Shown piece after piece: positions 1 to 52,649 of a DNA stretch of 52,649 nucleotides. The position numbers were made by a program, and so were the translations under genes. The notes beneath the pieces were generated by a model. The model was not told where the DNA came from, searched no databases, and saw only the letters and a list, made by a program, of their open reading frames with translations. The stretch lies in NCBI GenBank assembly GCA_048634245.1, contig JAIWAR010000005.1, positions 1 to 52,649 of the forward strand. Reading direction: 5' to 3'. The stretch is from Methanosarcinales archaeon. Its GTDB lineage: Bacteria > Omnitrophota > Gorgyraeia > Duberdicusellales > 4484-171. Each line of letters opens with the position of its first letter. Within the stretch, counting starts at the first letter, position 1.

Positions 1-654
1 TGTGTTTAAAAATTTCTGACTCATTACTGAACATTCAATATGCCAACCCGGCCTTCCCTCGCCCCAGGGGCTAGGCCATGAGGGCTCTGCCTGCTTAGCT
101 TTCTTCCAAAGGGCAAAATCTAAAGGGTCAGCTTTAGTCTCGTCACTCTTAATCCTTACTCCGTCTTGTATTTGATCAATACTCTGGCCTGAGAGCTTGC
201 CATAATCTTTAAATTTACGGACGCTAAAATAGACCCCGCTTTTAGTAACATAAGCATAACCTTTGTCAATCAAAGCCTTAATATATCTGACCATTTCTTT
301 TATATTCTCGGTAGCCCGGGGTTCTTTATCAGCTTTTTCAATGCTTAAAGACTCCAAATTCTTATAATAATTATTAATATGCTTATCGGTTAGCTCCTTC
401 CAATCAATGTTGAGTTCTCTGGCCCTATTTATAATCTTATCGTCAATATCAGTAATATTCCTTACAAACTCAACTTTATAACCCTTATATTTTAAATATC
501 TCCTGATAACCTCAAACACATAAAGACTTCTGGCATGGCCGATATGACACTGGTCATAGACGGTAACTCCACAGGTATACATCCGGACCCCGGGAGCATT
601 CTGAGGCCTAAACTCTTCCTTTTTTTTGGTTAGAGAATTATATATTTTTAACAT
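1..654 (-). CDS. cysS: Cysteine--tRNA ligase, 5' part (runs off the window)
   Basis: Not in the ORF track. Manual translation from ATG 654 gives MLKIYNSLTKKKEEF...MYTCGVTVYDQCHIGHARS...RNITDIDDKII, with the class I HIGH motif and CysRS signatures. Confidence 0.97.
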   Translation of the reverse strand, partial: MLKIYNSLTKKKEEFRPQNAPGVRMYTCGVTVYDQCHIGHARSLYVFEVIRRYLKYKGYKVEFVRNITDIDDKIINRARELNIDWKELTDKHINNYYKNLESLSIEKADKEPRATENIKEMVRYIKALIDKGYAYVTKSGVYFSVRKFKDYGKLSGQSIDQIQDGVRIKSDETKADPLDFALWKKAKQAEPSWPSPWGEGRPGWHIECSVMSQKFLNT

Positions 655-666
655 ATTTAATAATAT

Positions 667-696
667 TGTAAGGGCGATTCGTGAATCGCCCTTACA
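667..696. repeat. REP-like palindrome (GTAG-family-like) overlapping the ispF stop codon
   Basis: TGTAAGGGCGATTC-GT-GAATCGCCCTTACA is a perfect 14-bp inverted repeat. Confidence 0.75.
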
Positions 697-1171
697 TATT
701 TTGAACGATTGCCACCACGGCTATGCAGGAAATTGCATTTTTTGAACCCAAAATATCTAATCCTTCTTTAGATTTTATTTTTAAATTCACAGCAGAGATT
801 GAAAGAATTTTTTTTAGAGAGTTTACTATTTTCTTCTTATGAGAAGCTAATTTAGGTTTTTCGGTAATTATAGTTATATCAATATTTGAAATTCTAAAAC
901 TCTTTTTTACTTTTCTTAATATACATTCTACGATTTTCCGGCTATTTATACCTTTTGAGGCTTTAGCCTGAGGTGGAAAATAATCGCCAATATCGCCTAA
1001 ACCAGCAGCACCGCATAAAGCATCGCTCACTGCATGCAATACCACATCACCGTCAGATACCGCTACCAAGCCAAAAGGAGAAAGTATTTTAGCTCCTCCG
1101 AGGATCAAATCATTTTTTCTTTTGCTGATCCGGTGGACATCAAAGCCTAAACCTACTTTATAGCCTTTCAT
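692..1171 (-). CDS. ispF: 2-C-methyl-D-erythritol 2,4-cyclodiphosphate synthase
   Basis: VGLGFDVH, SDGDVVLHAVSDAL and GDIGDYFP motifs; follows ispD. Confidence 0.96.
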   Translation of the reverse strand: MKGYKVGLGFDVHRISKRKNDLILGGAKILSPFGLVAVSDGDVVLHAVSDALCGAAGLGDIGDYFPPQAKASKGINSRKIVECILRKVKKSFRISNIDITIITEKPKLASHKKKIVNSLKKILSISAVNLKIKSKEGLDILGSKNAISCIAVVAIVQNM

Positions 1172-1878
1172 AATACTTTCTTGGTTCTCGACAATTTTCT
1201 GGCTAAATCTAAATCCTCAGGGTAAGTTACCTTAAAGTTTAAGATATCTCCGGCAACTACTCTTACCGGTTTACCCAAAGCTTCTAAAATTTGAGCATCA
1301 TCAGTAAACCTTGCCGCCGTCGGGACAGGTTTTCTCTCCTTAAGCCCCTTATAAGCCTTAAGTATCAACTTTTTTCTAAAAGCCTGGGGTGTCTGAATAA
1401 AATATACGCTGTCTCTATCCAAAGTCTTCTTAATAACCCCTTGCTTTACCAATTTCAAGGTATCCGGACACTTTAAGCCACAGGTTACTGCCGGATATTT
1501 TTTCAGCTCTTTTAATATATTAAAAATCAATTTTTTGCTTACAAAAGGCCGGGCTCCATCATGAATAAGCACATTATCGGTTTCCTCTCTCAAAGCCGAT
1601 AAACCTTTAAAAACCGAATCAGCTCTTTTTGCTCCTCCTTCCACTAAAATAATCCTCTTGCCTTTGCAGCCCTTAGAAGAGATGAACTTCTTTGCTAAAG
1701 GAAAATTGTCTTTCCTTAAAACCAAAACAATTTCTTTTATTGCCTTTACGCCGCAAAAGGCCTCGAGAGCTCTATAGAAAAGCGGTTTACCGGCTAAGTT
1801 TAAAACTGCCTTATCCCCCATAGCCAATCTCTTCCCGCTCCCGGCGGAAACTATCACCGCGCCCACACAAGAAACCAT
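1168..1878 (-). CDS. ispD: 2-C-methyl-D-erythritol 4-phosphate cytidylyltransferase
   Basis: AGSGKRL, GGAKRADSV, LIHDGARPF, QTPQAF, TDDA and KVTYPEDL motifs. Confidence 0.96.
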   Translation of the reverse strand: MVSCVGAVIVSAGSGKRLAMGDKAVLNLAGKPLFYRALEAFCGVKAIKEIVLVLRKDNFPLAKKFISSKGCKGKRIILVEGGAKRADSVFKGLSALREETDNVLIHDGARPFVSKKLIFNILKELKKYPAVTCGLKCPDTLKLVKQGVIKKTLDRDSVYFIQTPQAFRKKLILKAYKGLKERKPVPTAARFTDDAQILEALGKPVRVVAGDILNFKVTYPEDLDLARKLSRTKKVL

Positions 1879-1900
1879 TTTAAATACACCATATCTTTAG

Positions 1901-2890
1901 CTATCCTGCCAGCCTCGTAAATACAATTCGGCCGCTGGAGCTCTGCAATATAGAGGTAACCTCAACATCAACAACCTTACCAACCAGGCGCCGGGAATTC
2001 TCTACCACTACCATGGTTCCGTCTTCTAAATATCCTATAGCTTGATTATGCTCTTTTCCTTCTTTAATAAGCTTCAAAGGAAACCTTTGCCCGGCGATAA
2101 AGGTGGGTTTAAGAGCATTGGCAAGGTCGTTAATATTTAAAACTTTCACTCCCTGAAGCTGAGCAATACGATTTAAATTATAATCTGTAGTTAAAACTTC
2201 GGCATCCAAAGTTTGAGCCAGCTTTATAATTTTCTCATCAACGCTCTTTACACTTTCTACGCTCTGATCAGATATTTCTACGTCGATATTCGGTTCTTTC
2301 TTTAAAGTGTGAAGGATTTCAATGCCCCTTTTGCCTTTCTGACGCTTCATATGATCGGTAGAATCAGCTAAAGCCTGAAGCTCATTAAGGACAAACCGCG
2401 GGACAATGAATTTTGCTTCGATAAATCCTGTTTTTACGATATCCATGATTCTGCCGTCGATAATGCTGCTGGTATCTACTACAATTGCCTCTTCCCTTCG
2501 GCTCTGGCTCTTAAATTTAACATAAGGAATTACTAAATTAAACTCGTCTTTGCCTTTGATGCCTAAAGTAAGCCCTAGATAAACAAATATAAAAGTAACA
2601 AATAGCTTGATGGTTTGGACAATCTCAGTAGGAAAATCACTGGGAAACCGGAACCGGTCTAAGGTTGCACCAAATATCCCGGCAATTACTAGGCCGAGAA
2701 TTATCCCGAATACCGCGCTGGAAAGCCCTTTTAAAGAAACCCGGCGGCTAAAAGTTTCAAAGCAAACTATAATTATCCCCACTAAAAATCCAATACTGCC
2801 ATAAAAAAGAGGACTTGCTCCGCCTAAAGAATAACCCATCCCGGCGCAAAAAAGAACAAAAAATACTCGTAAAAAAAATAAACCCATCAT
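1901..2890 (-). CDS. PIN/TRAM domain membrane protein (YacL-like)
   Basis: N-terminal TM helices; PIN motifs VDTSSIIDGRI and TTDYNL; TRAM motif GYLEDGTMVVVE; lies between radA and ispD as in Bacillus. Confidence 0.92.
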   Translation of the reverse strand: MMGLFFLRVFFVLFCAGMGYSLGGASPLFYGSIGFLVGIIIVCFETFSRRVSLKGLSSAVFGIILGLVIAGIFGATLDRFRFPSDFPTEIVQTIKLFVTFIFVYLGLTLGIKGKDEFNLVIPYVKFKSQSRREEAIVVDTSSIIDGRIMDIVKTGFIEAKFIVPRFVLNELQALADSTDHMKRQKGKRGIEILHTLKKEPNIDVEISDQSVESVKSVDEKIIKLAQTLDAEVLTTDYNLNRIAQLQGVKVLNINDLANALKPTFIAGQRFPLKLIKEGKEHNQAIGYLEDGTMVVVENSRRLVGKVVDVEVTSILQSSSGRIVFTRLAG

Positions 2891-2895
2891 AAAAA

Positions 2896-2929
2896 CCTCC
2901 TTAATGACCCCGCCGTTGGCGGGGGAATT
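2896..2929 (-). repeat. 34-bp hairpin plus Shine-Dalgarno element, copy 1
   Basis: 33/34 identical to 9916-9949. mRNA sense AATTCCCCCGCCAACGGCGGGGTCATT(A/G)AGGAGG, ending 5 nt before the ATG. Confidence 0.85.
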
Positions 2930-2932
2930 AAA

Positions 2933-4267
2933 CTATTTAAACACCTCATTAACAGCTTCTCTTAAGGAAGAAAATCCGTAAAGCTCAAAGTCAAATTTCT
3001 TATCCACCTCCTTTATATTCACCTCAGGAATTATACAGCGCTTAAAATTAGCTCTTTGGACCTCTTTTAATCTTAAATTTATATTATTAACCCTTCTTAG
3101 CTCTCCGGCAAGGCCAACCTCTCCAATAAAAACAGTACTCGAGGGTATATTTTTCTCTTTGAAGCTGGAAATGATAGCCATAATCGCTCCTAAATCCGCT
3201 GCCGGATCATTTATCTTTAAGCCTCCGGCAACATTTAAAAAAATATCTTCGCTGGACAAAGAAAGCTTTATCCTCTTCTCAATTATAGCTACCATGAGAG
3301 AAAAACGATTAAAATCAAACCCCAAACTTCTTCTGCGGGCAACCCCAAAGTTTGCTCTGCCCACTAAGGATTGAAGTTCAATAAGTAGCGGCCTCAACCC
3401 TTCAATAACACAAATCACGCAGCTTCCGGAAAAAGACTGCTCCCGATGAGGCAAAAAAATATCATCCATCTTCTTGACCTCTTCTAGGCCTGTAGACTTC
3501 ATTTCAAATACAGCAATGTCACCTGTCGCGCCAAACCGGTTTTTTATCGACCTCAAAATCCGGTAGTTAGAAAGAAGTTCTCCTTCAAAATAAAGAACAC
3601 AATCTACAATATGTTCCAGCAGTTTAGGCCCGGCGATTGATCCTTCTTTAGTAACATGGCCAACCAAAAAAATAACCACGCCTAAAGATTTAGCAATCTG
3701 GGTAAGATAATCGGCGCAGCCGCGAACCTGGGAAACACTTCCCTTGCTTCCTTCGCAAGTCAAAGTATACACCACTTGAATAGAATCTATTACCACAAAT
3801 TCAAATTTCTCATTTTTGATATATTCAAAAATTTCCTCAAGCTTGTCTTCACCTGCTATATAAATATTATCTAATTCACTCTTACCCAACCGCTGGGCTC
3901 TTAAACCTATTTGTTGAGGAGACTCTTCAGCGCTGACATAAAGAACCTTACCTTTTGATGTCAGACGGGAGCTAACCTCCAAAAGAAGTGTAGATTTACC
4001 TACCCCCGGAGCTCCTCCTATCAAAATTATTTCCCCCTCAACTACCCCTCCGCCTAATATTCGATCAAATTCGTCAAGGCCGGTAGATATTCTTTTAGAC
4101 TGTTTTCTTCCAATATCTCTAAGCAGCTGAAGAGGCCTTTTTTCTCCTATCCTCTTCTTAGAACTCTTTTGCTCCGCTTCTTCAACAAAAGCTTCCCAAC
4201 TTCCGCAGAGCGGGCATTTGCCCAGCCACTTAATTGACTTATAGCCGCATTCGGAACAATTAAACAT
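2933..4267 (-). CDS. radA: DNA repair protein RadA/Sms
   Basis: C4 zinc finger (CSECG...CPLC), Walker A GAPGVGKST, KNRFG motif, Lon-like C-terminal domain. Confidence 0.97.
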   Translation of the reverse strand: MFNCSECGYKSIKWLGKCPLCGSWEAFVEEAEQKSSKKRIGEKRPLQLLRDIGRKQSKRISTGLDEFDRILGGGVVEGEIILIGGAPGVGKSTLLLEVSSRLTSKGKVLYVSAEESPQQIGLRAQRLGKSELDNIYIAGEDKLEEIFEYIKNEKFEFVVIDSIQVVYTLTCEGSKGSVSQVRGCADYLTQIAKSLGVVIFLVGHVTKEGSIAGPKLLEHIVDCVLYFEGELLSNYRILRSIKNRFGATGDIAVFEMKSTGLEEVKKMDDIFLPHREQSFSGSCVICVIEGLRPLLIELQSLVGRANFGVARRRSLGFDFNRFSLMVAIIEKRIKLSLSSEDIFLNVAGGLKINDPAADLGAIMAIISSFKEKNIPSSTVFIGEVGLAGELRRVNNINLRLKEVQRANFKRCIIPEVNIKEVDKKFDFELYGFSSLREAVNEVFK

Positions 4268-4318
4268 TGTTTTAAATTAAAAAATAAAATTCTCTAACAG
4301 AGTTTACTGACTGCGGGC

Positions 4319-5029
4319 TTAAGGCTTTCTTTTCGTTTTCGGCTTATGAAGCAATTTCCAAGGGTGTGCCTTTAAATCCACAAGAAGCTCTTCGGTGGTC
4401 TGGTACAAGGAATCATCGTACATCAGCCGCCCTATAGTTCCTTGTTTATTTCTCATATCTTTAATTACCCCTTTCATATCCAGGCTTATATCTTCTATAT
4501 TAAGTAATATATTTTCAAAGGAATTTTTAATTTTACCCTCTTTCATAAATTCATCTATTTCCCTCATTGTCTTGGTAAAGGCGGCAAAAACCTTAAACAG
4601 AGGTACCGGTGAAGTCCCCTCAATGACATCTCCTTCTTTTATATACCCTTCACTCTTAACCGGAGGAGTAATTTCTAAATATTTCTCTCCAAACAAACTC
4701 AAGCTATTGACAAAAAAATAGGAGTTTTTGGGAATTTTTACCCCTTCCTGCACTTTAGAATAAACATAAACTTTCGATTTTCCTCCCACCTCTTTGATTA
4801 TAACTTTTTTAACTTCACCCACATCTACACCGCAAAAACGGACCGGTGAAGATATGCGTAGGCCTTCAGCAAACTTGAATTTAACAATTACAACATAGCT
4901 GCCTTTAAAAATACTAATTTCTCGTATAGAGAGAAGAGCGGCAAAAAATATTAAGATAGCCACCAAGAAAAAACTGCCTAGTTTTATATAAGTAAAACTT
5001 TTATTCTTATCCCATAAATTTATTGCCAT
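4319..5029 (-). CDS. mlaD: MCE/MlaD family protein
   Basis: N-terminal TM helix; AEGLRISSPVRFCGVDVGEV and LFGEKYLEI MCE motifs; downstream of mlaEF. Confidence 0.9.
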   Translation of the reverse strand: MAINLWDKNKSFTYIKLGSFFLVAILIFFAALLSIREISIFKGSYVVIVKFKFAEGLRISSPVRFCGVDVGEVKKVIIKEVGGKSKVYVYSKVQEGVKIPKNSYFFVNSLSLFGEKYLEITPPVKSEGYIKEGDVIEGTSPVPLFKVFAAFTKTMREIDEFMKEGKIKNSFENILLNIEDISLDMKGVIKDMRNKQGTIGRLMYDDSLYQTTEELLVDLKAHPWKLLHKPKTKRKP

Positions 5030-5782
5030 TTATACCTCCATTTCTTTTATCGGGCCGCCCGAGCTCCCTTTCAAAAACTGAATTAATCTCGTATCCTCGG
5101 ACTTGCTTAAAGCAGCTTTATCGCCCTCAAAAATAATTTTTCCTCCTAATAAAAACGCTAAACGGTCAGCAAGTTTTAACCCTACTCCCAAATCATGAGT
5201 TACTACTACAGAAGTAATAGCCAGGCGCTGATGAAGGTCTTCGATCAAAGATACTATTTTATCTACGGCAATAGGGTCAATTCCTGTAGTAGGCTCATCA
5301 TAGATTATGATTTTAGGATCATAAATTATTGCCCTGGCTATAGCCACCCTCTTCTTCATCCCTCCGCTTAACTCATAAGGGTACATATTTTCTATACCTT
5401 CTAAGCCGACTAAAGACAGGGTTTTAGTTACTTTTTTTCTTATTTCGGATTTCTTTAGCTTTGTATGCTGATAAAGGAAAAAACCCACATTCTCATCTAT
5501 AGTTAAAAAATCAAAAAGAGCGCTGCCTTGGAAGACTAAACCAAACTGCAGCCTAACTTTTTCTAACTTCGCCTTATTTAGCTGGGTAATGTCCACGCCG
5601 TCAATAGCAATAGTGCCGGAATCAGGCCTTAGTAAGCCAATGATATTTTTAAGCAAAACGGTCTTACCGGCTCCGCTGCGGCCGATTATCAAATAGTTTT
5701 CGCCCTTATTTACTTTAAGGGTAACCCCTTTAAGAACGTGTTTTCCACCAAATGACCTATGAATATTTTGAATATTTATCAT
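5030..5782 (-). CDS. mlaF: MlaF-type ABC ATPase
   Basis: GRSGAGKT, FQGSALFD, LSGGMKKRVAIARA and YDEPTTGIDP motifs. Start moved to ATG 5782, which gives an ATGA overlap with the mlaE stop. Confidence 0.92.
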   Translation of the reverse strand: MINIQNIHRSFGGKHVLKGVTLKVNKGENYLIIGRSGAGKTVLLKNIIGLLRPDSGTIAIDGVDITQLNKAKLEKVRLQFGLVFQGSALFDFLTIDENVGFFLYQHTKLKKSEIRKKVTKTLSLVGLEGIENMYPYELSGGMKKRVAIARAIIYDPKIIIYDEPTTGIDPIAVDKIVSLIEDLHQRLAITSVVVTHDLGVGLKLADRLAFLLGGKIIFEGDKAALSKSEDTRLIQFLKGSSGGPIKEMEV

Positions 5783-6549
5783 ACCCAGGTAAAGTAAAAA
5801 AGTGCTGTTAAAATACAATCACTTATAATGATAAGCATAAAAGACCTTACTACCGAATGTGTTACGGACCGGGAAACATCGGTAGAGGAAAAAGGCGCGA
5901 ACCCCTCATAACAGGAGATAAAAGCAATCAAACTACCAAAACAAATACTCTTTGTAAAACCGCTGAGAATATCTTTAAACTCTAAAGCGTCAATAGTCAT
6001 CCGAAAATAAAGCCCGAAGGGAATAGAAAATTTTGTTGAGCCCACTACATAGCCGCCTAAAATGCCTAAGCAATCCGCGTAAATAATCAATATCGGCACA
6101 CAGATAAGCATAGCAAGAAATTTAGGCACAACTAAATAATCTATGGGCTCCACGCCTAAAGCTTCCAAAGCATCTATTTGTTCGCTTATCTTCATTGAAC
6201 CGATTCCGGCGGTAATTGAAGCACCTACTCTTGCAGCTACGATTAAAGCGCCGACTACCGGGCCCAGCTCTCTCACCAACGAAAGAGCCACCAAAGTAGC
6301 AAGTTGAATTTCCGAACTAAATTGCTGTAATTGATAGGCGGTTTGAAAAGCAATAATCATTCCCAGAAAAAAAGCGATTAACGAGACTAAGGGAAAACTG
6401 CCGACGCCAATAAAGACTGCCTCCCGGACTAAAGGTTTTAAGCTTCTTTTTTTAGTAAACAGCCACCAGAAAATTTCTTTTATAAAAAACCCAATACCGC
6501 CTATATAGTGGAATAAACTCCCTAACCCTCTAAATATTCCTAACCGCAT
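5779..6549 (-). CDS. mlaE: MlaE-type ABC permease
   Basis: RELGPVVGALIVAARVGA and GSMKISEQIDALEALG motifs. Confidence 0.94.
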   Translation of the reverse strand: MRLGIFRGLGSLFHYIGGIGFFIKEIFWWLFTKKRSLKPLVREAVFIGVGSFPLVSLIAFFLGMIIAFQTAYQLQQFSSEIQLATLVALSLVRELGPVVGALIVAARVGASITAGIGSMKISEQIDALEALGVEPIDYLVVPKFLAMLICVPILIIYADCLGILGGYVVGSTKFSIPFGLYFRMTIDALEFKDILSGFTKSICFGSLIAFISCYEGFAPFSSTDVSRSVTHSVVRSFMLIIISDCILTALFYFTWV

Positions 6550-7466
6550 TAAAAATCCCTTCTTTTCTCAAGCCTTAAAATAGTATCTTCTCCTTCCATC
6601 TTTAATCTTAAATACTTATCATCTTTCCAATTATAACGTAATTCCGTCTGAGGGCCCCAAGCCTCTGTTTCCGGGCTTGCATTTACAAAAACATCGATCT
6701 TATCATCAAGCTGCTTTTTAAGCCCTATATTCTTATCATCCTCGGAGAACAATTGCCATTGCCCAATATAAGCTTTCTGAACTTTATACTCTACCCCCGG
6801 CAAAATATTAGAAAAATCCCGGAGGTCTAAAATTCCTTTTATCTCTACAATATTACCGTTTTTAAGGCTAAGCTGGGAATCGGTAATGTTTAGCATCGGA
6901 GGCCTTCCCAAAAAATCTAAACGTAAATGAGAAAAGTCTTTACCCTTGTACTTGCCTCCTTCCACCACTAAATGGCCGCTGATAAGAAAGCTGCTAATGC
7001 CTCCCCAAGCCTTCAGGCCTACCTTTATCTCTCCCTCCAGCAGCTCTGATTCCTCTTGCCAGCTGCCCTCAAGATCAAAGCTAAGCTTATTATTCTTTAA
7101 GTCTATCTCACCCTTAGCCATAAATTGGGGCAAATAAAGATAGAGGATAGAAATACCGTCTTCCCTTAAGACTAATCTTACTCTTAACCAAGAAATAATT
7201 TTATTTTCAAGAGTAATATCCCTTCCCTTTACATCCAAAATCAAAGAACTATCTTCTTTATTTACTGTAAACCTGAATTTTCCATTAACTTTACAAGTCC
7301 CCAGGTGAAAATTAACAACTTTTACCTCTGCCTTAATTAGATTTATCTCTACTACACCCTGCCCAGACGCAGGCTCTGTTAGAGAACTACCCTCTAATGG
7401 GGCAAAGATAGTGCCGTAAATCGTTCCGGAAACCAGGAGGACACCAGCTAAAAACCATTTCCTCAT
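6549..7466 (-). CDS. Exported beta-rich hypothetical protein (possibly AsmA/TamB-like)
   Basis: N-terminal hydrophobic anchor, alternating beta-strand pattern, terminal Phe; overlaps both clpC and mlaE. The family assignment is inference. Confidence 0.6.
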   Translation of the reverse strand: MRKWFLAGVLLVSGTIYGTIFAPLEGSSLTEPASGQGVVEINLIKAEVKVVNFHLGTCKVNGKFRFTVNKEDSSLILDVKGRDITLENKIISWLRVRLVLREDGISILYLYLPQFMAKGEIDLKNNKLSFDLEGSWQEESELLEGEIKVGLKAWGGISSFLISGHLVVEGGKYKGKDFSHLRLDFLGRPPMLNITDSQLSLKNGNIVEIKGILDLRDFSNILPGVEYKVQKAYIGQWQLFSEDDKNIGLKKQLDDKIDVFVNASPETEAWGPQTELRYNWKDDKYLRLKMEGEDTILRLEKRRDF

Positions 7467-9910
7467 TCAAATTTTAATATTTCCCCTTTGCGTGTCGCCT
7501 TTATTTTTATAGGTTGCTTTTCTTTTCTCTCCTTTAATCTCTTGGAAAATGTTCCCTTTATTATATCTTCAGCTAAAGGATCCTCCAGAAACCGCTGAAT
7601 AGCCCTTTTTAAAGGCCGGGCTCCAAAAACCGGGTCAAAACCTTTTTCAATAAAAAATTCTTTAGCTTTAGGTGTTAATTCCACCTCAAACCCTTGTTCA
7701 ATAAGCCGCTCATTCACATAAGAAAGTTCAATATCCACTATTTTGCTTAAATCTTTCTTGTTTAAAGATCTAAATACAGTAATCTCATCAAGGCGGTTTA
7801 GGAATTCCGGCTTAAAGGTTTTCTTTACCTCCTCCAATAGCATATCCTTCATATCTTCATGGCTGATATTTTCTTTAATTTCTTTAAATCCCAGAGATCC
7901 TTTCTTCCTAATAATTTCCGCTCCCACATTAGAGGTCAAGATAAGAATTGTATTACGGAAGTCGACTCTTCGGCCATAGCTGTCAGTAAGCCTCCCCTCT
8001 TCCAGAATCTGTAAAAGTAAGTTAAACATATCGGGATGAGCTTTTTCAATTTCGTCCAGCAAAATTACAGAATACGGCCTGCGCCTTACCCGCTCAGTTA
8101 ATTGCCCGCCCTCTTCATAACCAACATAACCGGGAGGGGCGCCAATTAAACGGGAGATATTAAACTTCTCCATATACTCACTCATATCTAACTGGATTAA
8201 AGCTTTTTCGTCACCGAACATAAACTCGGCTAAAGCCCGTGCCAGTAAGGTCTTGCCTACACCGGTGGGGCCTAAAAACATAAACGACCCCGTAGGCCTG
8301 CGCGGTTCCTTTATCCCCGCCCTGGCTCTTCTAACTGAACGAGCGATCGCGTCAATCGCTTCTTTCTGTCCGATCACTCTATTAATCAGCTCTTCTTCTA
8401 TCTTCATCAGTTTCGCGGATTCTTTTTCTTCCAATCTATAAATAGGTACACCGGTAATCTGAGACACCAATTGAGCAATCTCTTCTTCTCCTACCTCAGG
8501 AGTAATCTGGTCTCTCTTCTTGCCCCACTCTTTTCTTAACCCTTCTAATTTAAGCCGCAAAGTTTTTTCCTCATCCCGTAAACGGGCAGCTCTCTCAAAA
8601 TCCTGCTGTTTTATCAAAGCTTCCTTCTCGGTAACAATATCAGCCAGTTTCCCGTCAATTTCCTTGATGTTACCGGGAGCGGTTAAGGCTGAAAGGCGTG
8701 ATTTCGATCCCGCCTCATCAATTAAGTCTATAGCTTTATCCGGAAGATATCTTCCGGAAATATACCTATCGGACAGCTTAGCCGCGGCTTGAAGAGACTC
8801 ATCGGTAAATTTTACCCGATGGTGAGCCTCATACCTGTCTCTTAAACCTTTTAGAATTTTTACTGTCTCCTCAACGGTATTGGCTTCTACATTTATCGAT
8901 TGGAACCTTCTCTCTAAGGCTGAATCCTTCTCAATATGTTTTCTATACTCGTCAAAAGTCGTTGCCCCAATGCATTGAATCTCGCCTCGAGACAAAGCCG
9001 GCTTTAAAATGTTTGAAGCATCAATAGCTCCCTCAGCAGCTCCGGCTCCTACCAAAGTATGCAGCTCATCGATAAAAATAATAACATCTTTGGAACGCTT
9101 TATCTCTTCCATAACCGCTTTTATCCGCTCTTCGAATTGGCCCCGATATTTTGTTCCGGCAATCATCAAAGCCAAATCTAAAACCACTATCCTCTTGCCT
9201 CTTAAAACCTCAGGCACATCACCCTTAACAATATCCTGGGCTAACCCTTCAACTATAGCTGTTTTTCCTACACCGGCTTCTCCCAATAAGACCGGATTAT
9301 TCTTAGAACGCCGGGCTAAGATTTGAATAACTCTTTCTATCTCAACCTTCCTTCCGATTACCGGGTCAAGGCTTCCGTCTTTAGTTAATTTGGTTAAATC
9401 CCGGCCAAAGGAATCAAGAGCCGGTGTCTTAGAAGAGGTTTGAGTACTGCTGCTGCCGGGTTGCGGCTGAGCCCCTCCGCCTAAAAGAACGGAAATCTCT
9501 TTTCTTAACCCCTTTAAATCTACTCCGGTCGAGAGAAGAACCTGAGAAGCGATCCCCTCTTCCTCTCGTAACAAACCTAAGAGTATATGTTCGGTTCCAA
9601 TATAATTATGGCCCAGGCTCCTCGCTTCCTCAGCGGCAAGCTCTAAAGATTTCTTTGCCCGGGGAGTAAAGGGTATATCCCCTAAAACAGAGCCTACGCT
9701 TCCTGATGATACTAATTTTTCAATCTCAATCCTTAAGCGTTCTAAATCCACCCCCAAATTCTGCAGAACCGCGCAAGCTACTCCTTCACCTTCCCGAATT
9801 AAACCCAAAAGTATATGTTCGGTTCCAATATAGTCATGATTAAATCTACGGGCTTCTTCTTTAGCCAAAACTAAAACTTTTCGCGCTCTTTCTGTAAAAC
9901 GGTTAAACAT
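7463..9910 (-). CDS. clpC: ATP-dependent Clp protease ATP-binding subunit ClpC
   Basis: Twin Clp_N repeats, two AAA+ modules ([16 protein letters not shown]), UVR middle domain, ClpP-binding loop LGF; adjacent to mcsAB. Confidence 0.97.
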
Positions 9911-9915
9911 TTTTT

Positions 9916-9949
9916 CCTCCTCAATGACCCCGCCGTTGGCGGGGGAATT
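9916..9949 (-). repeat. 34-bp hairpin plus Shine-Dalgarno element, copy 2
   Basis: 33/34 identical to 2896-2929, with the same spacing to the start codon. Confidence 0.85.
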
Positions 9950-9950
9950 G

Positions 9951-10011
9951 ATCCCGAAGCGCTTCTGAAAAATGTCGTAAGAGATTTTTCAGATATTTAG
10001 GCGCGAGGGAT
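9951..10011. repeat. Imperfect long inverted repeat between mcsB and clpC
   Basis: TCTGAAAAAT...ATTTTTCAGA forms a 10-bp stem, with outer arms ATCCC...GGGAT. Confidence 0.55.
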
Positions 10012-10023
10012 ACTTAATATAAA

Positions 10024-11088
10024 CTACTGTAGTTTCTTTCTTAGAATTTCCGCTCTTATATAGTCTCTCTCTTTTTCTTTTAAAGATTTTAACTCTATCT
10101 TCTGCAAGTGAGCCGGCTGAATTATAACAAATAAGCTTTTTACCACTTTTTTCCCTTCATCGCCGGAGAGAAAATCAGTGCTTTTAATTATACCCAAATC
10201 CAAGCCTAAACACAAGATAGAAAGATGGCTTAAAGCCTCCCGGCTGCTAATCAAACGGCTATTCCTTAAAATTCCCAAGGCTCGCCACACATTATCTTCC
10301 AGGCTTATCTTGTGTTTTTTTAAAAGAACACGACGGGCATCTATCTCCTGAGCTTTGACCTGGCCCACTACCCCAATCAAATTATCAATCAATTCCTCTT
10401 CTGACGAGCCTAAGCTGGCCTGATTGGAAATTTGGAAAAAATTCCCTAAAGCTTGTGTCCCCTCCCCGAATAAACCCCGGGTAGTAAATGATATTCTGGA
10501 TAACAATTCCAGTATTTTATTTATCTTTTTAGTAAGAGTAAGTGCCGGGAGATGCAGCATGCAAGATGCTCTTAGGGCTGTGCCGGCATTAGTAGGACAA
10601 GATGTTAAATAACCGAAATCAGATAAAAAAGAAAAAGAAATCTTTTTTTCTAAATCATTATCGATATCTTCCAGAATCTGCCAGCATTTCTTTAAATCAA
10701 ATCCGGAAAGGATAACTTGCGACCTAAGATGGTCTTCTTCATTTATCATGATTGAAATCGTCTCATCCGGCGATACTATTAATCCTTTACTCTTACTGGG
10801 GCTAATATGTTCCTGGCTTATTAAGTGACGCTCCAATAAAAACTGGCTATCCAAAGTACTTAGCTCGGCCATATTCACAAAAGTACTCTTTTTTAATCTT
10901 TTTACCTGCAAATATATTTCTCTTACTTTATCTAAAACTTCTTTTCCCTGGGCGCTATTCGCGCGAGATGGGAAAGGCAGGCTCCTAATATTTCGAGCTA
11001 AACGGATCCGGGAGGAAAAGACTATTTCCGCTTCCGGCCCCTTACCGCTTAACCAGCTATCCTGATTATTTAAGAAATATTCAAACAT
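10024..11088 (-). CDS. mcsB: Protein-arginine kinase McsB
   Basis: SSRIRLARN, LLERHLIS, INEEDHLR, GYLTSCPTN and FQISNQ motifs. Confidence 0.96.
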   Translation of the reverse strand: MFEYFLNNQDSWLSGKGPEAEIVFSSRIRLARNIRSLPFPSRANSAQGKEVLDKVREIYLQVKRLKKSTFVNMAELSTLDSQFLLERHLISQEHISPSKSKGLIVSPDETISIMINEEDHLRSQVILSGFDLKKCWQILEDIDNDLEKKISFSFLSDFGYLTSCPTNAGTALRASCMLHLPALTLTKKINKILELLSRISFTTRGLFGEGTQALGNFFQISNQASLGSSEEELIDNLIGVVGQVKAQEIDARRVLLKKHKISLEDNVWRALGILRNSRLISSREALSHLSILCLGLDLGIIKSTDFLSGDEGKKVVKSLFVIIQPAHLQKIELKSLKEKERDYIRAEILRKKLQ

Positions 11089-11090
11089 AA

Positions 11091-11582
11091 TTAAATAGTT
11101 TTCTTCTTCTCTAATCCTTTTATCTGATCCCTCAACTTCGCAGCTTCTTCATATTCTTCCAGTTGGATTGCTCGCTGAAGACGCTTTTGTAAATCCTTTA
11201 TCTTTAATTGCCGGGACACCTTTTTGTCTATATGCACAGGGATCTTCCCGGTATGTTGCGTCGCGCTATGAACTTTCTTAAGCAATGGCAGGAGCAGTTT
11301 ACGAAAAGCTACATAACAATTTCCGCAGCCCAGCCTTCCCTTTTTTTTAAACTCCTCATAGCTAAGGCCGCAAGAAGAACATTTTAGCGGGCTCTCCCTG
11401 GAAGGGCTGCCGATCATATCAGCAAGACTGCCTAAAAAGCCTGATATATTTAGATGCTTATTTAGCTCATTAGCCTTAAACTGAGCGCAAGCCTGGCAAA
11501 TATGCATCTCAACCACCCTTTCGTTGATAATCTCAGTAAGATGAACCGTAGCATTATTTTTATGACAAATATCACACAACAT
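11091..11582 (-). CDS. mcsA: McsB activator McsA
   Basis: Four CxxC motifs and a C-terminal UVR motif EEYEEAAKLRDQI. Confidence 0.95.
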   Translation of the reverse strand: MLCDICHKNNATVHLTEIINERVVEMHICQACAQFKANELNKHLNISGFLGSLADMIGSPSRESPLKCSSCGLSYEEFKKKGRLGCGNCYVAFRKLLLPLLKKVHSATQHTGKIPVHIDKKVSRQLKIKDLQKRLQRAIQLEEYEEAAKLRDQIKGLEKKKTI

Positions 11583-12447
11583 ACCTTACTCCATCGGTCT
11601 TGGTAATCTTTTTGAATTCCTTCATTATTATTTTAGTAAGCTCACCGGGTATTGCCGCCCCTATTGCCCTGCCGTCAACTTTTATTACCGGAACAATTTC
11701 AGCGGCAGTTCCGGTTAAAAAACACTCTTCGCTAATATAAACCTCATGACGGGTAAGCACATGTTCATGAGTAGGTATCTTCTTGCTTTTTGCTATATCT
11801 AATACTACCTCCCGGGTAACGCCCCTTAAACTCCCCATGCATTGAGGCGGAGTGTAAAGCTCCCCCTTCTTTACCACAAAAATATTATCTCCCGTACACT
11901 CGGCAACATAACCTAAGTGGTCAAGCATTAAAGCCTCCTGACAGCCGGAATTTATAGCTTCGATCTTGGCTAGAATATTATTCAGGTAGTTTAAAGATTT
12001 TATCTGGGGGTTTAAGGCCTCACAGAGATTCCTTGTGGTAGGAACAGTAATTATCTTCATTCCTTTATCGTATAATTCCCTGGGATAAAGAGAGATTTTA
12101 TCAGCGATTATGACTACTGTTTCATTACCCTTGCATTTTCTGGGATCTAACCCCAAATCACCCTGCCCCCGGGAGATCACTATCCGGAGATAAGCGTCTT
12201 TTAAGCCGTTGGCTTTTAGGGTTTTAATCACAGCCTGAATTATCTCCTTCTTAGATAAAGGAATCCTTAACATGATTGAATGAGCCGACTCAAACAACCG
12301 GTCAATATGTTCTTTTAATCTAAAAACTAAACAACCGTAAGTTCTCACCCCTTCGAATACACCATCTCCGTATAAAAATCCATGGTCAAATACTGAGACT
12401 TTCGCGTCCCTTTTATCTACCAGCTTACCATTTAAATAAATCTTCAC
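11572..12447 (-). CDS. ilvE: Branched-chain amino acid aminotransferase (class IV)
   Basis: DHGFLYGDGVFEG, IKSLNYLNN (PLP lysine), ECTGDNIF and FLTGTAAE motifs. Confidence 0.93.
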   Translation of the reverse strand: MKIYLNGKLVDKRDAKVSVFDHGFLYGDGVFEGVRTYGCLVFRLKEHIDRLFESAHSIMLRIPLSKKEIIQAVIKTLKANGLKDAYLRIVISRGQGDLGLDPRKCKGNETVVIIADKISLYPRELYDKGMKIITVPTTRNLCEALNPQIKSLNYLNNILAKIEAINSGCQEALMLDHLGYVAECTGDNIFVVKKGELYTPPQCMGSLRGVTREVVLDIAKSKKIPTHEHVLTRHEVYISEECFLTGTAAEIVPVIKVDGRAIGAAIPGELTKIIMKEFKKITKTDGVRYVV

Positions 12448-13109
12448 TTAACACCTCCGTCTTCAATAAACATTATCCTTTTAGCGCACTTAGCAATTTC
12501 TAAATTATGAGTAACTAAAATTACGGTTATATTTTTCTCTTTATTTAACTTATCTAATAAAGTAATTATCTTCTCCTGCGAATTTTTATCTAAATTCCCT
12601 GTAGGCTCATCACAAAGAATAACATTAGGCTCATTGATTAAGGCCCTGGCAAAAGCTGCCCTCTGCCTTTGGCCTCCGCTTAACTGTGAAGGAAAAACCT
12701 TCATCTTGTCAGCTATCCCTAAATATTCTAACAATTTTTCTATTGTTTTCAAAGAATATTTTTTCTTGTTCAAATTTAGGGCCAAAGTAACATTCTCTAA
12801 AATATTTAGCTCCTCTATTAAGTGATAGAACTGAAAAACAAACCCGATATTCTTACTCCTCCACAAAGAAAGCTCTTTGTCTTTCATCTTGTAAACATCT
12901 CTTCCTTCAAAAAATACCCTGCCGGCGGTAGGACAGTCTAAGCCGCCTAAAGTATGAAGCAAAGTAGACTTTCCGGCGCCCGAAGGGCCCACTATAGCCA
13001 GATAGTCTCCGGGATAAAGAGATAAAGAAACGCCGTTTAAGGCCTTGGTTAATTCTTGGCCGTTATGATAGGTTTTAATTAAGGATTCCACTTTAAATAA
13101 TTCATTCAT
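12444..13109 (-). CDS. lolD: Lipoprotein-releasing ABC ATPase LolD-like
   Basis: GPSGAGKST, GFVFQFYHL, LSGGQRQR and DEPTGNLD motifs. Start set at ATG 13109, overlapping the lolE end. Confidence 0.88.
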   Translation of the reverse strand: MNELFKVESLIKTYHNGQELTKALNGVSLSLYPGDYLAIVGPSGAGKSTLLHTLGGLDCPTAGRVFFEGRDVYKMKDKELSLWRSKNIGFVFQFYHLIEELNILENVTLALNLNKKKYSLKTIEKLLEYLGIADKMKVFPSQLSGGQRQRAAFARALINEPNVILCDEPTGNLDKNSQEKIITLLDKLNKEKNITVILVTHNLEIAKCAKRIMFIEDGGVK

Positions 13110-14259
13110 AACGCAGCGCCTCACAAGGCTGCAACCCGGCCGCCTTTATTGCCGGTAGTAAGCTGAATATAAAAGATAAAACAATTCCTACAATAACAAT
13201 CAAGCCAATGTCCTGATGGTTTATCGCCATTGGTAAATATTCAATATAGTAAATCTCTTGAGGCAACTTTATAAAAGGGTATTTCGCCAAGAACAAGCAT
13301 AAACTTAAGCCTAAGGCTGCACCACTAAAAGTGCCGACAAAACCCAAAAGTAAACCCTGCAAGCTAAAAATTCTCGCTATCCTTTTGCGGGAAAAACCCA
13401 AAGACTTTAAAATCCCGATATCCTTAGTCTTTTCTGCCACTCCCACGGTTAAAGTAGCAAAAACATTGAACGCGGCAACTAAAATTATTAAACTTAAAAT
13501 GATAAACATCACTATCTTCTCTAACTTTAAGGCTGAAAAAAAGACCCAATTTGACTCCATCCAGGTAGACACAAATACACCCCGGTTAAACTTCTCTAAT
13601 ATCTTCTTCTTTATTGCCAAAGCTTTATAAGGATTATTTACTCTTATTCCTAAAGAAATAAGATAATTCGGAGAAAGGCTTTTAGCTTTTTCCAAATCAG
13701 TAATAAGGTAATTACTGTCAATATCATAAAGCCCGACCTTAAAAGTTCCCCGCACACTCTCAACCTGAGAGCGTAATTCTTTCTTCAAAGGATAAAACTC
13801 TATTTTATCAAGGATAAAAAATCTTCGCCTTAATTCCTCACCGATAAAAAAACCCTCAGCCGCTCTTTCATCAATCACATATTGATAGAGCATTTGTTTT
13901 TCTTTCCGGTCTTTAAAATCAATTCCTTTTACTGCCAAAGGAAGAATTAAATTCTCAAATTTAGCAAGAACTTGAGTTTGAAGGGTTATTGAGGCAGCTT
14001 TCACCTCTTCCCAGGCCTCTACTTCTTCCTCTATTTGAGATAATTGATCGCTTTCTAAACATTCTACAGTTAAATGAGGATTAAATCTCATTAACCGCTC
14101 CGTTAAATCCCGGTCAAAACCATTCATTACCGAAATAACTACAATTAAAGTAGCCACGCCCAAAGCAATACCTAAACAGGAAATAACCCCGATAAAGGAA
14201 ATATGCCTGGCTTTTCCGCGAAAAAGATAACGCCGCGCCAAAAATAACTCAGGTATCAT
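13102..14259 (-). CDS. lolE: Lipoprotein-releasing ABC permease LolC/E family
   Basis: GIALGVATLIVVISVMNGF, LKLEK, EKTKDIGILKSLG and C-terminal EALRYE. Confidence 0.9.
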   Translation of the reverse strand: MIPELFLARRYLFRGKARHISFIGVISCLGIALGVATLIVVISVMNGFDRDLTERLMRFNPHLTVECLESDQLSQIEEEVEAWEEVKAASITLQTQVLAKFENLILPLAVKGIDFKDRKEKQMLYQYVIDERAAEGFFIGEELRRRFFILDKIEFYPLKKELRSQVESVRGTFKVGLYDIDSNYLITDLEKAKSLSPNYLISLGIRVNNPYKALAIKKKILEKFNRGVFVSTWMESNWVFFSALKLEKIVMFIILSLIILVAAFNVFATLTVGVAEKTKDIGILKSLGFSRKRIARIFSLQGLLLGFVGTFSGAALGLSLCLFLAKYPFIKLPQEIYYIEYLPMAINHQDIGLIVIVGIVLSFIFSLLPAIKAAGLQPCEALRYE

Positions 14260-15673
14260 TAGATAAAGGTTTAAGGAGAGGGAAAAGGATCACGTCTCTA
14301 ATCGAAGGCTGATTAAGCAGAAGCATTATCAACCTATCCATGCCTATCCCCAGGCCGGCAGCCGGAGGCATGCCATACTCTAAGCTAAGCAAAAAATCAT
14401 GGTCGATCTTTTTTGGTAATTCCTCTTCTACTTCTAATTGTTTATTAAAACGTGTTTTTTGCTCAAGGGGGTCGTTTAACTCTGAATAAGCGTTAGCAAC
14501 CTCAAGCCCTCCAATAAATAATTCAAACCTCTCCACTAAATTTGGATTCCCCTTCTTAGCCTTAGCCAAAGGAGAAGTCCAGGTAAAAAAATCAGTGATA
14601 AATACCGGTTTATCTTCGGGATAGTTCTTCTCAATTAATTCCTCAGTTATATTAATAATTTGGCTGCGGCTTAAACCCTTAGCTAACTTTAGCTTCTCGC
14701 TTATCTTCTCCAGCATCACTTCTTGAGAATCACTTTCCTCTATGCCAAACTCTTTGTTAAAAAGCTGCGCGAAAGAAATCCTCTGCCAAGGCCCGGTAAA
14801 ATCTATTTTCTTTCCCTGAAATTCTACGATTAATGAAGAATTTATCTCTTGAGCAAGATAAGAGAACAAATCCTCACAAACCTTCATCATATACTCATAA
14901 TTTTCATAAGCACAATAAGCTTCAAGCATAGTAAATTCGGGATTATGCCGCCTGGATACCCCCTCATTACGAAAGCTTCTATTTATCTCATATATTTTTT
15001 CTAATCCTCCCACCAGAAGGCGTTTTAAATAAAGTTCGGGAGCAATCCGCAGGTAAACATCGCTATCAGTAGCATTATGAAAGGTGGCAAAAGGCCTGCC
15101 GGCTGCTCCTCCGGCAATCCGGTGTAACATCGGGGTTTCAACCTCCATATACTTAAGGCGGTTAAAAAAATCTCTGGTTAGAGAAATTATCTTAGACCTC
15201 TTCTTAAATACTTCTTTAACCTCGGGATTAGAAATTAAATCAAGATAACGCTGGCGATATCTTACTTCAACATCCTTTAAACCATGCCACTTTTCCGGTA
15301 AAGGCTGAAGAGCTTTAGAAAGCAGTTTTAATTCACTGACTAAAACTGTAGACTCACCGGTGCGGGTAGTAAACAGCTTACCCTTAACACCGACAATATC
15401 ACCTACATCCATTTCCTTAAAAAGCTGATAAAACTCACCTAAAGTATTAGCTTGGGCATAAATCTGTAATTTTCCGGTATAATCACTTATATGGGCAAAT
15501 CCGGATTTGCCATGTTCTCTTTTAGTCATCAACCTTCCGGCAACCGACACCTCTTTTCCTTCCTCAAAGCTATCTAGTATCTCTTTGATAGCCAGAGGTT
15601 TAGAAAACTCGGTCACTTCAAAAGGGGGCCCGAACTTTTCACTAATTTTCTTTAGTTTCTCAATATTCTCCAT
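14249..15673 (-). CDS. lysS: Lysine--tRNA ligase (class II)
   Basis: OB-fold, YRQRYLDL, YLRIAPELYLKRL, FRNEG, HNPEFTMLE and GMPPAAGLGIGMDRL motifs. Confidence 0.98.
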   Translation of the reverse strand: MENIEKLKKISEKFGPPFEVTEFSKPLAIKEILDSFEEGKEVSVAGRLMTKREHGKSGFAHISDYTGKLQIYAQANTLGEFYQLFKEMDVGDIVGVKGKLFTTRTGESTVLVSELKLLSKALQPLPEKWHGLKDVEVRYRQRYLDLISNPEVKEVFKKRSKIISLTRDFFNRLKYMEVETPMLHRIAGGAAGRPFATFHNATDSDVYLRIAPELYLKRLLVGGLEKIYEINRSFRNEGVSRRHNPEFTMLEAYCAYENYEYMMKVCEDLFSYLAQEINSSLIVEFQGKKIDFTGPWQRISFAQLFNKEFGIEESDSQEVMLEKISEKLKLAKGLSRSQIINITEELIEKNYPEDKPVFITDFFTWTSPLAKAKKGNPNLVERFELFIGGLEVANAYSELNDPLEQKTRFNKQLEVEEELPKKIDHDFLLSLEYGMPPAAGLGIGMDRLIMLLLNQPSIRDVILFPLLKPLSNDT

Positions 15674-15682
15674 AGCTTATAG

Positions 15683-15711
15683 ATTATATATAATATATCC
15701 CCCCCTGTCAA
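15683..15711 (-). promoter_or_regulatory. Consensus sigma70 promoter for the lysS operon
   Basis: Minus strand reads TTGACA (15711-15706), 17-nt spacer, TATAAT (15688-15683), then 9 nt to the lysS ATG. Confidence 0.9.
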
Positions 15712-15746
15712 ACTAAATCCCCGCTTACCTAAATATATTATATATA

Positions 15747-16661
15747 CTAACCCTTGAATAGATGACAATAAACAAAATGGCCGGATTCAACCTCTTTTCT
15801 CTTGCAAGTTTTAACGCATTCGGATTTTTTGAAAGAACAGCGGGACAAAAACGGGCAGCCTTCAAAATGTTCAGTCTCCCCTTTGAAGTATTTTAACCTT
15901 TGCTCGGATGCCTCTTTTAATAACTTGGTATAAGGGTGAAGTGGGTTATTATAGACTAAGTCCCGAGGGCCATACTCCATAATTTTACCCCGGTACATAA
16001 TAAAGCAATAGTGGGATATTTTCTTCAATAATTTGAGATTATGAGAAATAAACAGAAAAGTCACCCCTGATTCTTGCTGCAGCTTAACCAGTAATTTCAT
16101 AATTTTTGAAGCTGTTGTAACATCTAAGCTGGATGTAGGTTCATCAAGAATTACTAAAGACGGTTTATTTATAAGACTGCGGGCAATACAGACCCGCTGA
16201 ACCTGTCCGCCACTTAATTGATGCGGCATTCTTTCCATTACGTCTTCCTCTAATTCTACTTCGGCTAAAGCAGTTTTGATAAATTCTCTGCTCTCAGATT
16301 TTTTTATTCTTTTGTAAACCTGTAAAGCCTCATATAAAGAATAAAATATACTGCAGCGGGGATCAAGGCTTGCGAAAGGATTTTGAAAAACAATCTGAAT
16401 ATTTTTTCGTATAATTCCCTGATTTTCCTTTAAAACTATATTCTTATCCTCAAAATAAATACTCCCTTGTTCAGGCCGGTGAAACTTAAGAATTGTTTTA
16501 GCCAAAGTGGTCTTACCGCAGCCGCTCTCCCCGGCCAAAGAGGTTACTAACCCTTTTCTTAAAGAAATATCAACCCCGTCTAAAGCCTTAACAACCCTGC
16601 CTTTCTGAGAAAAGTATACCTTTAAATTATCTGTTTCTAATAAGCTCTCTTTATCCTTCAT
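15747..16661 (-). CDS. oppF: Oligopeptide/dipeptide ABC ATPase
   Basis: GESGCGKTT, LSGGQVQR, HPYT and a C-terminal Cys-rich tail. Start set at ATG 16661 after a purine-rich SD. Confidence 0.88.
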   Translation of the reverse strand: MKDKESLLETDNLKVYFSQKGRVVKALDGVDISLRKGLVTSLAGESGCGKTTLAKTILKFHRPEQGSIYFEDKNIVLKENQGIIRKNIQIVFQNPFASLDPRCSIFYSLYEALQVYKRIKKSESREFIKTALAEVELEEDVMERMPHQLSGGQVQRVCIARSLINKPSLVILDEPTSSLDVTTASKIMKLLVKLQQESGVTFLFISHNLKLLKKISHYCFIMYRGKIMEYGPRDLVYNNPLHPYTKLLKEASEQRLKYFKGETEHFEGCPFLSRCSFKKSECVKTCKRKEVESGHFVYCHLFKG

Positions 16662-16671
16662 CCCTTTTCCT

Positions 16672-17457
16672 TTATCCTTCCAAATCTTCAAAAGAAGCCA
16701 GCAAACTTTTGGTATAACTGTCTTCGGGGCAGGCAAATAACTCTTCCTTCCCCTTAACCTCTCTTACTTCTCCCCGATAAAATACTACCACCCGGTCACA
16801 TAAGGCTTTTACCAAATCAAGATTGTGGGTAATAAAAATTATGGTCAATCCAAACTTATCTCTTAACTCTTTAAATAAATGGACGATCTGGCTCTCAATA
16901 GTTACATCCAAAGAACTTGTAGGTTCATCAGCGATTAAAATCATAGGCTTTAAAGCTATGGCTATAGCGATAGCGACTCTTTGCAGCTGCCCTCCGCTTA
17001 ATTGATGGGGGTAACTTTTTAAAATCCTCTCTGCTTCCGGAACCCTAACTTTATCTAAAGAATCATAGATGATTTTGCTTCTTTCTCTTTTACTCTTCAT
17101 ATTTAATTTACTCTTAAGAATCTCTTGAAATTGATAATTCATACTTAATACGGGGTTAAAAGTGCTCGCCGGCTCCTGAAATACTAACCCGATTTGGCTT
17201 CCTCTTAAAATTTCTGACTCCTTTTCATTAGCCCCAAAAATATTCCTGCCTTTAAAAATTATCTCTCCCTTACTCTTGGCATCAGCCGGAAGAAGATTTA
17301 AAATAGAAAGAGCCAGAGTACTCTTTCCGCAACCGGATTCACCAACTATGCCTAAAATTTCACTCTTCCCTATACCCCAGCTAACCTTTTTTAAAGCATT
17401 AACATATTTAACCCGGCCCCAATAAGATACGCTTAAATCCTTTACTTCTAAAATCAT
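16672..17457 (-). CDS. oppD: Oligopeptide/dipeptide ABC ATPase (short C-terminus)
   Basis: GESGCGKST, YPHQLSGGQLQR and ADEPTSSLDVT motifs. Confidence 0.88.
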   Translation of the reverse strand: MILEVKDLSVSYWGRVKYVNALKKVSWGIGKSEILGIVGESGCGKSTLALSILNLLPADAKSKGEIIFKGRNIFGANEKESEILRGSQIGLVFQEPASTFNPVLSMNYQFQEILKSKLNMKSKRERSKIIYDSLDKVRVPEAERILKSYPHQLSGGQLQRVAIAIAIALKPMILIADEPTSSLDVTIESQIVHLFKELRDKFGLTIIFITHNLDLVKALCDRVVVFYRGEVREVKGKEELFACPEDSYTKSLLASFEDLEG

Positions 17458-18509
17458 AACATCCTTCTTTTGGGATCTAAAATATCTCTTAAAGTATCTC
17501 CCAGCAGGTTAAAACAAATAACCGTCACTATAATAAATAACCCGGGAATTAAAATCCAGGGAAAAAGACGAATATTCACTATGCCTAAGCTTGAACTCAA
17601 TAAGTTCCCCCAACTTGCTTCCGGTTCCTGAATCCCTAAACCAATAAGGCTTAAACCGGCCTCGCCTAAAATATAAGCCGGTATACGCAAAACCACGGCA
17701 ACTATCGCGTAAGAAAAAGTATGAGGAAGAATATGGCGGATAATTATTTTAAAATGGCTAAGGCCCATTGCCCGGGCCGCGTAAACATATTCATTCTCCC
17801 GCAAAGATATAGCCATACCCCGAATAATACGGGCGGTAGAAGCCCAGCCGATAAACGAAAGAATCACTATAATCAAAAGGTAGACCTGGGTTGAAGTTAG
17901 ATTGGGAGGAAATGATGCCCTGAGGGCCAGCATAAGGTAAAAAGAAGGGATCATCATTACCATCTCACAAATTCGCATGGTAAAATTATCTATCTTACCC
18001 CCGAAGTAACCGGATAAACCTCCGACGATTAAACCGATAAACAAAGATATAGCCGCCCCGATCAAACCGATAGAAAGAGAGACCCTTCCCCCGTAAAGAA
18101 TCCGGGTAAATATATCCCTTCCTTTTAAATCCGCTCCTAATAAATATAACTTCCCCTCTTCTAAGCCAAATAAATGCCGGTTAGTCTCCCAAATCCCCAA
18201 AAACTTATAGTTAAATCCCTTAACAAAAAATTTAATCGGATAAATTTTTTCCTTATCTTCCTGATAAACGCGCTGATAATACTCATTAGTTTTATAGGTT
18301 TGGCTATAGACAAAAGGGCCGAATTGTTTTTTCTCAAAGTTAATAAAATGTATTTTTGTCGGCGGAGCATAGGAGTATAAAACATCATCGTCATCGTAGT
18401 GATAAGGAGCAAAAAAAGGAGCAAAAATCACTGAAAAATAAAGAATTACCAGGATAAATAAAGCTATTCTTCCCGGTTTATTCTTTATTATCTGTTTTAA
18501 AATTCTCAT
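17454..18509 (-). CDS. oppC: Oligopeptide ABC permease
   Basis: LGADLKGRDIFTRILYGGRVSL, EAA-like EYVYAARAMG, FNLLGDTLRDILDP. Start moved to ATG 18509 because the track's extension runs into an inverted-repeat element. Confidence 0.88.
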   Translation of the reverse strand: MRILKQIIKNKPGRIALFILVILYFSVIFAPFFAPYHYDDDDVLYSYAPPTKIHFINFEKKQFGPFVYSQTYKTNEYYQRVYQEDKEKIYPIKFFVKGFNYKFLGIWETNRHLFGLEEGKLYLLGADLKGRDIFTRILYGGRVSLSIGLIGAAISLFIGLIVGGLSGYFGGKIDNFTMRICEMVMMIPSFYLMLALRASFPPNLTSTQVYLLIIVILSFIGWASTARIIRGMAISLRENEYVYAARAMGLSHFKIIIRHILPHTFSYAIVAVVLRIPAYILGEAGLSLIGLGIQEPEASWGNLLSSSLGIVNIRLFPWILIPGLFIIVTVICFNLLGDTLRDILDPKRRML

Positions 18510-18546
18510 TTTTAGGTTCTTTCGTAAATTTTGTGAGTTCTGCTTT

Positions 18547-18659
18547 AATTCAACATAGTGTTTTTGCGCGCGCAACAATCTGAAGCAGCCCCGAAGGGGC
18601 TATTAGGTTTAATTCAGCAATGCGATGGATGTGAGCACGCAAAAACACTATGTTGGATT
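18547..18659. repeat. About 113-bp MITE/REPIN-like element with terminal inverted repeats
   Basis: CAACATAGTGTTTTTGCG (18551-18568) pairs perfectly with 18638-18655 and extends further with mismatches. Inner hairpin AGCCCC-GAA-GGGGCT at 18587-18601. Confidence 0.7.
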
Positions 18660-19627
18660 TACTTTTCATATCTAATTCGGGGGTCAAAATAAGCTAAAAG
18701 AATATCGGCAACTAAATTACCCAGAATAAGTAAGAATCCCCCGGCCAAGACTGAACCCATAACTAAATATATATCCTGAGCACGCACAGCCTCCAGAGTT
18801 ACCACCCCTAAACCCGGCCAGCCTATAACAATTTCAACTAATGCGGCTCCGCTAAGTAAGCCTGAAAATTGATATCCAAAAATAGTAATCATCGGATTTA
18901 TGGCATTCTTTAAAGCGTGAACATACAGGATTCTCATCTTAGAAAGCCCCCTGGCTTTTGCGCCTAAAATATAAGGGGAGCCTAAAACCTCAAGAAGATT
19001 TGCTCTCATTATCCTTTGAAGAACACAAATGCTTCCCAAAGAAAGAACTACGGTAGGAATGATTAAATGCTTCCCAACATCAATTACCTTGCCTAAAAAA
19101 CTGAATTCTTCAAATCTTATTGAACGCATTCCCCCTAAAGGAAGCCAGCCGGTAAAAGTAGCAAGATACATAAGTAAAAAGGCTAAGAAGAATGCCGGAA
19201 CAGATATTCCCAAATAAGAGAAAAAAGATAAAAACCGGTCAATAAATTTATTTCTCCTTAAAGCGGCAATTACCCCTAAAGGAATAACAAATATCCAGGT
19301 AAAAATTAGCGCGGATAAGGAAAGTATAAAAGTATTTAGCAAACGGGATGAAATGACATCGAATACTTTAGCTTTAAAGGAAAATGAATAACCGAAGTCG
19401 CCTCGTAAAACATTTTTCAGCCATACCAGGTATTGAACTATAAGGGGCTTATCTAAGTGGAATTTTTGCTCATATAATTCAATAGCATTTTGAGAAATTT
19501 GGGGATTTAACCTTAGTTTACTTAAGAAATCGCCGGGAGCGATTTGGATAAAAAGAAAAGTAAGAAAAGTTATTCCTAAAAGTAAAGGCAAAGAAAAAAA
19601 CAGTCTCTTTAAGATAAAACGGCCCAT
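18659..19627 (-). CDS. oppB: Oligopeptide ABC permease
   Basis: APGD, GDFGYSF, AKARGL, HALKNA, WPGLG and DPRIRY motifs. Confidence 0.9.
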   Translation of the reverse strand: MGRFILKRLFFSLPLLLGITFLTFLFIQIAPGDFLSKLRLNPQISQNAIELYEQKFHLDKPLIVQYLVWLKNVLRGDFGYSFSFKAKVFDVISSRLLNTFILSLSALIFTWIFVIPLGVIAALRRNKFIDRFLSFFSYLGISVPAFFLAFLLMYLATFTGWLPLGGMRSIRFEEFSFLGKVIDVGKHLIIPTVVLSLGSICVLQRIMRANLLEVLGSPYILGAKARGLSKMRILYVHALKNAINPMITIFGYQFSGLLSGAALVEIVIGWPGLGVVTLEAVRAQDIYLVMGSVLAGGFLLILGNLVADILLAYFDPRIRYEK

Positions 19628-19645
19628 AAATATTAATTAAGAATA

Positions 19646-19978
19646 CTAATGATTTCTGCGAGCGGCATAAGTAAAACTAAAAAAGTACTTTCTCCATAAT
19701 TTTTCTGTAGACTTAAACTGATTTGTTCCATAAAAATAATCCACGATCGCTTCCCGCAAACGAGTAAGCTCTTTGAGCCGGGTAAAACCGGTAATAGTAT
19801 CTAAGCTCAAATCCAAAAGCTCAAGAGCACGCTCAAAAGCTTTCCGGCAATATGTGGTATTGTTCTTGGCCCGCCAATTAAGAGCGCGTTCCACTTCGCT
19901 TCCAATATTTGCCATTTGTTCACAAAACGACAGCTGACTCCAACGCCCCGCCGCAAGATCTTTATGCTGATAACTCAT
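19646..19978 (-). CDS. Conserved helical hypothetical protein (DUF5674-associated)
   Basis: 110 aa with motif GRWSQLSFCEQMANIGSEVERA; ATGA overlap with the stop of the upstream remnant. Confidence 0.75.
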   Translation of the reverse strand: MSYQHKDLAAGRWSQLSFCEQMANIGSEVERALNWRAKNNTTYCRKAFERALELLDLSLDTITGFTRLKELTRLREAIVDYFYGTNQFKSTEKLWRKYFFSFTYAARRNH

Positions 19979-20111
19979 CGTTTAATCCTCATTGTAGCAA
20001 TTTCAATAATCTTTTTACGTATTTCTCCATCTTCTACACCGCATCCCCAAAAGTATCATCAGCCATTTGTTTAAGTTCAGCCAGTGTTAATTTTTCCGTT
20101 ATTATCCTCAT
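19975..20111 (-). pseudogene. Internally deleted, frameshifted DUF5674-like gene
   Basis: N-terminus MRIITEKLTLAELKQMADDTFGD is joined near 20041, in another frame, to C-terminus GVEDGEIRKKIIEIATMRIKR*. Both ends resemble DUF5674 termini as I recall them; the core is missing. Confidence 0.7.
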
Positions 20112-20120
20112 CACGTTATT

Positions 20121-20149
20121 ATTTTACCCTAATAATACCCCCTCCGCAA
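20121..20149 (-). promoter_or_regulatory. Putative sigma70 promoter for the DUF5674 remnant, partner gene and oppBCDF
   Basis: TTGCGG (20149-20144), 17-nt spacer, TAAAAT (20126-20121), then 9 nt to ATG 20111. Confidence 0.55.
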
Positions 20150-20175
20150 CGCCAATTTATTGCTGAAAAAATGAT

Positions 20176-21282
20176 TTAAAAAGGTTTGCCTCTATTGTTT
20201 TTTACAACATTTTTTATTCCAATTATCAATCCAAGCGCATCATAAATATTATTAAACCCGGCATCTACATTCTCATTTTTCCACTCTTTCCGGTTATCAC
20301 TTATCAAAACAGTCATAACTCCTCTTCTCTTCGCCGGAGCCAAATCCCGTATAATATCATCGCCTATAGATACTATCTCTCCCGGAGAAACTTTACCAAA
20401 CATCGCCCGAGGAATGGAAGGCCAAACGCGGGTAATCACCCTTAAGATAGGATTAAAAAGCAAATCCATTATTCTATTGCGAAAGCGCGGCTGAGTAAAT
20501 CTATCTATGATTTTGCCGAACATAAGCGGCTTATCAGCATAGCCGATTACTTCGTCAATATAGTTAGCAATATCTAATTTTCCTAAAATATCACCCACAG
20601 TTTCCTCATCCGAATTCGAAACAACAACCAATTTCATTTTCTGTTTTTTCAAAGTACTCAGCATCGCGCACAATTTTTCGTCCGGATGTATACCGTAATC
20701 CCGGGAATGTTCGCAAATATGTTCTTTAAATCTCTCGTGTATATCAGATAAACCTCTACCGCCAAGCATATTGGCGATTATAATCAAAGGCCGCATATCA
20801 TGGCTTACATATACCATAGCCGAATACGCCTGTTTATCGATAATTATGGGATATTCTTTTGCTCTCAAATCTTCCGGGATTAGTTTTCTAACAAGCCTGC
20901 TTTGGCTGTGATCAACCCGTATACTCCAGGCTTTCACAACTCTATGGTTGCTATCTACTTCAAGAATATGTTTTTTTCCGCGAACGTAAACCTCACCTTC
21001 GTTAATAACACCTTCATCATCCCTAAACTTCCGGCATTCGTTATCAAATATAACTCGTTTTTTTTCTTCCGGTATGGCTTCCCGGAGCATACTAATATAT
21101 TTGTCTATATATTTCCTGTGTTTTAATCGATAAAGAGTATTATCAAGGTCAAAAATGATTAGTTTCAAATTTGCTATAGCCTTAACTAACTCAAAATCAC
21201 AGCTTTCAAATAAACCCGAAGGCAGAGGCTCTTTCTGCCCAACAGTTGTAAACAAAGTATACTCTCCTGTTTTGGATAACCT
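20176..21282 (-). other. Module: HAD-superfamily hydrolase
   Basis: Motif I IIFDLDNTLY, motif II VVVSNS, motif III KP, motif IV SIGDDIIRD. Confidence 0.85.
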
Positions 21283-24200
21283 GCCGCCGTCCTGAAATTG
21301 CTCTGATTGCATTTCCTCGCTTTTATGAGTAGGGCAAGATGGATAAAGATCAATCACTTCAAGGAGAATATCACTTCTTACTCCGCAGCCATAAAGAGTC
21401 TCATAACGATGAACTAAACAATCCTTCTCTCTCTGATACACTATAAAATGAAGCTCTTCCTCTTTTGTTAAATACTCAGGATTAGAAAGGTTAATTTTTT
21501 CGCTTTCAGATATCTTTCGGGAATAACCCACAATAAGAATCCCCCCATTCTTTAGATTTTTGCCCTCACAGATAAAGGCATCAATTATTTCTTCTTCATT
21601 AAAATTCTCTGGAAGAAGAAGATTGAATATCCTGATTATATCTGCCTCTAAGTTCTGAGCAAAAGGTTCAAATATATTATGCCGTATAAAAGAAATCTGC
21701 CGGCTTTCCATAGATTCCAGAACAGGAAGATATAGCGTTGAAACAGCAGTTCTTTTCTTCTGTCTGTTTAACTCAGACAAAATCTCTAAAACTCCTTCTG
21801 CGCCTATTGGAATTTCTTTTGCCGGATAAAGTCTGCCTTGTAATTTAATCTGCAATAACCCACCCTCAAAATTAAAACAAGCTATGTTTCTATTACTTTC
21901 AACGATAAAATACTCCGTGCTAATGTCACATCCTACAATTAAAATACTTTGGCTGCCAGTAACCTCTTTTCTTATTCTTTCATAAAGCTCAAAAGTAGTT
22001 ATTCCATTTGATATTGCTTCATCAACAATTATTAATTTATCCTTGGCAAGTCTATTCTTTAAATCAACAAGCCTTATGCTTCTAAATATATCCTCTTGAC
22101 AGTTGAGCAATTTCACAACAAAATCATCTATATCCTTTAATCTTTTAGGATATGTCTTCCTCAACACGGACATTCCTCGATAGGCATGTTTTATGATCGC
22201 CTGGCAAATATCTGCGATTACGCCTTTAAGCTCTGGATCTGAATTTTGGTAATACATCTCATATAATTCGGGAATTAACATCAAATCAAAACAATGCTCC
22301 TTTAATGCAGCAGCAGCTCTATGGCCACCTTTGGAACAATCTGTTGATAAAACATTTAGTAACTCTCTAATCCCTTTGTCTCCGTGCTTAACAAGAAGTT
22401 CAGCTGCTTTATCCGCAACCATATAAGTGTCATCACCCAATTTAGCCGCAATTAATTTAACGGCCTCACCTGTATGGATATCTCCCAGACTACAAAGCGC
22501 CTCATATCTGACTGTCATAACATTATCATCCAGTAATTTTCGCAAGAGAATAACTGCCTCCTCCTCTGGACTAATATTCCTTAACGCCCTTGCCGCTGTT
22601 TTTCTAATGCCTGAGTGAAGAGCGCCTGAGGCATGCTCAAAAATTGGCAAAACATCATAAGTACCAATTTGTCCTAATTCTTCAATAATCTGCATTTGAT
22701 CCCGCGGGGATTTGTTTTTAAATTCATCTATCCTTTCTCCGATATCTAAAACCTCTTCCCCCCTGTTGATTTCTTCTGCCATCTCTTTTAAAGCTCCACC
22801 GTCAAAGTTAGTTCCTCTATTAAAATTAACACCCCGGCGAAGAGATAAAGAAGAAACCTCTCCGTGACCAATGGCACCATCCTCCACTGGGATATTATCC
22901 AAACTTTTAAGTAAAACTAATATATGCGGGACATCCGACGTCTCACATAATTTGTTGCTACCGGATGGAAGAAGACAGGCTGCGGCTTTCTTAAGGTTAA
23001 ACCTTGGATACTTCTCAACACCTATTAGTACCCCGCCATCACAACTTTCTTTTAAATAAGTGATAACTTCTCCATCTTTATAAAACTGCTTAATTCCATT
23101 TTTCGAATTATCTAGTAACAGCCGGGCTCCGCATAATACATTGTTCCTGCGTATTTTCATGATTACCGCATACGTTTCCAGGTCAAGAACCTCTATGCCC
23201 GTATTCTTAATGATAACTAGAATCTTGCCATCTTGGGATAAGGTGGCTTCGCGGAGTTCTTCGTTTGGAATTAGGCTTTCCTTTGGAAACAGAACTTTTT
23301 CCTTTCCTTTTTCCACCACGGAAAGACGTTTAATCTGGGGGATGCGTCCTTCAACCCAGTGTCTTGGCAATGTATTCCAAGAGTAAAATGTCCATTTCCT
23401 GCCCTCTATATCTCCGAACTCGAATTTACGAAATTCGCTTGATAGAATACGGCTTTTGGACGGCGCACAGATAAACGGACGTTCAAATTCCCCATTCAGG
23501 AAATTTCTTTTGGGCTGATTTTCTGGTTTATCCTTGAATGGCTCGCTTCCGGCGTAACAATAATCTTCAGGAATATTGGCTCGCATGACTGGATAATTCG
23601 TCAATTCTAAAGACTGAAAGATATCTCTGAAAAAATCTTCCTTGGTTAGTTCCTCCTCCACCTGTTGTTGCTCAAACCACTGGGTCAGTAATCCGGAAAA
23701 CATGAAATCTCCGAAGATACTCACTGCCTCATCGTTCAATTCATTCTCCTTAAAAGTCCCCGGCTTAAGATTCTCGTTTTCCGGATCGTACATTTCTTTA
23801 CTGCCAAAGAGCAAATCATGGATATAGCTATAAAACACCATATTATGCTTACTGCTATAAACCCTTAAATCAGGCAGGCTCCAGGTAGCTTTCAAGTATT
23901 CAGCAAGGCAGTCAAAGTTCTTCTCTTCTTTACCCTCAAGCGGTATAAGGACTTGAACGCCATCTTGCTCTATAAGACGTCCTTTTCTCACAATAACTTC
24001 TTGCCCGCCATCCGAAAGCTTTATGACTTCCTGCCTAATCTTCCCGCCGTCTTTAATAGGCATTTCCTCTTTTAACTTCCGGTAGGATTTCGGAGTGACA
24101 TTTCTGTTCTTTTCTATTAACTCATCTCTTTCCTTGGAATATTTTAAAAAATAAAGAATACTTTTTTCTTTTCTAATATGATCTTCTCCGGTAAAAACAA

Positions 24201-27200
24201 AAAGTTCATTTAATTCAGAATGTTTAGTTAAAACCGCCATTATATTTTCTGCCATATAGGCGTTGCGAAGAGCCCAACATGCTTTTTTGGGATTTTCCGA
24301 GGTACTCATATATGTAACCGATTTCCTTTCTTTATCATCACTCATGTCAATGACATAATGTTTATATTTCCCCGGAGGAACAACATAATAATAAAAACCA
24401 TGTTCTAACGCCACCACTCTTTCTTTTTCCAAAAACGGCCTTAATTCAGGGAAGCAACAATTTATTAAATTAAAAGGGTACTGAAACATAGCTCCCGGAT
24501 GACTCACACCATAAAAGATAACTTTTTGTCCATTATCGAGGATAAAAGGTTCGAATCTTATATGGGTATTTTTATGCCCTGCTTTTTTTATTATGCCCAA
24601 ATATGCCAATACCTTAGGAAAAACCTCACTAAAAAACCACAAGACAGTAAATCCGGCAGCTACTATAAATAATCCGGTAGCAACATCACCGCCATCTTTA
24701 TCGGCACTATCTGCTCCAAGCTCAAAATTATCTTTTTCCCTAATATCTAATCGCGCCTCCAATCTTTCAAATTTCATCTGAATGATTTTAATCGCACTCC
24801 AGACAAAAGCTGCCAGAAAAGGATAAGCATACAGGAAAAATGGACTGTAATGTATGCCTATCATAGCCATCACACTAAGAAGAGGCATAGCTATAAACAA
24901 ATGAATTACTTTATTAGCCTTTATTCTTTTATTAGAGTTTTCAAAAGTTATTTCTTTTCCTTCTTCTCCGCTTCCAAATATATAACCTTGTTTCTTCTCC
25001 AAAGGCTTGTTTGCCAGGATACAAGTGTTCGCGCTAGCTGATCCCGGAGTTGAAAACCCTTCCCAAAGCTTTTTAAATCCGGTTTTATCGACAAGAGCCT
25101 GAAAAATAATATGGGTTTGGTATGAACGGGAAGTACAAAGAACCAAACCTCCCGGTTTTAATACCCTGTTTACTTCTTTCCAATCCGTTTCGCAGGAGGC
25201 AATTATCATAAAATCAATACTATTATCAGAAAAACACAAAGCCCCTGCCTGCGTTTGCAGATATTCGCTATTTTCTCTTCTTAAGAATTTCGCCGCCTTT
25301 TTATTAAACTTTATTATCCATCTGTCCCGGTCAATTCCGATATAAAAAACATTACTCCTGCCCAAAGCGCTTAAAATCGGGACAGATAAAATTCCGCACC
25401 CTAAGTCTAATACTCTGATTTTATCTTTAGTTTCATCTCCTTTTCGCGAATCCAAAATTTCACTCAATATATTGCTAACTATTTTTTTAATATGTAATAG
25501 GTGTAGGAATCTTACTTCAGCTATTGTCCCCAGAACAGGAAAAATAAAACGCCAACTAATTTTAGCTGAAAAATCATCTGTTTCTGAGGCTCTAAAGCCA
25601 GTATTAGGAATAATATTTTTACTCAAAGCTAACTCAAAATTTTTACCGGCTTTTGTCCTAATAAAAGCGGAAAGTGTCTCTCTGCCCTGTTTTGTTTCTT
25701 CCCATGTTTTTAAAGAAAGAAGGAAAACATTCAAAATGAATCGGGAATTGACCGAATCTTCATTCGCCTTTTCAAAAAGCTCAATAATTTCATAAATTTT
25801 TCGTTCTGCCACCTCTTTCTCTCCCAAAGCCTCTACGCGCATGTATCTATTAATAATCAATAACGCATCCGAAATTTTATTTCTTTCCGCTTTGGATAAC
25901 CTGCCGCCGTCTAAATTCCGTACTCCCATATCTTTTTTTAGCACTTTCCAGGCTAAAAGCGGCCGTCGGACTTCACCTTCTTTATTCAAAGTATCCTTTG
26001 CCACTGCGAAATAATATCCTGCTAGTGCCACGCCGGAATGTTTCATCCATGCCCTTTCGCCTGACTTCCAGCACCAAAACCAAGGAGTACTCGCGTAATA
26101 ATGATATTGTTCTTTTAAGGTTGTTTTTTCCTTAGCCCATTGCTTTAATGCTTTTTTGTCTATCACCATTTTCTCTTTGGCTATATTTGCACCATACATA
26201 AAATCATCATAAACCTTAGCCGGAATAAGCCCTGTTTTCTCAAAGGCATAAAGCACTCCTGCAGCATTTGTATATCCCATACGGTCTTTTATCCCCTTCC
26301 CAGATAAAATAAGATGCGCTATCCCCTGCATCTTCGCTCTTAAAAAAGCATGCCTTGTTAAGAAATGACTTATATATACTTTTTCTTTTCTCGGACTACA
26401 AATAAAAGGTTTTTGTCCCATTATACGGATTAAATATAAGCCGGCTATTTCTAAAGAAAAGCAAAGAGCGGCTACCACAAGAAAAATGTTTTCCTTAAAC
26501 TCAAACCACCCATTTATTACAGCCCCTGGATGAGAAGATATCATTAGTAATAGACCAGTATAAATCACAAGAAAAGATACTGCTGTTATTGTCAAAAATT
26601 CAATCTTCCGTTCTCTTAAATAAATATCCATCTTCAATGTTTTGATATTCGCGTAAATTTGATTTATTCTTTCTTTCTTCATACCTGGTAATAATCTTAA
26701 GATATCGGTCCTATCCTCAACCATAGTTTTTTGGGCCGGAGAAAAGTTTTCTTCTTCTGCGGGTTTAAGTTCAAGCTTATTAGGATATTCCTGATCTACC
26801 GCGCGAATAATCTTGGTTGTATCAAAAGATATCTCTTTTTCACCAGCAATAGAAAAAATGCCGGCAATGGTTCTCTCCTTCAAAGGATCACTAATGTTAT
26901 ACTCTTTCATAACATTTCTTATTTCATCTGTATTAATTTCTTTTCCGGAAGAAGCAGCTACACATGCCAATTCCCGCATCATTTTCACTTTTGCTTTATC
27001 TTCCTGAGTTATGCTTACTTTTATATCTTTTTCTGAAAGCAAACCCTTTAAAGAACCCTTATTATAAATTCTTTGAGTTACCTCCCGAACATCTTCTGTA
27101 ACAATCTCGATTTCAATATCCTTATAGCCAGTTAACAGGATATTGGCTCTTAAAAATAAATAGATTTTCGCGTATATCTCTCCTGCCTGAACGCTTATTT

Positions 27201-30200
27201 GCTTCTCTATTTGCCTCACTTCTTCATTAAGAATAATAGCTAAAAGCTCCTCCCCTTCAGGATAAAAAGTTACCTTTAACAATAACCTTCCTTTGCCCTG
27301 CGCATCCCTAAAAAAATCACCCATAATAAAAGGGCTCATCTCTTCCGACAAAGTATAGACTTTCGGATCAGAACAGCTGCGGTAAAATTTATTACGTAAA
27401 GGTGCCTTTGAATTTAATACAACATATTTAATGATTTCCTCTTCGCGCTTTGCAGCATCCGCAATACTAACCATTCTTTCAGCTTCTCTCACTATAGCTT
27501 CGTCCGTCTGCTCCTCAATTCCCTTGGCAAGAAGATACTCTTTTGTCAATGCCGTAACTCTATTGCTTAAAAATCCTTTATAGAGCGCGTAATGCGCCAA
27601 AGCCTCAGCCAGATAAACATTTGACTCATGGCTACTAGACTTCACATTCGCGGGAATAACAGCGTACTTATGCTGAAGAAGCATCTTACTTATCCTATCC
27701 GGGAAAACATCTCCAAATATAAGCGGCAGATGAGTAAAACCTAATAGGCCGAAGCTAATGAACATGAGTATGAAAAAATAGGGGGTGGTGAAAAATATAT
27801 AGTAAAATTCACTTATTATGTCTGTATGCGAATACAGCAAAAAAAGACTCGCATAAAAGAAAGCGGGAAAGAAAAGTATATAATTAATTTTTTCTCTTAT
27901 TGCCGGATCAAAGATAATATTTCGCGGGTGTACAATGTTAATTTCACGGTTAAAATCGTTTACCAATTTATCTGCTATTTCCCGATTACCCGCCAGTATA
28001 AGCGCTGTTTCCTTTAATGTATTCTGAAAAGCATCCCTTTCTCTCTCAGAGAAAGGCTTAAATTGAATAAAATCGAAAAACATTTCACGCTTCAAGGGTT
28101 GACCCTTTTCTTTTAATTCTCCGCCATCTTTATTATTTTCATCCTTTTCTTTTTTATCATCACTTAAAATCTTCCACATATCATCGCCTGTGATCAATCC
28201 CCCAAACTTCTGTTTTTCCCAAAATTCTACAACCTTAGGAGCTCCTACAAGTTCCACTTTTCTAATCGACCATTCAGAAAATAATTTCTTTTCCAATTTC
28301 TTATAAAAAATGGTTCCTAATCCTTCACCTTTTATAAAAACCTCAAACCATGCAATATGAGCTTTATTACCTCTTAATATAACACTAGCCTCTCCCAACT
28401 TTCTCTTGTCCATTTTGTTTACCAAATGATATACATAATAATGATACCCCCCATATTTCTTAACAGTTGCTACTTCATAATCATTAGAATTATTCCACCT
28501 GCCGCCATCAGCGACATTTTTGTCTAATGTCGAGGGCTGATCCCATTGTTCTTTACCTCTTAAGTTATAAAAATGCTTAAACAGCATATCTTTCATAAGA
28601 AGATTTTGAGCTATCAATTCAAAGTAAGAATCGAAGTATTTATCACCATGTCTGCTACCTACTACGTTCCCCGTTAAATACTGCGCAATAGTAAAATCAA
28701 CAAGGTAATATTGCCCCAAATCTTTATCCTTAACAAGCGCAAAATTTTGTCGCCCAACTCTTATCCTATATGCTTCATATCCAGCTAGATTAAACGCAGC
28801 AACAACAAGGCTGGCTACTCTACAACATATACCCGGATGCAAATCAGGCATCTCATCTGCAGTTTTAACATACTCTGCCGTAATAACTTTTTCATCCAGA
28901 ATATTAAACAGCATATCAATTTTATTAACAAAAGAAATGGCATTATCGTTTAAGAATACAACATTCCTTATGGGAGAAAGCCCATTTTTCAATATATCGC
29001 AGATTTCTTCGCGATGATTCTCAAATTTGCCTAACTCCACTTTAGAAAAATCTTCTAAAACGCTTTCGTTTATCAACCCTTCAGTTATAACAAAACCGCT
29101 ATCTTCATAATTGACAACACCTCCACCTTTTAAAATAGCAAAAAGTGCGGCTTTATCATCCGGGTAGAGAGAAATCAAACTTAAATCACAACTCATTACA
29201 ATAGAAGAAGCCATTCTTTCATTAAACGCTTGCGGCTGTGTTTCATAAGTCCCTGTTTCCCCGCCATAAACATCATTAAATAGCTTATTATTCTTATTGC
29301 CATTTCGTATATTTAATTTGTTTGTGCCTGGTTTTACAGACACTTTCACCGGAATAGCAAGATACGTTTTACTCACGTCTAAATATTTTGGTTGATCGCC
29401 GCCATCTTTATCCTTAGAAAAAACTGGTTTCACCTTCTCCCATATCAGTTCGTAGTCCTCATAAAGCACTTTACAGGGTTTCGCAAACCCAGGACTGTTG
29501 TCAATTATATTAGCTATGATTTCTCCGAATCTGAAACCAAAATCTAAAATATCCAACCGATCAGCCAAAACCTGCCAGGAAACTATACAAGACAGCCTGT
29601 TATTAAGATTGGTGTTCAGGCGATTCGCCGTTATTTCCGTCTCATAATAGTCCAAAGCATACTCAATCCCTCCTTTATACCTCTTTCTATATTTTCCAAC
29701 CCCGCCGCAAAAAATCATCCCCATTTTATGAGCGGCTGTTTCCAGGGCAAATTGTAATACTTTATCGGAATTAATATTAAGAAAAGTATATTTATCAATA
29801 TCCACCTTTAATCCACGGATATAGTAATGATTTGGAAATCCTTGTCTAAACAAAGATCCATCAGCGCTCAACATTTTAAGCCTAGGATAAATACCCCTTT
29901 CTACAGTATTATGTCCCAAGTCATGCCTAATGTGGACATCCATAATATTTAAAAACTTATCTCTATCCCTAAATGGAGAGTGGAGCGTGCTTGCTATGTT
30001 TATCAGAAGGCCTTTATTGTCTCTTTCAAAGGCTGTTGGGAATGGCTCCGAACTCCTTTCTATATCTATATACCTAAATCCCACATTCTCATCCCCAAGA
30101 ATATTTTTCGCATCCGCCTCAGCTTCTCTAATCAACCCTAAAACTTCTGCCATTATTTCAGATGTCCAGCCGCGAGACTCAGCCACAAAATCCCTACGTA

Positions 30201-33200
30201 AAAAACCCGGGTCAAATTTTAATCTCTCATCAAGTCTCTTGTCTCCACTATCAAAATCTCTAATTTTACTTCCACCGTCTTTCTTGCAAATAAAACTGTT
30301 TTCTTCGACTTCAGAAATAACATTTAGAGGAGTGGGATTTGCTAATTCTTCTAATATCCTATTTTTCCGATCATCTTCCAATAACTCTCTGGCGCAATAA
30401 ATCTGCGGCCTCTGCCCTCCATAATGAGCAGGCTGTACCGGGATAAAAACATAGGTCATTTTTTGCAATTCTGCATACTCTTGGGCAGTCACATATAATT
30501 TTAACCAATTGCTTACCTCTTTAAAATTCCTCAATTCATTACTGCTCAATTCATTTTGTTCCTCGATAGAAACTTCACGTTCCTCGCCTTCAAATTTAAA
30601 AGGCACCTGCTTACAATCCTTATAATCCGGGGACCATTCTCCTGATGTTATCCTCACAGATGAAAAATTCCTTTCTTCCAAAGCCTTTATTCCCGGAGTA
30701 CACTCTTCATTCAGCAAACTATCGCAGTCCCTTCCTCCTTTCAATACGCCTCCCCCATATTTCCCTCCATCTCTTGAAACAGTAAAAGCCTGTCCACACA
30801 CTCTCTCTTCGTTATCTCCCTCTTGCTTTATTCCACTATCGCTACTTTTATACATATCAGGAATAGAAAGATGCGTTATCCTTAAGAATTTTTTAAATCG
30901 CGCTATATATAAATCCTCCTTGAGCGGAGCAAGTTCCTTACTCCACCCCTCAGTCAATTCAAGTTCATCTTCCCAAAGTATTGGCGGCCCGATTTTTTGG
31001 GAAACATATCCTAAATCCGGCATATTTTTGTCATACATACGTTCTGCTAACTGAGGAGAAATACCCTTGTCAAACTGTTTTCGCAAAATACGAAATACGT
31101 CCCTGTTGTCGTTTCCATCATACTCTCTATCTAAATCCATATCTGAAGAATTTAGTAAAAGACCAAGCTTACGATGGATATACCATGTTTCATTTCTGAA
31201 AAATATCAAACCTTTCCCAACTAAATCTCCAAAAAGCGCTTTTACCACATTGCCATCCTTAATTACCTTTGAAAAACAAGACTCTTCAATTGCTCCAAGC
31301 CACCGCTTCATGATCAGCCGGCTAGCAGGAAATATTATTCTTTTCAGTCCCATTTCCCGTGCGTATATCTCAAGACACAACATCATCTCTATTCGCCAAT
31401 TTGCATACCGCTTTCCAAGTAATTTCCTGTCTCTTAACATCCGGTCATAATCGCTTTGAATTTCACTTACAACCAAAGTATCATCTATTATATAGTAGCG
31501 TACATAACAAAGAGCGTCGAACACATGCAGAAAACCGTAACCCTCTTCCGGGATAAGAGTTATTTTCCGTTTAGTTAACAACTCAAACTCGGTCTCATCA
31601 GGAAATAGTGCTAAAATCCGGGCATTTGGCAAAACTCCTCCCATTTGTCTTGTAAGCTCATAGGGCATTTCTCTCAATCTACCTCCAAAAAGTGAAATCC
31701 TAAGACTATTATTAATCTCTAATTTTTCTCTCCGGTCACCGGATAGATTAATCTCAATAGGACACGCTGGCAAATTATATGCTGTGTGGAACAATAAATT
31801 TTCAAAAACTGTACGCTTACCGCAAGGAAATGTCCTGAATACCCTGGCAAGAACATCAAATTTTTTAAGGTATTTAACTAATTCAGCCGAGAAATCTGGA
31901 AGTAATTCAGACAAAATGCTTAACAACAAATCAATAACAATTCCCTGTGATTTACTGTCTTTATTAATAAGCGATGTTTTTATAATGAGGCGATCGATTA
32001 ACTCTATTATCTCCTCTTTAGGTAAATTGGATAAAGAAGGGATAAGCTCATATAATCTATTTATAGATTCGGTTTCACCGTCGAAATGCCAGGTATTCCG
32101 TATAGATTCCGCTAAAGTTTTAATTTCTTTTATTAACCTATCATTTTCCGGAATATCTTTTAATCCGCCGTCTTTGTCATCCTTAAGTTGACACTTATGT
32201 GTAACCGGAAAAAACCTTGCTTTTCGATTTATTCCTGCTCCCCCGTCCTTACCCTTTAAATCAAAGCTGTTTTTTATATCATACATTATAAAAGTGGAAG
32301 GCGCATCTTTTGGGGAATATAATGACGGTTTCCTAACTATAACCTTAAACTTTTCTGCTAACTTTTCTTTATAGAACTTAACCACCTGCTCTACATTATC
32401 AAGGTAGTCCGTGGAAAGTCTTCCTCCCCCTCTTACTCTAATCTCTACAACAGCCGCCTCAATCATGCTGACGCCAACACCCTTTCTTTGGTGTTGCGAA
32501 CTTACAACTATATATTGAATATAACCACATGGATTTACCATTAAATACCCTATTATTCTGCCATCTGCACACTTTGCCAATATACCAATATTATTCTGGT
32601 CTTTGAAGCGCCGGCTAACTACGTTGTCGTATTCCGACTCCAATCCCGCTGATTCATTTATTGTCCCTAGTTGTTCAAATATCCTTGCTTCATGGATACC
32701 TTCTCCTATTAAACTCTGGAATGTTACGATTGAATACGTTAGGCCTTCGGTTAAAAAATTACTTCCCCCGTCGTATGCCTTCATTCTCTTCTTTTCTATC
32801 AAAGGTTTAAAAGCTTTCCCGCGCGCTGAATTAAAAAACTCTTCCATATCATTTCGAAAAAAAGAATTATTAAAAAGGCTATTCATTATCTTTTTAAACT
32901 CTTCCCTTTCTAAACGGCAAAGGGACTTAAGCCGGTCTAAACTCATCTCTCCGGCCAAGGAATCTCCTTTTCTGTTAAAACTAAGTATTGTCTGATAAAC
33001 ACTCTGCGAATTTAAATAATTAGCAACTAAAAAAGCCTCTATATCTTCCTCTTTAACATTCTTTTTAATTATAAGCTGGGTTATTCTCATATTTGGTTCG
33101 GGCAGCCCGTACTTTTCAAATTCTTTCAAGTTTTGCAAAGTATTTGGAGATTTTATAATGCTTTTATGACTCAGGTAAAATTTTTGCAATCCTCTATCAT

Positions 33201-35985
33201 TCAACCAGTTAACCAGTTCTTCCACATGCGAAAGAGTTAAAATTTCTAATTCTTTCTCATAAATTGATGTTAATTTGTTCTTTTCAAATATCCTGAAATT
33301 CATCGGCACCCACGGAGAGGTTAAAATGCCGATATTAATTCTATCCAGGCCGCTTAGAACAATTGGTAAACTAAGATTTTCTTTTACCTGCGGAGAGGTT
33401 AAAACCTCTTCTTTCAACAACCCATATATGTAAAACACATTAAGCTCTTTATCCGTCATCGCTTTAATATTGTCTCCTATAACTTTCAAAGGATGCTTTA
33501 ATAAAGGCTCCTTGATTTCTATATTATAAGCCGCAAGAACTGAAGTGATTTCTAAATTTTTCCAAGTCAAACTTATATTTTTTCCAAGTAGTTGATTTTT
33601 TGCCTTTTCAACATTTACCGGAGTTATGTTAATCCCGGTTATTTTTTTAATCTCAGTAACTATTTTTTTCGCGATACCGGGGCCTAAATTTTTCTTTATT
33701 GTCAAAACAATTTCGGAATCATTATCATCGTTACCATTTTTTCCTCCATCGTTACTGCTGACATCACAGTATATTCTTTGGCGACGCCCCCCGTCCTTAT
33801 CTGTTTCTATTAAACCTAATTCTTTCATTAAGGAGCGGTTGATAAAACATTTCCCATTTTCATCTTCAACAATTAGGGCCTTTTTAATAAGGATGTTAAA
33901 TAAATACGTATTGCAATCATCAAATTCAAGCATTTCCGTCTCTAATAACTTTCCTAACAATTTTCTGCTAGTAAAATTTACTGTCTTTAGTTTTTTCCGA
34001 TTTTCGCCGCTCAAACATTCCCAGCCATATTTAAATCTATCTAAAGGACCATTTATTTTTAGAGCACGAGCAAAACTATTTTTAAGAATATACCCCGCTG
34101 CTCTTCGTTTTCCAATATTTTCTTCTTCTAAAAAGCCTAACAAATACAAAATACGCATGGCTCTTTTATCGGCTTTTGTATCAGCATAAAGAATCGGCGA
34201 ATACATTTCCCTTAAGGTGTTCAACAGCAAATATGCGTTCTTCTCACTTAAACCAACAAATAAAGCTTTCACTTCCCGAGACGGATTATCATTCAATTTA
34301 TTCCATAATTCCCAAATTGCTTTATCCTTTTCCTCAATAGAACCCGTATTAAAATAATACCTTTTTCCCTTGTCAAGCTTTCCTATAGATATTAAATCTT
34401 CTTCTATGTCTTCAGTCAAAATGAACATACCCTTGGAGATTTCAATTAATACATTGCTTTTCATAATCCACTTCCTGGAGTCTTGGTTAAAAAAGCCATA
34501 GGTTTTAAACAACTCATAAGTAATTATAAAAATGTTCTCCTCAGATATCTTTTCTAATAACGCGCTAAGATTTTCTTGATATTTTTCCTTATTTCTATTT
34601 TTTGGGAAAGTATATTTATTTAGCAAAAGCAGTTTTACCGTATTTTTCTGATATTCTTCGCTTGTTTTCTTCTGGGCGGCTCTAACATCTTTTCGGGGCT
34701 GTTTTTTTTCTGGTTTCTTTTTATCGTTTACTTTTCGGGATATTCTTTCCTCATCCGCGGTTTTAGTTCTTGTTTTCTTCTTTGTCTTTGGCTTCTTTCT
34801 TCGTTCAGAATCTAGAATTTCCCCTATTTTTATTTTCTCCCAACATTCGCTTCCTTTACCAGCATTAATCTTAATCTCCGGGCTTCCTTTTACTTTTCTT
34901 TGTAAAAATCCTTCCCTTACTAACCATCTTATTTGAGAACTCACACTTGGAGTATTACTTTTCAACAATTTATCTATATATTTAACCTTTATATCTAAAC
35001 ATACATACACAAAAACACGAATTTTGCTTTCCGCCCATTTAGCTACGCCGGAGGAAACAAGATTCTTAATGCCGGATTCAAACAATTTATAGTCTTTCAA
35101 AAATTCCTTTTCACTCTCATAAGAAGAATTTTCATTAAGCATAATCTTTAAGCTTTCTATCCATTTTCCTATCTTAAACTCCCACGCTTTTGCGTTAGTC
35201 AACTTACCTTTTCTTACCAGCTCAATAAATTCCTCCCCCTTATCTGTTACTTTAGCGCGGGAAAATCTATCTTCAGAAACATATATCAATCCCCTCTCTA
35301 TTAAATGCCCCCTGCAATAAAGAATATTTCTCTCTGACATATCGCAATATTTTGCAGTCTCATAATAGGAATAGTCTATTTTAATAGCTAAAAGAACTTC
35401 AAAATCTTCCTTTGAAATATAAAGCCGGTGTTTTATATTCTCAAAATTTTCTAAAGCATTTTTATAATCCTGGATACTTTTCTCTGACTTTCTCTTAGTT
35501 AGAACTTTCTTCAATTCTTCCCTATCAACCTCACCATTAAAATACTGTAACAATACCTTTTTTACTTTATTATTTACAAGATATGTTCTTTCTGTTATAG
35601 GCCTGTTGCCTTGAGCTCTCCCCGTTATAACTTTAGCTCCCGGCTTATAAAACCGCTTTTTTAAATAATGATTGTACAATGATTTTTTATCAATACCTGT
35701 TATCCCTGCTATCTCTTTTACAAAATTATAACCTTGCATTATAGTTGTTATTATTAACACATCATTCGCGTTTACCCCCCACCAATCCTGCGGATTCGTG
35801 CTAAGAAAATCATACAACTCTTTAAGACGCACGAATTGCGGTTCATCAAGGCCTAAAATTTCTTTCATATCTTCACCAAAAACATCCTGTTTCACTTTCG
35901 CGAAAACCATGCCTAATACAAGGAGAGTAAAGACTACTGAGGAAGGTGCTCTATTATCTTTTACACCCCGGATATTTTCCCCCCG
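20176..35985 (-). CDS. Giant DGG-delimited multidomain protein, C-terminal segment (track ORF 20176-35910; frame open to 35985)
   Basis: 5244-aa ORF with 17 DGG motifs. No SD before ATG 35910. The frame stays open upstream into the last DGG of the preceding ORF. Confidence 0.9.
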   Translation of the reverse strand, partial: RGENIRGVKDNRAPSSVVFTLLVLGMVFAKVKQDVFGEDMKEILGLDEPQFVRLKELYDFLSTNPQDWWGVNANDVLIITTIMQGYNFVKEIAGITGIDKKSLYNHYLKKRFYKPGAKVITGRAQGNRPITERTYLVNNKVKKVLLQYFNGEVDREELKKVLTKRKSEKSIQDYKNALENFENIKHRLYISKEDFEVLLAIKIDYSYYETAKYCDMSERNILYCRGHLIERGLIYVSEDRFSRAKVTDKGEEFIELVRKGKLTNAKAWEFKIGKWIESLKIMLNENSSYESEKEFLKDYKLFESGIKNLVSSGVAKWAESKIRVFVYVCLDIKVKYIDKLLKSNTPSVSSQIRWLVREGFLQRKVKGSPEIKINAGKGSECWEKIKIGEILDSERRKKPKTKKKTRTKTADEERISRKVNDKKKPEKKQPRKDVRAAQKKTSEEYQKNTVKLLLLNKYTFPKNRNKEKYQENLSALLEKISEENIFIITYELFKTYGFFNQDSRKWIMKSNVLIEISKGMFILTEDIEEDLISIGKLDKGKRYYFNTGSIEEKDKAIWELWNKLNDNPSREVKALFVGLSEKNAYLLLNTLREMYSPILYADTKADKRAMRILYLLGFLEEENIGKRRAAGYILKNSFARALKINGPLDRFKYGWECLSGENRKKLKTVNFTSRKLLGKLLETEMLEFDDCNTYLFNILIKKALIVEDENGKCFINRSLMKELGLIETDKDGGRRQRIYCDVSSNDGGKNGNDDNDSEIVLTIKKNLGPGIAKKIVTEIKKITGINITPVNVEKAKNQLLGKNISLTWKNLEITSVLAAYNIEIKEPLLKHPLKVIGDNIKAMTDKELNVFYIYGLLKEEVLTSPQVKENLSLPIVLSGLDRINIGILTSPWVPMNFRIFEKNKLTSIYEKELEILTLSHVEELVNWLNDRGLQKFYLSHKSIIKSPNTLQNLKEFEKYGLPEPNMRITQLIIKKNVKEEDIEAFLVANYLNSQSVYQTILSFNRKGDSLAGEMSLDRLKSLCRLEREEFKKIMNSLFNNSFFRNDMEEFFNSARGKAFKPLIEKKRMKAYDGGSNFLTEGLTYSIVTFQSLIGEGIHEARIFEQLGTINESAGLESEYDNVVSRRFKDQNNIGILAKCADGRIIGYLMVNPCGYIQYIVVSSQHQRKGVGVSMIEAAVVEIRVRGGGRLSTDYLDNVEQVVKFYKEKLAEKFKVIVRKPSLYSPKDAPSTFIMYDIKNSFDLKGKDGGAGINRKARFFPVTHKCQLKDDKDGGLKDIPENDRLIKEIKTLAESIRNTWHFDGETESINRLYELIPSLSNLPKEEIIELIDRLIIKTSLINKDSKSQGIVIDLLLSILSELLPDFSAELVKYLKKFDVLARVFRTFPCGKRTVFENLLFHTAYNLPACPIEINLSGDRREKLEINNSLRISLFGGRLREMPYELTRQMGGVLPNARILALFPDETEFELLTKRKITLIPEEGYGFLHVFDALCYVRYYIIDDTLVVSEIQSDYDRMLRDRKLLGKRYANWRIEMMLCLEIYAREMGLKRIIFPASRLIMKRWLGAIEESCFSKVIKDGNVVKALFGDLVGKGLIFFRNETWYIHRKLGLLLNSSDMDLDREYDGNDNRDVFRILRKQFDKGISPQLAERMYDKNMPDLGYVSQKIGPPILWEDELELTEGWSKELAPLKEDLYIARFKKFLRITHLSIPDMYKSSDSGIKQEGDNEERVCGQAFTVSRDGGKYGGGVLKGGRDCDSLLNEECTPGIKALEERNFSSVRITSGEWSPDYKDCKQVPFKFEGEEREVSIEEQNELSSNELRNFKEVSNWLKLYVTAQEYAELQKMTYVFIPVQPAHYGGQRPQIYCARELLEDDRKNRILEELANPTPLNVISEVEENSFICKKDGGSKIRDFDSGDKRLDERLKFDPGFLRRDFVAESRGWTSEIMAEVLGLIREAEADAKNILGDENVGFRYIDIERSSEPFPTAFERDNKGLLINIASTLHSPFRDRDKFLNIMDVHIRHDLGHNTVERGIYPRLKMLSADGSLFRQGFPNHYYIRGLKVDIDKYTFLNINSDKVLQFALETAAHKMGMIFCGGVGKYRKRYKGGIEYALDYYETEITANRLNTNLNNRLSCIVSWQVLADRLDILDFGFRFGEIIANIIDNSPGFAKPCKVLYEDYELIWEKVKPVFSKDKDGGDQPKYLDVSKTYLAIPVKVSVKPGTNKLNIRNGNKNNKLFNDVYGGETGTYETQPQAFNERMASSIVMSCDLSLISLYPDDKAALFAILKGGGVVNYEDSGFVITEGLINESVLEDFSKVELGKFENHREEICDILKNGLSPIRNVVFLNDNAISFVNKIDMLFNILDEKVITAEYVKTADEMPDLHPGICCRVASLVVAAFNLAGYEAYRIRVGRQNFALVKDKDLGQYYLVDFTIAQYLTGNVVGSRHGDKYFDSYFELIAQNLLMKDMLFKHFYNLRGKEQWDQPSTLDKNVADGGRWNNSNDYEVATVKKYGGYHYYVYHLVNKMDKRKLGEASVILRGNKAHIAWFEVFIKGEGLGTIFYKKLEKKLFSEWSIRKVELVGAPKVVEFWEKQKFGGLITGDDMWKILSDDKKEKDENNKDGGELKEKGQPLKREMFFDFIQFKPFSERERDAFQNTLKETALILAGNREIADKLVNDFNREINIVHPRNIIFDPAIREKINYILFFPAFFYASLFLLYSHTDIISEFYYIFFTTPYFFILMFISFGLLGFTHLPLIFGDVFPDRISKMLLQHKYAVIPANVKSSSHESNVYLAEALAHYALYKGFLSNRVTALTKEYLLAKGIEEQTDEAIVREAERMVSIADAAKREEEIIKYVVLNSKAPLRNKFYRSCSDPKVYTLSEEMSPFIMGDFFRDAQGKGRLLLKVTFYPEGEELLAIILNEEVRQIEKQISVQAGEIYAKIYLFLRANILLTGYKDIEIEIVTEDVREVTQRIYNKGSLKGLLSEKDIKVSITQEDKAKVKMMRELACVAASSGKEINTDEIRNVMKEYNISDPLKERTIAGIFSIAGEKEISFDTTKIIRAVDQEYPNKLELKPAEEENFSPAQKTMVEDRTDILRLLPGMKKERINQIYANIKTLKMDIYLRERKIEFLTITAVSFLVIYTGLLLMISSHPGAVINGWFEFKENIFLVVAALCFSLEIAGLYLIRIMGQKPFICSPRKEKVYISHFLTRHAFLRAKMQGIAHLILSGKGIKDRMGYTNAAGVLYAFEKTGLIPAKVYDDFMYGANIAKEKMVIDKKALKQWAKEKTTLKEQYHYYASTPWFWCWKSGERAWMKHSGVALAGYYFAVAKDTLNKEGEVRRPLLAWKVLKKDMGVRNLDGGRLSKAERNKISDALLIINRYMRVEALGEKEVAERKIYEIIELFEKANEDSVNSRFILNVFLLSLKTWEETKQGRETLSAFIRTKAGKNFELALSKNIIPNTGFRASETDDFSAKISWRFIFPVLGTIAEVRFLHLLHIKKIVSNILSEILDSRKGDETKDKIRVLDLGCGILSVPILSALGRSNVFYIGIDRDRWIIKFNKKAAKFLRRENSEYLQTQAGALCFSDNSIDFMIIASCETDWKEVNRVLKPGGLVLCTSRSYQTHIIFQALVDKTGFKKLWEGFSTPGSASANTCILANKPLEKKQGYIFGSGEEGKEITFENSNKRIKANKVIHLFIAMPLLSVMAMIGIHYSPFFLYAYPFLAAFVWSAIKIIQMKFERLEARLDIREKDNFELGADSADKDGGDVATGLFIVAAGFTVLWFFSEVFPKVLAYLGIIKKAGHKNTHIRFEPFILDNGQKVIFYGVSHPGAMFQYPFNLINCCFPELRPFLEKERVVALEHGFYYYVVPPGKYKHYVIDMSDDKERKSVTYMSTSENPKKACWALRNAYMAENIMAVLTKHSELNELFVFTGEDHIRKEKSILYFLKYSKERDELIEKNRNVTPKSYRKLKEEMPIKDGGKIRQEVIKLSDGGQEVIVRKGRLIEQDGVQVLIPLEGKEEKNFDCLAEYLKATWSLPDLRVYSSKHNMVFYSYIHDLLFGSKEMYDPENENLKPGTFKENELNDEAVSIFGDFMFSGLLTQWFEQQQVEEELTKEDFFRDIFQSLELTNYPVMRANIPEDYCYAGSEPFKDKPENQPKRNFLNGEFERPFICAPSKSRILSSEFRKFEFGDIEGRKWTFYSWNTLPRHWVEGRIPQIKRLSVVEKGKEKVLFPKESLIPNEELREATLSQDGKILVIIKNTGIEVLDLETYAVIMKIRRNNVLCGARLLLDNSKNGIKQFYKDGEVITYLKESCDGGVLIGVEKYPRFNLKKAAACLLPSGSNKLCETSDVPHILVLLKSLDNIPVEDGAIGHGEVSSLSLRRGVNFNRGTNFDGGALKEMAEEINRGEEVLDIGERIDEFKNKSPRDQMQIIEELGQIGTYDVLPIFEHASGALHSGIRKTAARALRNISPEEEAVILLRKLLDDNVMTVRYEALCSLGDIHTGEAVKLIAAKLGDDTYMVADKAAELLVKHGDKGIRELLNVLSTDCSKGGHRAAAALKEHCFDLMLIPELYEMYYQNSDPELKGVIADICQAIIKHAYRGMSVLRKTYPKRLKDIDDFVVKLLNCQEDIFRSIRLVDLKNRLAKDKLIIVDEAISNGITTFELYERIRKEVTGSQSILIVGCDISTEYFIVESNRNIACFNFEGGLLQIKLQGRLYPAKEIPIGAEGVLEILSELNRQKKRTAVSTLYLPVLESMESRQISFIRHNIFEPFAQNLEADIIRIFNLLLPENFNEEEIIDAFICEGKNLKNGGILIVGYSRKISESEKINLSNPEYLTKEEELHFIVYQREKDCLVHRYETLYGCGVRSDILLEVIDLYPSCPTHKSEEMQSEQFQDGGRLSKTGEYTLFTTVGQKEPLPSGLFESCDFELVKAIANLKLIIFDLDNTLYRLKHRKYIDKYISMLREAIPEEKKRVIFDNECRKFRDDEGVINEGEVYVRGKKHILEVDSNHRVVKAWSIRVDHSQSRLVRKLIPEDLRAKEYPIIIDKQAYSAMVYVSHDMRPLIIIANMLGGRGLSDIHERFKEHICEHSRDYGIHPDEKLCAMLSTLKKQKMKLVVVSNSDEETVGDILGKLDIANYIDEVIGYADKPLMFGKIIDRFTQPRFRNRIMDLLFNPILRVITRVWPSIPRAMFGKVSPGEIVSIGDDIIRDLAPAKRRGVMTVLISDNRKEWKNENVDAGFNNIYDALGLIIGIKNVVKNNRGKPF
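21292..22794 (-). other. Module: HEAT repeats plus CheR-like methyltransferase fold
   Basis: IRKTAARAL and VRYEALCSLG HEAT-like repeats; IVGCDIS, ISFIRHNIF, ADIIRIFNLL and LKNGGILIVG. Confidence 0.7.
24052..24687 (-). other. Module: TM anchor plus TraB/GumN(Tiki)-like domain
   Basis: Ordered motifs YGVSH, VVALE, RNAYMAENI and VFTGEDHI. Confidence 0.65.
24697..25902 (-). other. Module: class I SAM methyltransferase plus TM hairpin
   Basis: VLDLGCG, IGID, FSDNSIDF and EVNRVLKPGG motifs. Confidence 0.85.
25912..28119 (-). other. Module: membrane protein with two TM-pair units
   Basis: Four long hydrophobic stretches in two similar units, each followed by a helix ending in AH (LAEALAH, MQGIAH). 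Confidence 0.5.
28129..28500 (-). other. Module: GNAT acetyltransferase
   Basis: HIAWFEV..KGEGLGT and VVEFWEKQKF. Confidence 0.75.
28510..29397 (-). other. Module: transglutaminase/papain-like fold
   Basis: GICCRVA helix and YYLVDFTIAQY; the catalytic His is not evident (RQNF). Confidence 0.5.
32248..32763 (-). other. Module: GNAT acetyltransferase
   Basis: IIGYL, IVVSSQHQRKGVG and VVKFY. Confidence 0.8.
33796..35978 (-). other. Module: tandem winged-helix-like domains with Lys-rich linker
   Basis: ETAKYCDMSERNI..HLIERGLI..VTDKG and SVSSQIRWLVREGFL. Confidence 0.6.
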
Positions 35986-38900
35986 TCATTTTCTTGTCTA
36001 TTTGCCGCATTTTTATCAAAACCCATAGCGCCATTATCAAAAAAACGATTTCCTCTATGTATTTTTTTCATCGCATCGCAAAGCTCCTTAAAAAACTTGG
36101 GGCTAAAATTATCCTTTGATACAAGAGAAATATCTATTAAAGGATAAAAAGAAAAGGTACCCTGTAAATAAGCCCCCGCATCTTTCCAGTCTACAGCCTT
36201 TATACATACATTTCCCTCTATAACTTCCACAGAATGTACAAAACCAACCGAATCAAAATCTATGCGAAACCTTACCCCTAGTTTCTGAGATAATCGGCTA
36301 ATTGCTTCCTCAAGGATCGTCCCCACAATAGACGAAGTGTTAGGTGCCAAATTTACTGCGATAATTACATCATCATTTTGATAATCGAAAGTCCCTCTGG
36401 CAAAATCTCCTGCAAGATAATAATCAATAATTTCCCCTTCGTCTTTATATTTTTCCAAAAGGACTAAAACTTCTTTCATAACAAAACTCATTTTAATAAA
36501 GAAAAGCTCTAATCCGTTACCAACGACTATTTTCACTTCCGTTCTTGCTGTCCGGCCGCCGTCTTCACCTGAAATGATATTTATTTCTTTCCTCTCATCT
36601 TGTTTTGCTCCTTCCTCAACAACACTCTCGTCTTCATCTTTACCAGAAAACAACTGCCAGGAGGTTCTATAAAATCTATTGGGCGTTCTTGGATTAGGTT
36701 CGATAGAAAAATCTAAGATATGAGAATCATCTGGATTTTTTAAGAACTCTTCAGGGCCTGCTATTGTTACTGTCCTACGTCCGTCTCGAACAGGCATTTC
36801 ACTTAAATCGCTATAAATAATTTCGAGTTCATCTTTAGAAATTACCTCATCATTTCCCAGACTTCTCAATTTATTTATTAACTGAGGAGCAAAAATCAAT
36901 AACATTTCGTAGTAAAAACTAATCCATCTTATGCCAATGGTAAGAGTTTCCACCTTTACATCTTCCTTAAAAAAAGACGAAATATCCTTAAATCGGCATA
37001 AAAACCACTTATCTTTCTGCAAGTTATTGAATTTATAGGAAAAAGACCAAAGTGCACAATCGTTGTGTAACCACCATTTTTTAAAACTTTTATAGCCAAA
37101 TTTCTTTTCATATTCTCGCACAACAAAAGCAAGAAAATGCATAAACTTGATAAAAGCGGGGTCATCGTTACCAGAAAAAATCTCCTTAAAAGGCCGATCC
37201 AACCCATAATTAGTGGCCAACAATATTGCTCCATCAGCTCTAAAAATCATGCATTCTTGTGCAACAATATTACGGCTAGATGAAGGAAGGGATAAACCAA
37301 ATTTCTTTCTTAAATCATAAGCTCTTCCATACCACTCTATACTGTCATCACCTACCCACACTCTCTTTAATGAACAATCTTCCGGTTCTCTTATCCACCG
37401 GCAAACATCCCTATCACTTTCTAAAATTTTCATCATAGAGTCAAAAACTTCTTTTATTAAGGGGAAATCTTCTCCATATCCCTTACTATATAATCTGATT
37501 CCAGATGGTTTTAAGGTTTTTATAACATTAGCAAATCTATTAGCATATCTTGACACAGCTCTCTGGGGATTTTTAAAAACATCCCCATGAAAAACATGGA
37601 TACTTAACTCTACATTTTTCTCTATACCTCCCTTTAATCGTTCTATTTTTTCAGCTGCACGTTGTGCTACTTTATTATTAGGAAACCACCCATGTGTTAT
37701 TACTACTGGGGGTAAGTTAAAATCGTAAGCCATCTTGCATACATCTCCTAAATCCGCGTCTAAAACTTTATCATGATAATCAAAAGGCTCACTATTAAAG
37801 TAAAACATTACTCTTCTCCCTGTATCTACATTTAGAGCTTTACTAACTTCAACAAGAAATTTATTTACAAGAGGGAAAGGTATAGAAACAATTTTGCCTT
37901 TTTCAGAATCTACCTGACATGTAAGACAGTTATTGGAACAACCTATTGTAATTTGCAAAACAAGATCATCATGGTAAGAATATAGCGGTGATATTATCAA
38001 TTCTCTGATTCTCTGGGGAATACCTTCCATAATATCAACAAAGAATTCGGGATGAGGATTCTCAATCGTAGGAATTTGTTGTATTAAATTATTTATTCCC
38101 TTAGAATCTGTATCTGAGATAAAACATCCATTTTCTCTCGCAAGCCAATAATCAATTTCTCGTAATAAGGCCTTTCCTGCCTCGTTAAGAATAAACTTAT
38201 ATCCCTCAAAAATTCTTTTCCCCCTCCACAACTCATCTTTTTTAATTTCTCCTATACAGGTAGGTAGAAACTGTTCCTTTGTGCTGCCACCATCTCTATT
38301 GCTGGTAACGCCAACGCTTTCCGGCTGTTCCCTTTTTCCCGCTAACTCAATATCCTTTCCCTCATCAACAATCTCAGCAATTTTGTAATACATAGAATAG
38401 GGAGATTCTGAACTTTTTTCTTCAAAAAGTAATACTCCCGGAGATTTAAGATTATTCCCAAGCTCCTTAGCAAAAGATACCGCGCTATTTTCATCATTAA
38501 ATGCCCAGGTAAGGCGACAAATATTTATATCTGCTTTTCTCTCAAGTAAAATTTCCCGGGTATCTTCATCCCTTATATCCATATAAAAATAGGCATAATC
38601 TATACAATCATGGAAATACATCGGGAGTAAAAGGCGAGTTTGAATTTCTGTATTTCTATATGCCCGTGTCAATCTTTTTAAAGATATATCATACCCGGTA
38701 AGCTGAATATGCACCCTTCCAGTAAGTACTAATTCCTTAAATTTCCGGTTATTTTCCGCATACTCAGTTATCATCCGAGCTGCTCCGTACAATTCCTCGC
38801 CAATACCGCAACCAAAACTCTGCACTACTATTTCTATTTCTTCTTCATCCGTTTTAGAAGAAACAACCAAAGGAATCGCCTTTTTCAGTATCTCTTCTTC

Positions 38901-41900
38901 TGCCTCATCAAACGAAAAGTATATCTGATGTTTTGACAAACGAGGAATCCTCAATTCTGCAGTAAAAGCATCATTAATGATTTTGAATAAATGCTTTTTG
39001 CCACACTTTACATAAGGCAAAAAGTACTTAGCTATGTCATCTATTTCCACCTCTTTTCTGCCTCCATCGCATTCTTTTTGTGCCAATATAAAGTAATTCA
39101 TACTTGTTCTCTTGAAGACTTTATTCACCAAAGGAAGTTTATTCATCCATAAAAGAGGTAAAAATTCAGGTTTGTACTCTATTATAGGAGTATACATAGG
39201 AAACATAAAAGCTCGTAAAGGGTTTGCCCCTCTGGTTTCAATTATTCTTAATCCCTTTGATTTAACCAACTCTTCTAAGTAAAAGGCGGTCATAAAGTTC
39301 TCTCTACCCCTTTCACCGTCCTTTATATGTGTCTCCCATGGCTCCCACCATGGGGCATCCTCCCCTCTATCTTTTATTTTCTTTATTAGGCCTGCGGCAT
39401 TAAAATAATTGGGGGTGCTTAAAATTATGAAACCTTTGGGTGCTAAAACTTCTTCTATCTGTCCAACCGCCCTTTGCGGAGAAAATACATGTTCTAAAAC
39501 TTCTGTACATACAACAATATCTGCACTCTTTTTTAAAGGTAAATTTTGGATACTTCCTGTCATAAATCCTATATCTTGAGGATTAAAACTATGCAGCCTT
39601 GATAAATTAAAATAATTATCCAAAAGGTCATCAGAAATACCATATATTTTTTTCAATTCCTCTCTTCTTAAATTTATACTTTCCTTATCAGGTACGATTC
39701 GGGAAGCTTCAAGCGCTTTTTTCGAGATATCCAAAGCAAGAAGCTTGCTTTCAGGGAAACACTCGCTAATAACTCCTAAATTCTGGCCTAACCCCGAACC
39801 TAAATCCGCGATAAAACCTACTTTTCTCCTCGTTTCTTTTATCTTCTTCAGAAATTCTCTTAAAATTACCTGGGTATACGGCGCGCTTAAAAATGCTCCC
39901 GGATTTGTGAATTTTTTATAAAAATCTGTCCCACCATCCTGTTTATCTTCAAGCTCACCTTTCTCTCCATGGAATACTATTTCAGCTGATTCAATCAAAA
40001 CTTTCTGTTTCCAGTCCTCTCCTAACATCTCTAACCGGGAAAACCCTTCTGTCAGGCTTGCCATTGTTTGCTCATCGACCATACCTTTAAATACAGTTTC
40101 CATAAACTTAATCTGCCCGCCAATCTCGTCTATATCATCAACAAAATACCCCCAGTCATAAAATTCTGCATCTCCGCTCATCCGTTTTTCTTTTAATTTG
40201 ATATTTCTTTCCAAAATATTAAATATAAGATTCACGATATCTAAACCATGGAGTTTAAAGGATTCGCATATAGTTATAAAATTATTGCTTATCATCTCTA
40301 CGTCTTCGCAAATATCTTTATTACCCTGCTTCTCTACAAGTTTTTTTAAAATTTCCGCTGAATACTTCAGCTCAATAAGGTAAAACAACGGCAAGATAAT
40401 CCCGCGAATTAACAATTCTGCCTGCTCCCAATCTGTTTTTCGCAGACAAATTATTTTTAAAAAAACGGGCTCCATCAATTTATTTAAAACAAAAAGATGC
40501 TCTCTAAACTTTATCAAAAATTCTTCTACCCCTTCGTTAGGATAAAAATAATTAATCGGATTGTTTATCTCAATAAAACCTAATTCATCCGATGTAATTT
40601 CGGGCGCTAATTGAATAAAATTATCCTTCTTCCTCCAGCTATCAGGCGAATCCCTATTCTTTAACAGTTCATCCGGAGAAGCTAAAACTTTATTGTTTAC
40701 ACTGCCAACTAACAGATAACCTAAGCTGGCATAAATCTTATTAGCAAAAGACATGAAACCCCTTATATTCTCAGAAATATCCTTAAGCTGCGATGACGGC
40801 TCAGCTAATATACAGTTAATTTGCGCATGGATTGCATTTTCCACCAAAAACGACACCATTGCATATGCATTCTCAATATACTTTTTAGCCTCGCCTTCTT
40901 GTACTTTTCTCATCTCATAAAGCTGCTTCTCTGACATACTCTCAACACCTAATTCAACTCTGTAAAGCCCGAGAGATTTTAATCTTATAATCGCCTCTTC
41001 TGACCTTTTATTAAGCTCTCTCACTCTTGTTTGAATAGAGAATGTTAATTGCTCAAATAATTCGGGATTATTTTTTTGTTCCTCTTCCATTAAATCTATA
41101 AATTCAAATAACCAACTGGGATTTTGTAAAAAATCATCATCGTTTAATCCTATCCTTCGAATATGGGAATTCTTAAGCACATACATTATATTCTCAACAA
41201 CCCGTTTGGAAGATATACTGCCTCTTAATTTAGGCGCAAAACAAAAAGCGCATTCTGCGTATGAACAGCCGTCCTGCGCATATATAGATAACTCATCATA
41301 CGGCTGCGCCGCTTCTGGAGGATAATACCTCTTATTATATTCCTTACCATATGGCAAGATACTCGTAATTCTATGGAACTTATCCATTGAAACCGGTGGA
41401 AAACCGGATTTCCGGCGTTCTCTCTTATCCATAAGATATCTCTCCACAGGAGAAATACCCTTATATAGACGCTCTATGAATCTTTTCTTTATTTCATCCG
41501 GATTTTCCTCATATACCCCCTGACTATCTTTTACTCCATAAAATGATTCAATAATGCCTGCTTTATCCTCTAGATGTCCATTCACTATAATGTCCTTTTC
41601 GTCCCCTTTTGTTTTTATTTCCGCGATTATTTCAGTATTTTCAAGAACATTTTTTACCTGCCTTACTACCGCATCCGGGTTAGGTCCAATCGCAACTATT
41701 CTATTCTCAGCTTTTCCCCCAATAATACTGCCAACTTTCATAAATATGTTCTGCGGGAATATGTTATATCTATAATCCGAAAGTTCTCTACTGAGTCTTT
41801 CACCCGATAATTCAGCTGCATGAAAACTGGTTAAAGGGCTTATAAAATGACATTCTCCAAATTCAATATTAATCATCTCTTTTTTATTATTTAATTCCCT

Positions 41901-44900
41901 TCGCGATAAATTATTTTTGCAAAACTTATCCAACAGCGTGTCATAAGGGATTCTCAATAAAGAATCGGGGATTTTTTCAATATCGTTTCTCGCTATCAAG
42001 TTCACAACCCAGAGCAAAGTATTATCTACATCGCCCTGCATTACAATATCTACTCCTCCGGCTTTAATAAGATTAAACGGTTCAAAAATTCCTTTTCCGC
42101 CTAAAATAACAACTACTCCCGGGTCAATTATTTTAATCTCTCTTGCTAATCTAAGATTCACTGCAAGATCAAGTGTCGTTGTTGAAATACCTATAATATT
42201 GTAAGGCCTCTCTTTGCATGACTTCTTATAATACCTTAATTTTTTTAATAATGCCGTGGCACTATTGTAGAAATCAGTAGAGTGTCCCCCTTCTTTTAGA
42301 ATTTCCGCAAAAAACAATATCCCGGGAGACTGATATTTTGCTACACCATCGTAATTCTGAATAAAAGCGACGTTCTGAGGCACTATTTTTTTGCCTATAT
42401 CTTCTATCCCTCCATCGCTGTTGCTGCTATTTTTTTTCTTTATTAGTCGAAGTTCATTAAGAATTGCCCTCTTCTCTATACTTTCTCTGACGGTCTTAAG
42501 CGGCTTACCATGCAAAAAATCTCTAATCTCTACTTTCATAATATTTTTCTGAACTAAATACGCTAAGCAGCCTTGTTCGGCACGAGATAATATCGTCCAT
42601 TTCTCTTCTAACGGCTCATCCTTATTGCTAATCAATATTTCTTTTACTTTATCAGCGTAAGCCTCATTCTCTTCGTTAACTCCAAAATACTTTTTAGAAT
42701 ACATCTCTTCCATACAAAGAGAGATATTAAAGGCCAACAAAATTTCCGTAAATACTTCCAGATATTTTTGTGGTGTTATATTCGCCTCCAAGCTATACCA
42801 CTCATATTTCAGCTCACCCATAAATTTTATTATATATTTTGCTTCCTCTATCATCTCGTTTATATCATCATCGATTAATCTAAGGTTCCCTCTTCTAGAT
42901 GCCCGCAAAATGGTTAACCGGGTGAAAATCTCTTCAATAGTTAATTTGAGCTCATTAAGAATATCCGCAAGGGACATTCTTTTTTCTTCCGTTCCTGTTT
43001 TAATAGCCATCTCTTCTTCTTCAAATTTAAGCTTACTTATTTTGTGTACTAGACTATCTATAAATGTTTTTTGCTCGCCCTCTGCCGGTTGGTATCCATG
43101 CTTGAGAATCTTTTGAATTTTAATCACACTTTGTTCTACTTTTATATCGGCACCGCCGTCATACCCCTGAGAATTAAAACCATTTTGTTTTTCAGAAACA
43201 GAAAAGCTTAATCGCGAGCCTGATACCGGCGGTTTAAAAGTAAATACCACCTCGGTATTTTTGCCTTTCCAGGTATCTGAATCACTATAAGAAATTTTAA
43301 GTTTATCCGCCATTATCTTCCATAAAGTCTCTGAAGTTACCTTCGATAAGATTAAATCTTCAATTCTATCCTGTCTTGTTATGATTGAACCGTTGTCACG
43401 CTGTGGCAATAAAAATCCATAACTTGACTTTTTTGATATAGAGTTTGCGGCAGAATTATTTAGGATTAAATCGAAAAATGTAATGATTGGTAAAACAAAC
43501 AAAAGCATAAATGAATAAAAGGAACAATAGCAATCATAACCTTCAATTGGCGAACCTTTGTTTTTGCCGGACTTAGCAAACCAAGATGTATATAGAGCAA
43601 GAACAGTGACTTCTGTCGGAATAAAGCCCAAAATAACCAAGTTGGATATGCCGCCATCGGGATCAAGTCTATTCCAATCGGAATCTCCTCTTATATCCTG
43701 AATAATATCTAACAGATAGTCCGAATCTCCCCTTTTTACCCTTTCAGCTAAAATATATCTAATCTGATAAGCATTTTCTTCTGCTTCCATATCTAAATTA
43801 TTTATTAATTCTAATATATCTTCTTTTTCTCTATGCAACTTTTCTCGTACTTTTTCTTTTAAAATATCTTCAAATATTTTTACTCTATTGTAAAATTCCT
43901 TAACTTTTCCTATCAAATCTTTTCTATCTATCCGCTTGAGGGATTGTTTTCTACCTCTCCTTGTTCCAACTGAAAAATAACCGTTATTGACTTTAAAATC
44001 CAATCCGGCCAAATTATTTATAAACTCTTCTATCTCTTCACCTGACATCTTTTCCATATCTTCTATTCTTTTACCCCCTTGTTCCATACTATTTATAAAA
44101 GCCCATATTGCCTGAATCTTGATATCTTTTCTTTCAATCTTTTCTTTTTCTTTCACGTCTCTCTTGGTTATTTTAAGATTGGAAAGATTCTCTATCTCAG
44201 GATATAAATCAAGAAATCTTTTTATATTTCCTTCATCTCCTGTATAACCCCAGTTCAACACCCCCAAATACTGCAAAACTATCGGGGCTACAACACCTGT
44301 GCCTGATAAATTTAATTCTCTGTTAATATTATTAAAATTTACTTTCTCCCCCAATTTAATGGTATCATATACTTTCCTTAAAATTATTAACTGTCTATCA
44401 GTTGGATTAGCTAAAAGTGACAGCATGGAAACAGCAAGGGATTTAGACACACCGCAGGATTCAATTATTGTTTTATTTATTGAGGATAGCACATAAATAG
44501 TATCCTTTATTTTATTACGATCTTCTACCTTTGTTATCTTCTCCAATCCAGCCAGCTCTTCAATTTTCTTTACCACTCTCAATTTGCCGGGAAATATATT
44601 TATACCGGCAATTTCTATCCTATTTAATGCTAACTCTACAGTCTCCTTATGCCTTTCCAACAAACTTTCTATATCATTGCTTGCATATACTACATGAGCA
44701 AACATTTTCTGATTTTTTCGCCCATCCGAGCCTCTCTTTATTATCTCAATAGCTTTATTTATCCTATAGTCACCTTCTTCTTTAATCCCCGCAGTTACTA
44801 TTAATCTTTCACATAACTTTTCATTCAATCCTATACTTCCTTCTTTATTAATTAAATTTTCTAATCTATCTTCCTTTAACTCTAACTCAGATAAATTTCT

Positions 44901-47900
44901 ATCTTCTTTTAACTCTAACTCAGATAAATTTCTTATCCTAATCAGCACTTGCTCTGAATTTTGAATTCTTTCTACTGCCGGATTAACAAAGTAATCCCCA
45001 TTTTTATATTGAATAACTCCCGCGCTGCTAAGTATGCCTAACGACTTCTTTATAGTCCTTATCGGCATATAAAAAATTTGCGACGAGATATTTTTTTGTG
45101 TAAATTGATTCAAATTTTTATTAAAAATAACATCAAGAACTTTTAATGTTGAATGAGTCCACTCATTTTTTCTTTTTTTAGCTTGAAGCTTCTTATACTC
45201 ACTCTCCCGCGTTAGTAAATTAACCCATTTATCTTTTGTAACTTCATTAATGAATTTCTCGTTAAATAGCACTTCAATAAACTTTTTGCTAAATAAATAT
45301 CTATTAGATACCGGTCTATATAAAATACCCGCGTTTGTTAAATTACTTAGCAGAATGTTGATTTGCTTCTTATCGATATACTTATGTTCTTTTTTCTTAA
45401 ACAGCTCAATTATTTTTTCAACATCAAAAGGTTCTTCTAGCCCAGTTATTATATCCATAAGAGTTGCTGCAAATTCTCTATCCCGGCCGGTAAGGAAATT
45501 GCCTTTACTTTTTGCTCCAATATTATCTTCATAAGTAAATTGATTAAATAGTTCTTCTTGCTTTAAAATTGTCCTATATTTATTATAGTAGCCATCTTCT
45601 ATAAAGCCCTTTTCCTTTAACGCGTCCACAAAATCACTGCTTAACAAATAACGCCCCCGTACAGGAATATATAACACTTTAGCTTTCTCCAAAATAACCA
45701 ATAGATGCTGAAAATGGTCTTTACTATATTTGTCCTTTAAAAAGCTATACCTATTTCTCAATTCTTCCGGCCTAAAAATAACCTCTTTTTTAACCGGCTC
45801 TAAAATGGTAAATAATAAATCTCTGTCCTGATTTGTCAATGATTTACCTGCTATACGGCTGCTTCTATATTCTATGCCTTCAGGATAAATAAATCTGTTA
45901 AATATCTCATTCATGCCCGCGACAAGAAGGCATAAATCAGAAAAAGTTTTCCCTCCATTTTCAACAAAACCGCCGTCGGTTTCAATTTGTTTCAAACAAT
46001 CATTGATTGAATTGCGATTTTCTGTGCTTTTCGTATCCTGAGCAGCCTGCTTTAAAGCGTCTATACCAATACTGTCTCCCCCATCTTTACTGTCAAATTC
46101 CCTACCATTTCCATGTTTAAATAAATCTTTCACTGACCGGGAAGGATCATAGGTAAATCTCTGATATAAATCTTGCTCGATTTCTACTTTACGGATCCTA
46201 ACCCAATCCGCGAAATACTCGGATATCTCCTCAGGAATTGTCCCCAATTCGCTGATTACCGCTTTTTCTATTTCTCTCGGCGTAAAAATAGGTATTGTAA
46301 AAATTTTATTTACTTTTCCATCCAGGGAACAAAGCCAGTCTCTATAATCAAATAACATAGCTATCAATTCTTTCAGACTGCCTTTTTTCAACTCACGTAA
46401 AGCATTAATCTTTATAAGTTCTGGTTCAAGGCCTTTCAATTCTTCTTCTGAAATATCTCTCCTTGTCTCAGTAATACGCTGGCATACTTCCTCATTTAAT
46501 CTAATATCACCTTCAAATATACGAAAATCACCGACAATATATCCTGTATTTTTCCATAATCGAACCATTCGGCTTATAGTTAAAACCAAAATAAAATCAA
46601 ATAGTCGCGTGCCTTCTCCTATCCCCAACTTGTCACCTTCCCAATCACGTAATATTTTCCATCCTTCATATTCACTTAGATAAATCTGCCTATAATTTTC
46701 TATATCTTCCCTAATATACATAGGATAAACTCTTTTTTCTCCGTCAACATATATTTCAACTTCCACATATTCAAAAACCTTAGGCCATGCATCAGCATCT
46801 ACACCATATGCAATCTGCAAATTTTTAAATTCATCCTGTGCCGTGACGCGCAATCCCTCTGAATAATAGTGATTATCAAGAATTAAAGTCATTTTTTTCG
46901 TTTCTTCCTTATTTATAATTACAATTTCCAATTCGGAAACAGAACCTGCTCTCTCGGGTTCCGCAAATATCCCTGTGGAAAGAGGTTTAATCAAAATAAA
47001 CACTTCGTGTAAACTTGAATGAAGATGTTTTAATAATTCACACAGAACTATCCTATTGCAAACCACTTGCTCGTAAACCTGCCTTTGCACATTATTATAA
47101 TGATTAAGTTCGTCAATCCTAATAGGCGCGCATCTGTTTAAATGGATAAACGACCGCACGTGCCTATCATCGAAATTAATAACTAAATTAACTCTTTTCC
47201 CATTAATAGTCGATTGCCTTCTCATAATATTAGAAGGTGAATAGGGAAGAATGAATTCTCCATATTTAACGCTGAACAACCTGCATATTTTTTGAAGGTT
47301 TGAAAGATACATCTGCTTTAGTTCTGTTACATCCCGGTGCAAATAATCAGCGATAAGGGGCCAATCTTCAGTCAAAATTACACCAAGCGTTACCGGCCGC
47401 TTATCTGTATTTATCTCCCTGCGTAATAAGCCCCATACATTTTGCACCATTAGCAGCATCCGATAGATAAACAATACCTCTTCAATTTCATCTTGGCTAA
47501 AAGACTGGCGGCCGTTGTTATCATTTCTTTGGGGTAATTGCTCCAATATCTGAAAAGCATCGTTGTGCCGAATATCATACTTCACCTTAGATGCCCAGAC
47601 AAAAGACCGCAGAATTCTTAAAGTATGTTTTGGAGTAAAAGCGTAAGGTAACTGGGGATTTTTACTCTCACGCTGTAATTCTGATAGAGGATACAAATTC
47701 AAGAAAACCTGCCCTAAATATTCATCCGTTGGGGAGTCTTGTTCATACACATATTGATGAAAAACTCTACTAATATATTTTGAAATCGGCTTTTCTCCAT
47801 AGATGTATTTATGATCTATCATGAATATAGAAACAAGTTCTTTATCCTCACACCGTACCGGGCAGCGGAATCTCATGGTTTGGTTAATCACATCATCCAC

Positions 47901-50900
47901 ACAAAATCCTGCACGCTGCAGAATATTACGGACAATAATATATAACTCTCTACAATACTTTTCATCTTCCGGTGAACGCGGAACAATCAAAAATTCTATA
48001 TCTGAACTCAATGTAAACAGATTCCGCGCTAAGCTCCCCAATACTTCTACACTGAATTTATTCCCAATTTCATTAGCCTCGTTATCCCTTGACTCATATT
48101 CTTTAGAAAACTTTACAGTTTCTATCAAAATACCGACCACACTATCACTAAAATACCGGCATACCTCCTCTTCATTTATGCCTGCCGCAGGCATTGATTG
48201 ATACTTTTCAAACAATCTCTCTCTGTGTTGTCTAATAGTGTTAATAAAATCACCTATATTGTTTTCCCTAACTACTTCCCCGCCATCGAGATCAAGTTTA
48301 TTCCAAAAAGAATCATCGCTTAAAACAGAAGATACTTCTAGCCCCTCAAAAACATCAGCATCTTTATCTTCTAAATAATTCCTCAAATCATCCCAGTCAA
48401 TTTTTCCTTCAATAAACTTACTTTTCTTTATAATAATTGCCAAATTTTCCAGCTCGTTATGTACTTTTTTCACCGTATTCAAATCAACCCCTTTACCTCT
48501 GTTGCCCATTTCGTTAATTATTTTTTTAAGAATAAAAGGATTAAGTCTTAATAATTCCCGGATAATTTTTACTCTTTCTTCCTCCGACGACTTATCTATC
48601 TTTAAAAATCCTATAATCTTCTCAGATTCCATTATATTTAATTTCAAAAAAGAATTCTCACTTCGATATAATTCGTTTAAAATCATCTCTATGTTTTCTT
48701 CAGAAACATTAAGGATTTTCGCGTAATATTTGGTGATTTCTTCCCAACCGTTAAGTGCCATCGAACTTTCTAATTTAGAAAAGTTGCCGTCATGAAATTC
48801 AATCCAGGGCGAAATTATTGCAAGATCATTTAAGTCATTTACTTCCCATTTTTTTAGCCATTTACGTATTTGTCCTAAATCTTCCTCAACCTTTTCTATC
48901 TTGCTTATTTTTTCCGCGTTTCTAAGAATCTCTAATTCTTGTCTCTTCCTAGATGAAAATAATTTCCGCACCCTTACTGCTATGCATAAAATAGTAAATA
49001 TAGTAGCAATAGCCGCATATTCTTCTCCTCCTCCAGATATCCATTCACTAAAAGAAATAATAGCCGTGATGATTAAAATATGACTTAGTATTATTAGAAA
49101 AACTTCGACACTTTTAATCTTATTTATTAAATGGGTTATAATTTCAATTTTGTCATCTTCTTTGAGATTCTCCCCTCCATCTTTTTGTCCAAACCTTGCC
49201 CGCTGCCATAGATATTCCCACCCGGCATCAGTATTATTTTTATTTTCAGAGATTTTTTTGGCTATACCTGCTATTAGAATGCCGTAGGCATATTCAGAAA
49301 AGCTATCGTGGAAATTCGCGACTCTATTCATCAAATCTCCATATTTAAAAAACAGGTTTCTCGTCTTGCAAAATTCTCTTGCCTTTTTTTCTTGAATAAC
49401 CGAATCACGCTCAATAGCCAACTCTTTTCCTTCAAACCTATATCCTTCGCTGTCATTGTATTCATTTCTAGACTTCAGTTCTTGCCCCCATTGTTGTGTT
49501 GAAATCTCTTCCCAAAACATGATGCTCTCCATGCCTCCATCCCGCCTCAAATAATACTTACGCCGAGAATCTGTAATAATAGAAGCATTTTTGAAGGTCA
49601 ATTCAAAATCAACTTCATAAGTATCCGGGGTTAAACCTTTTATCTTTTTTATAAAATATCCCGTTTCCGGTTCATTTAATCGCTTACGCCATTTATTAAT
49701 TGATAATGAAAGGATGTGGGAACTATTTACATTTTTGGCTCCCTCTTTGGCAAAACCAAACAGCGCTTCTCTAAACAAAGCTCGCCCAATTCCTTTCTGC
49801 CAATACTTTTCGTCTACATCCCAATTGTAAATTGTTCCGCTCTCCCAACTTTTTAATATCCTTACCGATATATAACCAATTACTTTTCCATCTTTTAATG
49901 CTACCCACCCCTCATCACGGAATTGTTGTCTACGCTCCTTCTTATACACGCTTAAAGATTCTACTTCTTCTTGCTCGCATTTATCTACTTCTTTGATTCT
50001 TACCTCAGGAATCATTATATGCGGGCGCCAATTTTCTATAATCTCAACAACCTCACACTGCTCTGAAAGCATAAAGCCTAATTTCTTAATATAGAATACC
50101 AAGGTTTTAGCCCAATTCTCTTCATCGATAACATCATTAATTACCTGGGTATAGGGGATTTTGAACGTTTTAATTTGAGGAAAGATTTCTCCTAAAGCTT
50201 TAAGCCGCGCTTTATATAAAAACTCATAATTACTCTTCTCTTCCAACCCTCTAAACAGCAACCACGCCTCGTTTTCATGGAGTTCTGCGCCACCATAAGC
50301 AATTAATATTTTATCTCTAAATATTGCTTCATAGTAACGTTTAACACGGCGTTGCTGCCTTTTTCTGACCCATGCTTTTTCAGTAAAACAAACCCATTTA
50401 AAATCATTCCCCAGTTCTTGAGAATAAACGTTTATAAAAAAAGCCTTTCCCCAATTAAAAATTATTTTCTGTCGAGCCATCTCTATACGAAAAAGGAAAC
50501 ACAACTTTATATTTTCCAAAAGATCACATAAAACAACTGAAGGGTCATCAAGCATCTCCAATAGGCAATCTTTTTCTTTGGCGAATATGATGGCTTTCCC
50601 ATCTTCAGCTTTTTCAAAGAATTTGACTATATCTTCTTTGGAAACATTCTTACCCGAACTACAAATAGCAGGAGCCTTAAGCCGTGGATAAACTTTATGA
50701 TTTGTTAGTTCTCCTCCATCCTTAATTTCTTTACTATCCCAATGCTTCCATCCGGCCATAATCTCATCAAAAACCCGCCAATTAACCATTACGCCTTGGT
50801 TGATTGATCTTAATATGCCTGTACTTTGTTTATACCTATTTATAATGTCTTTGTTGAAGCCGCCTATTTGAGCCTTTTCCATATTGCTCATTTTCCATAA

Positions 50901-52649
50901 CAAAGCAACAAGCTCTATCTGAAAATTTAATGAAATTTTTCGATAAGAACTGTCCTCTTCGATGCCCTTATAACTACTCCTAAATTCAAATATCGTCTTA
51001 GATAACACATTTATTTCGGTTAACAATGTTTCCATTGATTCCGGAACTTTTCCTCTGCCAAAATTAGGCAATTTAAACAATCGGCCTCCGTCATGATTGT
51101 TTGGGGAATCCGGTTTAATTCCCCTGCTATGTTCGTGCTTACAGGTTAACGGGATATGCAAAGCCTCCCCCCGACCAAAACACATCATTAATCCCGCGTT
51201 CTGCTTATACCTATATATAAGGCCAGTTGCAAGATTGCCTTCCTGTATTTGCTCTATCCGGCTTAAGTTGAATAGCAACCGAACAAGCTCTATCTGCAGG
51301 TCTGAAGAAAAAATACCAAATACAGCCATATTTTCCAATTCTCTTTGACCACCGTCTGAATTCAATCTAATTCCTGCAGGTTTAATCTGTATCACGTTAA
51401 GAGCATGCCAGTATTCAAAGCCACCATAAGGAACATCTTCTTTAACTATCAGCCCCCTGCCTTTCATCCAATTGACCCATCGACTATCTACTCTCTCAAT
51501 TTTTAAAGGAACCTGAAACCCTTGAGAAAGCATTTCTATCTCGATGCGCTCACCGTAACTATCCAGATACTTTTTAACATCCTTCCCGGCTAAAGAACTA
51601 TAGTTTATAATAATACCCGCATCAGGATTATCCGGATTAAGATGGTCTATCCCCTCCTTAATTATTTCCCGGATAAGACCGGTTCCCTTATAAGGATCAT
51701 CAACGGCAGTATGTTTATTCTCTTCCCATGGCGGAGTAGGAATATAAGGAGGATTAACTATTATTAAGTCTGCCTGAGGAGGCAGCGTGCTAATACCTTT
51801 ACCTGAATGAGGCTCCAAGATAACTCCATTCGCTTTAAGATAAGGTAAAATATTTCTTTTTGCCGCCATAAGAGCGTAAACACTAATGTCAGTAATCATC
51901 ATTGTTTCCAAACTCTGCATGTGCTGGACACACGCCGTAGCAATATGCCCTCCGCCTGTACCCACTTCAACCGCTGTTTTAATGTCGGTTCTGTCAAATA
52001 TACCGTTTTCTTTAATTACCTTGTGCAAGTAAACCGTATCGATATTTGTTGCCCAGACATCTTTATCAATACGATTATCGTGGTTAGTGACAGTATTCAT
52101 AAATTCCGTATACCTTGCTCCGCGCATGTAGAGCATTAAAATCCTGGTAAGTAGTTCTCCGGAAAAATGTTTAGCAATATAATTATCCGGAAACATAAGG
52201 CGGCAGCTTGGAATATCAATAATATATTCAAGCCGTAGCTTCGAATAATCCACACTTCTATCTTTACCGTGTACGCCTGAATTATCTAAAACTTTATATA
52301 GAGTAAGTGTCTCCAAATCATCGCTCATCTTAATATATAATTCTATACGTCTAGTAGTACTTAAATCAGCTACAGGAAGATTCGGCAAAAACACCAAAAT
52401 ATTTGCCTCCTTAATACATTCCGCGAGGGTACCTAATTTATTAAAAGTACTTATAGCACGAGGATAATCGTTTTCAAAAATACTTTGAATTTCATGCGCA
52501 GTTTGTGCTGCTTCTTTATCCACACCGCCATCTTTATTATCCAAATCACCCATAAAATGCGCGCCGATTGATTCTTTATTATGAGCTAAGGCATCATCAG
52601 CAATAAGTTTGGCAGCAGTCAAAATATTTTCTATCTCAGCCTTCTCAAC
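35961..52649 (-). CDS. Giant DGG-delimited multidomain protein, upstream segment (5' end outside the window)
   Basis: Frame is open to the window edge (VEKAEIENILTAAK...), so TTG 52622 is probably not the start. Contains 17 DGG motifs. Confidence 0.9.
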   Translation of the reverse strand, partial: VEKAEIENILTAAKLIADDALAHNKESIGAHFMGDLDNKDGGVDKEAAQTAHEIQSIFENDYPRAISTFNKLGTLAECIKEANILVFLPNLPVADLSTTRRIELYIKMSDDLETLTLYKVLDNSGVHGKDRSVDYSKLRLEYIIDIPSCRLMFPDNYIAKHFSGELLTRILMLYMRGARYTEFMNTVTNHDNRIDKDVWATNIDTVYLHKVIKENGIFDRTDIKTAVEVGTGGGHIATACVQHMQSLETMMITDISVYALMAAKRNILPYLKANGVILEPHSGKGISTLPPQADLIIVNPPYIPTPPWEENKHTAVDDPYKGTGLIREIIKEGIDHLNPDNPDAGIIINYSSLAGKDVKKYLDSYGERIEIEMLSQGFQVPLKIERVDSRWVNWMKGRGLIVKEDVPYGGFEYWHALNVIQIKPAGIRLNSDGGQRELENMAVFGIFSSDLQIELVRLLFNLSRIEQIQEGNLATGLIYRYKQNAGLMMCFGRGEALHIPLTCKHEHSRGIKPDSPNNHDGGRLFKLPNFGRGKVPESMETLLTEINVLSKTIFEFRSSYKGIEEDSSYRKISLNFQIELVALLWKMSNMEKAQIGGFNKDIINRYKQSTGILRSINQGVMVNWRVFDEIMAGWKHWDSKEIKDGGELTNHKVYPRLKAPAICSSGKNVSKEDIVKFFEKAEDGKAIIFAKEKDCLLEMLDDPSVVLCDLLENIKLCFLFRIEMARQKIIFNWGKAFFINVYSQELGNDFKWVCFTEKAWVRKRQQRRVKRYYEAIFRDKILIAYGGAELHENEAWLLFRGLEEKSNYEFLYKARLKALGEIFPQIKTFKIPYTQVINDVIDEENWAKTLVFYIKKLGFMLSEQCEVVEIIENWRPHIMIPEVRIKEVDKCEQEEVESLSVYKKERRQQFRDEGWVALKDGKVIGYISVRILKSWESGTIYNWDVDEKYWQKGIGRALFREALFGFAKEGAKNVNSSHILSLSINKWRKRLNEPETGYFIKKIKGLTPDTYEVDFELTFKNASIITDSRRKYYLRRDGGMESIMFWEEISTQQWGQELKSRNEYNDSEGYRFEGKELAIERDSVIQEKKAREFCKTRNLFFKYGDLMNRVANFHDSFSEYAYGILIAGIAKKISENKNNTDAGWEYLWQRARFGQKDGGENLKEDDKIEIITHLINKIKSVEVFLIILSHILIITAIISFSEWISGGGEEYAAIATIFTILCIAVRVRKLFSSRKRQELEILRNAEKISKIEKVEEDLGQIRKWLKKWEVNDLNDLAIISPWIEFHDGNFSKLESSMALNGWEEITKYYAKILNVSEENIEMILNELYRSENSFLKLNIMESEKIIGFLKIDKSSEEERVKIIRELLRLNPFILKKIINEMGNRGKGVDLNTVKKVHNELENLAIIIKKSKFIEGKIDWDDLRNYLEDKDADVFEGLEVSSVLSDDSFWNKLDLDGGEVVRENNIGDFINTIRQHRERLFEKYQSMPAAGINEEEVCRYFSDSVVGILIETVKFSKEYESRDNEANEIGNKFSVEVLGSLARNLFTLSSDIEFLIVPRSPEDEKYCRELYIIVRNILQRAGFCVDDVINQTMRFRCPVRCEDKELVSIFMIDHKYIYGEKPISKYISRVFHQYVYEQDSPTDEYLGQVFLNLYPLSELQRESKNPQLPYAFTPKHTLRILRSFVWASKVKYDIRHNDAFQILEQLPQRNDNNGRQSFSQDEIEEVLFIYRMLLMVQNVWGLLRREINTDKRPVTLGVILTEDWPLIADYLHRDVTELKQMYLSNLQKICRLFSVKYGEFILPYSPSNIMRRQSTINGKRVNLVINFDDRHVRSFIHLNRCAPIRIDELNHYNNVQRQVYEQVVCNRIVLCELLKHLHSSLHEVFILIKPLSTGIFAEPERAGSVSELEIVIINKEETKKMTLILDNHYYSEGLRVTAQDEFKNLQIAYGVDADAWPKVFEYVEVEIYVDGEKRVYPMYIREDIENYRQIYLSEYEGWKILRDWEGDKLGIGEGTRLFDFILVLTISRMVRLWKNTGYIVGDFRIFEGDIRLNEEVCQRITETRRDISEEELKGLEPELIKINALRELKKGSLKELIAMLFDYRDWLCSLDGKVNKIFTIPIFTPREIEKAVISELGTIPEEISEYFADWVRIRKVEIEQDLYQRFTYDPSRSVKDLFKHGNGREFDSKDGGDSIGIDALKQAAQDTKSTENRNSINDCLKQIETDGGFVENGGKTFSDLCLLVAGMNEIFNRFIYPEGIEYRSSRIAGKSLTNQDRDLLFTILEPVKKEVIFRPEELRNRYSFLKDKYSKDHFQHLLVILEKAKVLYIPVRGRYLLSSDFVDALKEKGFIEDGYYNKYRTILKQEELFNQFTYEDNIGAKSKGNFLTGRDREFAATLMDIITGLEEPFDVEKIIELFKKKEHKYIDKKQINILLSNLTNAGILYRPVSNRYLFSKKFIEVLFNEKFINEVTKDKWVNLLTRESEYKKLQAKKRKNEWTHSTLKVLDVIFNKNLNQFTQKNISSQIFYMPIRTIKKSLGILSSAGVIQYKNGDYFVNPAVERIQNSEQVLIRIRNLSELELKEDRNLSELELKEDRLENLINKEGSIGLNEKLCERLIVTAGIKEEGDYRINKAIEIIKRGSDGRKNQKMFAHVVYASNDIESLLERHKETVELALNRIEIAGINIFPGKLRVVKKIEELAGLEKITKVEDRNKIKDTIYVLSSINKTIIESCGVSKSLAVSMLSLLANPTDRQLIILRKVYDTIKLGEKVNFNNINRELNLSGTGVVAPIVLQYLGVLNWGYTGDEGNIKRFLDLYPEIENLSNLKITKRDVKEKEKIERKDIKIQAIWAFINSMEQGGKRIEDMEKMSGEEIEEFINNLAGLDFKVNNGYFSVGTRRGRKQSLKRIDRKDLIGKVKEFYNRVKIFEDILKEKVREKLHREKEDILELINNLDMEAEENAYQIRYILAERVKRGDSDYLLDIIQDIRGDSDWNRLDPDGGISNLVILGFIPTEVTVLALYTSWFAKSGKNKGSPIEGYDCYCSFYSFMLLFVLPIITFFDLILNNSAANSISKKSSYGFLLPQRDNGSIITRQDRIEDLILSKVTSETLWKIMADKLKISYSDSDTWKGKNTEVVFTFKPPVSGSRLSFSVSEKQNGFNSQGYDGGADIKVEQSVIKIQKILKHGYQPAEGEQKTFIDSLVHKISKLKFEEEEMAIKTGTEEKRMSLADILNELKLTIEEIFTRLTILRASRRGNLRLIDDDINEMIEEAKYIIKFMGELKYEWYSLEANITPQKYLEVFTEILLAFNISLCMEEMYSKKYFGVNEENEAYADKVKEILISNKDEPLEEKWTILSRAEQGCLAYLVQKNIMKVEIRDFLHGKPLKTVRESIEKRAILNELRLIKKKNSSNSDGGIEDIGKKIVPQNVAFIQNYDGVAKYQSPGILFFAEILKEGGHSTDFYNSATALLKKLRYYKKSCKERPYNIIGISTTTLDLAVNLRLAREIKIIDPGVVVILGGKGIFEPFNLIKAGGVDIVMQGDVDNTLLWVVNLIARNDIEKIPDSLLRIPYDTLLDKFCKNNLSRRELNNKKEMINIEFGECHFISPLTSFHAAELSGERLSRELSDYRYNIFPQNIFMKVGSIIGGKAENRIVAIGPNPDAVVRQVKNVLENTEIIAEIKTKGDEKDIIVNGHLEDKAGIIESFYGVKDSQGVYEENPDEIKKRFIERLYKGISPVERYLMDKRERRKSGFPPVSMDKFHRITSILPYGKEYNKRYYPPEAAQPYDELSIYAQDGCSYAECAFCFAPKLRGSISSKRVVENIMYVLKNSHIRRIGLNDDDFLQNPSWLFEFIDLMEEEQKNNPELFEQLTFSIQTRVRELNKRSEEAIIRLKSLGLYRVELGVESMSEKQLYEMRKVQEGEAKKYIENAYAMVSFLVENAIHAQINCILAEPSSQLKDISENIRGFMSFANKIYASLGYLLVGSVNNKVLASPDELLKNRDSPDSWRKKDNFIQLAPEITSDELGFIEINNPINYFYPNEGVEEFLIKFREHLFVLNKLMEPVFLKIICLRKTDWEQAELLIRGIILPLFYLIELKYSAEILKKLVEKQGNKDICEDVEMISNNFITICESFKLHGLDIVNLIFNILERNIKLKEKRMSGDAEFYDWGYFVDDIDEIGGQIKFMETVFKGMVDEQTMASLTEGFSRLEMLGEDWKQKVLIESAEIVFHGEKGELEDKQDGGTDFYKKFTNPGAFLSAPYTQVILREFLKKIKETRRKVGFIADLGSGLGQNLGVISECFPESKLLALDISKKALEASRIVPDKESINLRREELKKIYGISDDLLDNYFNLSRLHSFNPQDIGFMTGSIQNLPLKKSADIVVCTEVLEHVFSPQRAVGQIEEVLAPKGFIILSTPNYFNAAGLIKKIKDRGEDAPWWEPWETHIKDGERGRENFMTAFYLEELVKSKGLRIIETRGANPLRAFMFPMYTPIIEYKPEFLPLLWMNKLPLVNKVFKRTSMNYFILAQKECDGGRKEVEIDDIAKYFLPYVKCGKKHLFKIINDAFTAELRIPRLSKHQIYFSFDEAEEEILKKAIPLVVSSKTDEEEIEIVVQSFGCGIGEELYGAARMITEYAENNRKFKELVLTGRVHIQLTGYDISLKRLTRAYRNTEIQTRLLLPMYFHDCIDYAYFYMDIRDEDTREILLERKADINICRLTWAFNDENSAVSFAKELGNNLKSPGVLLFEEKSSESPYSMYYKIAEIVDEGKDIELAGKREQPESVGVTSNRDGGSTKEQFLPTCIGEIKKDELWRGKRIFEGYKFILNEAGKALLREIDYWLARENGCFISDTDSKGINNLIQQIPTIENPHPEFFVDIMEGIPQRIRELIISPLYSYHDDLVLQITIGCSNNCLTCQVDSEKGKIVSIPFPLVNKFLVEVSKALNVDTGRRVMFYFNSEPFDYHDKVLDADLGDVCKMAYDFNLPPVVITHGWFPNNKVAQRAAEKIERLKGGIEKNVELSIHVFHGDVFKNPQRAVSRYANRFANVIKTLKPSGIRLYSKGYGEDFPLIKEVFDSMMKILESDRDVCRWIREPEDCSLKRVWVGDDSIEWYGRAYDLRKKFGLSLPSSSRNIVAQECMIFRADGAILLATNYGLDRPFKEIFSGNDDPAFIKFMHFLAFVVREYEKKFGYKSFKKWWLHNDCALWSFSYKFNNLQKDKWFLCRFKDISSFFKEDVKVETLTIGIRWISFYYEMLLIFAPQLINKLRSLGNDEVISKDELEIIYSDLSEMPVRDGRRTVTIAGPEEFLKNPDDSHILDFSIEPNPRTPNRFYRTSWQLFSGKDEDESVVEEGAKQDERKEINIISGEDGGRTARTEVKIVVGNGLELFFIKMSFVMKEVLVLLEKYKDEGEIIDYYLAGDFARGTFDYQNDDVIIAVNLAPNTSSIVGTILEEAISRLSQKLGVRFRIDFDSVGFVHSVEVIEGNVCIKAVDWKDAGAYLQGTFSFYPLIDISLVSKDNFSPKFFKELCDAMKKIHRGNRFFDNGAMGFDKNAANRQENDGGKISGV
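35988..36554 (-). other. Module: minimal nucleotidyltransferase-like (degenerate)
   Basis: YLAGDFARGTFDYQNDDVIIAV compared with consensus hFGSxARG...SDhDh. Confidence 0.55.
36564..38285 (-). other. Module: radical SAM enzyme
   Basis: LQITIGCSNNCLTC (CxxxCxxC), SEPF, VITHG and LSIH. Confidence 0.8.
38295..39059 (-). other. Module: CheR-like methyltransferase
   Basis: VQSFGCGIGEELY (CheR has WSAGCSTGEEPY), TGYDIS and DINICR. Confidence 0.7.
39069..39929 (-). other. Module: class I SAM methyltransferase
   Basis: ADLGSGLG, ALDIS, DIVVCTEVLEHV and LAPKGFIILSTPN. Confidence 0.88.
39939..42407 (-). other. Module: cobalamin-binding radical SAM enzyme
   Basis: PGILFFAEIL, IIGIS, VILGG, GCSYAECAFC, DDDF and LGVES. 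Confidence 0.85.
43659..45968 (-). other. Module: repeated winged-helix-like domains
   Basis: About 118-aa repeats: FNRFIY..LTNQDR..LEKAKVLYIPVRGRYLLS and FNQFTY..LTGRDR..LTNAGILYRPVSNRYLFS. Confidence 0.6.
44865..44933. repeat. 33-bp in-frame tandem duplication (RNLSELELKED x2)
   Basis: Units 44865-44897 and 44898-44930 differ at one base. Confidence 0.95.
46086..48278 (-). other. Module: GlnD/GlnE-like nucleotidyltransferase plus unknown C-terminal domain
   Basis: VLGSLARNLFTLSSDIEFLIV and a downstream helical segment LRILRSFVW. Confidence 0.6.
49542..50711 (-). other. Module: unknown domain plus GNAT acetyltransferase
   Basis: VALKDGKVIGY and WDVDEKYWQKGIGRAL. Confidence 0.8.
51357..52523 (-). 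other. Module: HemK-like NPPY methyltransferase
   Basis: VEVGTGGG, ITDIS and DLIIVNPPY. Confidence 0.85.

Follow-up and report, generated by a model that had tools for sequence, protein, structure and literature searches.

MARTX toxins are giant arrays of unrelated enzymatic modules in which a cis-encoded cysteine protease, an inositol-phosphate-activated C80 domain, cuts the linkers after Leu. Polyproteins with Gly-Gly-X sites include pp220/pp62 of the African swine fever virus, the LXGG substrates of the coronavirus PLpro, and polyubiquitin; they are cut by papain-like or clan CE proteases. The polyvalent proteins of phages and conjugative elements, reportedly described by Iyer et al. in 2017, are said to be long, to combine unrelated enzymatic domains and to have been proposed to undergo processing. 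The canonical substrates of C39 peptidases carry a single N-terminal leader, whose helix places hydrophobic residues at -4, -7 and -12 in the groove of the enzyme, according to the available part of PMC6363468.

Whether the giant proteins of Omnitrophota act whole or cut is a puzzle. In the part of their text available to us, West-Roberts et al. 2023 (10.1101/2023.11.21.568195) placed the threshold for giant genes at >90 kb, proposed that C39 and S8 peptidases cut the Omnitrophota giants, stated that the cleavage points were unknown, and reported that their absence blocked structural analysis. The size records given in the available parts of this study and of another are 85,804 aa (10.1101/2023.11.21.568195) and 147,155 aa (10.64898/2026.06.07.730766). 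The same parts of both texts mention neither DGG nor a delimiter motif, nor the words 'linker' and 'polyprotein'. Literature searches returned no description of a DGG delimiter, in agreement with the first-pass annotation of the locus studied here, which held this delimiter to be undescribed for bacterial giants. Giant multi-enzyme proteins are already known; the DGG delimiter is new.

We analysed a window of 52,649 nt, which is the entire contig C5 of the Omnitrophota MAG of an uncultured cold-seep bacterium (G000, 1.39 Mb, completeness 93.75%). Its nearest database relatives (the MAG proteins P0002, P0162 and P0004-P0009) are named Omnitrophota or Candidatus Omnitrophica by their source. Two giant ORFs, A and B, together cover 32.4 kb in this fragmented assembly (Table 1), and contig C3 consists of 67.4 kb in a single frame open at both ends. 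We found no contig-end overlaps that link or order the giant fragments. B has an open frame from 35985 on. At the junction, a single contig of run X3, which comes from a different study, has one more base in the A-run (on the plus strand, an additional T behind 35974); by our own frame reading it places A in frame with B in a single ORF of ~10.8 kaa. The extra base is absent from the source run X1 and from run X2. We take the window to contain the final ~10.8 kaa encoded by a giant gene of the Omnitrophota 'multi-enzyme' type that is fragmented in the assembly; a one-base homopolymer difference may have split this part into A and B. Downstream of B, on the same strand, lies an Opp-type ABC transporter operon. 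The 20 ORFs downstream are housekeeping genes (Opp, a class II D/K/N-type tRNA synthetase, McsA/B, ClpC, RadA, IspDF, CysRS). The housekeeping genes that anchor the contig have 88-91% identity in 8/8 congeners, where the synteny of the locus is retained. This setting is unlike that of polyvalent proteins, which belong to mobile elements and carry DNA-conflict domains.

Table 1. Features of the giant ORFs in the window (coordinates on the forward strand; A and B numbers are residues of the respective ORF).
Feature	Coordinates	Strand	Basis or remark
Giant ORF A	35961..52649	-	5562 aa; 17 DGG; 5' end off contig; stops 5 codons past last DGG
Giant ORF B	20176..35910	-	5244 aa; 17 DGG; ATG 50 nt past stop of A
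A/B junction	35961..35990	-	last DGG of A (GAC GGG GGG), then A4 run and stop
DGG A40	52524..52532	-	motif count
DGG A432	51348..51356	-	motif count
DGG A520	51084..51092	-	motif count
DGG A644	50712..50720	-	motif count
DGG A1037	49533..49541	-	motif count
DGG A1157	49173..49181	-	motif count
DGG A1455	48279..48287	-	motif count
DGG A2189	46077..46085	-	motif count
DGG A2225	45969..45977	-	tandem with A2189
DGG A2998	43650..43658	-	TM-like hydrophobic stretch directly after
DGG A3164	43152..43160	-	motif count
DGG A3412	42408..42416	-	26 aa ahead of B12-binding/radical SAM unit
DGG A4238	39930..39938	-	22 aa ahead of methyltransferase unit
DGG A4528	39060..39068	-	start of similarity to relative P0162
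DGG A4786	38286..38294	-	conserved in P0162; similarity decays past site
DGG A5363	36555..36563	-	motif count
DGG A5555	35979..35987	-	at A/B junction
DGG B706	33787..33795	-	motif count
DGG B721	33742..33750	-	tandem with B706
DGG B1047	32764..32772	-	opens 175-aa GNAT module
DGG B1222	32239..32247	-	closes GNAT module
DGG B1247	32164..32172	-	tandem with B1222
DGG B1714	30763..30771	-	motif count
DGG B1878	30271..30279	-	motif count
DGG B2169	29398..29406	-	motif count
DGG B2468	28501..28509	-	motif count
DGG B2595	28120..28128	-	motif count
DGG B3334	25903..25911	-	motif count
DGG B3739	24688..24696	-	TM-like stretch directly after
DGG B3954	24043..24051	-	motif count
DGG B3967	24004..24012	-	tandem with B3954
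DGG B4291	23032..23040	-	motif count
DGG B4370	22795..22803	-	25 aa ahead of HEAT unit
DGG B4874	21283..21291	-	39 aa ahead of HAD unit
Methyltransferase small domain (MTS), N6AMT1/HemK-like, A223-302	51744..51983	-	Pfam and PDB sequence search
GNAT acetyltransferase, A889-972	49734..49985	-	Pfam
Nucleotidyltransferase domain, A1528-1603	47841..48068	-	Pfam, weak, E 1e-4
B12-binding (A3441-3545, below Pfam cut-off) and Radical_SAM (A3791-3928) unit	40866..42329	-	Pfam
SAM methyltransferase (Methyltransf_23), A4263-4471	39237..39863	-	Pfam; inside 290-aa DGG-to-DGG module
CheR-like methyltransferase, A4586-4665	38655..38894	-	Pfam, weak
GNAT acetyltransferase, B1100-1181	32368..32613	-	Pfam; in 175-aa DGG-to-DGG module
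SAM methyltransferase (Methyltransf_31/UbiE), B3495-3603	25102..25428	-	Pfam and PDB sequence search
HEAT repeats, B4398-4475	22486..22719	-	Pfam and PDB sequence search
HAD hydrolase, last module, B4916-5141	20488..21165	-	Pfam; 40% identity to first P0162 module

Both giant ORFs contain 17 DGG, at exactly the positions listed by the first-pass annotation, for a composition expectation of 1.19 in each. Residue shuffles (n=2000) of A and B gave a mean of 2.40 and a maximum of 9, against 34 observed, which agrees with the two to three that had been put forward as the chance level; a first-order Markov model expects 5.7. DGG was the most enriched tripeptide (34 vs 2.38, Poisson P 2.2e-27), followed by two tripeptides that overlap with it, KDG and GGR. 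D precedes 34 of the 69 GG, and G follows 34 of the 55 DG. The near variants showed no enrichment in A and B: EGG 2 vs 3.7, NGG 2 vs 2.3, DGA 2 vs 1.9, and DGS 1 vs 2.3. The sites of the window are all internal, with spacings of 13-826 aa. Genome-wide, the enrichment was restricted to giant ORFs: 123 DGG occur in the eight ORF fragments of the DGG-type giants (49,499 aa), whereas the ordinary ORFs (n=1152) have 50 vs 80.8 expected. Could DGG be a matter of chance, an artefact of composition or part of a hidden repeat family? We give this reading virtually no probability. It is already refuted by the enrichment (P about 2e-27, shuffle maximum 9 vs 34), by a logo of 129 sites in which the information is confined to the tripeptide and two residues on either side, leaving flanks nearly information-free, and by the comparison of the giant ORFs (60,743 aa) with themselves, which returned only 11 similarity blocks.

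The residues next to the motif are selective. Before the D, at position -4 of a presumed cut after Gly-Gly, acidic residues (3 vs 17.7) and I/V/M (6 vs 19.6) are rare, and K/R (30 vs 16.8) and polar residues are favoured. After the GG we counted P 0 vs 3.8, G 1 vs 8.4-8.5, and K/R 33 vs 16.8. The extended motif is [K/N/T/R]-D-G-G-[R/K/T/S/E], and preferences of this kind on both sides are what a binding cleft typically imposes. Over the 15 residues of the flanks, polarity exceeds that of random positions (mean hydropathy -0.71 vs -0.34; none of 5000 random draws as low) and K directly precedes 12 of the 34 sites of the window, so that the polar linkers and frequent preceding K of the initial description were recovered. 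Tandem sites, 5-50 aa apart, account for 21 of the 115 spacings in the DGG-type giants of the genome. Of all Asp contexts, Asp-Gly forms succinimide most readily, and one may imagine that succinimide and isoaspartate formation leads to slow non-enzymatic breakage or isomerisation at the borders in a slow-growing cold-seep organism. Such chemistry would produce sites like these, which need no long flanking signal. Yet it explains neither the second Gly (DG other than DGG occurs 21 times vs about 36 expected), nor the preferences on either side, nor the replacement of DGG by SS(S)P in congeners (see below), and we regard it as very improbable.

The codons of the motif allow one to separate selection on the peptide from a signal in the DNA. 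The pattern GAYGGNGG occurs 123 times in frame 0 of the DGG-type giants, three times in the other frames and never on the opposite strand, and all synonymous codons of Asp and Gly occur at each position of the sites. The use of both Asp and all four Gly codons had been noted from the window and taken as selection on the peptide; this conclusion holds, but a strong codon bias had been missed. Over the 123 sites GAC makes up 62% vs 23% in the background (P 1.6e-20), and GGC makes up 46% of the first Gly vs 24% (P 3e-8). This bias is what one would expect if DGG were the translated scar of a DNA cassette junction, with a core like GACGGCGG, that persists because the junctions are young while the peptide goes unread. 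The differences in module order among relatives and the lack of detectable similarity between B and the giants at the syntenic locus of congeners also fit a scar. Neutral decay of a scar would however leave non-synonymous near-variants, of which none is enriched, and a scar is at odds with the presence of every codon and with the restriction to one frame and strand. In congeners, the SSS runs are encoded by all six Ser codons, drawn from the two boxes, with a preference for those ending in C, which fits accuracy selection on important residues, a reading we draw from the general features of decoding by G34 tRNAs. We consider the scar improbable. Together with the lack of enriched near variants, the codon patterns show selection on DGG at the level of the peptide.

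DGG sites avoid recognisable domains. In the window, 0 of the 34 sites fall within a Pfam match of A or B. Among the giants of the genome, none of 108 DGG lies inside the 28 Pfam units, which cover 14.6% of the sequence (15.8 expected, P 4e-8); overlaying domain borders on the sites had been suggested as a check. Whole enzymes fit between consecutive DGG with 14-51 aa to spare (PGM I-IV, GH94, iPGM, PGK, HAD). Of the 65 end-points of local-similarity blocks, 23 are no more than 12 aa away from a DGG (5.3 expected), a number that none of 5000 random placements reached. The Pfam families that follow one another along one polypeptide in these giants are distinct (methyltransferase, GNAT, HAD, radical SAM, PGM, glycoside hydrolases). 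PDB sequence searches with A and B matched only N6AMT1-like and LahSB-like methyltransferases and alphaRep/HEAT proteins. An AF2 model of B1041-2240, built without an alignment for domain borders, had a mean pLDDT of 33.5 and was unusable. Enrichment, frame specificity, Pfam units, block ends and the reordering of modules described below all bear out the role that had been claimed for DGG between domains: it is a real and selected delimiter, and its positions show where the borders of the predicted modules lie.

Some modules are glycolytic enzymes. In G000, PGK was matched solely in a giant-embedded copy, and iPGM was found only in giant fragments. We rejected the idea that giants are the sole carriers of glycolytic enzymes: a canonical PGK, in a frame of 375-439 aa, is present in 40/40 family relatives (fragmented in one incomplete genome), and GAPDH has a stand-alone copy. 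Since the MAG is 93.75% complete, its own canonical PGK is probably unassembled.

Word-based searching recovered no giant relative of B other than B itself, the first 3000 aa of B had no match in 30 relatives, and the search of A3400-4800 found one partial protein. The partial protein P0162 comes from another Omnitrophota MAG and reads as the HAD module of B, DGG, a spacer, DGG, the A4528-4786 module, and DGG. It is 65-74% identical to A over the latter module and the similarity is gone directly past the DGG. Hence, the same modules occur in P0162 and in the window in a different order, and the alignments show modules that travel between relatives as DGG-bounded cassettes. Other DGG-rich giants are P0008 (19 vs 1.8), its near-identical cluster mate P0154 (19) and P0009 (8 vs 1.9). 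A survey of related giants, one of the follow-ups originally suggested, uncovered another delimiter: in the two congeners with a readable giant ORF at the syntenic locus, both ORFs carry SS(S)P[VI] marks in place of DGG, which is not enriched there. With SS(S)P[V/I/A] in other lineages of the family, both the mark and its reader seem specific to the lineage.

A candidate reader is encoded in the genome. The C39 peptidase domain (PF03412) has two matches, of 43 and 39 bits for a cut-off of 22, in the giant ORF C12 and in C14. In C12 the domain is near the visible N-terminal end of the giant fragment; C14, scanned with PF03412 only, is a stand-alone paralogue of 893 aa with one N-terminal hydrophobic anchor. 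The catalytic residues are intact and conserved among the aligned homologues (Cys 149/149, His 145/145). The AF2 model of the domain (pLDDT 89) gave best Foldseek matches with 6mpz (the double-glycine protease LahT150) and the peptidase domains of PCAT1 and ComA (E down to 9e-7). The domain has the GG-specific C39 peptidase fold, with invariant Cys and His, and is the leading candidate for a DGG protease. We found no C48 or C39_2 domain in the genome. A related N-terminal C39 region is present in all the other DGG-rich giants found (P0008, P0154, P0009), and there was no C39 match in any of the eight congeners. The association of domain and mark is loose elsewhere: the C39-bearing giants of six other genomes show no excess of DGG or GG, nor do 51 of the 54 other long (at least 1400 aa) C39-region homologues among the matches listed, many of which are N-terminal pieces. 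The first 4474 aa of C12 contain no DGG, and one genome (G011) encodes one C39-bearing giant and one SSP-type giant.

Four further ideas were examined and dropped. DGG is depleted in the ordinary proteome (observed/expected 0.62 here), and it is so in the congener G001 (0.44, 400 kb sampled); the depletion is thus general and not an avoidance signature of the source genome. A second link between protease and mark was sought with S8, found only in G000 (contig C39), and with Trypsin_2, which lies inside the G007 giant and is absent from the G001 fragment; this distribution forms no consistent pattern. L/F/Y/W are rare at P1' (7 vs 23), as if N-degrons were avoided after the cut, but several other linker positions have similarly low values (9-11). 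Met at P1' (3 vs 2.2) did not reveal internal translation starts past DGG.

Proteolytic processing at DGG is the explanation that these observations best support, and we infer the following scheme from the sequences. The chain consists of at least 30 autonomous modules (methyltransferases, GNATs, B12/radical-SAM, a nucleotidyltransferase, HEAT, HAD, and many of unknown family). Each of them is bounded by the strict DGG motif in a polar linker, at times doubled within 5-50 aa. DGG would be recognised by a sequence-specific endopeptidase, with cleavage after Gly-Gly, and the giant product would be separated into its enzymes as a polyprotein. The leading candidate for this protease is the C39 domain of C12 and of its membrane-anchored paralogue. 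We judge this account, taken as a whole, about equally likely to be right or wrong. A wider one, in which polyproteins are punctuated by lineage, with DGG here (~50-kaa products), SS(S)P[V/I] in congeners, co-evolution of protease and mark, and in-frame exchange of cassettes, is possible, and we lean against it. The first-pass annotation had put forward a polyprotein cut at DGG or a secretion or threading signal. The former is plausible given the intact C39 in the genome, but the sites are non-canonical and there are C39 giants without DGG.

A signal that is read without being cut is another way to account for the delimiter. DGG could be a hinge or docking mark recognised by a chaperone, by one of the SecA-like or translocation parts that have been described for these giants, or by an assembly factor, with the chain kept as a membrane-tethered multi-enzyme scaffold. 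The position in polar linkers at module borders is as expected from such a mark, and so is the absence of a DGG avoidance specific to the proteome of the source genome. There are three TM-like segments in A and five in B, two of them directly after DGG (A2998 and B3739); modules may thus sit on both sides of the membrane, beyond the reach of one protease. The SS(S)P of congeners resembles ordinary Ser/Pro-rich linkers, and C39-like domains can bind their substrate non-catalytically in type I secretion, according to the available parts of PMC6363468 and 10.1101/2023.11.21.568195. Yet a passive linker has no need for an exact tripeptide whose variants DGS, DGA, NGG and EGG show no enrichment, or for subsite preferences that extend one residue to either side of it. 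Unlike degenerate C39-like domains, the C39 found here has kept its Cys and His, and tandem sites are better suited to redundant cutting. We see the uncleaved mark as a possibility of well below even probability, and retain cleavage after Gly-Gly as the preferred reading.

Set beside the systems described above, the locus is closest to the Archaeovorin or 'multi-enzyme metabolic cluster' giants. It comes from the same phylum, judging by the source names of its relatives, and shares with them the TM segments along the chain and the very long ORFs in which methyltransferases, GNAT, HAD, radical SAM, PGM and glycoside hydrolases follow one another. Their N-terminal C39 domain next to a membrane anchor has a counterpart elsewhere in the genome, in C12 and C14; the 5' end of A lies off the contig. 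It differs from their descriptions by a strict tripeptide at every detectable module border and by congeners that are marked otherwise. The double-glycine leaders cut by the C39 domains of PCAT/AMS proteins (LahT150, ComA, PCAT1) also have a GG right before the presumed cut, as do the sites of the window (GG at -2/-1 in 34/34), and the peptidase fold with conserved Cys and His is common to their C39 and ours. In contrast to these leaders, the DGG sites are internal, many per chain, with an invariant Asp at -3 and polar residues at -4, -7 and -12; the hydrophobic residues at these positions and the Glu at -8 of canonical leaders are missing from the logo of 129 sites. The architecture also departs from that of PCAT, since residues 1-4675 of C12 have no Pfam match to ABC exporter domains. 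MARTX toxins resemble the present giants in their module array and in the cis-encoded cysteine protease that would release the modules, if the C39 candidate is correct. Here, however, the modules are metabolic or modifying enzymes and no known toxins, and there was no Pfam match to C80 or RTX repeats in A, B, C3, C12, C59 and C67 (E<=0.001-0.01). Repeated GG-containing sites between functional units are also a feature of the Gly-Gly-X polyproteins, but these are viral or eukaryotic and rely on other protease families; no C48-type domain was found in this genome.

DGG looks like a cutting signal, and its positions give bacterial giant proteins their first candidate cut-map. This map provides concrete sites that can be checked by metaproteomics, through semi-tryptic peptides ending in DGG, and the C39 domain with a DGG linker forms a defined candidate protease-substrate pair for a bench assay. 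The delimiter also allows giants to be split objectively into modules for structure prediction and annotation. The exchange of cassettes, and a mark that differs between species of one genus, bear on the fast evolution of giant genes. If processing occurs, the marks would directly supply the cut-map of proteins that are tens of thousands of residues long, and operon-like sets of enzymes would be made as one chain and then separated, which is undescribed for cellular prokaryotes at such a scale.

The stretch 20176-52649 is taken up by two giant ORFs, A and B. Among window ORFs of 150 aa or more, only two short frames (156 and 187 aa), both within B, are on the plus strand; the rest are on the minus strand. 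The window is the entire contig C5 of the Omnitrophota MAG G000 (1,385,018 bp, 99 contigs, 93.75% complete). Downstream of the giants it encodes ordinary chromosomal genes: an Opp-type ABC transporter, a class II D/K/N-type tRNA synthetase, an FtsX/ABC pair, a class IV aminotransferase, McsA/McsB, ClpC, Mla, RadA, PIN, IspD, IspF and CysRS. The order McsA-McsB-ClpC ... RadA-PIN-IspD-IspF-CysRS (692-11582) appears to resemble the ctsR-clpC-radA-ispDF-cysS gene neighbourhood conserved in Firmicutes. The OppB-like protein is kept at 88-91% identity in 8/8 same-genus genomes, which physically anchors the giant ORFs to this organism. Their nearest database relatives are proteins of MAGs named Candidatus Omnitrophica or Omnitrophota, and the window DNA is present in cold-seep metagenome runs.

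Giant ORFs of the window and Peptidase_C39 matches in the same MAG
Feature	Location	Strand	Description
Giant ORF A	35961-52649	minus	5562 aa, 5' end off sequence
Giant ORF B	20176-35910	minus	5244 aa
C39 match 1	giant fragment C12, close to its visible N-terminus		PF03412
C39 match 2	C14:22423-25245 (L001)		stand-alone 893-aa protein, N-terminal hydrophobic anchor, intact domain

The first-pass annotation had counted 17 Asp-Gly-Gly (DGG) motifs in each giant ORF and put the expectation for both together at 2-3. Counts and coordinates are exact, and composition gives 2.4. Over 2000 shuffles the mean was 2.40 and the maximum 9, against 34 observed; a first-order Markov model predicts 5.7. No other tripeptide is as enriched as DGG (P = 2.2e-27), whose lead exceeds 20 orders of magnitude, and the next two, KDG and GGR, both overlap it. 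Asp precedes 34 of the 69 Gly-Gly pairs in A and B, where EGG, NGG, DGA and DGS were at or under expectation. The excess is confined to giant ORFs: the 11 ORFs of at least 1500 aa in G000 (60,743 aa) have 131 DGG vs 16.9 expected, whereas the remaining 1152 (364,626 aa) have 50 vs 80.8. We classed eight fragments as DGG-type (two in C5 and those of contigs C3, C12, C59, C67, C69 and C71; 49,499 aa, 123 sites), leaving out C13, C48 and C27. Contig C3 is wholly filled by a single frame of 22,457 aa. The median distance between DGGs is 297 aa, and 21 of 115 intervals are under 50 aa, i.e., tandem sites. The linkers are indeed polar, with a flank hydropathy of -0.71 vs -0.34 (0/5000 random draws as low).

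Eight windows of A and B are TM-like, two pairs of which overlap, leaving about six separate segments; from these predictions the giant chain may pass through the membrane repeatedly. In the regions 43500-43660 and 24630-24700, the sites A2998 and B3739 (ORF and residue) directly precede such hydrophobic stretches.

In the DGG-type ORFs, GAYGGNGG is found in frame at 123 sites and out of frame at three, and the opposite strand has none. Selection on the peptide had been claimed from codon use, and this holds: every synonymous codon occurs and the motif is in frame, although the codons are strongly biased (GAC 62% vs 23%; first Gly encoded by GGC 46% vs 24%). A minor rival reading is that DGG is a DNA-level junction scar, against which the near-restriction to one frame speaks. 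C-ending codons are likewise preferred at the Ser runs of a congener's giant gene, where all six Ser codons occur. We infer that DGG is selected as a peptide, with a preference for accurate codons at important residues. Site information is confined to the residues neighbouring the tripeptide. Before the Asp, K/R are frequent (30 vs 16.8), and acidic residues (3 vs 17.7), I/V/M (6 vs 19.6) and G (1 vs 8.4-8.5) are rare; after the Gly pair, K/R are again frequent (33 vs 16.8), P is absent (0) and G rare (1 vs 8.4-8.5).

Pfam units in A are a small methyltransferase domain, a GNAT, a nucleotidyltransferase, a B12-binding and radical SAM unit and two methyltransferases; those in B are a GNAT, a methyltransferase, HEAT repeats and a HAD hydrolase. 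Other fragments contain whole enzymes: phosphoglucomutase I-IV, GH94 phosphorylase, glucoamylases, a GAPDH-like domain, iPGM, PGK, hexokinase, UDPGP, GT2, CofD and AAA_5. As the first-pass annotation had noted for the domains it recognised, DGG avoids the interior of domains: against 15.8 expected, none of 108 DGG fell in the 28 Pfam units (P = 4e-8), which span 14.6% of the sequence. Complete enzymes fit between successive DGGs with only 14-51 residues left over, and in the window a 175-aa GNAT and a 290-aa methyltransferase are DGG-bounded modules. Internal repeats are nearly absent from the giants, whose 60,743 aa yield 11 similarity blocks. Across the giant fragments of the genome together with three related proteins from databases, similarity blocks have 65 ends, of which 23 come within 12 aa of a DGG (5.3 expected); none of 5000 random placements reached 23. 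The end-points are mutually dependent. P0162, a partial protein of 1236 aa with six DGG from another Omnitrophota MAG, has in order the HAD module of the end of B, DGG, a spacer, DGG, the module 4528-4786 of A (65-74% identity) and DGG. The similarity ends past that last DGG, and farther along the protein matches residues 1-46 of A, including the DGG A40. Modules thus move as DGG-bounded cassettes. We have very little doubt that DGG is a real, selected delimiter of modules.

The giants of C3, C12, C67 and C69 (L080-L089) embed divergent whole enzymes of central metabolism (PGM, GAPDH-like, PGK, iPGM, hexokinase, GH94, GH15), and iPGM was found in G000 in giant ORFs only. PGK-like modules also occur within giant ORFs of the related genomes G053 and G011; canonical PGK genes are present in 40/40 relatives searched.

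A stops five codons past its last DGG, within a G6-A4 run, and the frame of B is open from 35985 (35961-35990). In run X3, which belongs to a study other than the likely source, one contig carries an additional A-run base, behind 35974, and this places A in frame with B. This base is absent from runs X1 and X2, and X2 has a 2-nt deletion at 35712, inside B. Given the fusion and the open frame, A and B are best seen as a single gene whose junction is itself a DGG border, on weak contig-level evidence (depth about 5.5). Natural populations seem to hold frame-changing length variants of giant genes, or these are contig errors.

The text of West-Roberts et al. 2023 (bioRxiv 10.1101/2023.11.21.568195) describes giants with N-terminal C39 and S8 domains and proposes cleavage, declaring its points unknown. 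In G000, the two matches of PF03412 (Peptidase_C39) are 77% identical over the domain. The C14 protein is a paralogue of the N-terminal end of the C12 fragment, and its stop lies 70 nt short of the contig end. A full HMMER search with it retrieved 234 proteins at E ≤ 1e-3, of which many are giant; the catalytic Cys is kept in 149/149 and the His in 145/145. An AF2 model of the domain (34 sequences, pLDDT 89) best matched LahT150 and the peptidase domains of PCAT1 and ComA. No C48 or C39_2 domain was found in the genome. We listed 55 other long proteins (at least 1400 aa), among them P0162, which alone came from a cluster look-up and not the HMMER search. DGG is the top tripeptide in P0008 only (19 vs 1.8, P = 7e-14); P0154, nearly identical to it and of the same cluster, likewise has 19, P0009 has 8 vs 1.9, and P0006 has three, all after residue 3367. 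By their C39 region, these four are some of the nearest long relatives among the matches listed. The 17 DGG of C12 all lie past residue 4475, so N-terminal fragments tell little of a following array. C39 matches were found in 0/8 congeners.

Several results count against C39 as the reader of DGG. Six C39-bearing giant ORFs of other genera have no excess of DGG or GG. In G011 a C39-bearing giant coexists with one of the SSP type, and P0141 combines a C39 region with SSP. The helix with hydrophobic -4/-7/-12 positions that LahT150 is described as recognising (PMC6363468) is absent from the DGG sites. The deficit of DGG in the ordinary proteome (0.62) is matched by congener G001 (0.44) and thus gives no signal of avoidance. 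Proteolytic processing is the best explanation of the DGG sites, one to which we give about as much belief as doubt; that the C39 domain is the protease acting there is a lead, and a rather doubtful one.

Two other peptidase matches were observed. An S8 subtilisin-like domain lies in a 583-aa frame running off the end of contig C39 (G000:C39:12569-14317; L058, L059), with matches in 0/8 congeners. Residues 3915-3951 of C12 (L081), in its DGG-free N-terminal 4474 aa, weakly match a matrixin-like zinc metallopeptidase (E = 8e-4, under the cut-off).

Among 5.8 billion clustered proteins, a search for giant relatives of B (2884-9177 aa) matched only B itself, and residues 1-3000 of B found nothing in 30 related genomes. 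In the congeners G001 and G007, too, the conserved Opp operon has giant ORFs upstream of it (at least 10,642 and 14,105 aa), with no excess of DGG (0 vs 2.1; 4 vs 2.7). These giants are punctuated by another delimiter, runs of Ser followed by Pro and then Val/Ile: SSSP 27 vs 0.18 in G007 (P = 7e-49; C1; L055, L056, L096) and SSS 50 vs 5.5 in G001 (C2; L052, L053). In G011, of another genus, a 12,225-aa ORF (C61; L094, L095) has an SSP[V/A] mark (SSP 39 vs 2.7, P = 2e-31), which is weaker in G053. The median spacing is 208 and 251 aa in the two congeners, and 150-250 aa over the giants of G007, G001 and G011.

A 2026 preprint (bioRxiv 10.64898/2026.06.07.730766) describes in its text a class termed 'multi-enzyme metabolic cluster' and an architecture cluster with C39. 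Supplements aside, neither giant-gene preprint's text mentions DGG, polyprotein or linker, and that of 2026 is also without 'motif' and 'cleav'. Our literature search found no paper joining Omnitrophota with polyprotein and nothing relevant on the delimiter. The kind of protein is already known; the strict, lineage-specific punctuation is new. Given the short strict marks of the G001, G007 and G011 giants, such punctuation is general in this family, and DGG is one among at least two marks.

Follow-up and report, generated by a model that had tools for sequence, protein, structure and literature searches.

RESULTS

Two giant reading frames adjoin at a DGG motif

Two giant open reading frames (ORFs) and the junction between them lie on the minus strand of the window, by which we mean the whole analyzed stretch of 52,649 nucleotides. 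The host is an uncultured cold-seep Omnitrophota bacterium; RadA groups the organism with Omnitrophota MAGs at 62 to 82% identity. The following features define the locus.

35961..52649, minus strand: upstream half of the proposed giant gene, 5,562 aa, 5' end open at the contig edge; MTase, GNAT, nucleotidyltransferase, B12-binding plus radical SAM, and two more MTase domains
20176..35910, minus strand: downstream half, 5,244 aa; HTH-like N-terminal region, GNAT, MTase, HEAT, and C-terminal HAD hydrolase
35979..35984, minus strand: G6 run (GGG GGG; C6 on the plus strand), encoding both Gly of the final DGG in the upstream half
35975..35978, minus strand: A4 run, site of the frame change
35961..35963, minus strand: upstream-frame stop (TAA) of the A4 allele, six codons past the DGG
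35911..35985, minus strand: 25 open codons of the downstream frame before its first ATG, RGENIRGVKDNRAPSSVVFTLLVLG
35908..35910, minus strand: first ATG of the downstream frame
35893..35949, minus strand: hydrophobic, transmembrane-like stretch APSSVVFTLLVLGMVFAKV, straddling this ATG
33787..33792, minus strand: second in-frame G6 (GAC GGG GGG), at a DGG site

The junction reads AAT GAC GGG GGG AAA ATA TCC GGG GTG TAA (NDGG-KISGV*), such that the upstream half has the C-terminus DGG-KISGV-TAA. On re-reading both frames, we found the downstream frame to be open from 35985, as the initial annotation had described, directly after a TGA at 35988-35986; it continues as RGENIRGVKDNRAPSSVVFTLLVLG-MVFAK.... 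Neither ATG, GTG nor TTG occurs within its 25 open codons before 35910, and no terminator-like site was found between the two ORFs. By chance, 27 open codons are seen in 6.3% of this gene's off-frame windows (1,351/21,504). The annotation had put the length of the fused frame within the contig at 10,824 aa, and recomputation returned the same value. The gene is probably far longer than this, since its upstream frame is still open at the contig end.

DGG delimits modules in both halves

Each ORF contains the tripeptide DGG 17 times, where 1.19 would be expected (z 14.5), and in both it is the most enriched tripeptide. None of the 34 sites lies inside a Pfam stretch (p 0.014), and the enzyme domains occupy DGG-bounded modules of 175 to 826 aa. 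When we tallied the ends of homology blocks shared with relatives from the BLAST rows, omitting the contig-cut end of P0001, 9 of 13 fell within 20 aa of a DGG. DGG is thus a genuine module delimiter, in agreement with the module-boundary role first proposed for it. The contexts of the sites are polar ([N/D]-K-DGG). Both comparisons offered in the initial annotation are present in the sequence: DGG-ENLK stands at residue 1157 of the upstream half, and the second in-frame G6 at 33787..33792 is one of the two DGG sites that use GGGGGG codons. We found no indel at this second G6 in any run. Within the order, DGG is not enriched in six other giants that carry a C39 domain.

Other contigs of the MAG provide a context for these frames. 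Contigs C3 and C12 carry single uninterrupted giant frames of 22,457 and 8,675 aa, which makes continuity the norm for such genes. On contig C13, a giant ORF of 7,954 aa is bounded by stops on either side. A C39 domain scores above the Pfam cut-off in giant frames of this genome (43.1 and 38.8 bits), with an NCG...SHFVAV pattern and, around the His, weak similarity to 6mpz (E 0.015). We also noted that one giant frame of this genome begins with a C39 peptidase domain and that contig C14 ends in adapter-like AGATCGGAAG past a 200-base inverted repeat.

Relatives of the family are proteins of many sizes, some of them Met-starting (e.g., P0002 with 2,847 aa and P0005 with 456 aa). The N-terminal 1,000 aa of the downstream half are matched in 2 of 85 genomes of the order (G000 counted), and no protein or locus across the junction was found in any collection searched. 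Two structure models, with pLDDT of 35 and 46, were too poor for domain limits.

The first ATG of the downstream frame looks like an internal codon

The upstream context of ATG 35910 ranks at the 1.5th percentile of 738 presumed starts and at the 15th percentile of 3,856 internal ATGs. The 25 open codons ahead of it compare with a genome median of 5, and at least 25 are found in 10.5% of 745 ORFs (≥200 aa). The stretch APSSVVFTLLVLGMVFAKV has a Kyte-Doolittle mean of 2.06 over 17 residues; 12 stretches of this kind, this one included, occur in about 10,800 aa. The ATG had been described as lacking a Shine-Dalgarno sequence, and indeed GGAG, GAGG, and AGGA are absent from the 25 nt ahead of it (AGTCTTTACTCTCCTTGTATTAGGC). 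However, this genome makes weak use of Shine-Dalgarno sequences, with GGAG ahead of only 19% of the 739 presumed starts, and the absence alone therefore says little. By its start context, upstream open codons, and hydrophobic stretch, ATG 35910 looks like an internal Met.

An in-frame allele occurs in another study

Alleles were read from Logan contigs, with each allele carried by one contig per run; such contigs cannot show minor alleles within a sample. Three runs, X1, X2, and X3, cover the junction. X4 has a depth of 0 there, so it provides no outgroup.

In X1, the probable source run (depth 14.5), a 5,878-base contig covers 33216-39000 with 0 gaps and 2 substitutions. In X2, from another sample (depth 5.66), a contig over 35357-36513 has an A4/G6 junction identical to that of X1. 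In X3, from another study, the single contig (depth 5.53 of 5.53) has a T put in behind 35974 (plus strand), converting A4 to A5. This allele reads GGG GGG AAA AAT ATC, or DGG-KNI (DGG-KNIRGVK...), and joins the frames into 10,824 aa, with 35911..35985 becoming coding sequence. The fused allele comes from one Logan contig of one run at a depth of 5.5 and is known from the differences listed, outside which stand 242 substitutions that could include a stop codon in this contig. The G6 run at 35979..35984 has equal length in all three runs. The initial annotation had placed a missing base in this G run (G7, giving DGG-ENIR); the base that differs is instead in the A run (A5 versus A4, DGG-KNIR). 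Its broader proposal that the two ORFs are one gene with a single-base frame change at a DGG boundary is supported by the existence of the joining allele in X3.

The X3 population is the same species as that of the window, because its pieces of the downstream region differ at 7/719 and 9/1,891 letters. Among the differences listed, the T behind 35974 is the sole X3 indel between 35585 and 36080, and it falls within the 27 nt of overlap in which gaining one base (+1) unites the two frames. The remaining indels of X3 and X4 are compensating pairs 2 to 4 nt apart (36122/36126, 36918/36920, 38158/38162), and therefore the frame is kept elsewhere.

One further difference was seen downstream.

35712..35713, minus strand: 2-base deletion in a TCTC repeat, X2 only

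This deletion would end a product from ATG 35910 after 72 aa, and a 72-aa product called on the same 1,155-base contig of X2 is present in the protein collection as P0003. It hints that the downstream half may be starting to decay.

Homopolymer miscounts are a common source of apparent frameshifts, and the MAG has artefacts elsewhere, as at the adapter-like end of contig C14. An assembly or sequencing artefact, with the true sequence of the population in frame, nonetheless seems highly improbable: the X1 and X2 contigs both read A4G6 and are gap-free at the junction, and the other giant-ORF contigs of the MAG hold no paralogue of the junction region that could cause a mis-join. The homopolymer assembly error first suggested is accordingly unlikely, given that the two contigs are independent.

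We assign a probability of roughly 70% to the reading that a single giant multi-enzyme gene, split by a natural one-base deletion, comprises both ORFs as neighboring portions; the DGG architecture common to the two ORFs also speaks for it. The opposite possibility is that two separate neighboring genes are the original state and that the X3 base reflects a secondary fusion or an error in a low-depth contig. In its favor, the A4 allele is found in two of the three runs covering the junction, the 5,244 aa of the downstream ORF are uninterrupted, with an ATG 50 nt past the stop, relatives vary in size and in part start with Met, and the C13 ORF shows that gene limits between modules exist. An intact frame over 15.7 kb is equally compatible with a separate working gene and with a break that happened recently. 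However, a random insertion would have to hit a 27-nt window to fuse the frames, and it is improbable that an indel error in a T4 run at this depth would by accident restore a frame of 10,824 aa. Moreover, the context of ATG 35910 is among the poorest in the genome, 25 open codons upstream of a start are uncommon, and the hydrophobic stretch around the ATG begins in the supposedly noncoding part. We consider separate genes unlikely, at about one chance in nine.

Programmed switching is poorly supported

The initial annotation had also raised slippage or phase variation. Ribosomal −1 frameshifting, transcriptional slippage, or phase variation at G6A4 could toggle the last 5,244 aa: the frame change lies within the GGGGGGAAAA tract, the needed shift is −1, both length alleles occur in nature, and a module-boundary position would give a clean on/off switch. 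However, there is no X XXY YYZ heptamer, and a −1 slip would leave the Lys tRNA in the A site opposite GAA. Folding of the 96 nt downstream is no more stable than that of shuffled sequences (z −0.69; 42/200 as good). Known slippage or contingency tracts are far longer than A4 and G6, and runs of A5 and G6 are common in this genome (4,144 and 106, respectively). The two alleles are found in different studies, one contig per run each, rather than inside one sample. Given an in-frame allele in X3, recoding is not needed. We thus regard a programmed switch as quite improbable, and somewhat more so than separate genes.

A recent frameshift as the proposed history

Under the favored reading of one gene split by a deletion, loss of one base (A5 to A4) directly past the DGG codons would have shifted the frame in the source population of the MAG. 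The upstream product of the A4 allele would end six codons later, and the remaining 5,244 aa could be made only if ribosomes restarted at an internal Met 50 nt downstream. We infer a deletion from a fused ancestor rather than an insertion. The change is probably recent, and a break at a module boundary may be better tolerated than one elsewhere. Taken together, these observations favor a frameshift allele that is natural and recent, in a giant gene of a known class.

Comparison with known systems

The locus resembles programmed −1 frameshift sites (dnaX, IS elements) and homopolymer contingency loci in that a −1 change in a homopolymer-rich tract joins or separates long frames. It is unlike them in its short runs, its in-frame relative (X3), and the absence of a canonical heptamer or stimulatory structure.

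Double-glycine (C39) processing of bacteriocin/RTX-type precursors (LahT150, PDB 6mpz) offers a second parallel, with Gly-Gly at a putative boundary and a C39 domain in giant frames of this genome. Known C39 substrates have short N-terminal leaders, a single cut, and hydrophobic positions upstream of GG, whereas the gene described here has 34 internal sites in the window, in a polar [N/D]-K-DGG context. The C39 domain lies on other contigs (C12, C14), and a link to the gene of this window is hypothetical.

The closest counterparts are the multi-enzyme giants of Omnitrophota (“Archaeovorin”-type or “multi-enzyme metabolic cluster”; 10.1101/2023.11.21.568195, 10.64898/2026.06.07.730766), the first of which states that the cleavage points are unknown. 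The terms “DGG,” “double-glycine,” “frameshift,” and “polyprotein” are absent from both texts; no description of DGG as punctuation turned up in the literature searched, while the giant gene class itself is known. As described in passages of the two papers, these giants share with our gene an Omnitrophota host, frames thousands to tens of thousands of residues long, a domain vocabulary (methyltransferases, GNAT, HAD, HEAT, radical SAM), scattered hydrophobic segments, and, in the genome, a giant frame that begins with a C39 peptidase. Unlike them, the gene described here has modules punctuated by DGG and a frame that appears to be broken by a natural frameshift allele.

The junction between the two giant reading frames

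The two giant reading frames lie on the minus strand of the window, which is an entire contig (C5) of a 1.385-Mb metagenome-assembled genome (MAG) of 99 contigs and 38.5% G+C. The features that define the junction are the following.

35961..52649, minus strand: upstream ORF, 5,562 aa, 5' end runs off the contig
35979-35984, minus strand: G6 run in the junction sequence
35975-35978, minus strand: A4 run in the junction sequence
20176..35910, minus strand: downstream ORF, 5,244 aa

On the minus strand the junction reads AAT GAC GGG GGG AAA ATA TCC GGG GTG TAA (NDGG-KISGV*). The downstream ORF lies in the -1 frame; beyond a TGA at 35988-35986, this frame stays open from 35985 on (RGENIRGVKDNRAPSSVVFTLLVLG-MVFAK...). 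Recomputation gave the same fused length, 10,824 aa, as the initial annotation, and one base added anywhere in the 27-nt overlap fuses the frames. A second in-frame G6 run reported there is likewise present, at 33787-33792. No terminator-like site was found between the two frames, and a promoter scan returned nothing above 9-of-12 matches. The last upstream module, between the DGG (Asp-Gly-Gly) motifs at residues 5363 and 5555, has no Pfam match at E up to 1; judged by eye it may be a minimal nucleotidyltransferase. Two single-sequence structure models were unusable (pLDDT 35.1 and 45.6). We consider it probable, at roughly 70%, that the two frames form a single giant gene and that the recent loss of one base, one codon past a DGG, splits it in this population.

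Split and fused alleles in cold-seep metagenomes

Runs containing window DNA are cold-seep metagenomes from three studies, and we aligned their contigs over 33000-39000; all four runs exist as contigs, a form that drops minor variants within a sample. In X1, the probable source run (depth 14.5), one contig spans 33216-39000 with no gap and two substitutions. In X2, a second sample from that study (depth 5.66), a contig spans 35357-36513 and has an identical junction. Because both samples share the A4 junction in independently built contigs, the break is a real allele, and the assembly error considered in the initial annotation is not borne out. X3 comes from a different study, and there a single contig (depth 5.53 of 5.53) carries an extra T behind 35974 on the plus strand. 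On the coding strand this reads GGG GGG AAA AAT ATC CGG (DGG-KNIRGVKDNR...) and fuses both frames, an allele known from the listed differences of this single low-depth contig. The varying base, previously placed in the G run, is thus in the A run, which is A5 in X3 vs A4. The junction is uncovered in the fourth run, X4. Over the downstream region, pieces of X3 disagree with the window at 7 of 719 and 9 of 1,891 letters, and X3 therefore represents the same species.

The sequence flanking the junction also differs among these populations. Among the differences listed, every other indel in X3 or X4 is compensated by a second one 2-4 nt away: the paired +1/-1 indels at 36122/36126, 36918/36920, and 38158/38162 alter one or two codons and keep the frame. 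Such pairs are expected of coding sequence held in frame and suggest that the upstream half is under purifying selection. In addition to A4, X2 has a 2-base deletion at 35712-35713, inside a TCTC repeat, that trims a product started at ATG 35910 to 72 aa and hints at early decay of the downstream half. This product was entered in the protein collection as P0003; it lies on the same 1,155-base X2 contig and so is not independent evidence. X3 diverges from the window very unevenly, by about 0.5% over 33000-35584 and by 8.6-11% over 36555-36812 and 36871-38294, which suggests recombination or cassette exchange between strains within the gene. An X2 contig (depth 2.55) joining 35070 to 38438 across 28 unrelated letters aligned by very short matches and was set aside as a chance or foreign contig.

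We also considered whether the frames are connected by programmed slippage or switched by phase variation, as the homopolymers at the junction had led the initial annotation to propose. In the zero frame, C GGG GGG AAA ATA, there is no X XXY YYZ heptamer on which both tRNAs could re-pair. The 96 nt downstream of the junction fold with -21.6 kcal/mol (z -0.69 vs shuffles), giving no stimulatory structure, and the shift is not conserved, the sole relative population differing at the site (X3) being in frame. Phase-variation loci usually need longer tracts than A4 or G6, and the junction holds no long simple-sequence tract beyond these two runs. Runs of this kind are common in the genome (4,144 A5 runs and 106 G6 runs), and at the level of contigs the A4 and A5 alleles sort by study. 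None of these observations favors recoding or a contingency tract at the junction.

ATG 35910 as a start codon or an internal methionine

If the frames were two separate genes, ATG 35910, the first ATG of the downstream frame, would be a start codon. We scored its context with a position matrix derived from 738 presumed starts, set against 3,856 internal ATGs. The 25 nt ahead of it fall at the 1.5th percentile of starts and at the 15th percentile of internal ATGs. The Shine-Dalgarno sequence reported as missing is indeed missing, but this is weak evidence alone because Shine-Dalgarno use is weak genome-wide, with GGAG ahead of 19% of presumed starts. At least 25 open codons precede the first ATG, as they do here, in only 10.5% of 745 ORFs (median 5), and 27 open codons are found in 6.3% of this gene's off-frame windows. 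Moreover, about 10,800 aa contain 12 hydrophobic stretches (Kyte-Doolittle mean of at least 1.9 over 17 residues), and one of them, APSSVVFTLLVLGMVFAKV, spans ATG 35910; of the in-frame windows 0.22% are as hydrophobic, and of the open off-frame windows 0.93%. Together, the context score, the open codons, the hydrophobic stretch, and the absent terminator favor an internal methionine. In the split allele, a restart 50 nt past the upstream stop is possible.

Searches for relatives spanning the junction returned little. With a 300-aa junction-proximal query, no spanning relative was found among proteins of near length or among longer proteins (up to 2,000 aa only), and shorter proteins yielded just P0003. 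A 1,000-aa query against a representative library gave nine matches, none covering query residues 1-25, and two JGI metagenome scans contained no junction-spanning relative. Matches occurred in two of 41 relatives and in two of 85 genomes of the order, the present MAG included each time, and in none of eight same-genus genomes with either query. In G025, a genome of the same order and another family, a 17,786-aa frame has a single 93-residue block in common with the upstream ORF and nothing in common with the downstream one.

DGG marks the limits of protein modules

Of all tripeptides, DGG shows the strongest enrichment in either ORF, with 17 sites in each vs 1.19 expected (z 14.5); a Gly-Gly boundary recurs along the combined frames (34 DGG vs 2.4 expected). 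The giant pieces of the MAG hold 130 of the 183 DGG found in all genome ORFs of at least 100 aa, and in these pieces D precedes 99 of 264 GG pairs. The 34 sites are written in 19 different nine-base codings, which indicates that DGG is kept at the protein level. Their surroundings are polar, often [N/D]-K-DGG, and none of the 34 falls inside a Pfam stretch (p 0.014). The enzyme domains lie in DGG-bounded modules of 175-826 aa, sizes like those of free-standing enzymes. Of the further giant contigs C3, C12, C13, C59, C67, C69, and C71 of the MAG, all except C13 are strongly enriched in DGG, as are three relative proteins found by HMMER.

DGG counts in the relative proteins
P0004, 6,678 aa: 26 observed vs 1.5 expected
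P0002, 2,847 aa: 10 observed vs 0.5 expected
P0001, 1,132 aa: 3 observed vs 0.16 expected

The BLAST blocks that link the window to these relatives start and stop at DGG on either side. Downstream residues 719-1051, for instance, correspond to P0002 2264-2585 and P0004 6245-6566, with DGG at 721/1047, 2266/2582, and 6247/6563, respectively. In another relative protein, P0005, a downstream-like module is joined to an upstream-like module across a DGG. By our own tally of BLAST rows, 9 of 13 block ends lie no more than 20 aa from a DGG vs 1.7 expected; the tally omits the contig-cut end of P0001, and the ends are not independent, P0002 and P0004 being related. Block limits at DGG indicate that the modules behave as cassettes. 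A random break would fall within three codons of any of the 34 DGG sites with about 2% chance, and we infer that breaks at cassette limits are those that survive.

The mark is not general in the order. The giants of G025 (17,786 aa on G025:C5:133981-187338 and 8,412 aa on G025:C8) have zero DGG, and the larger has SSS strongly in excess (66 vs 4.4). Different lineages may use different linker marks.

C39 peptidase domains and a polyprotein reading

We speculated that the giant could be a bacterial polyprotein in which DGG sites are putative cut sites of the C39 (double-glycine) peptidase domain at the head of the giant frame in this MAG, each cassette being freed as a separate enzyme. C39 domains occur in the MAG on contigs C12 and C14, outside the window and on contigs that are not joined. 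The C12 frame opens with a Peptidase_C39 domain. On C14 (G000:C14:22423-25315), a signal-anchor-like stretch is followed by a C39 domain with NCG...SHFVAV, the Cys/His motifs being read by eye; this arrangement resembles the genuine N-terminus of a giant gene. The C14 domain shows weak similarity to 6mpz, a double-glycine protease domain (E 0.015, His region only). The C14 N-terminal region has 86-88% DNA identity to the C12 frame start and is thus a paralogue or a second strain. At the end of C14, a 200-base inverted repeat (25106-25305) is followed by an adapter-like AGATCGGAAG; this end and a stop at about 25246 are probably assembly artefacts. DGG is enriched in none of six other C39-bearing giant frames of the order (0-5 observed vs 0.8-3.9 expected), which is evidence against a general C39-DGG link.

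We regard the polyprotein reading as unlikely. It would explain DGG-limited cassette shuffling between relatives, and it would let a frameshift one codon past a DGG persist, the upstream product losing just a five-residue, already trimmed tail. It would also supply the cleavage points of giant proteins, which are stated to be unknown in the accessible part of 10.1101/2023.11.21.568195. The literature searched, with subscription journals and preprint supplements outside its scope, contained no paper tying Omnitrophota to a polyprotein, and "Archaeovorin" appeared only in the two giant-gene preprints. The accessible text of these (10.1101/2023.11.21.568195 and 10.64898/2026.06.07.730766) is without "DGG", "double-glycine", "frameshift", or "polyprotein".

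The host and its class of giant genes

Of the best 20 loci matching the RadA of the window (62-82% identity), six come from MAGs titled "uncultured Planctomycetia" and the others from MAGs titled Candidatus Omnitrophota or Ca. Susulua; the next best matches reach 47% or less. These matches place the host in the phylum Omnitrophota. Giant reading frame makes up about 150 kb of its MAG, including the following pieces.

Other giant reading frames of the MAG
C3: one frame, 22,457 aa, open at both ends
C12: one frame, 8,675 aa, open at both ends
C13: ORF of 7,954 aa, stops at both ends
C59, C67, C69, C71: giant-ORF fragments

No contig-end overlaps were found that link the window to the other giant contigs of the MAG or these to one another; the gene may continue on one of them. 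Downstream of the giant gene and on the same strand, positions 1-19627 carry ordinary housekeeping genes: Opp/Nik-type ABC transporter parts, LysRS, LolCE, McsB arginine kinase, a ClpB/ClpA-family AAA+ chaperone, and RadA. These neighbors indicate that the giant gene lies in the core chromosome rather than in any obvious mobile element.

As a mutation the frameshift is unremarkable, and genes of this class are already known. What is worth following is the DGG-punctuated cassette build together with a natural pair of fused and split alleles. Giant genes were discovered in Omnitrophota only recently, and their products may work as a single chain or be cut into pieces; a gene that is fused in one population and split exactly at a module mark in another offers a natural experiment. 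For one lineage, DGG also offers a signature of module ends that is simple and can be tested in sequence. In annotations, the two 5,000-aa "genes" are best labeled as one gene with a true frameshift allele and not "corrected" as an error.

Pfam domains along both frames include methyltransferases, GNAT acetyltransferases, a nucleotidyltransferase, B12-binding plus radical SAM, HEAT, and HAD. The methyltransferase, GNAT, HAD, HEAT, and radical SAM domains match those of the giant multi-enzyme proteins of Omnitrophota, as described in the accessible parts of 10.1101/2023.11.21.568195 and 10.64898/2026.06.07.730766. Those giants have interspersed transmembrane segments; the two window ORFs have 12 hydrophobic stretches by Kyte-Doolittle, which may be of this kind. 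Finally, a single frame of more than 10,000 aa would be expected of this class; the window allele is divided into 5,562 and 5,244 aa, and the X3 allele fuses these to 10,824 aa.
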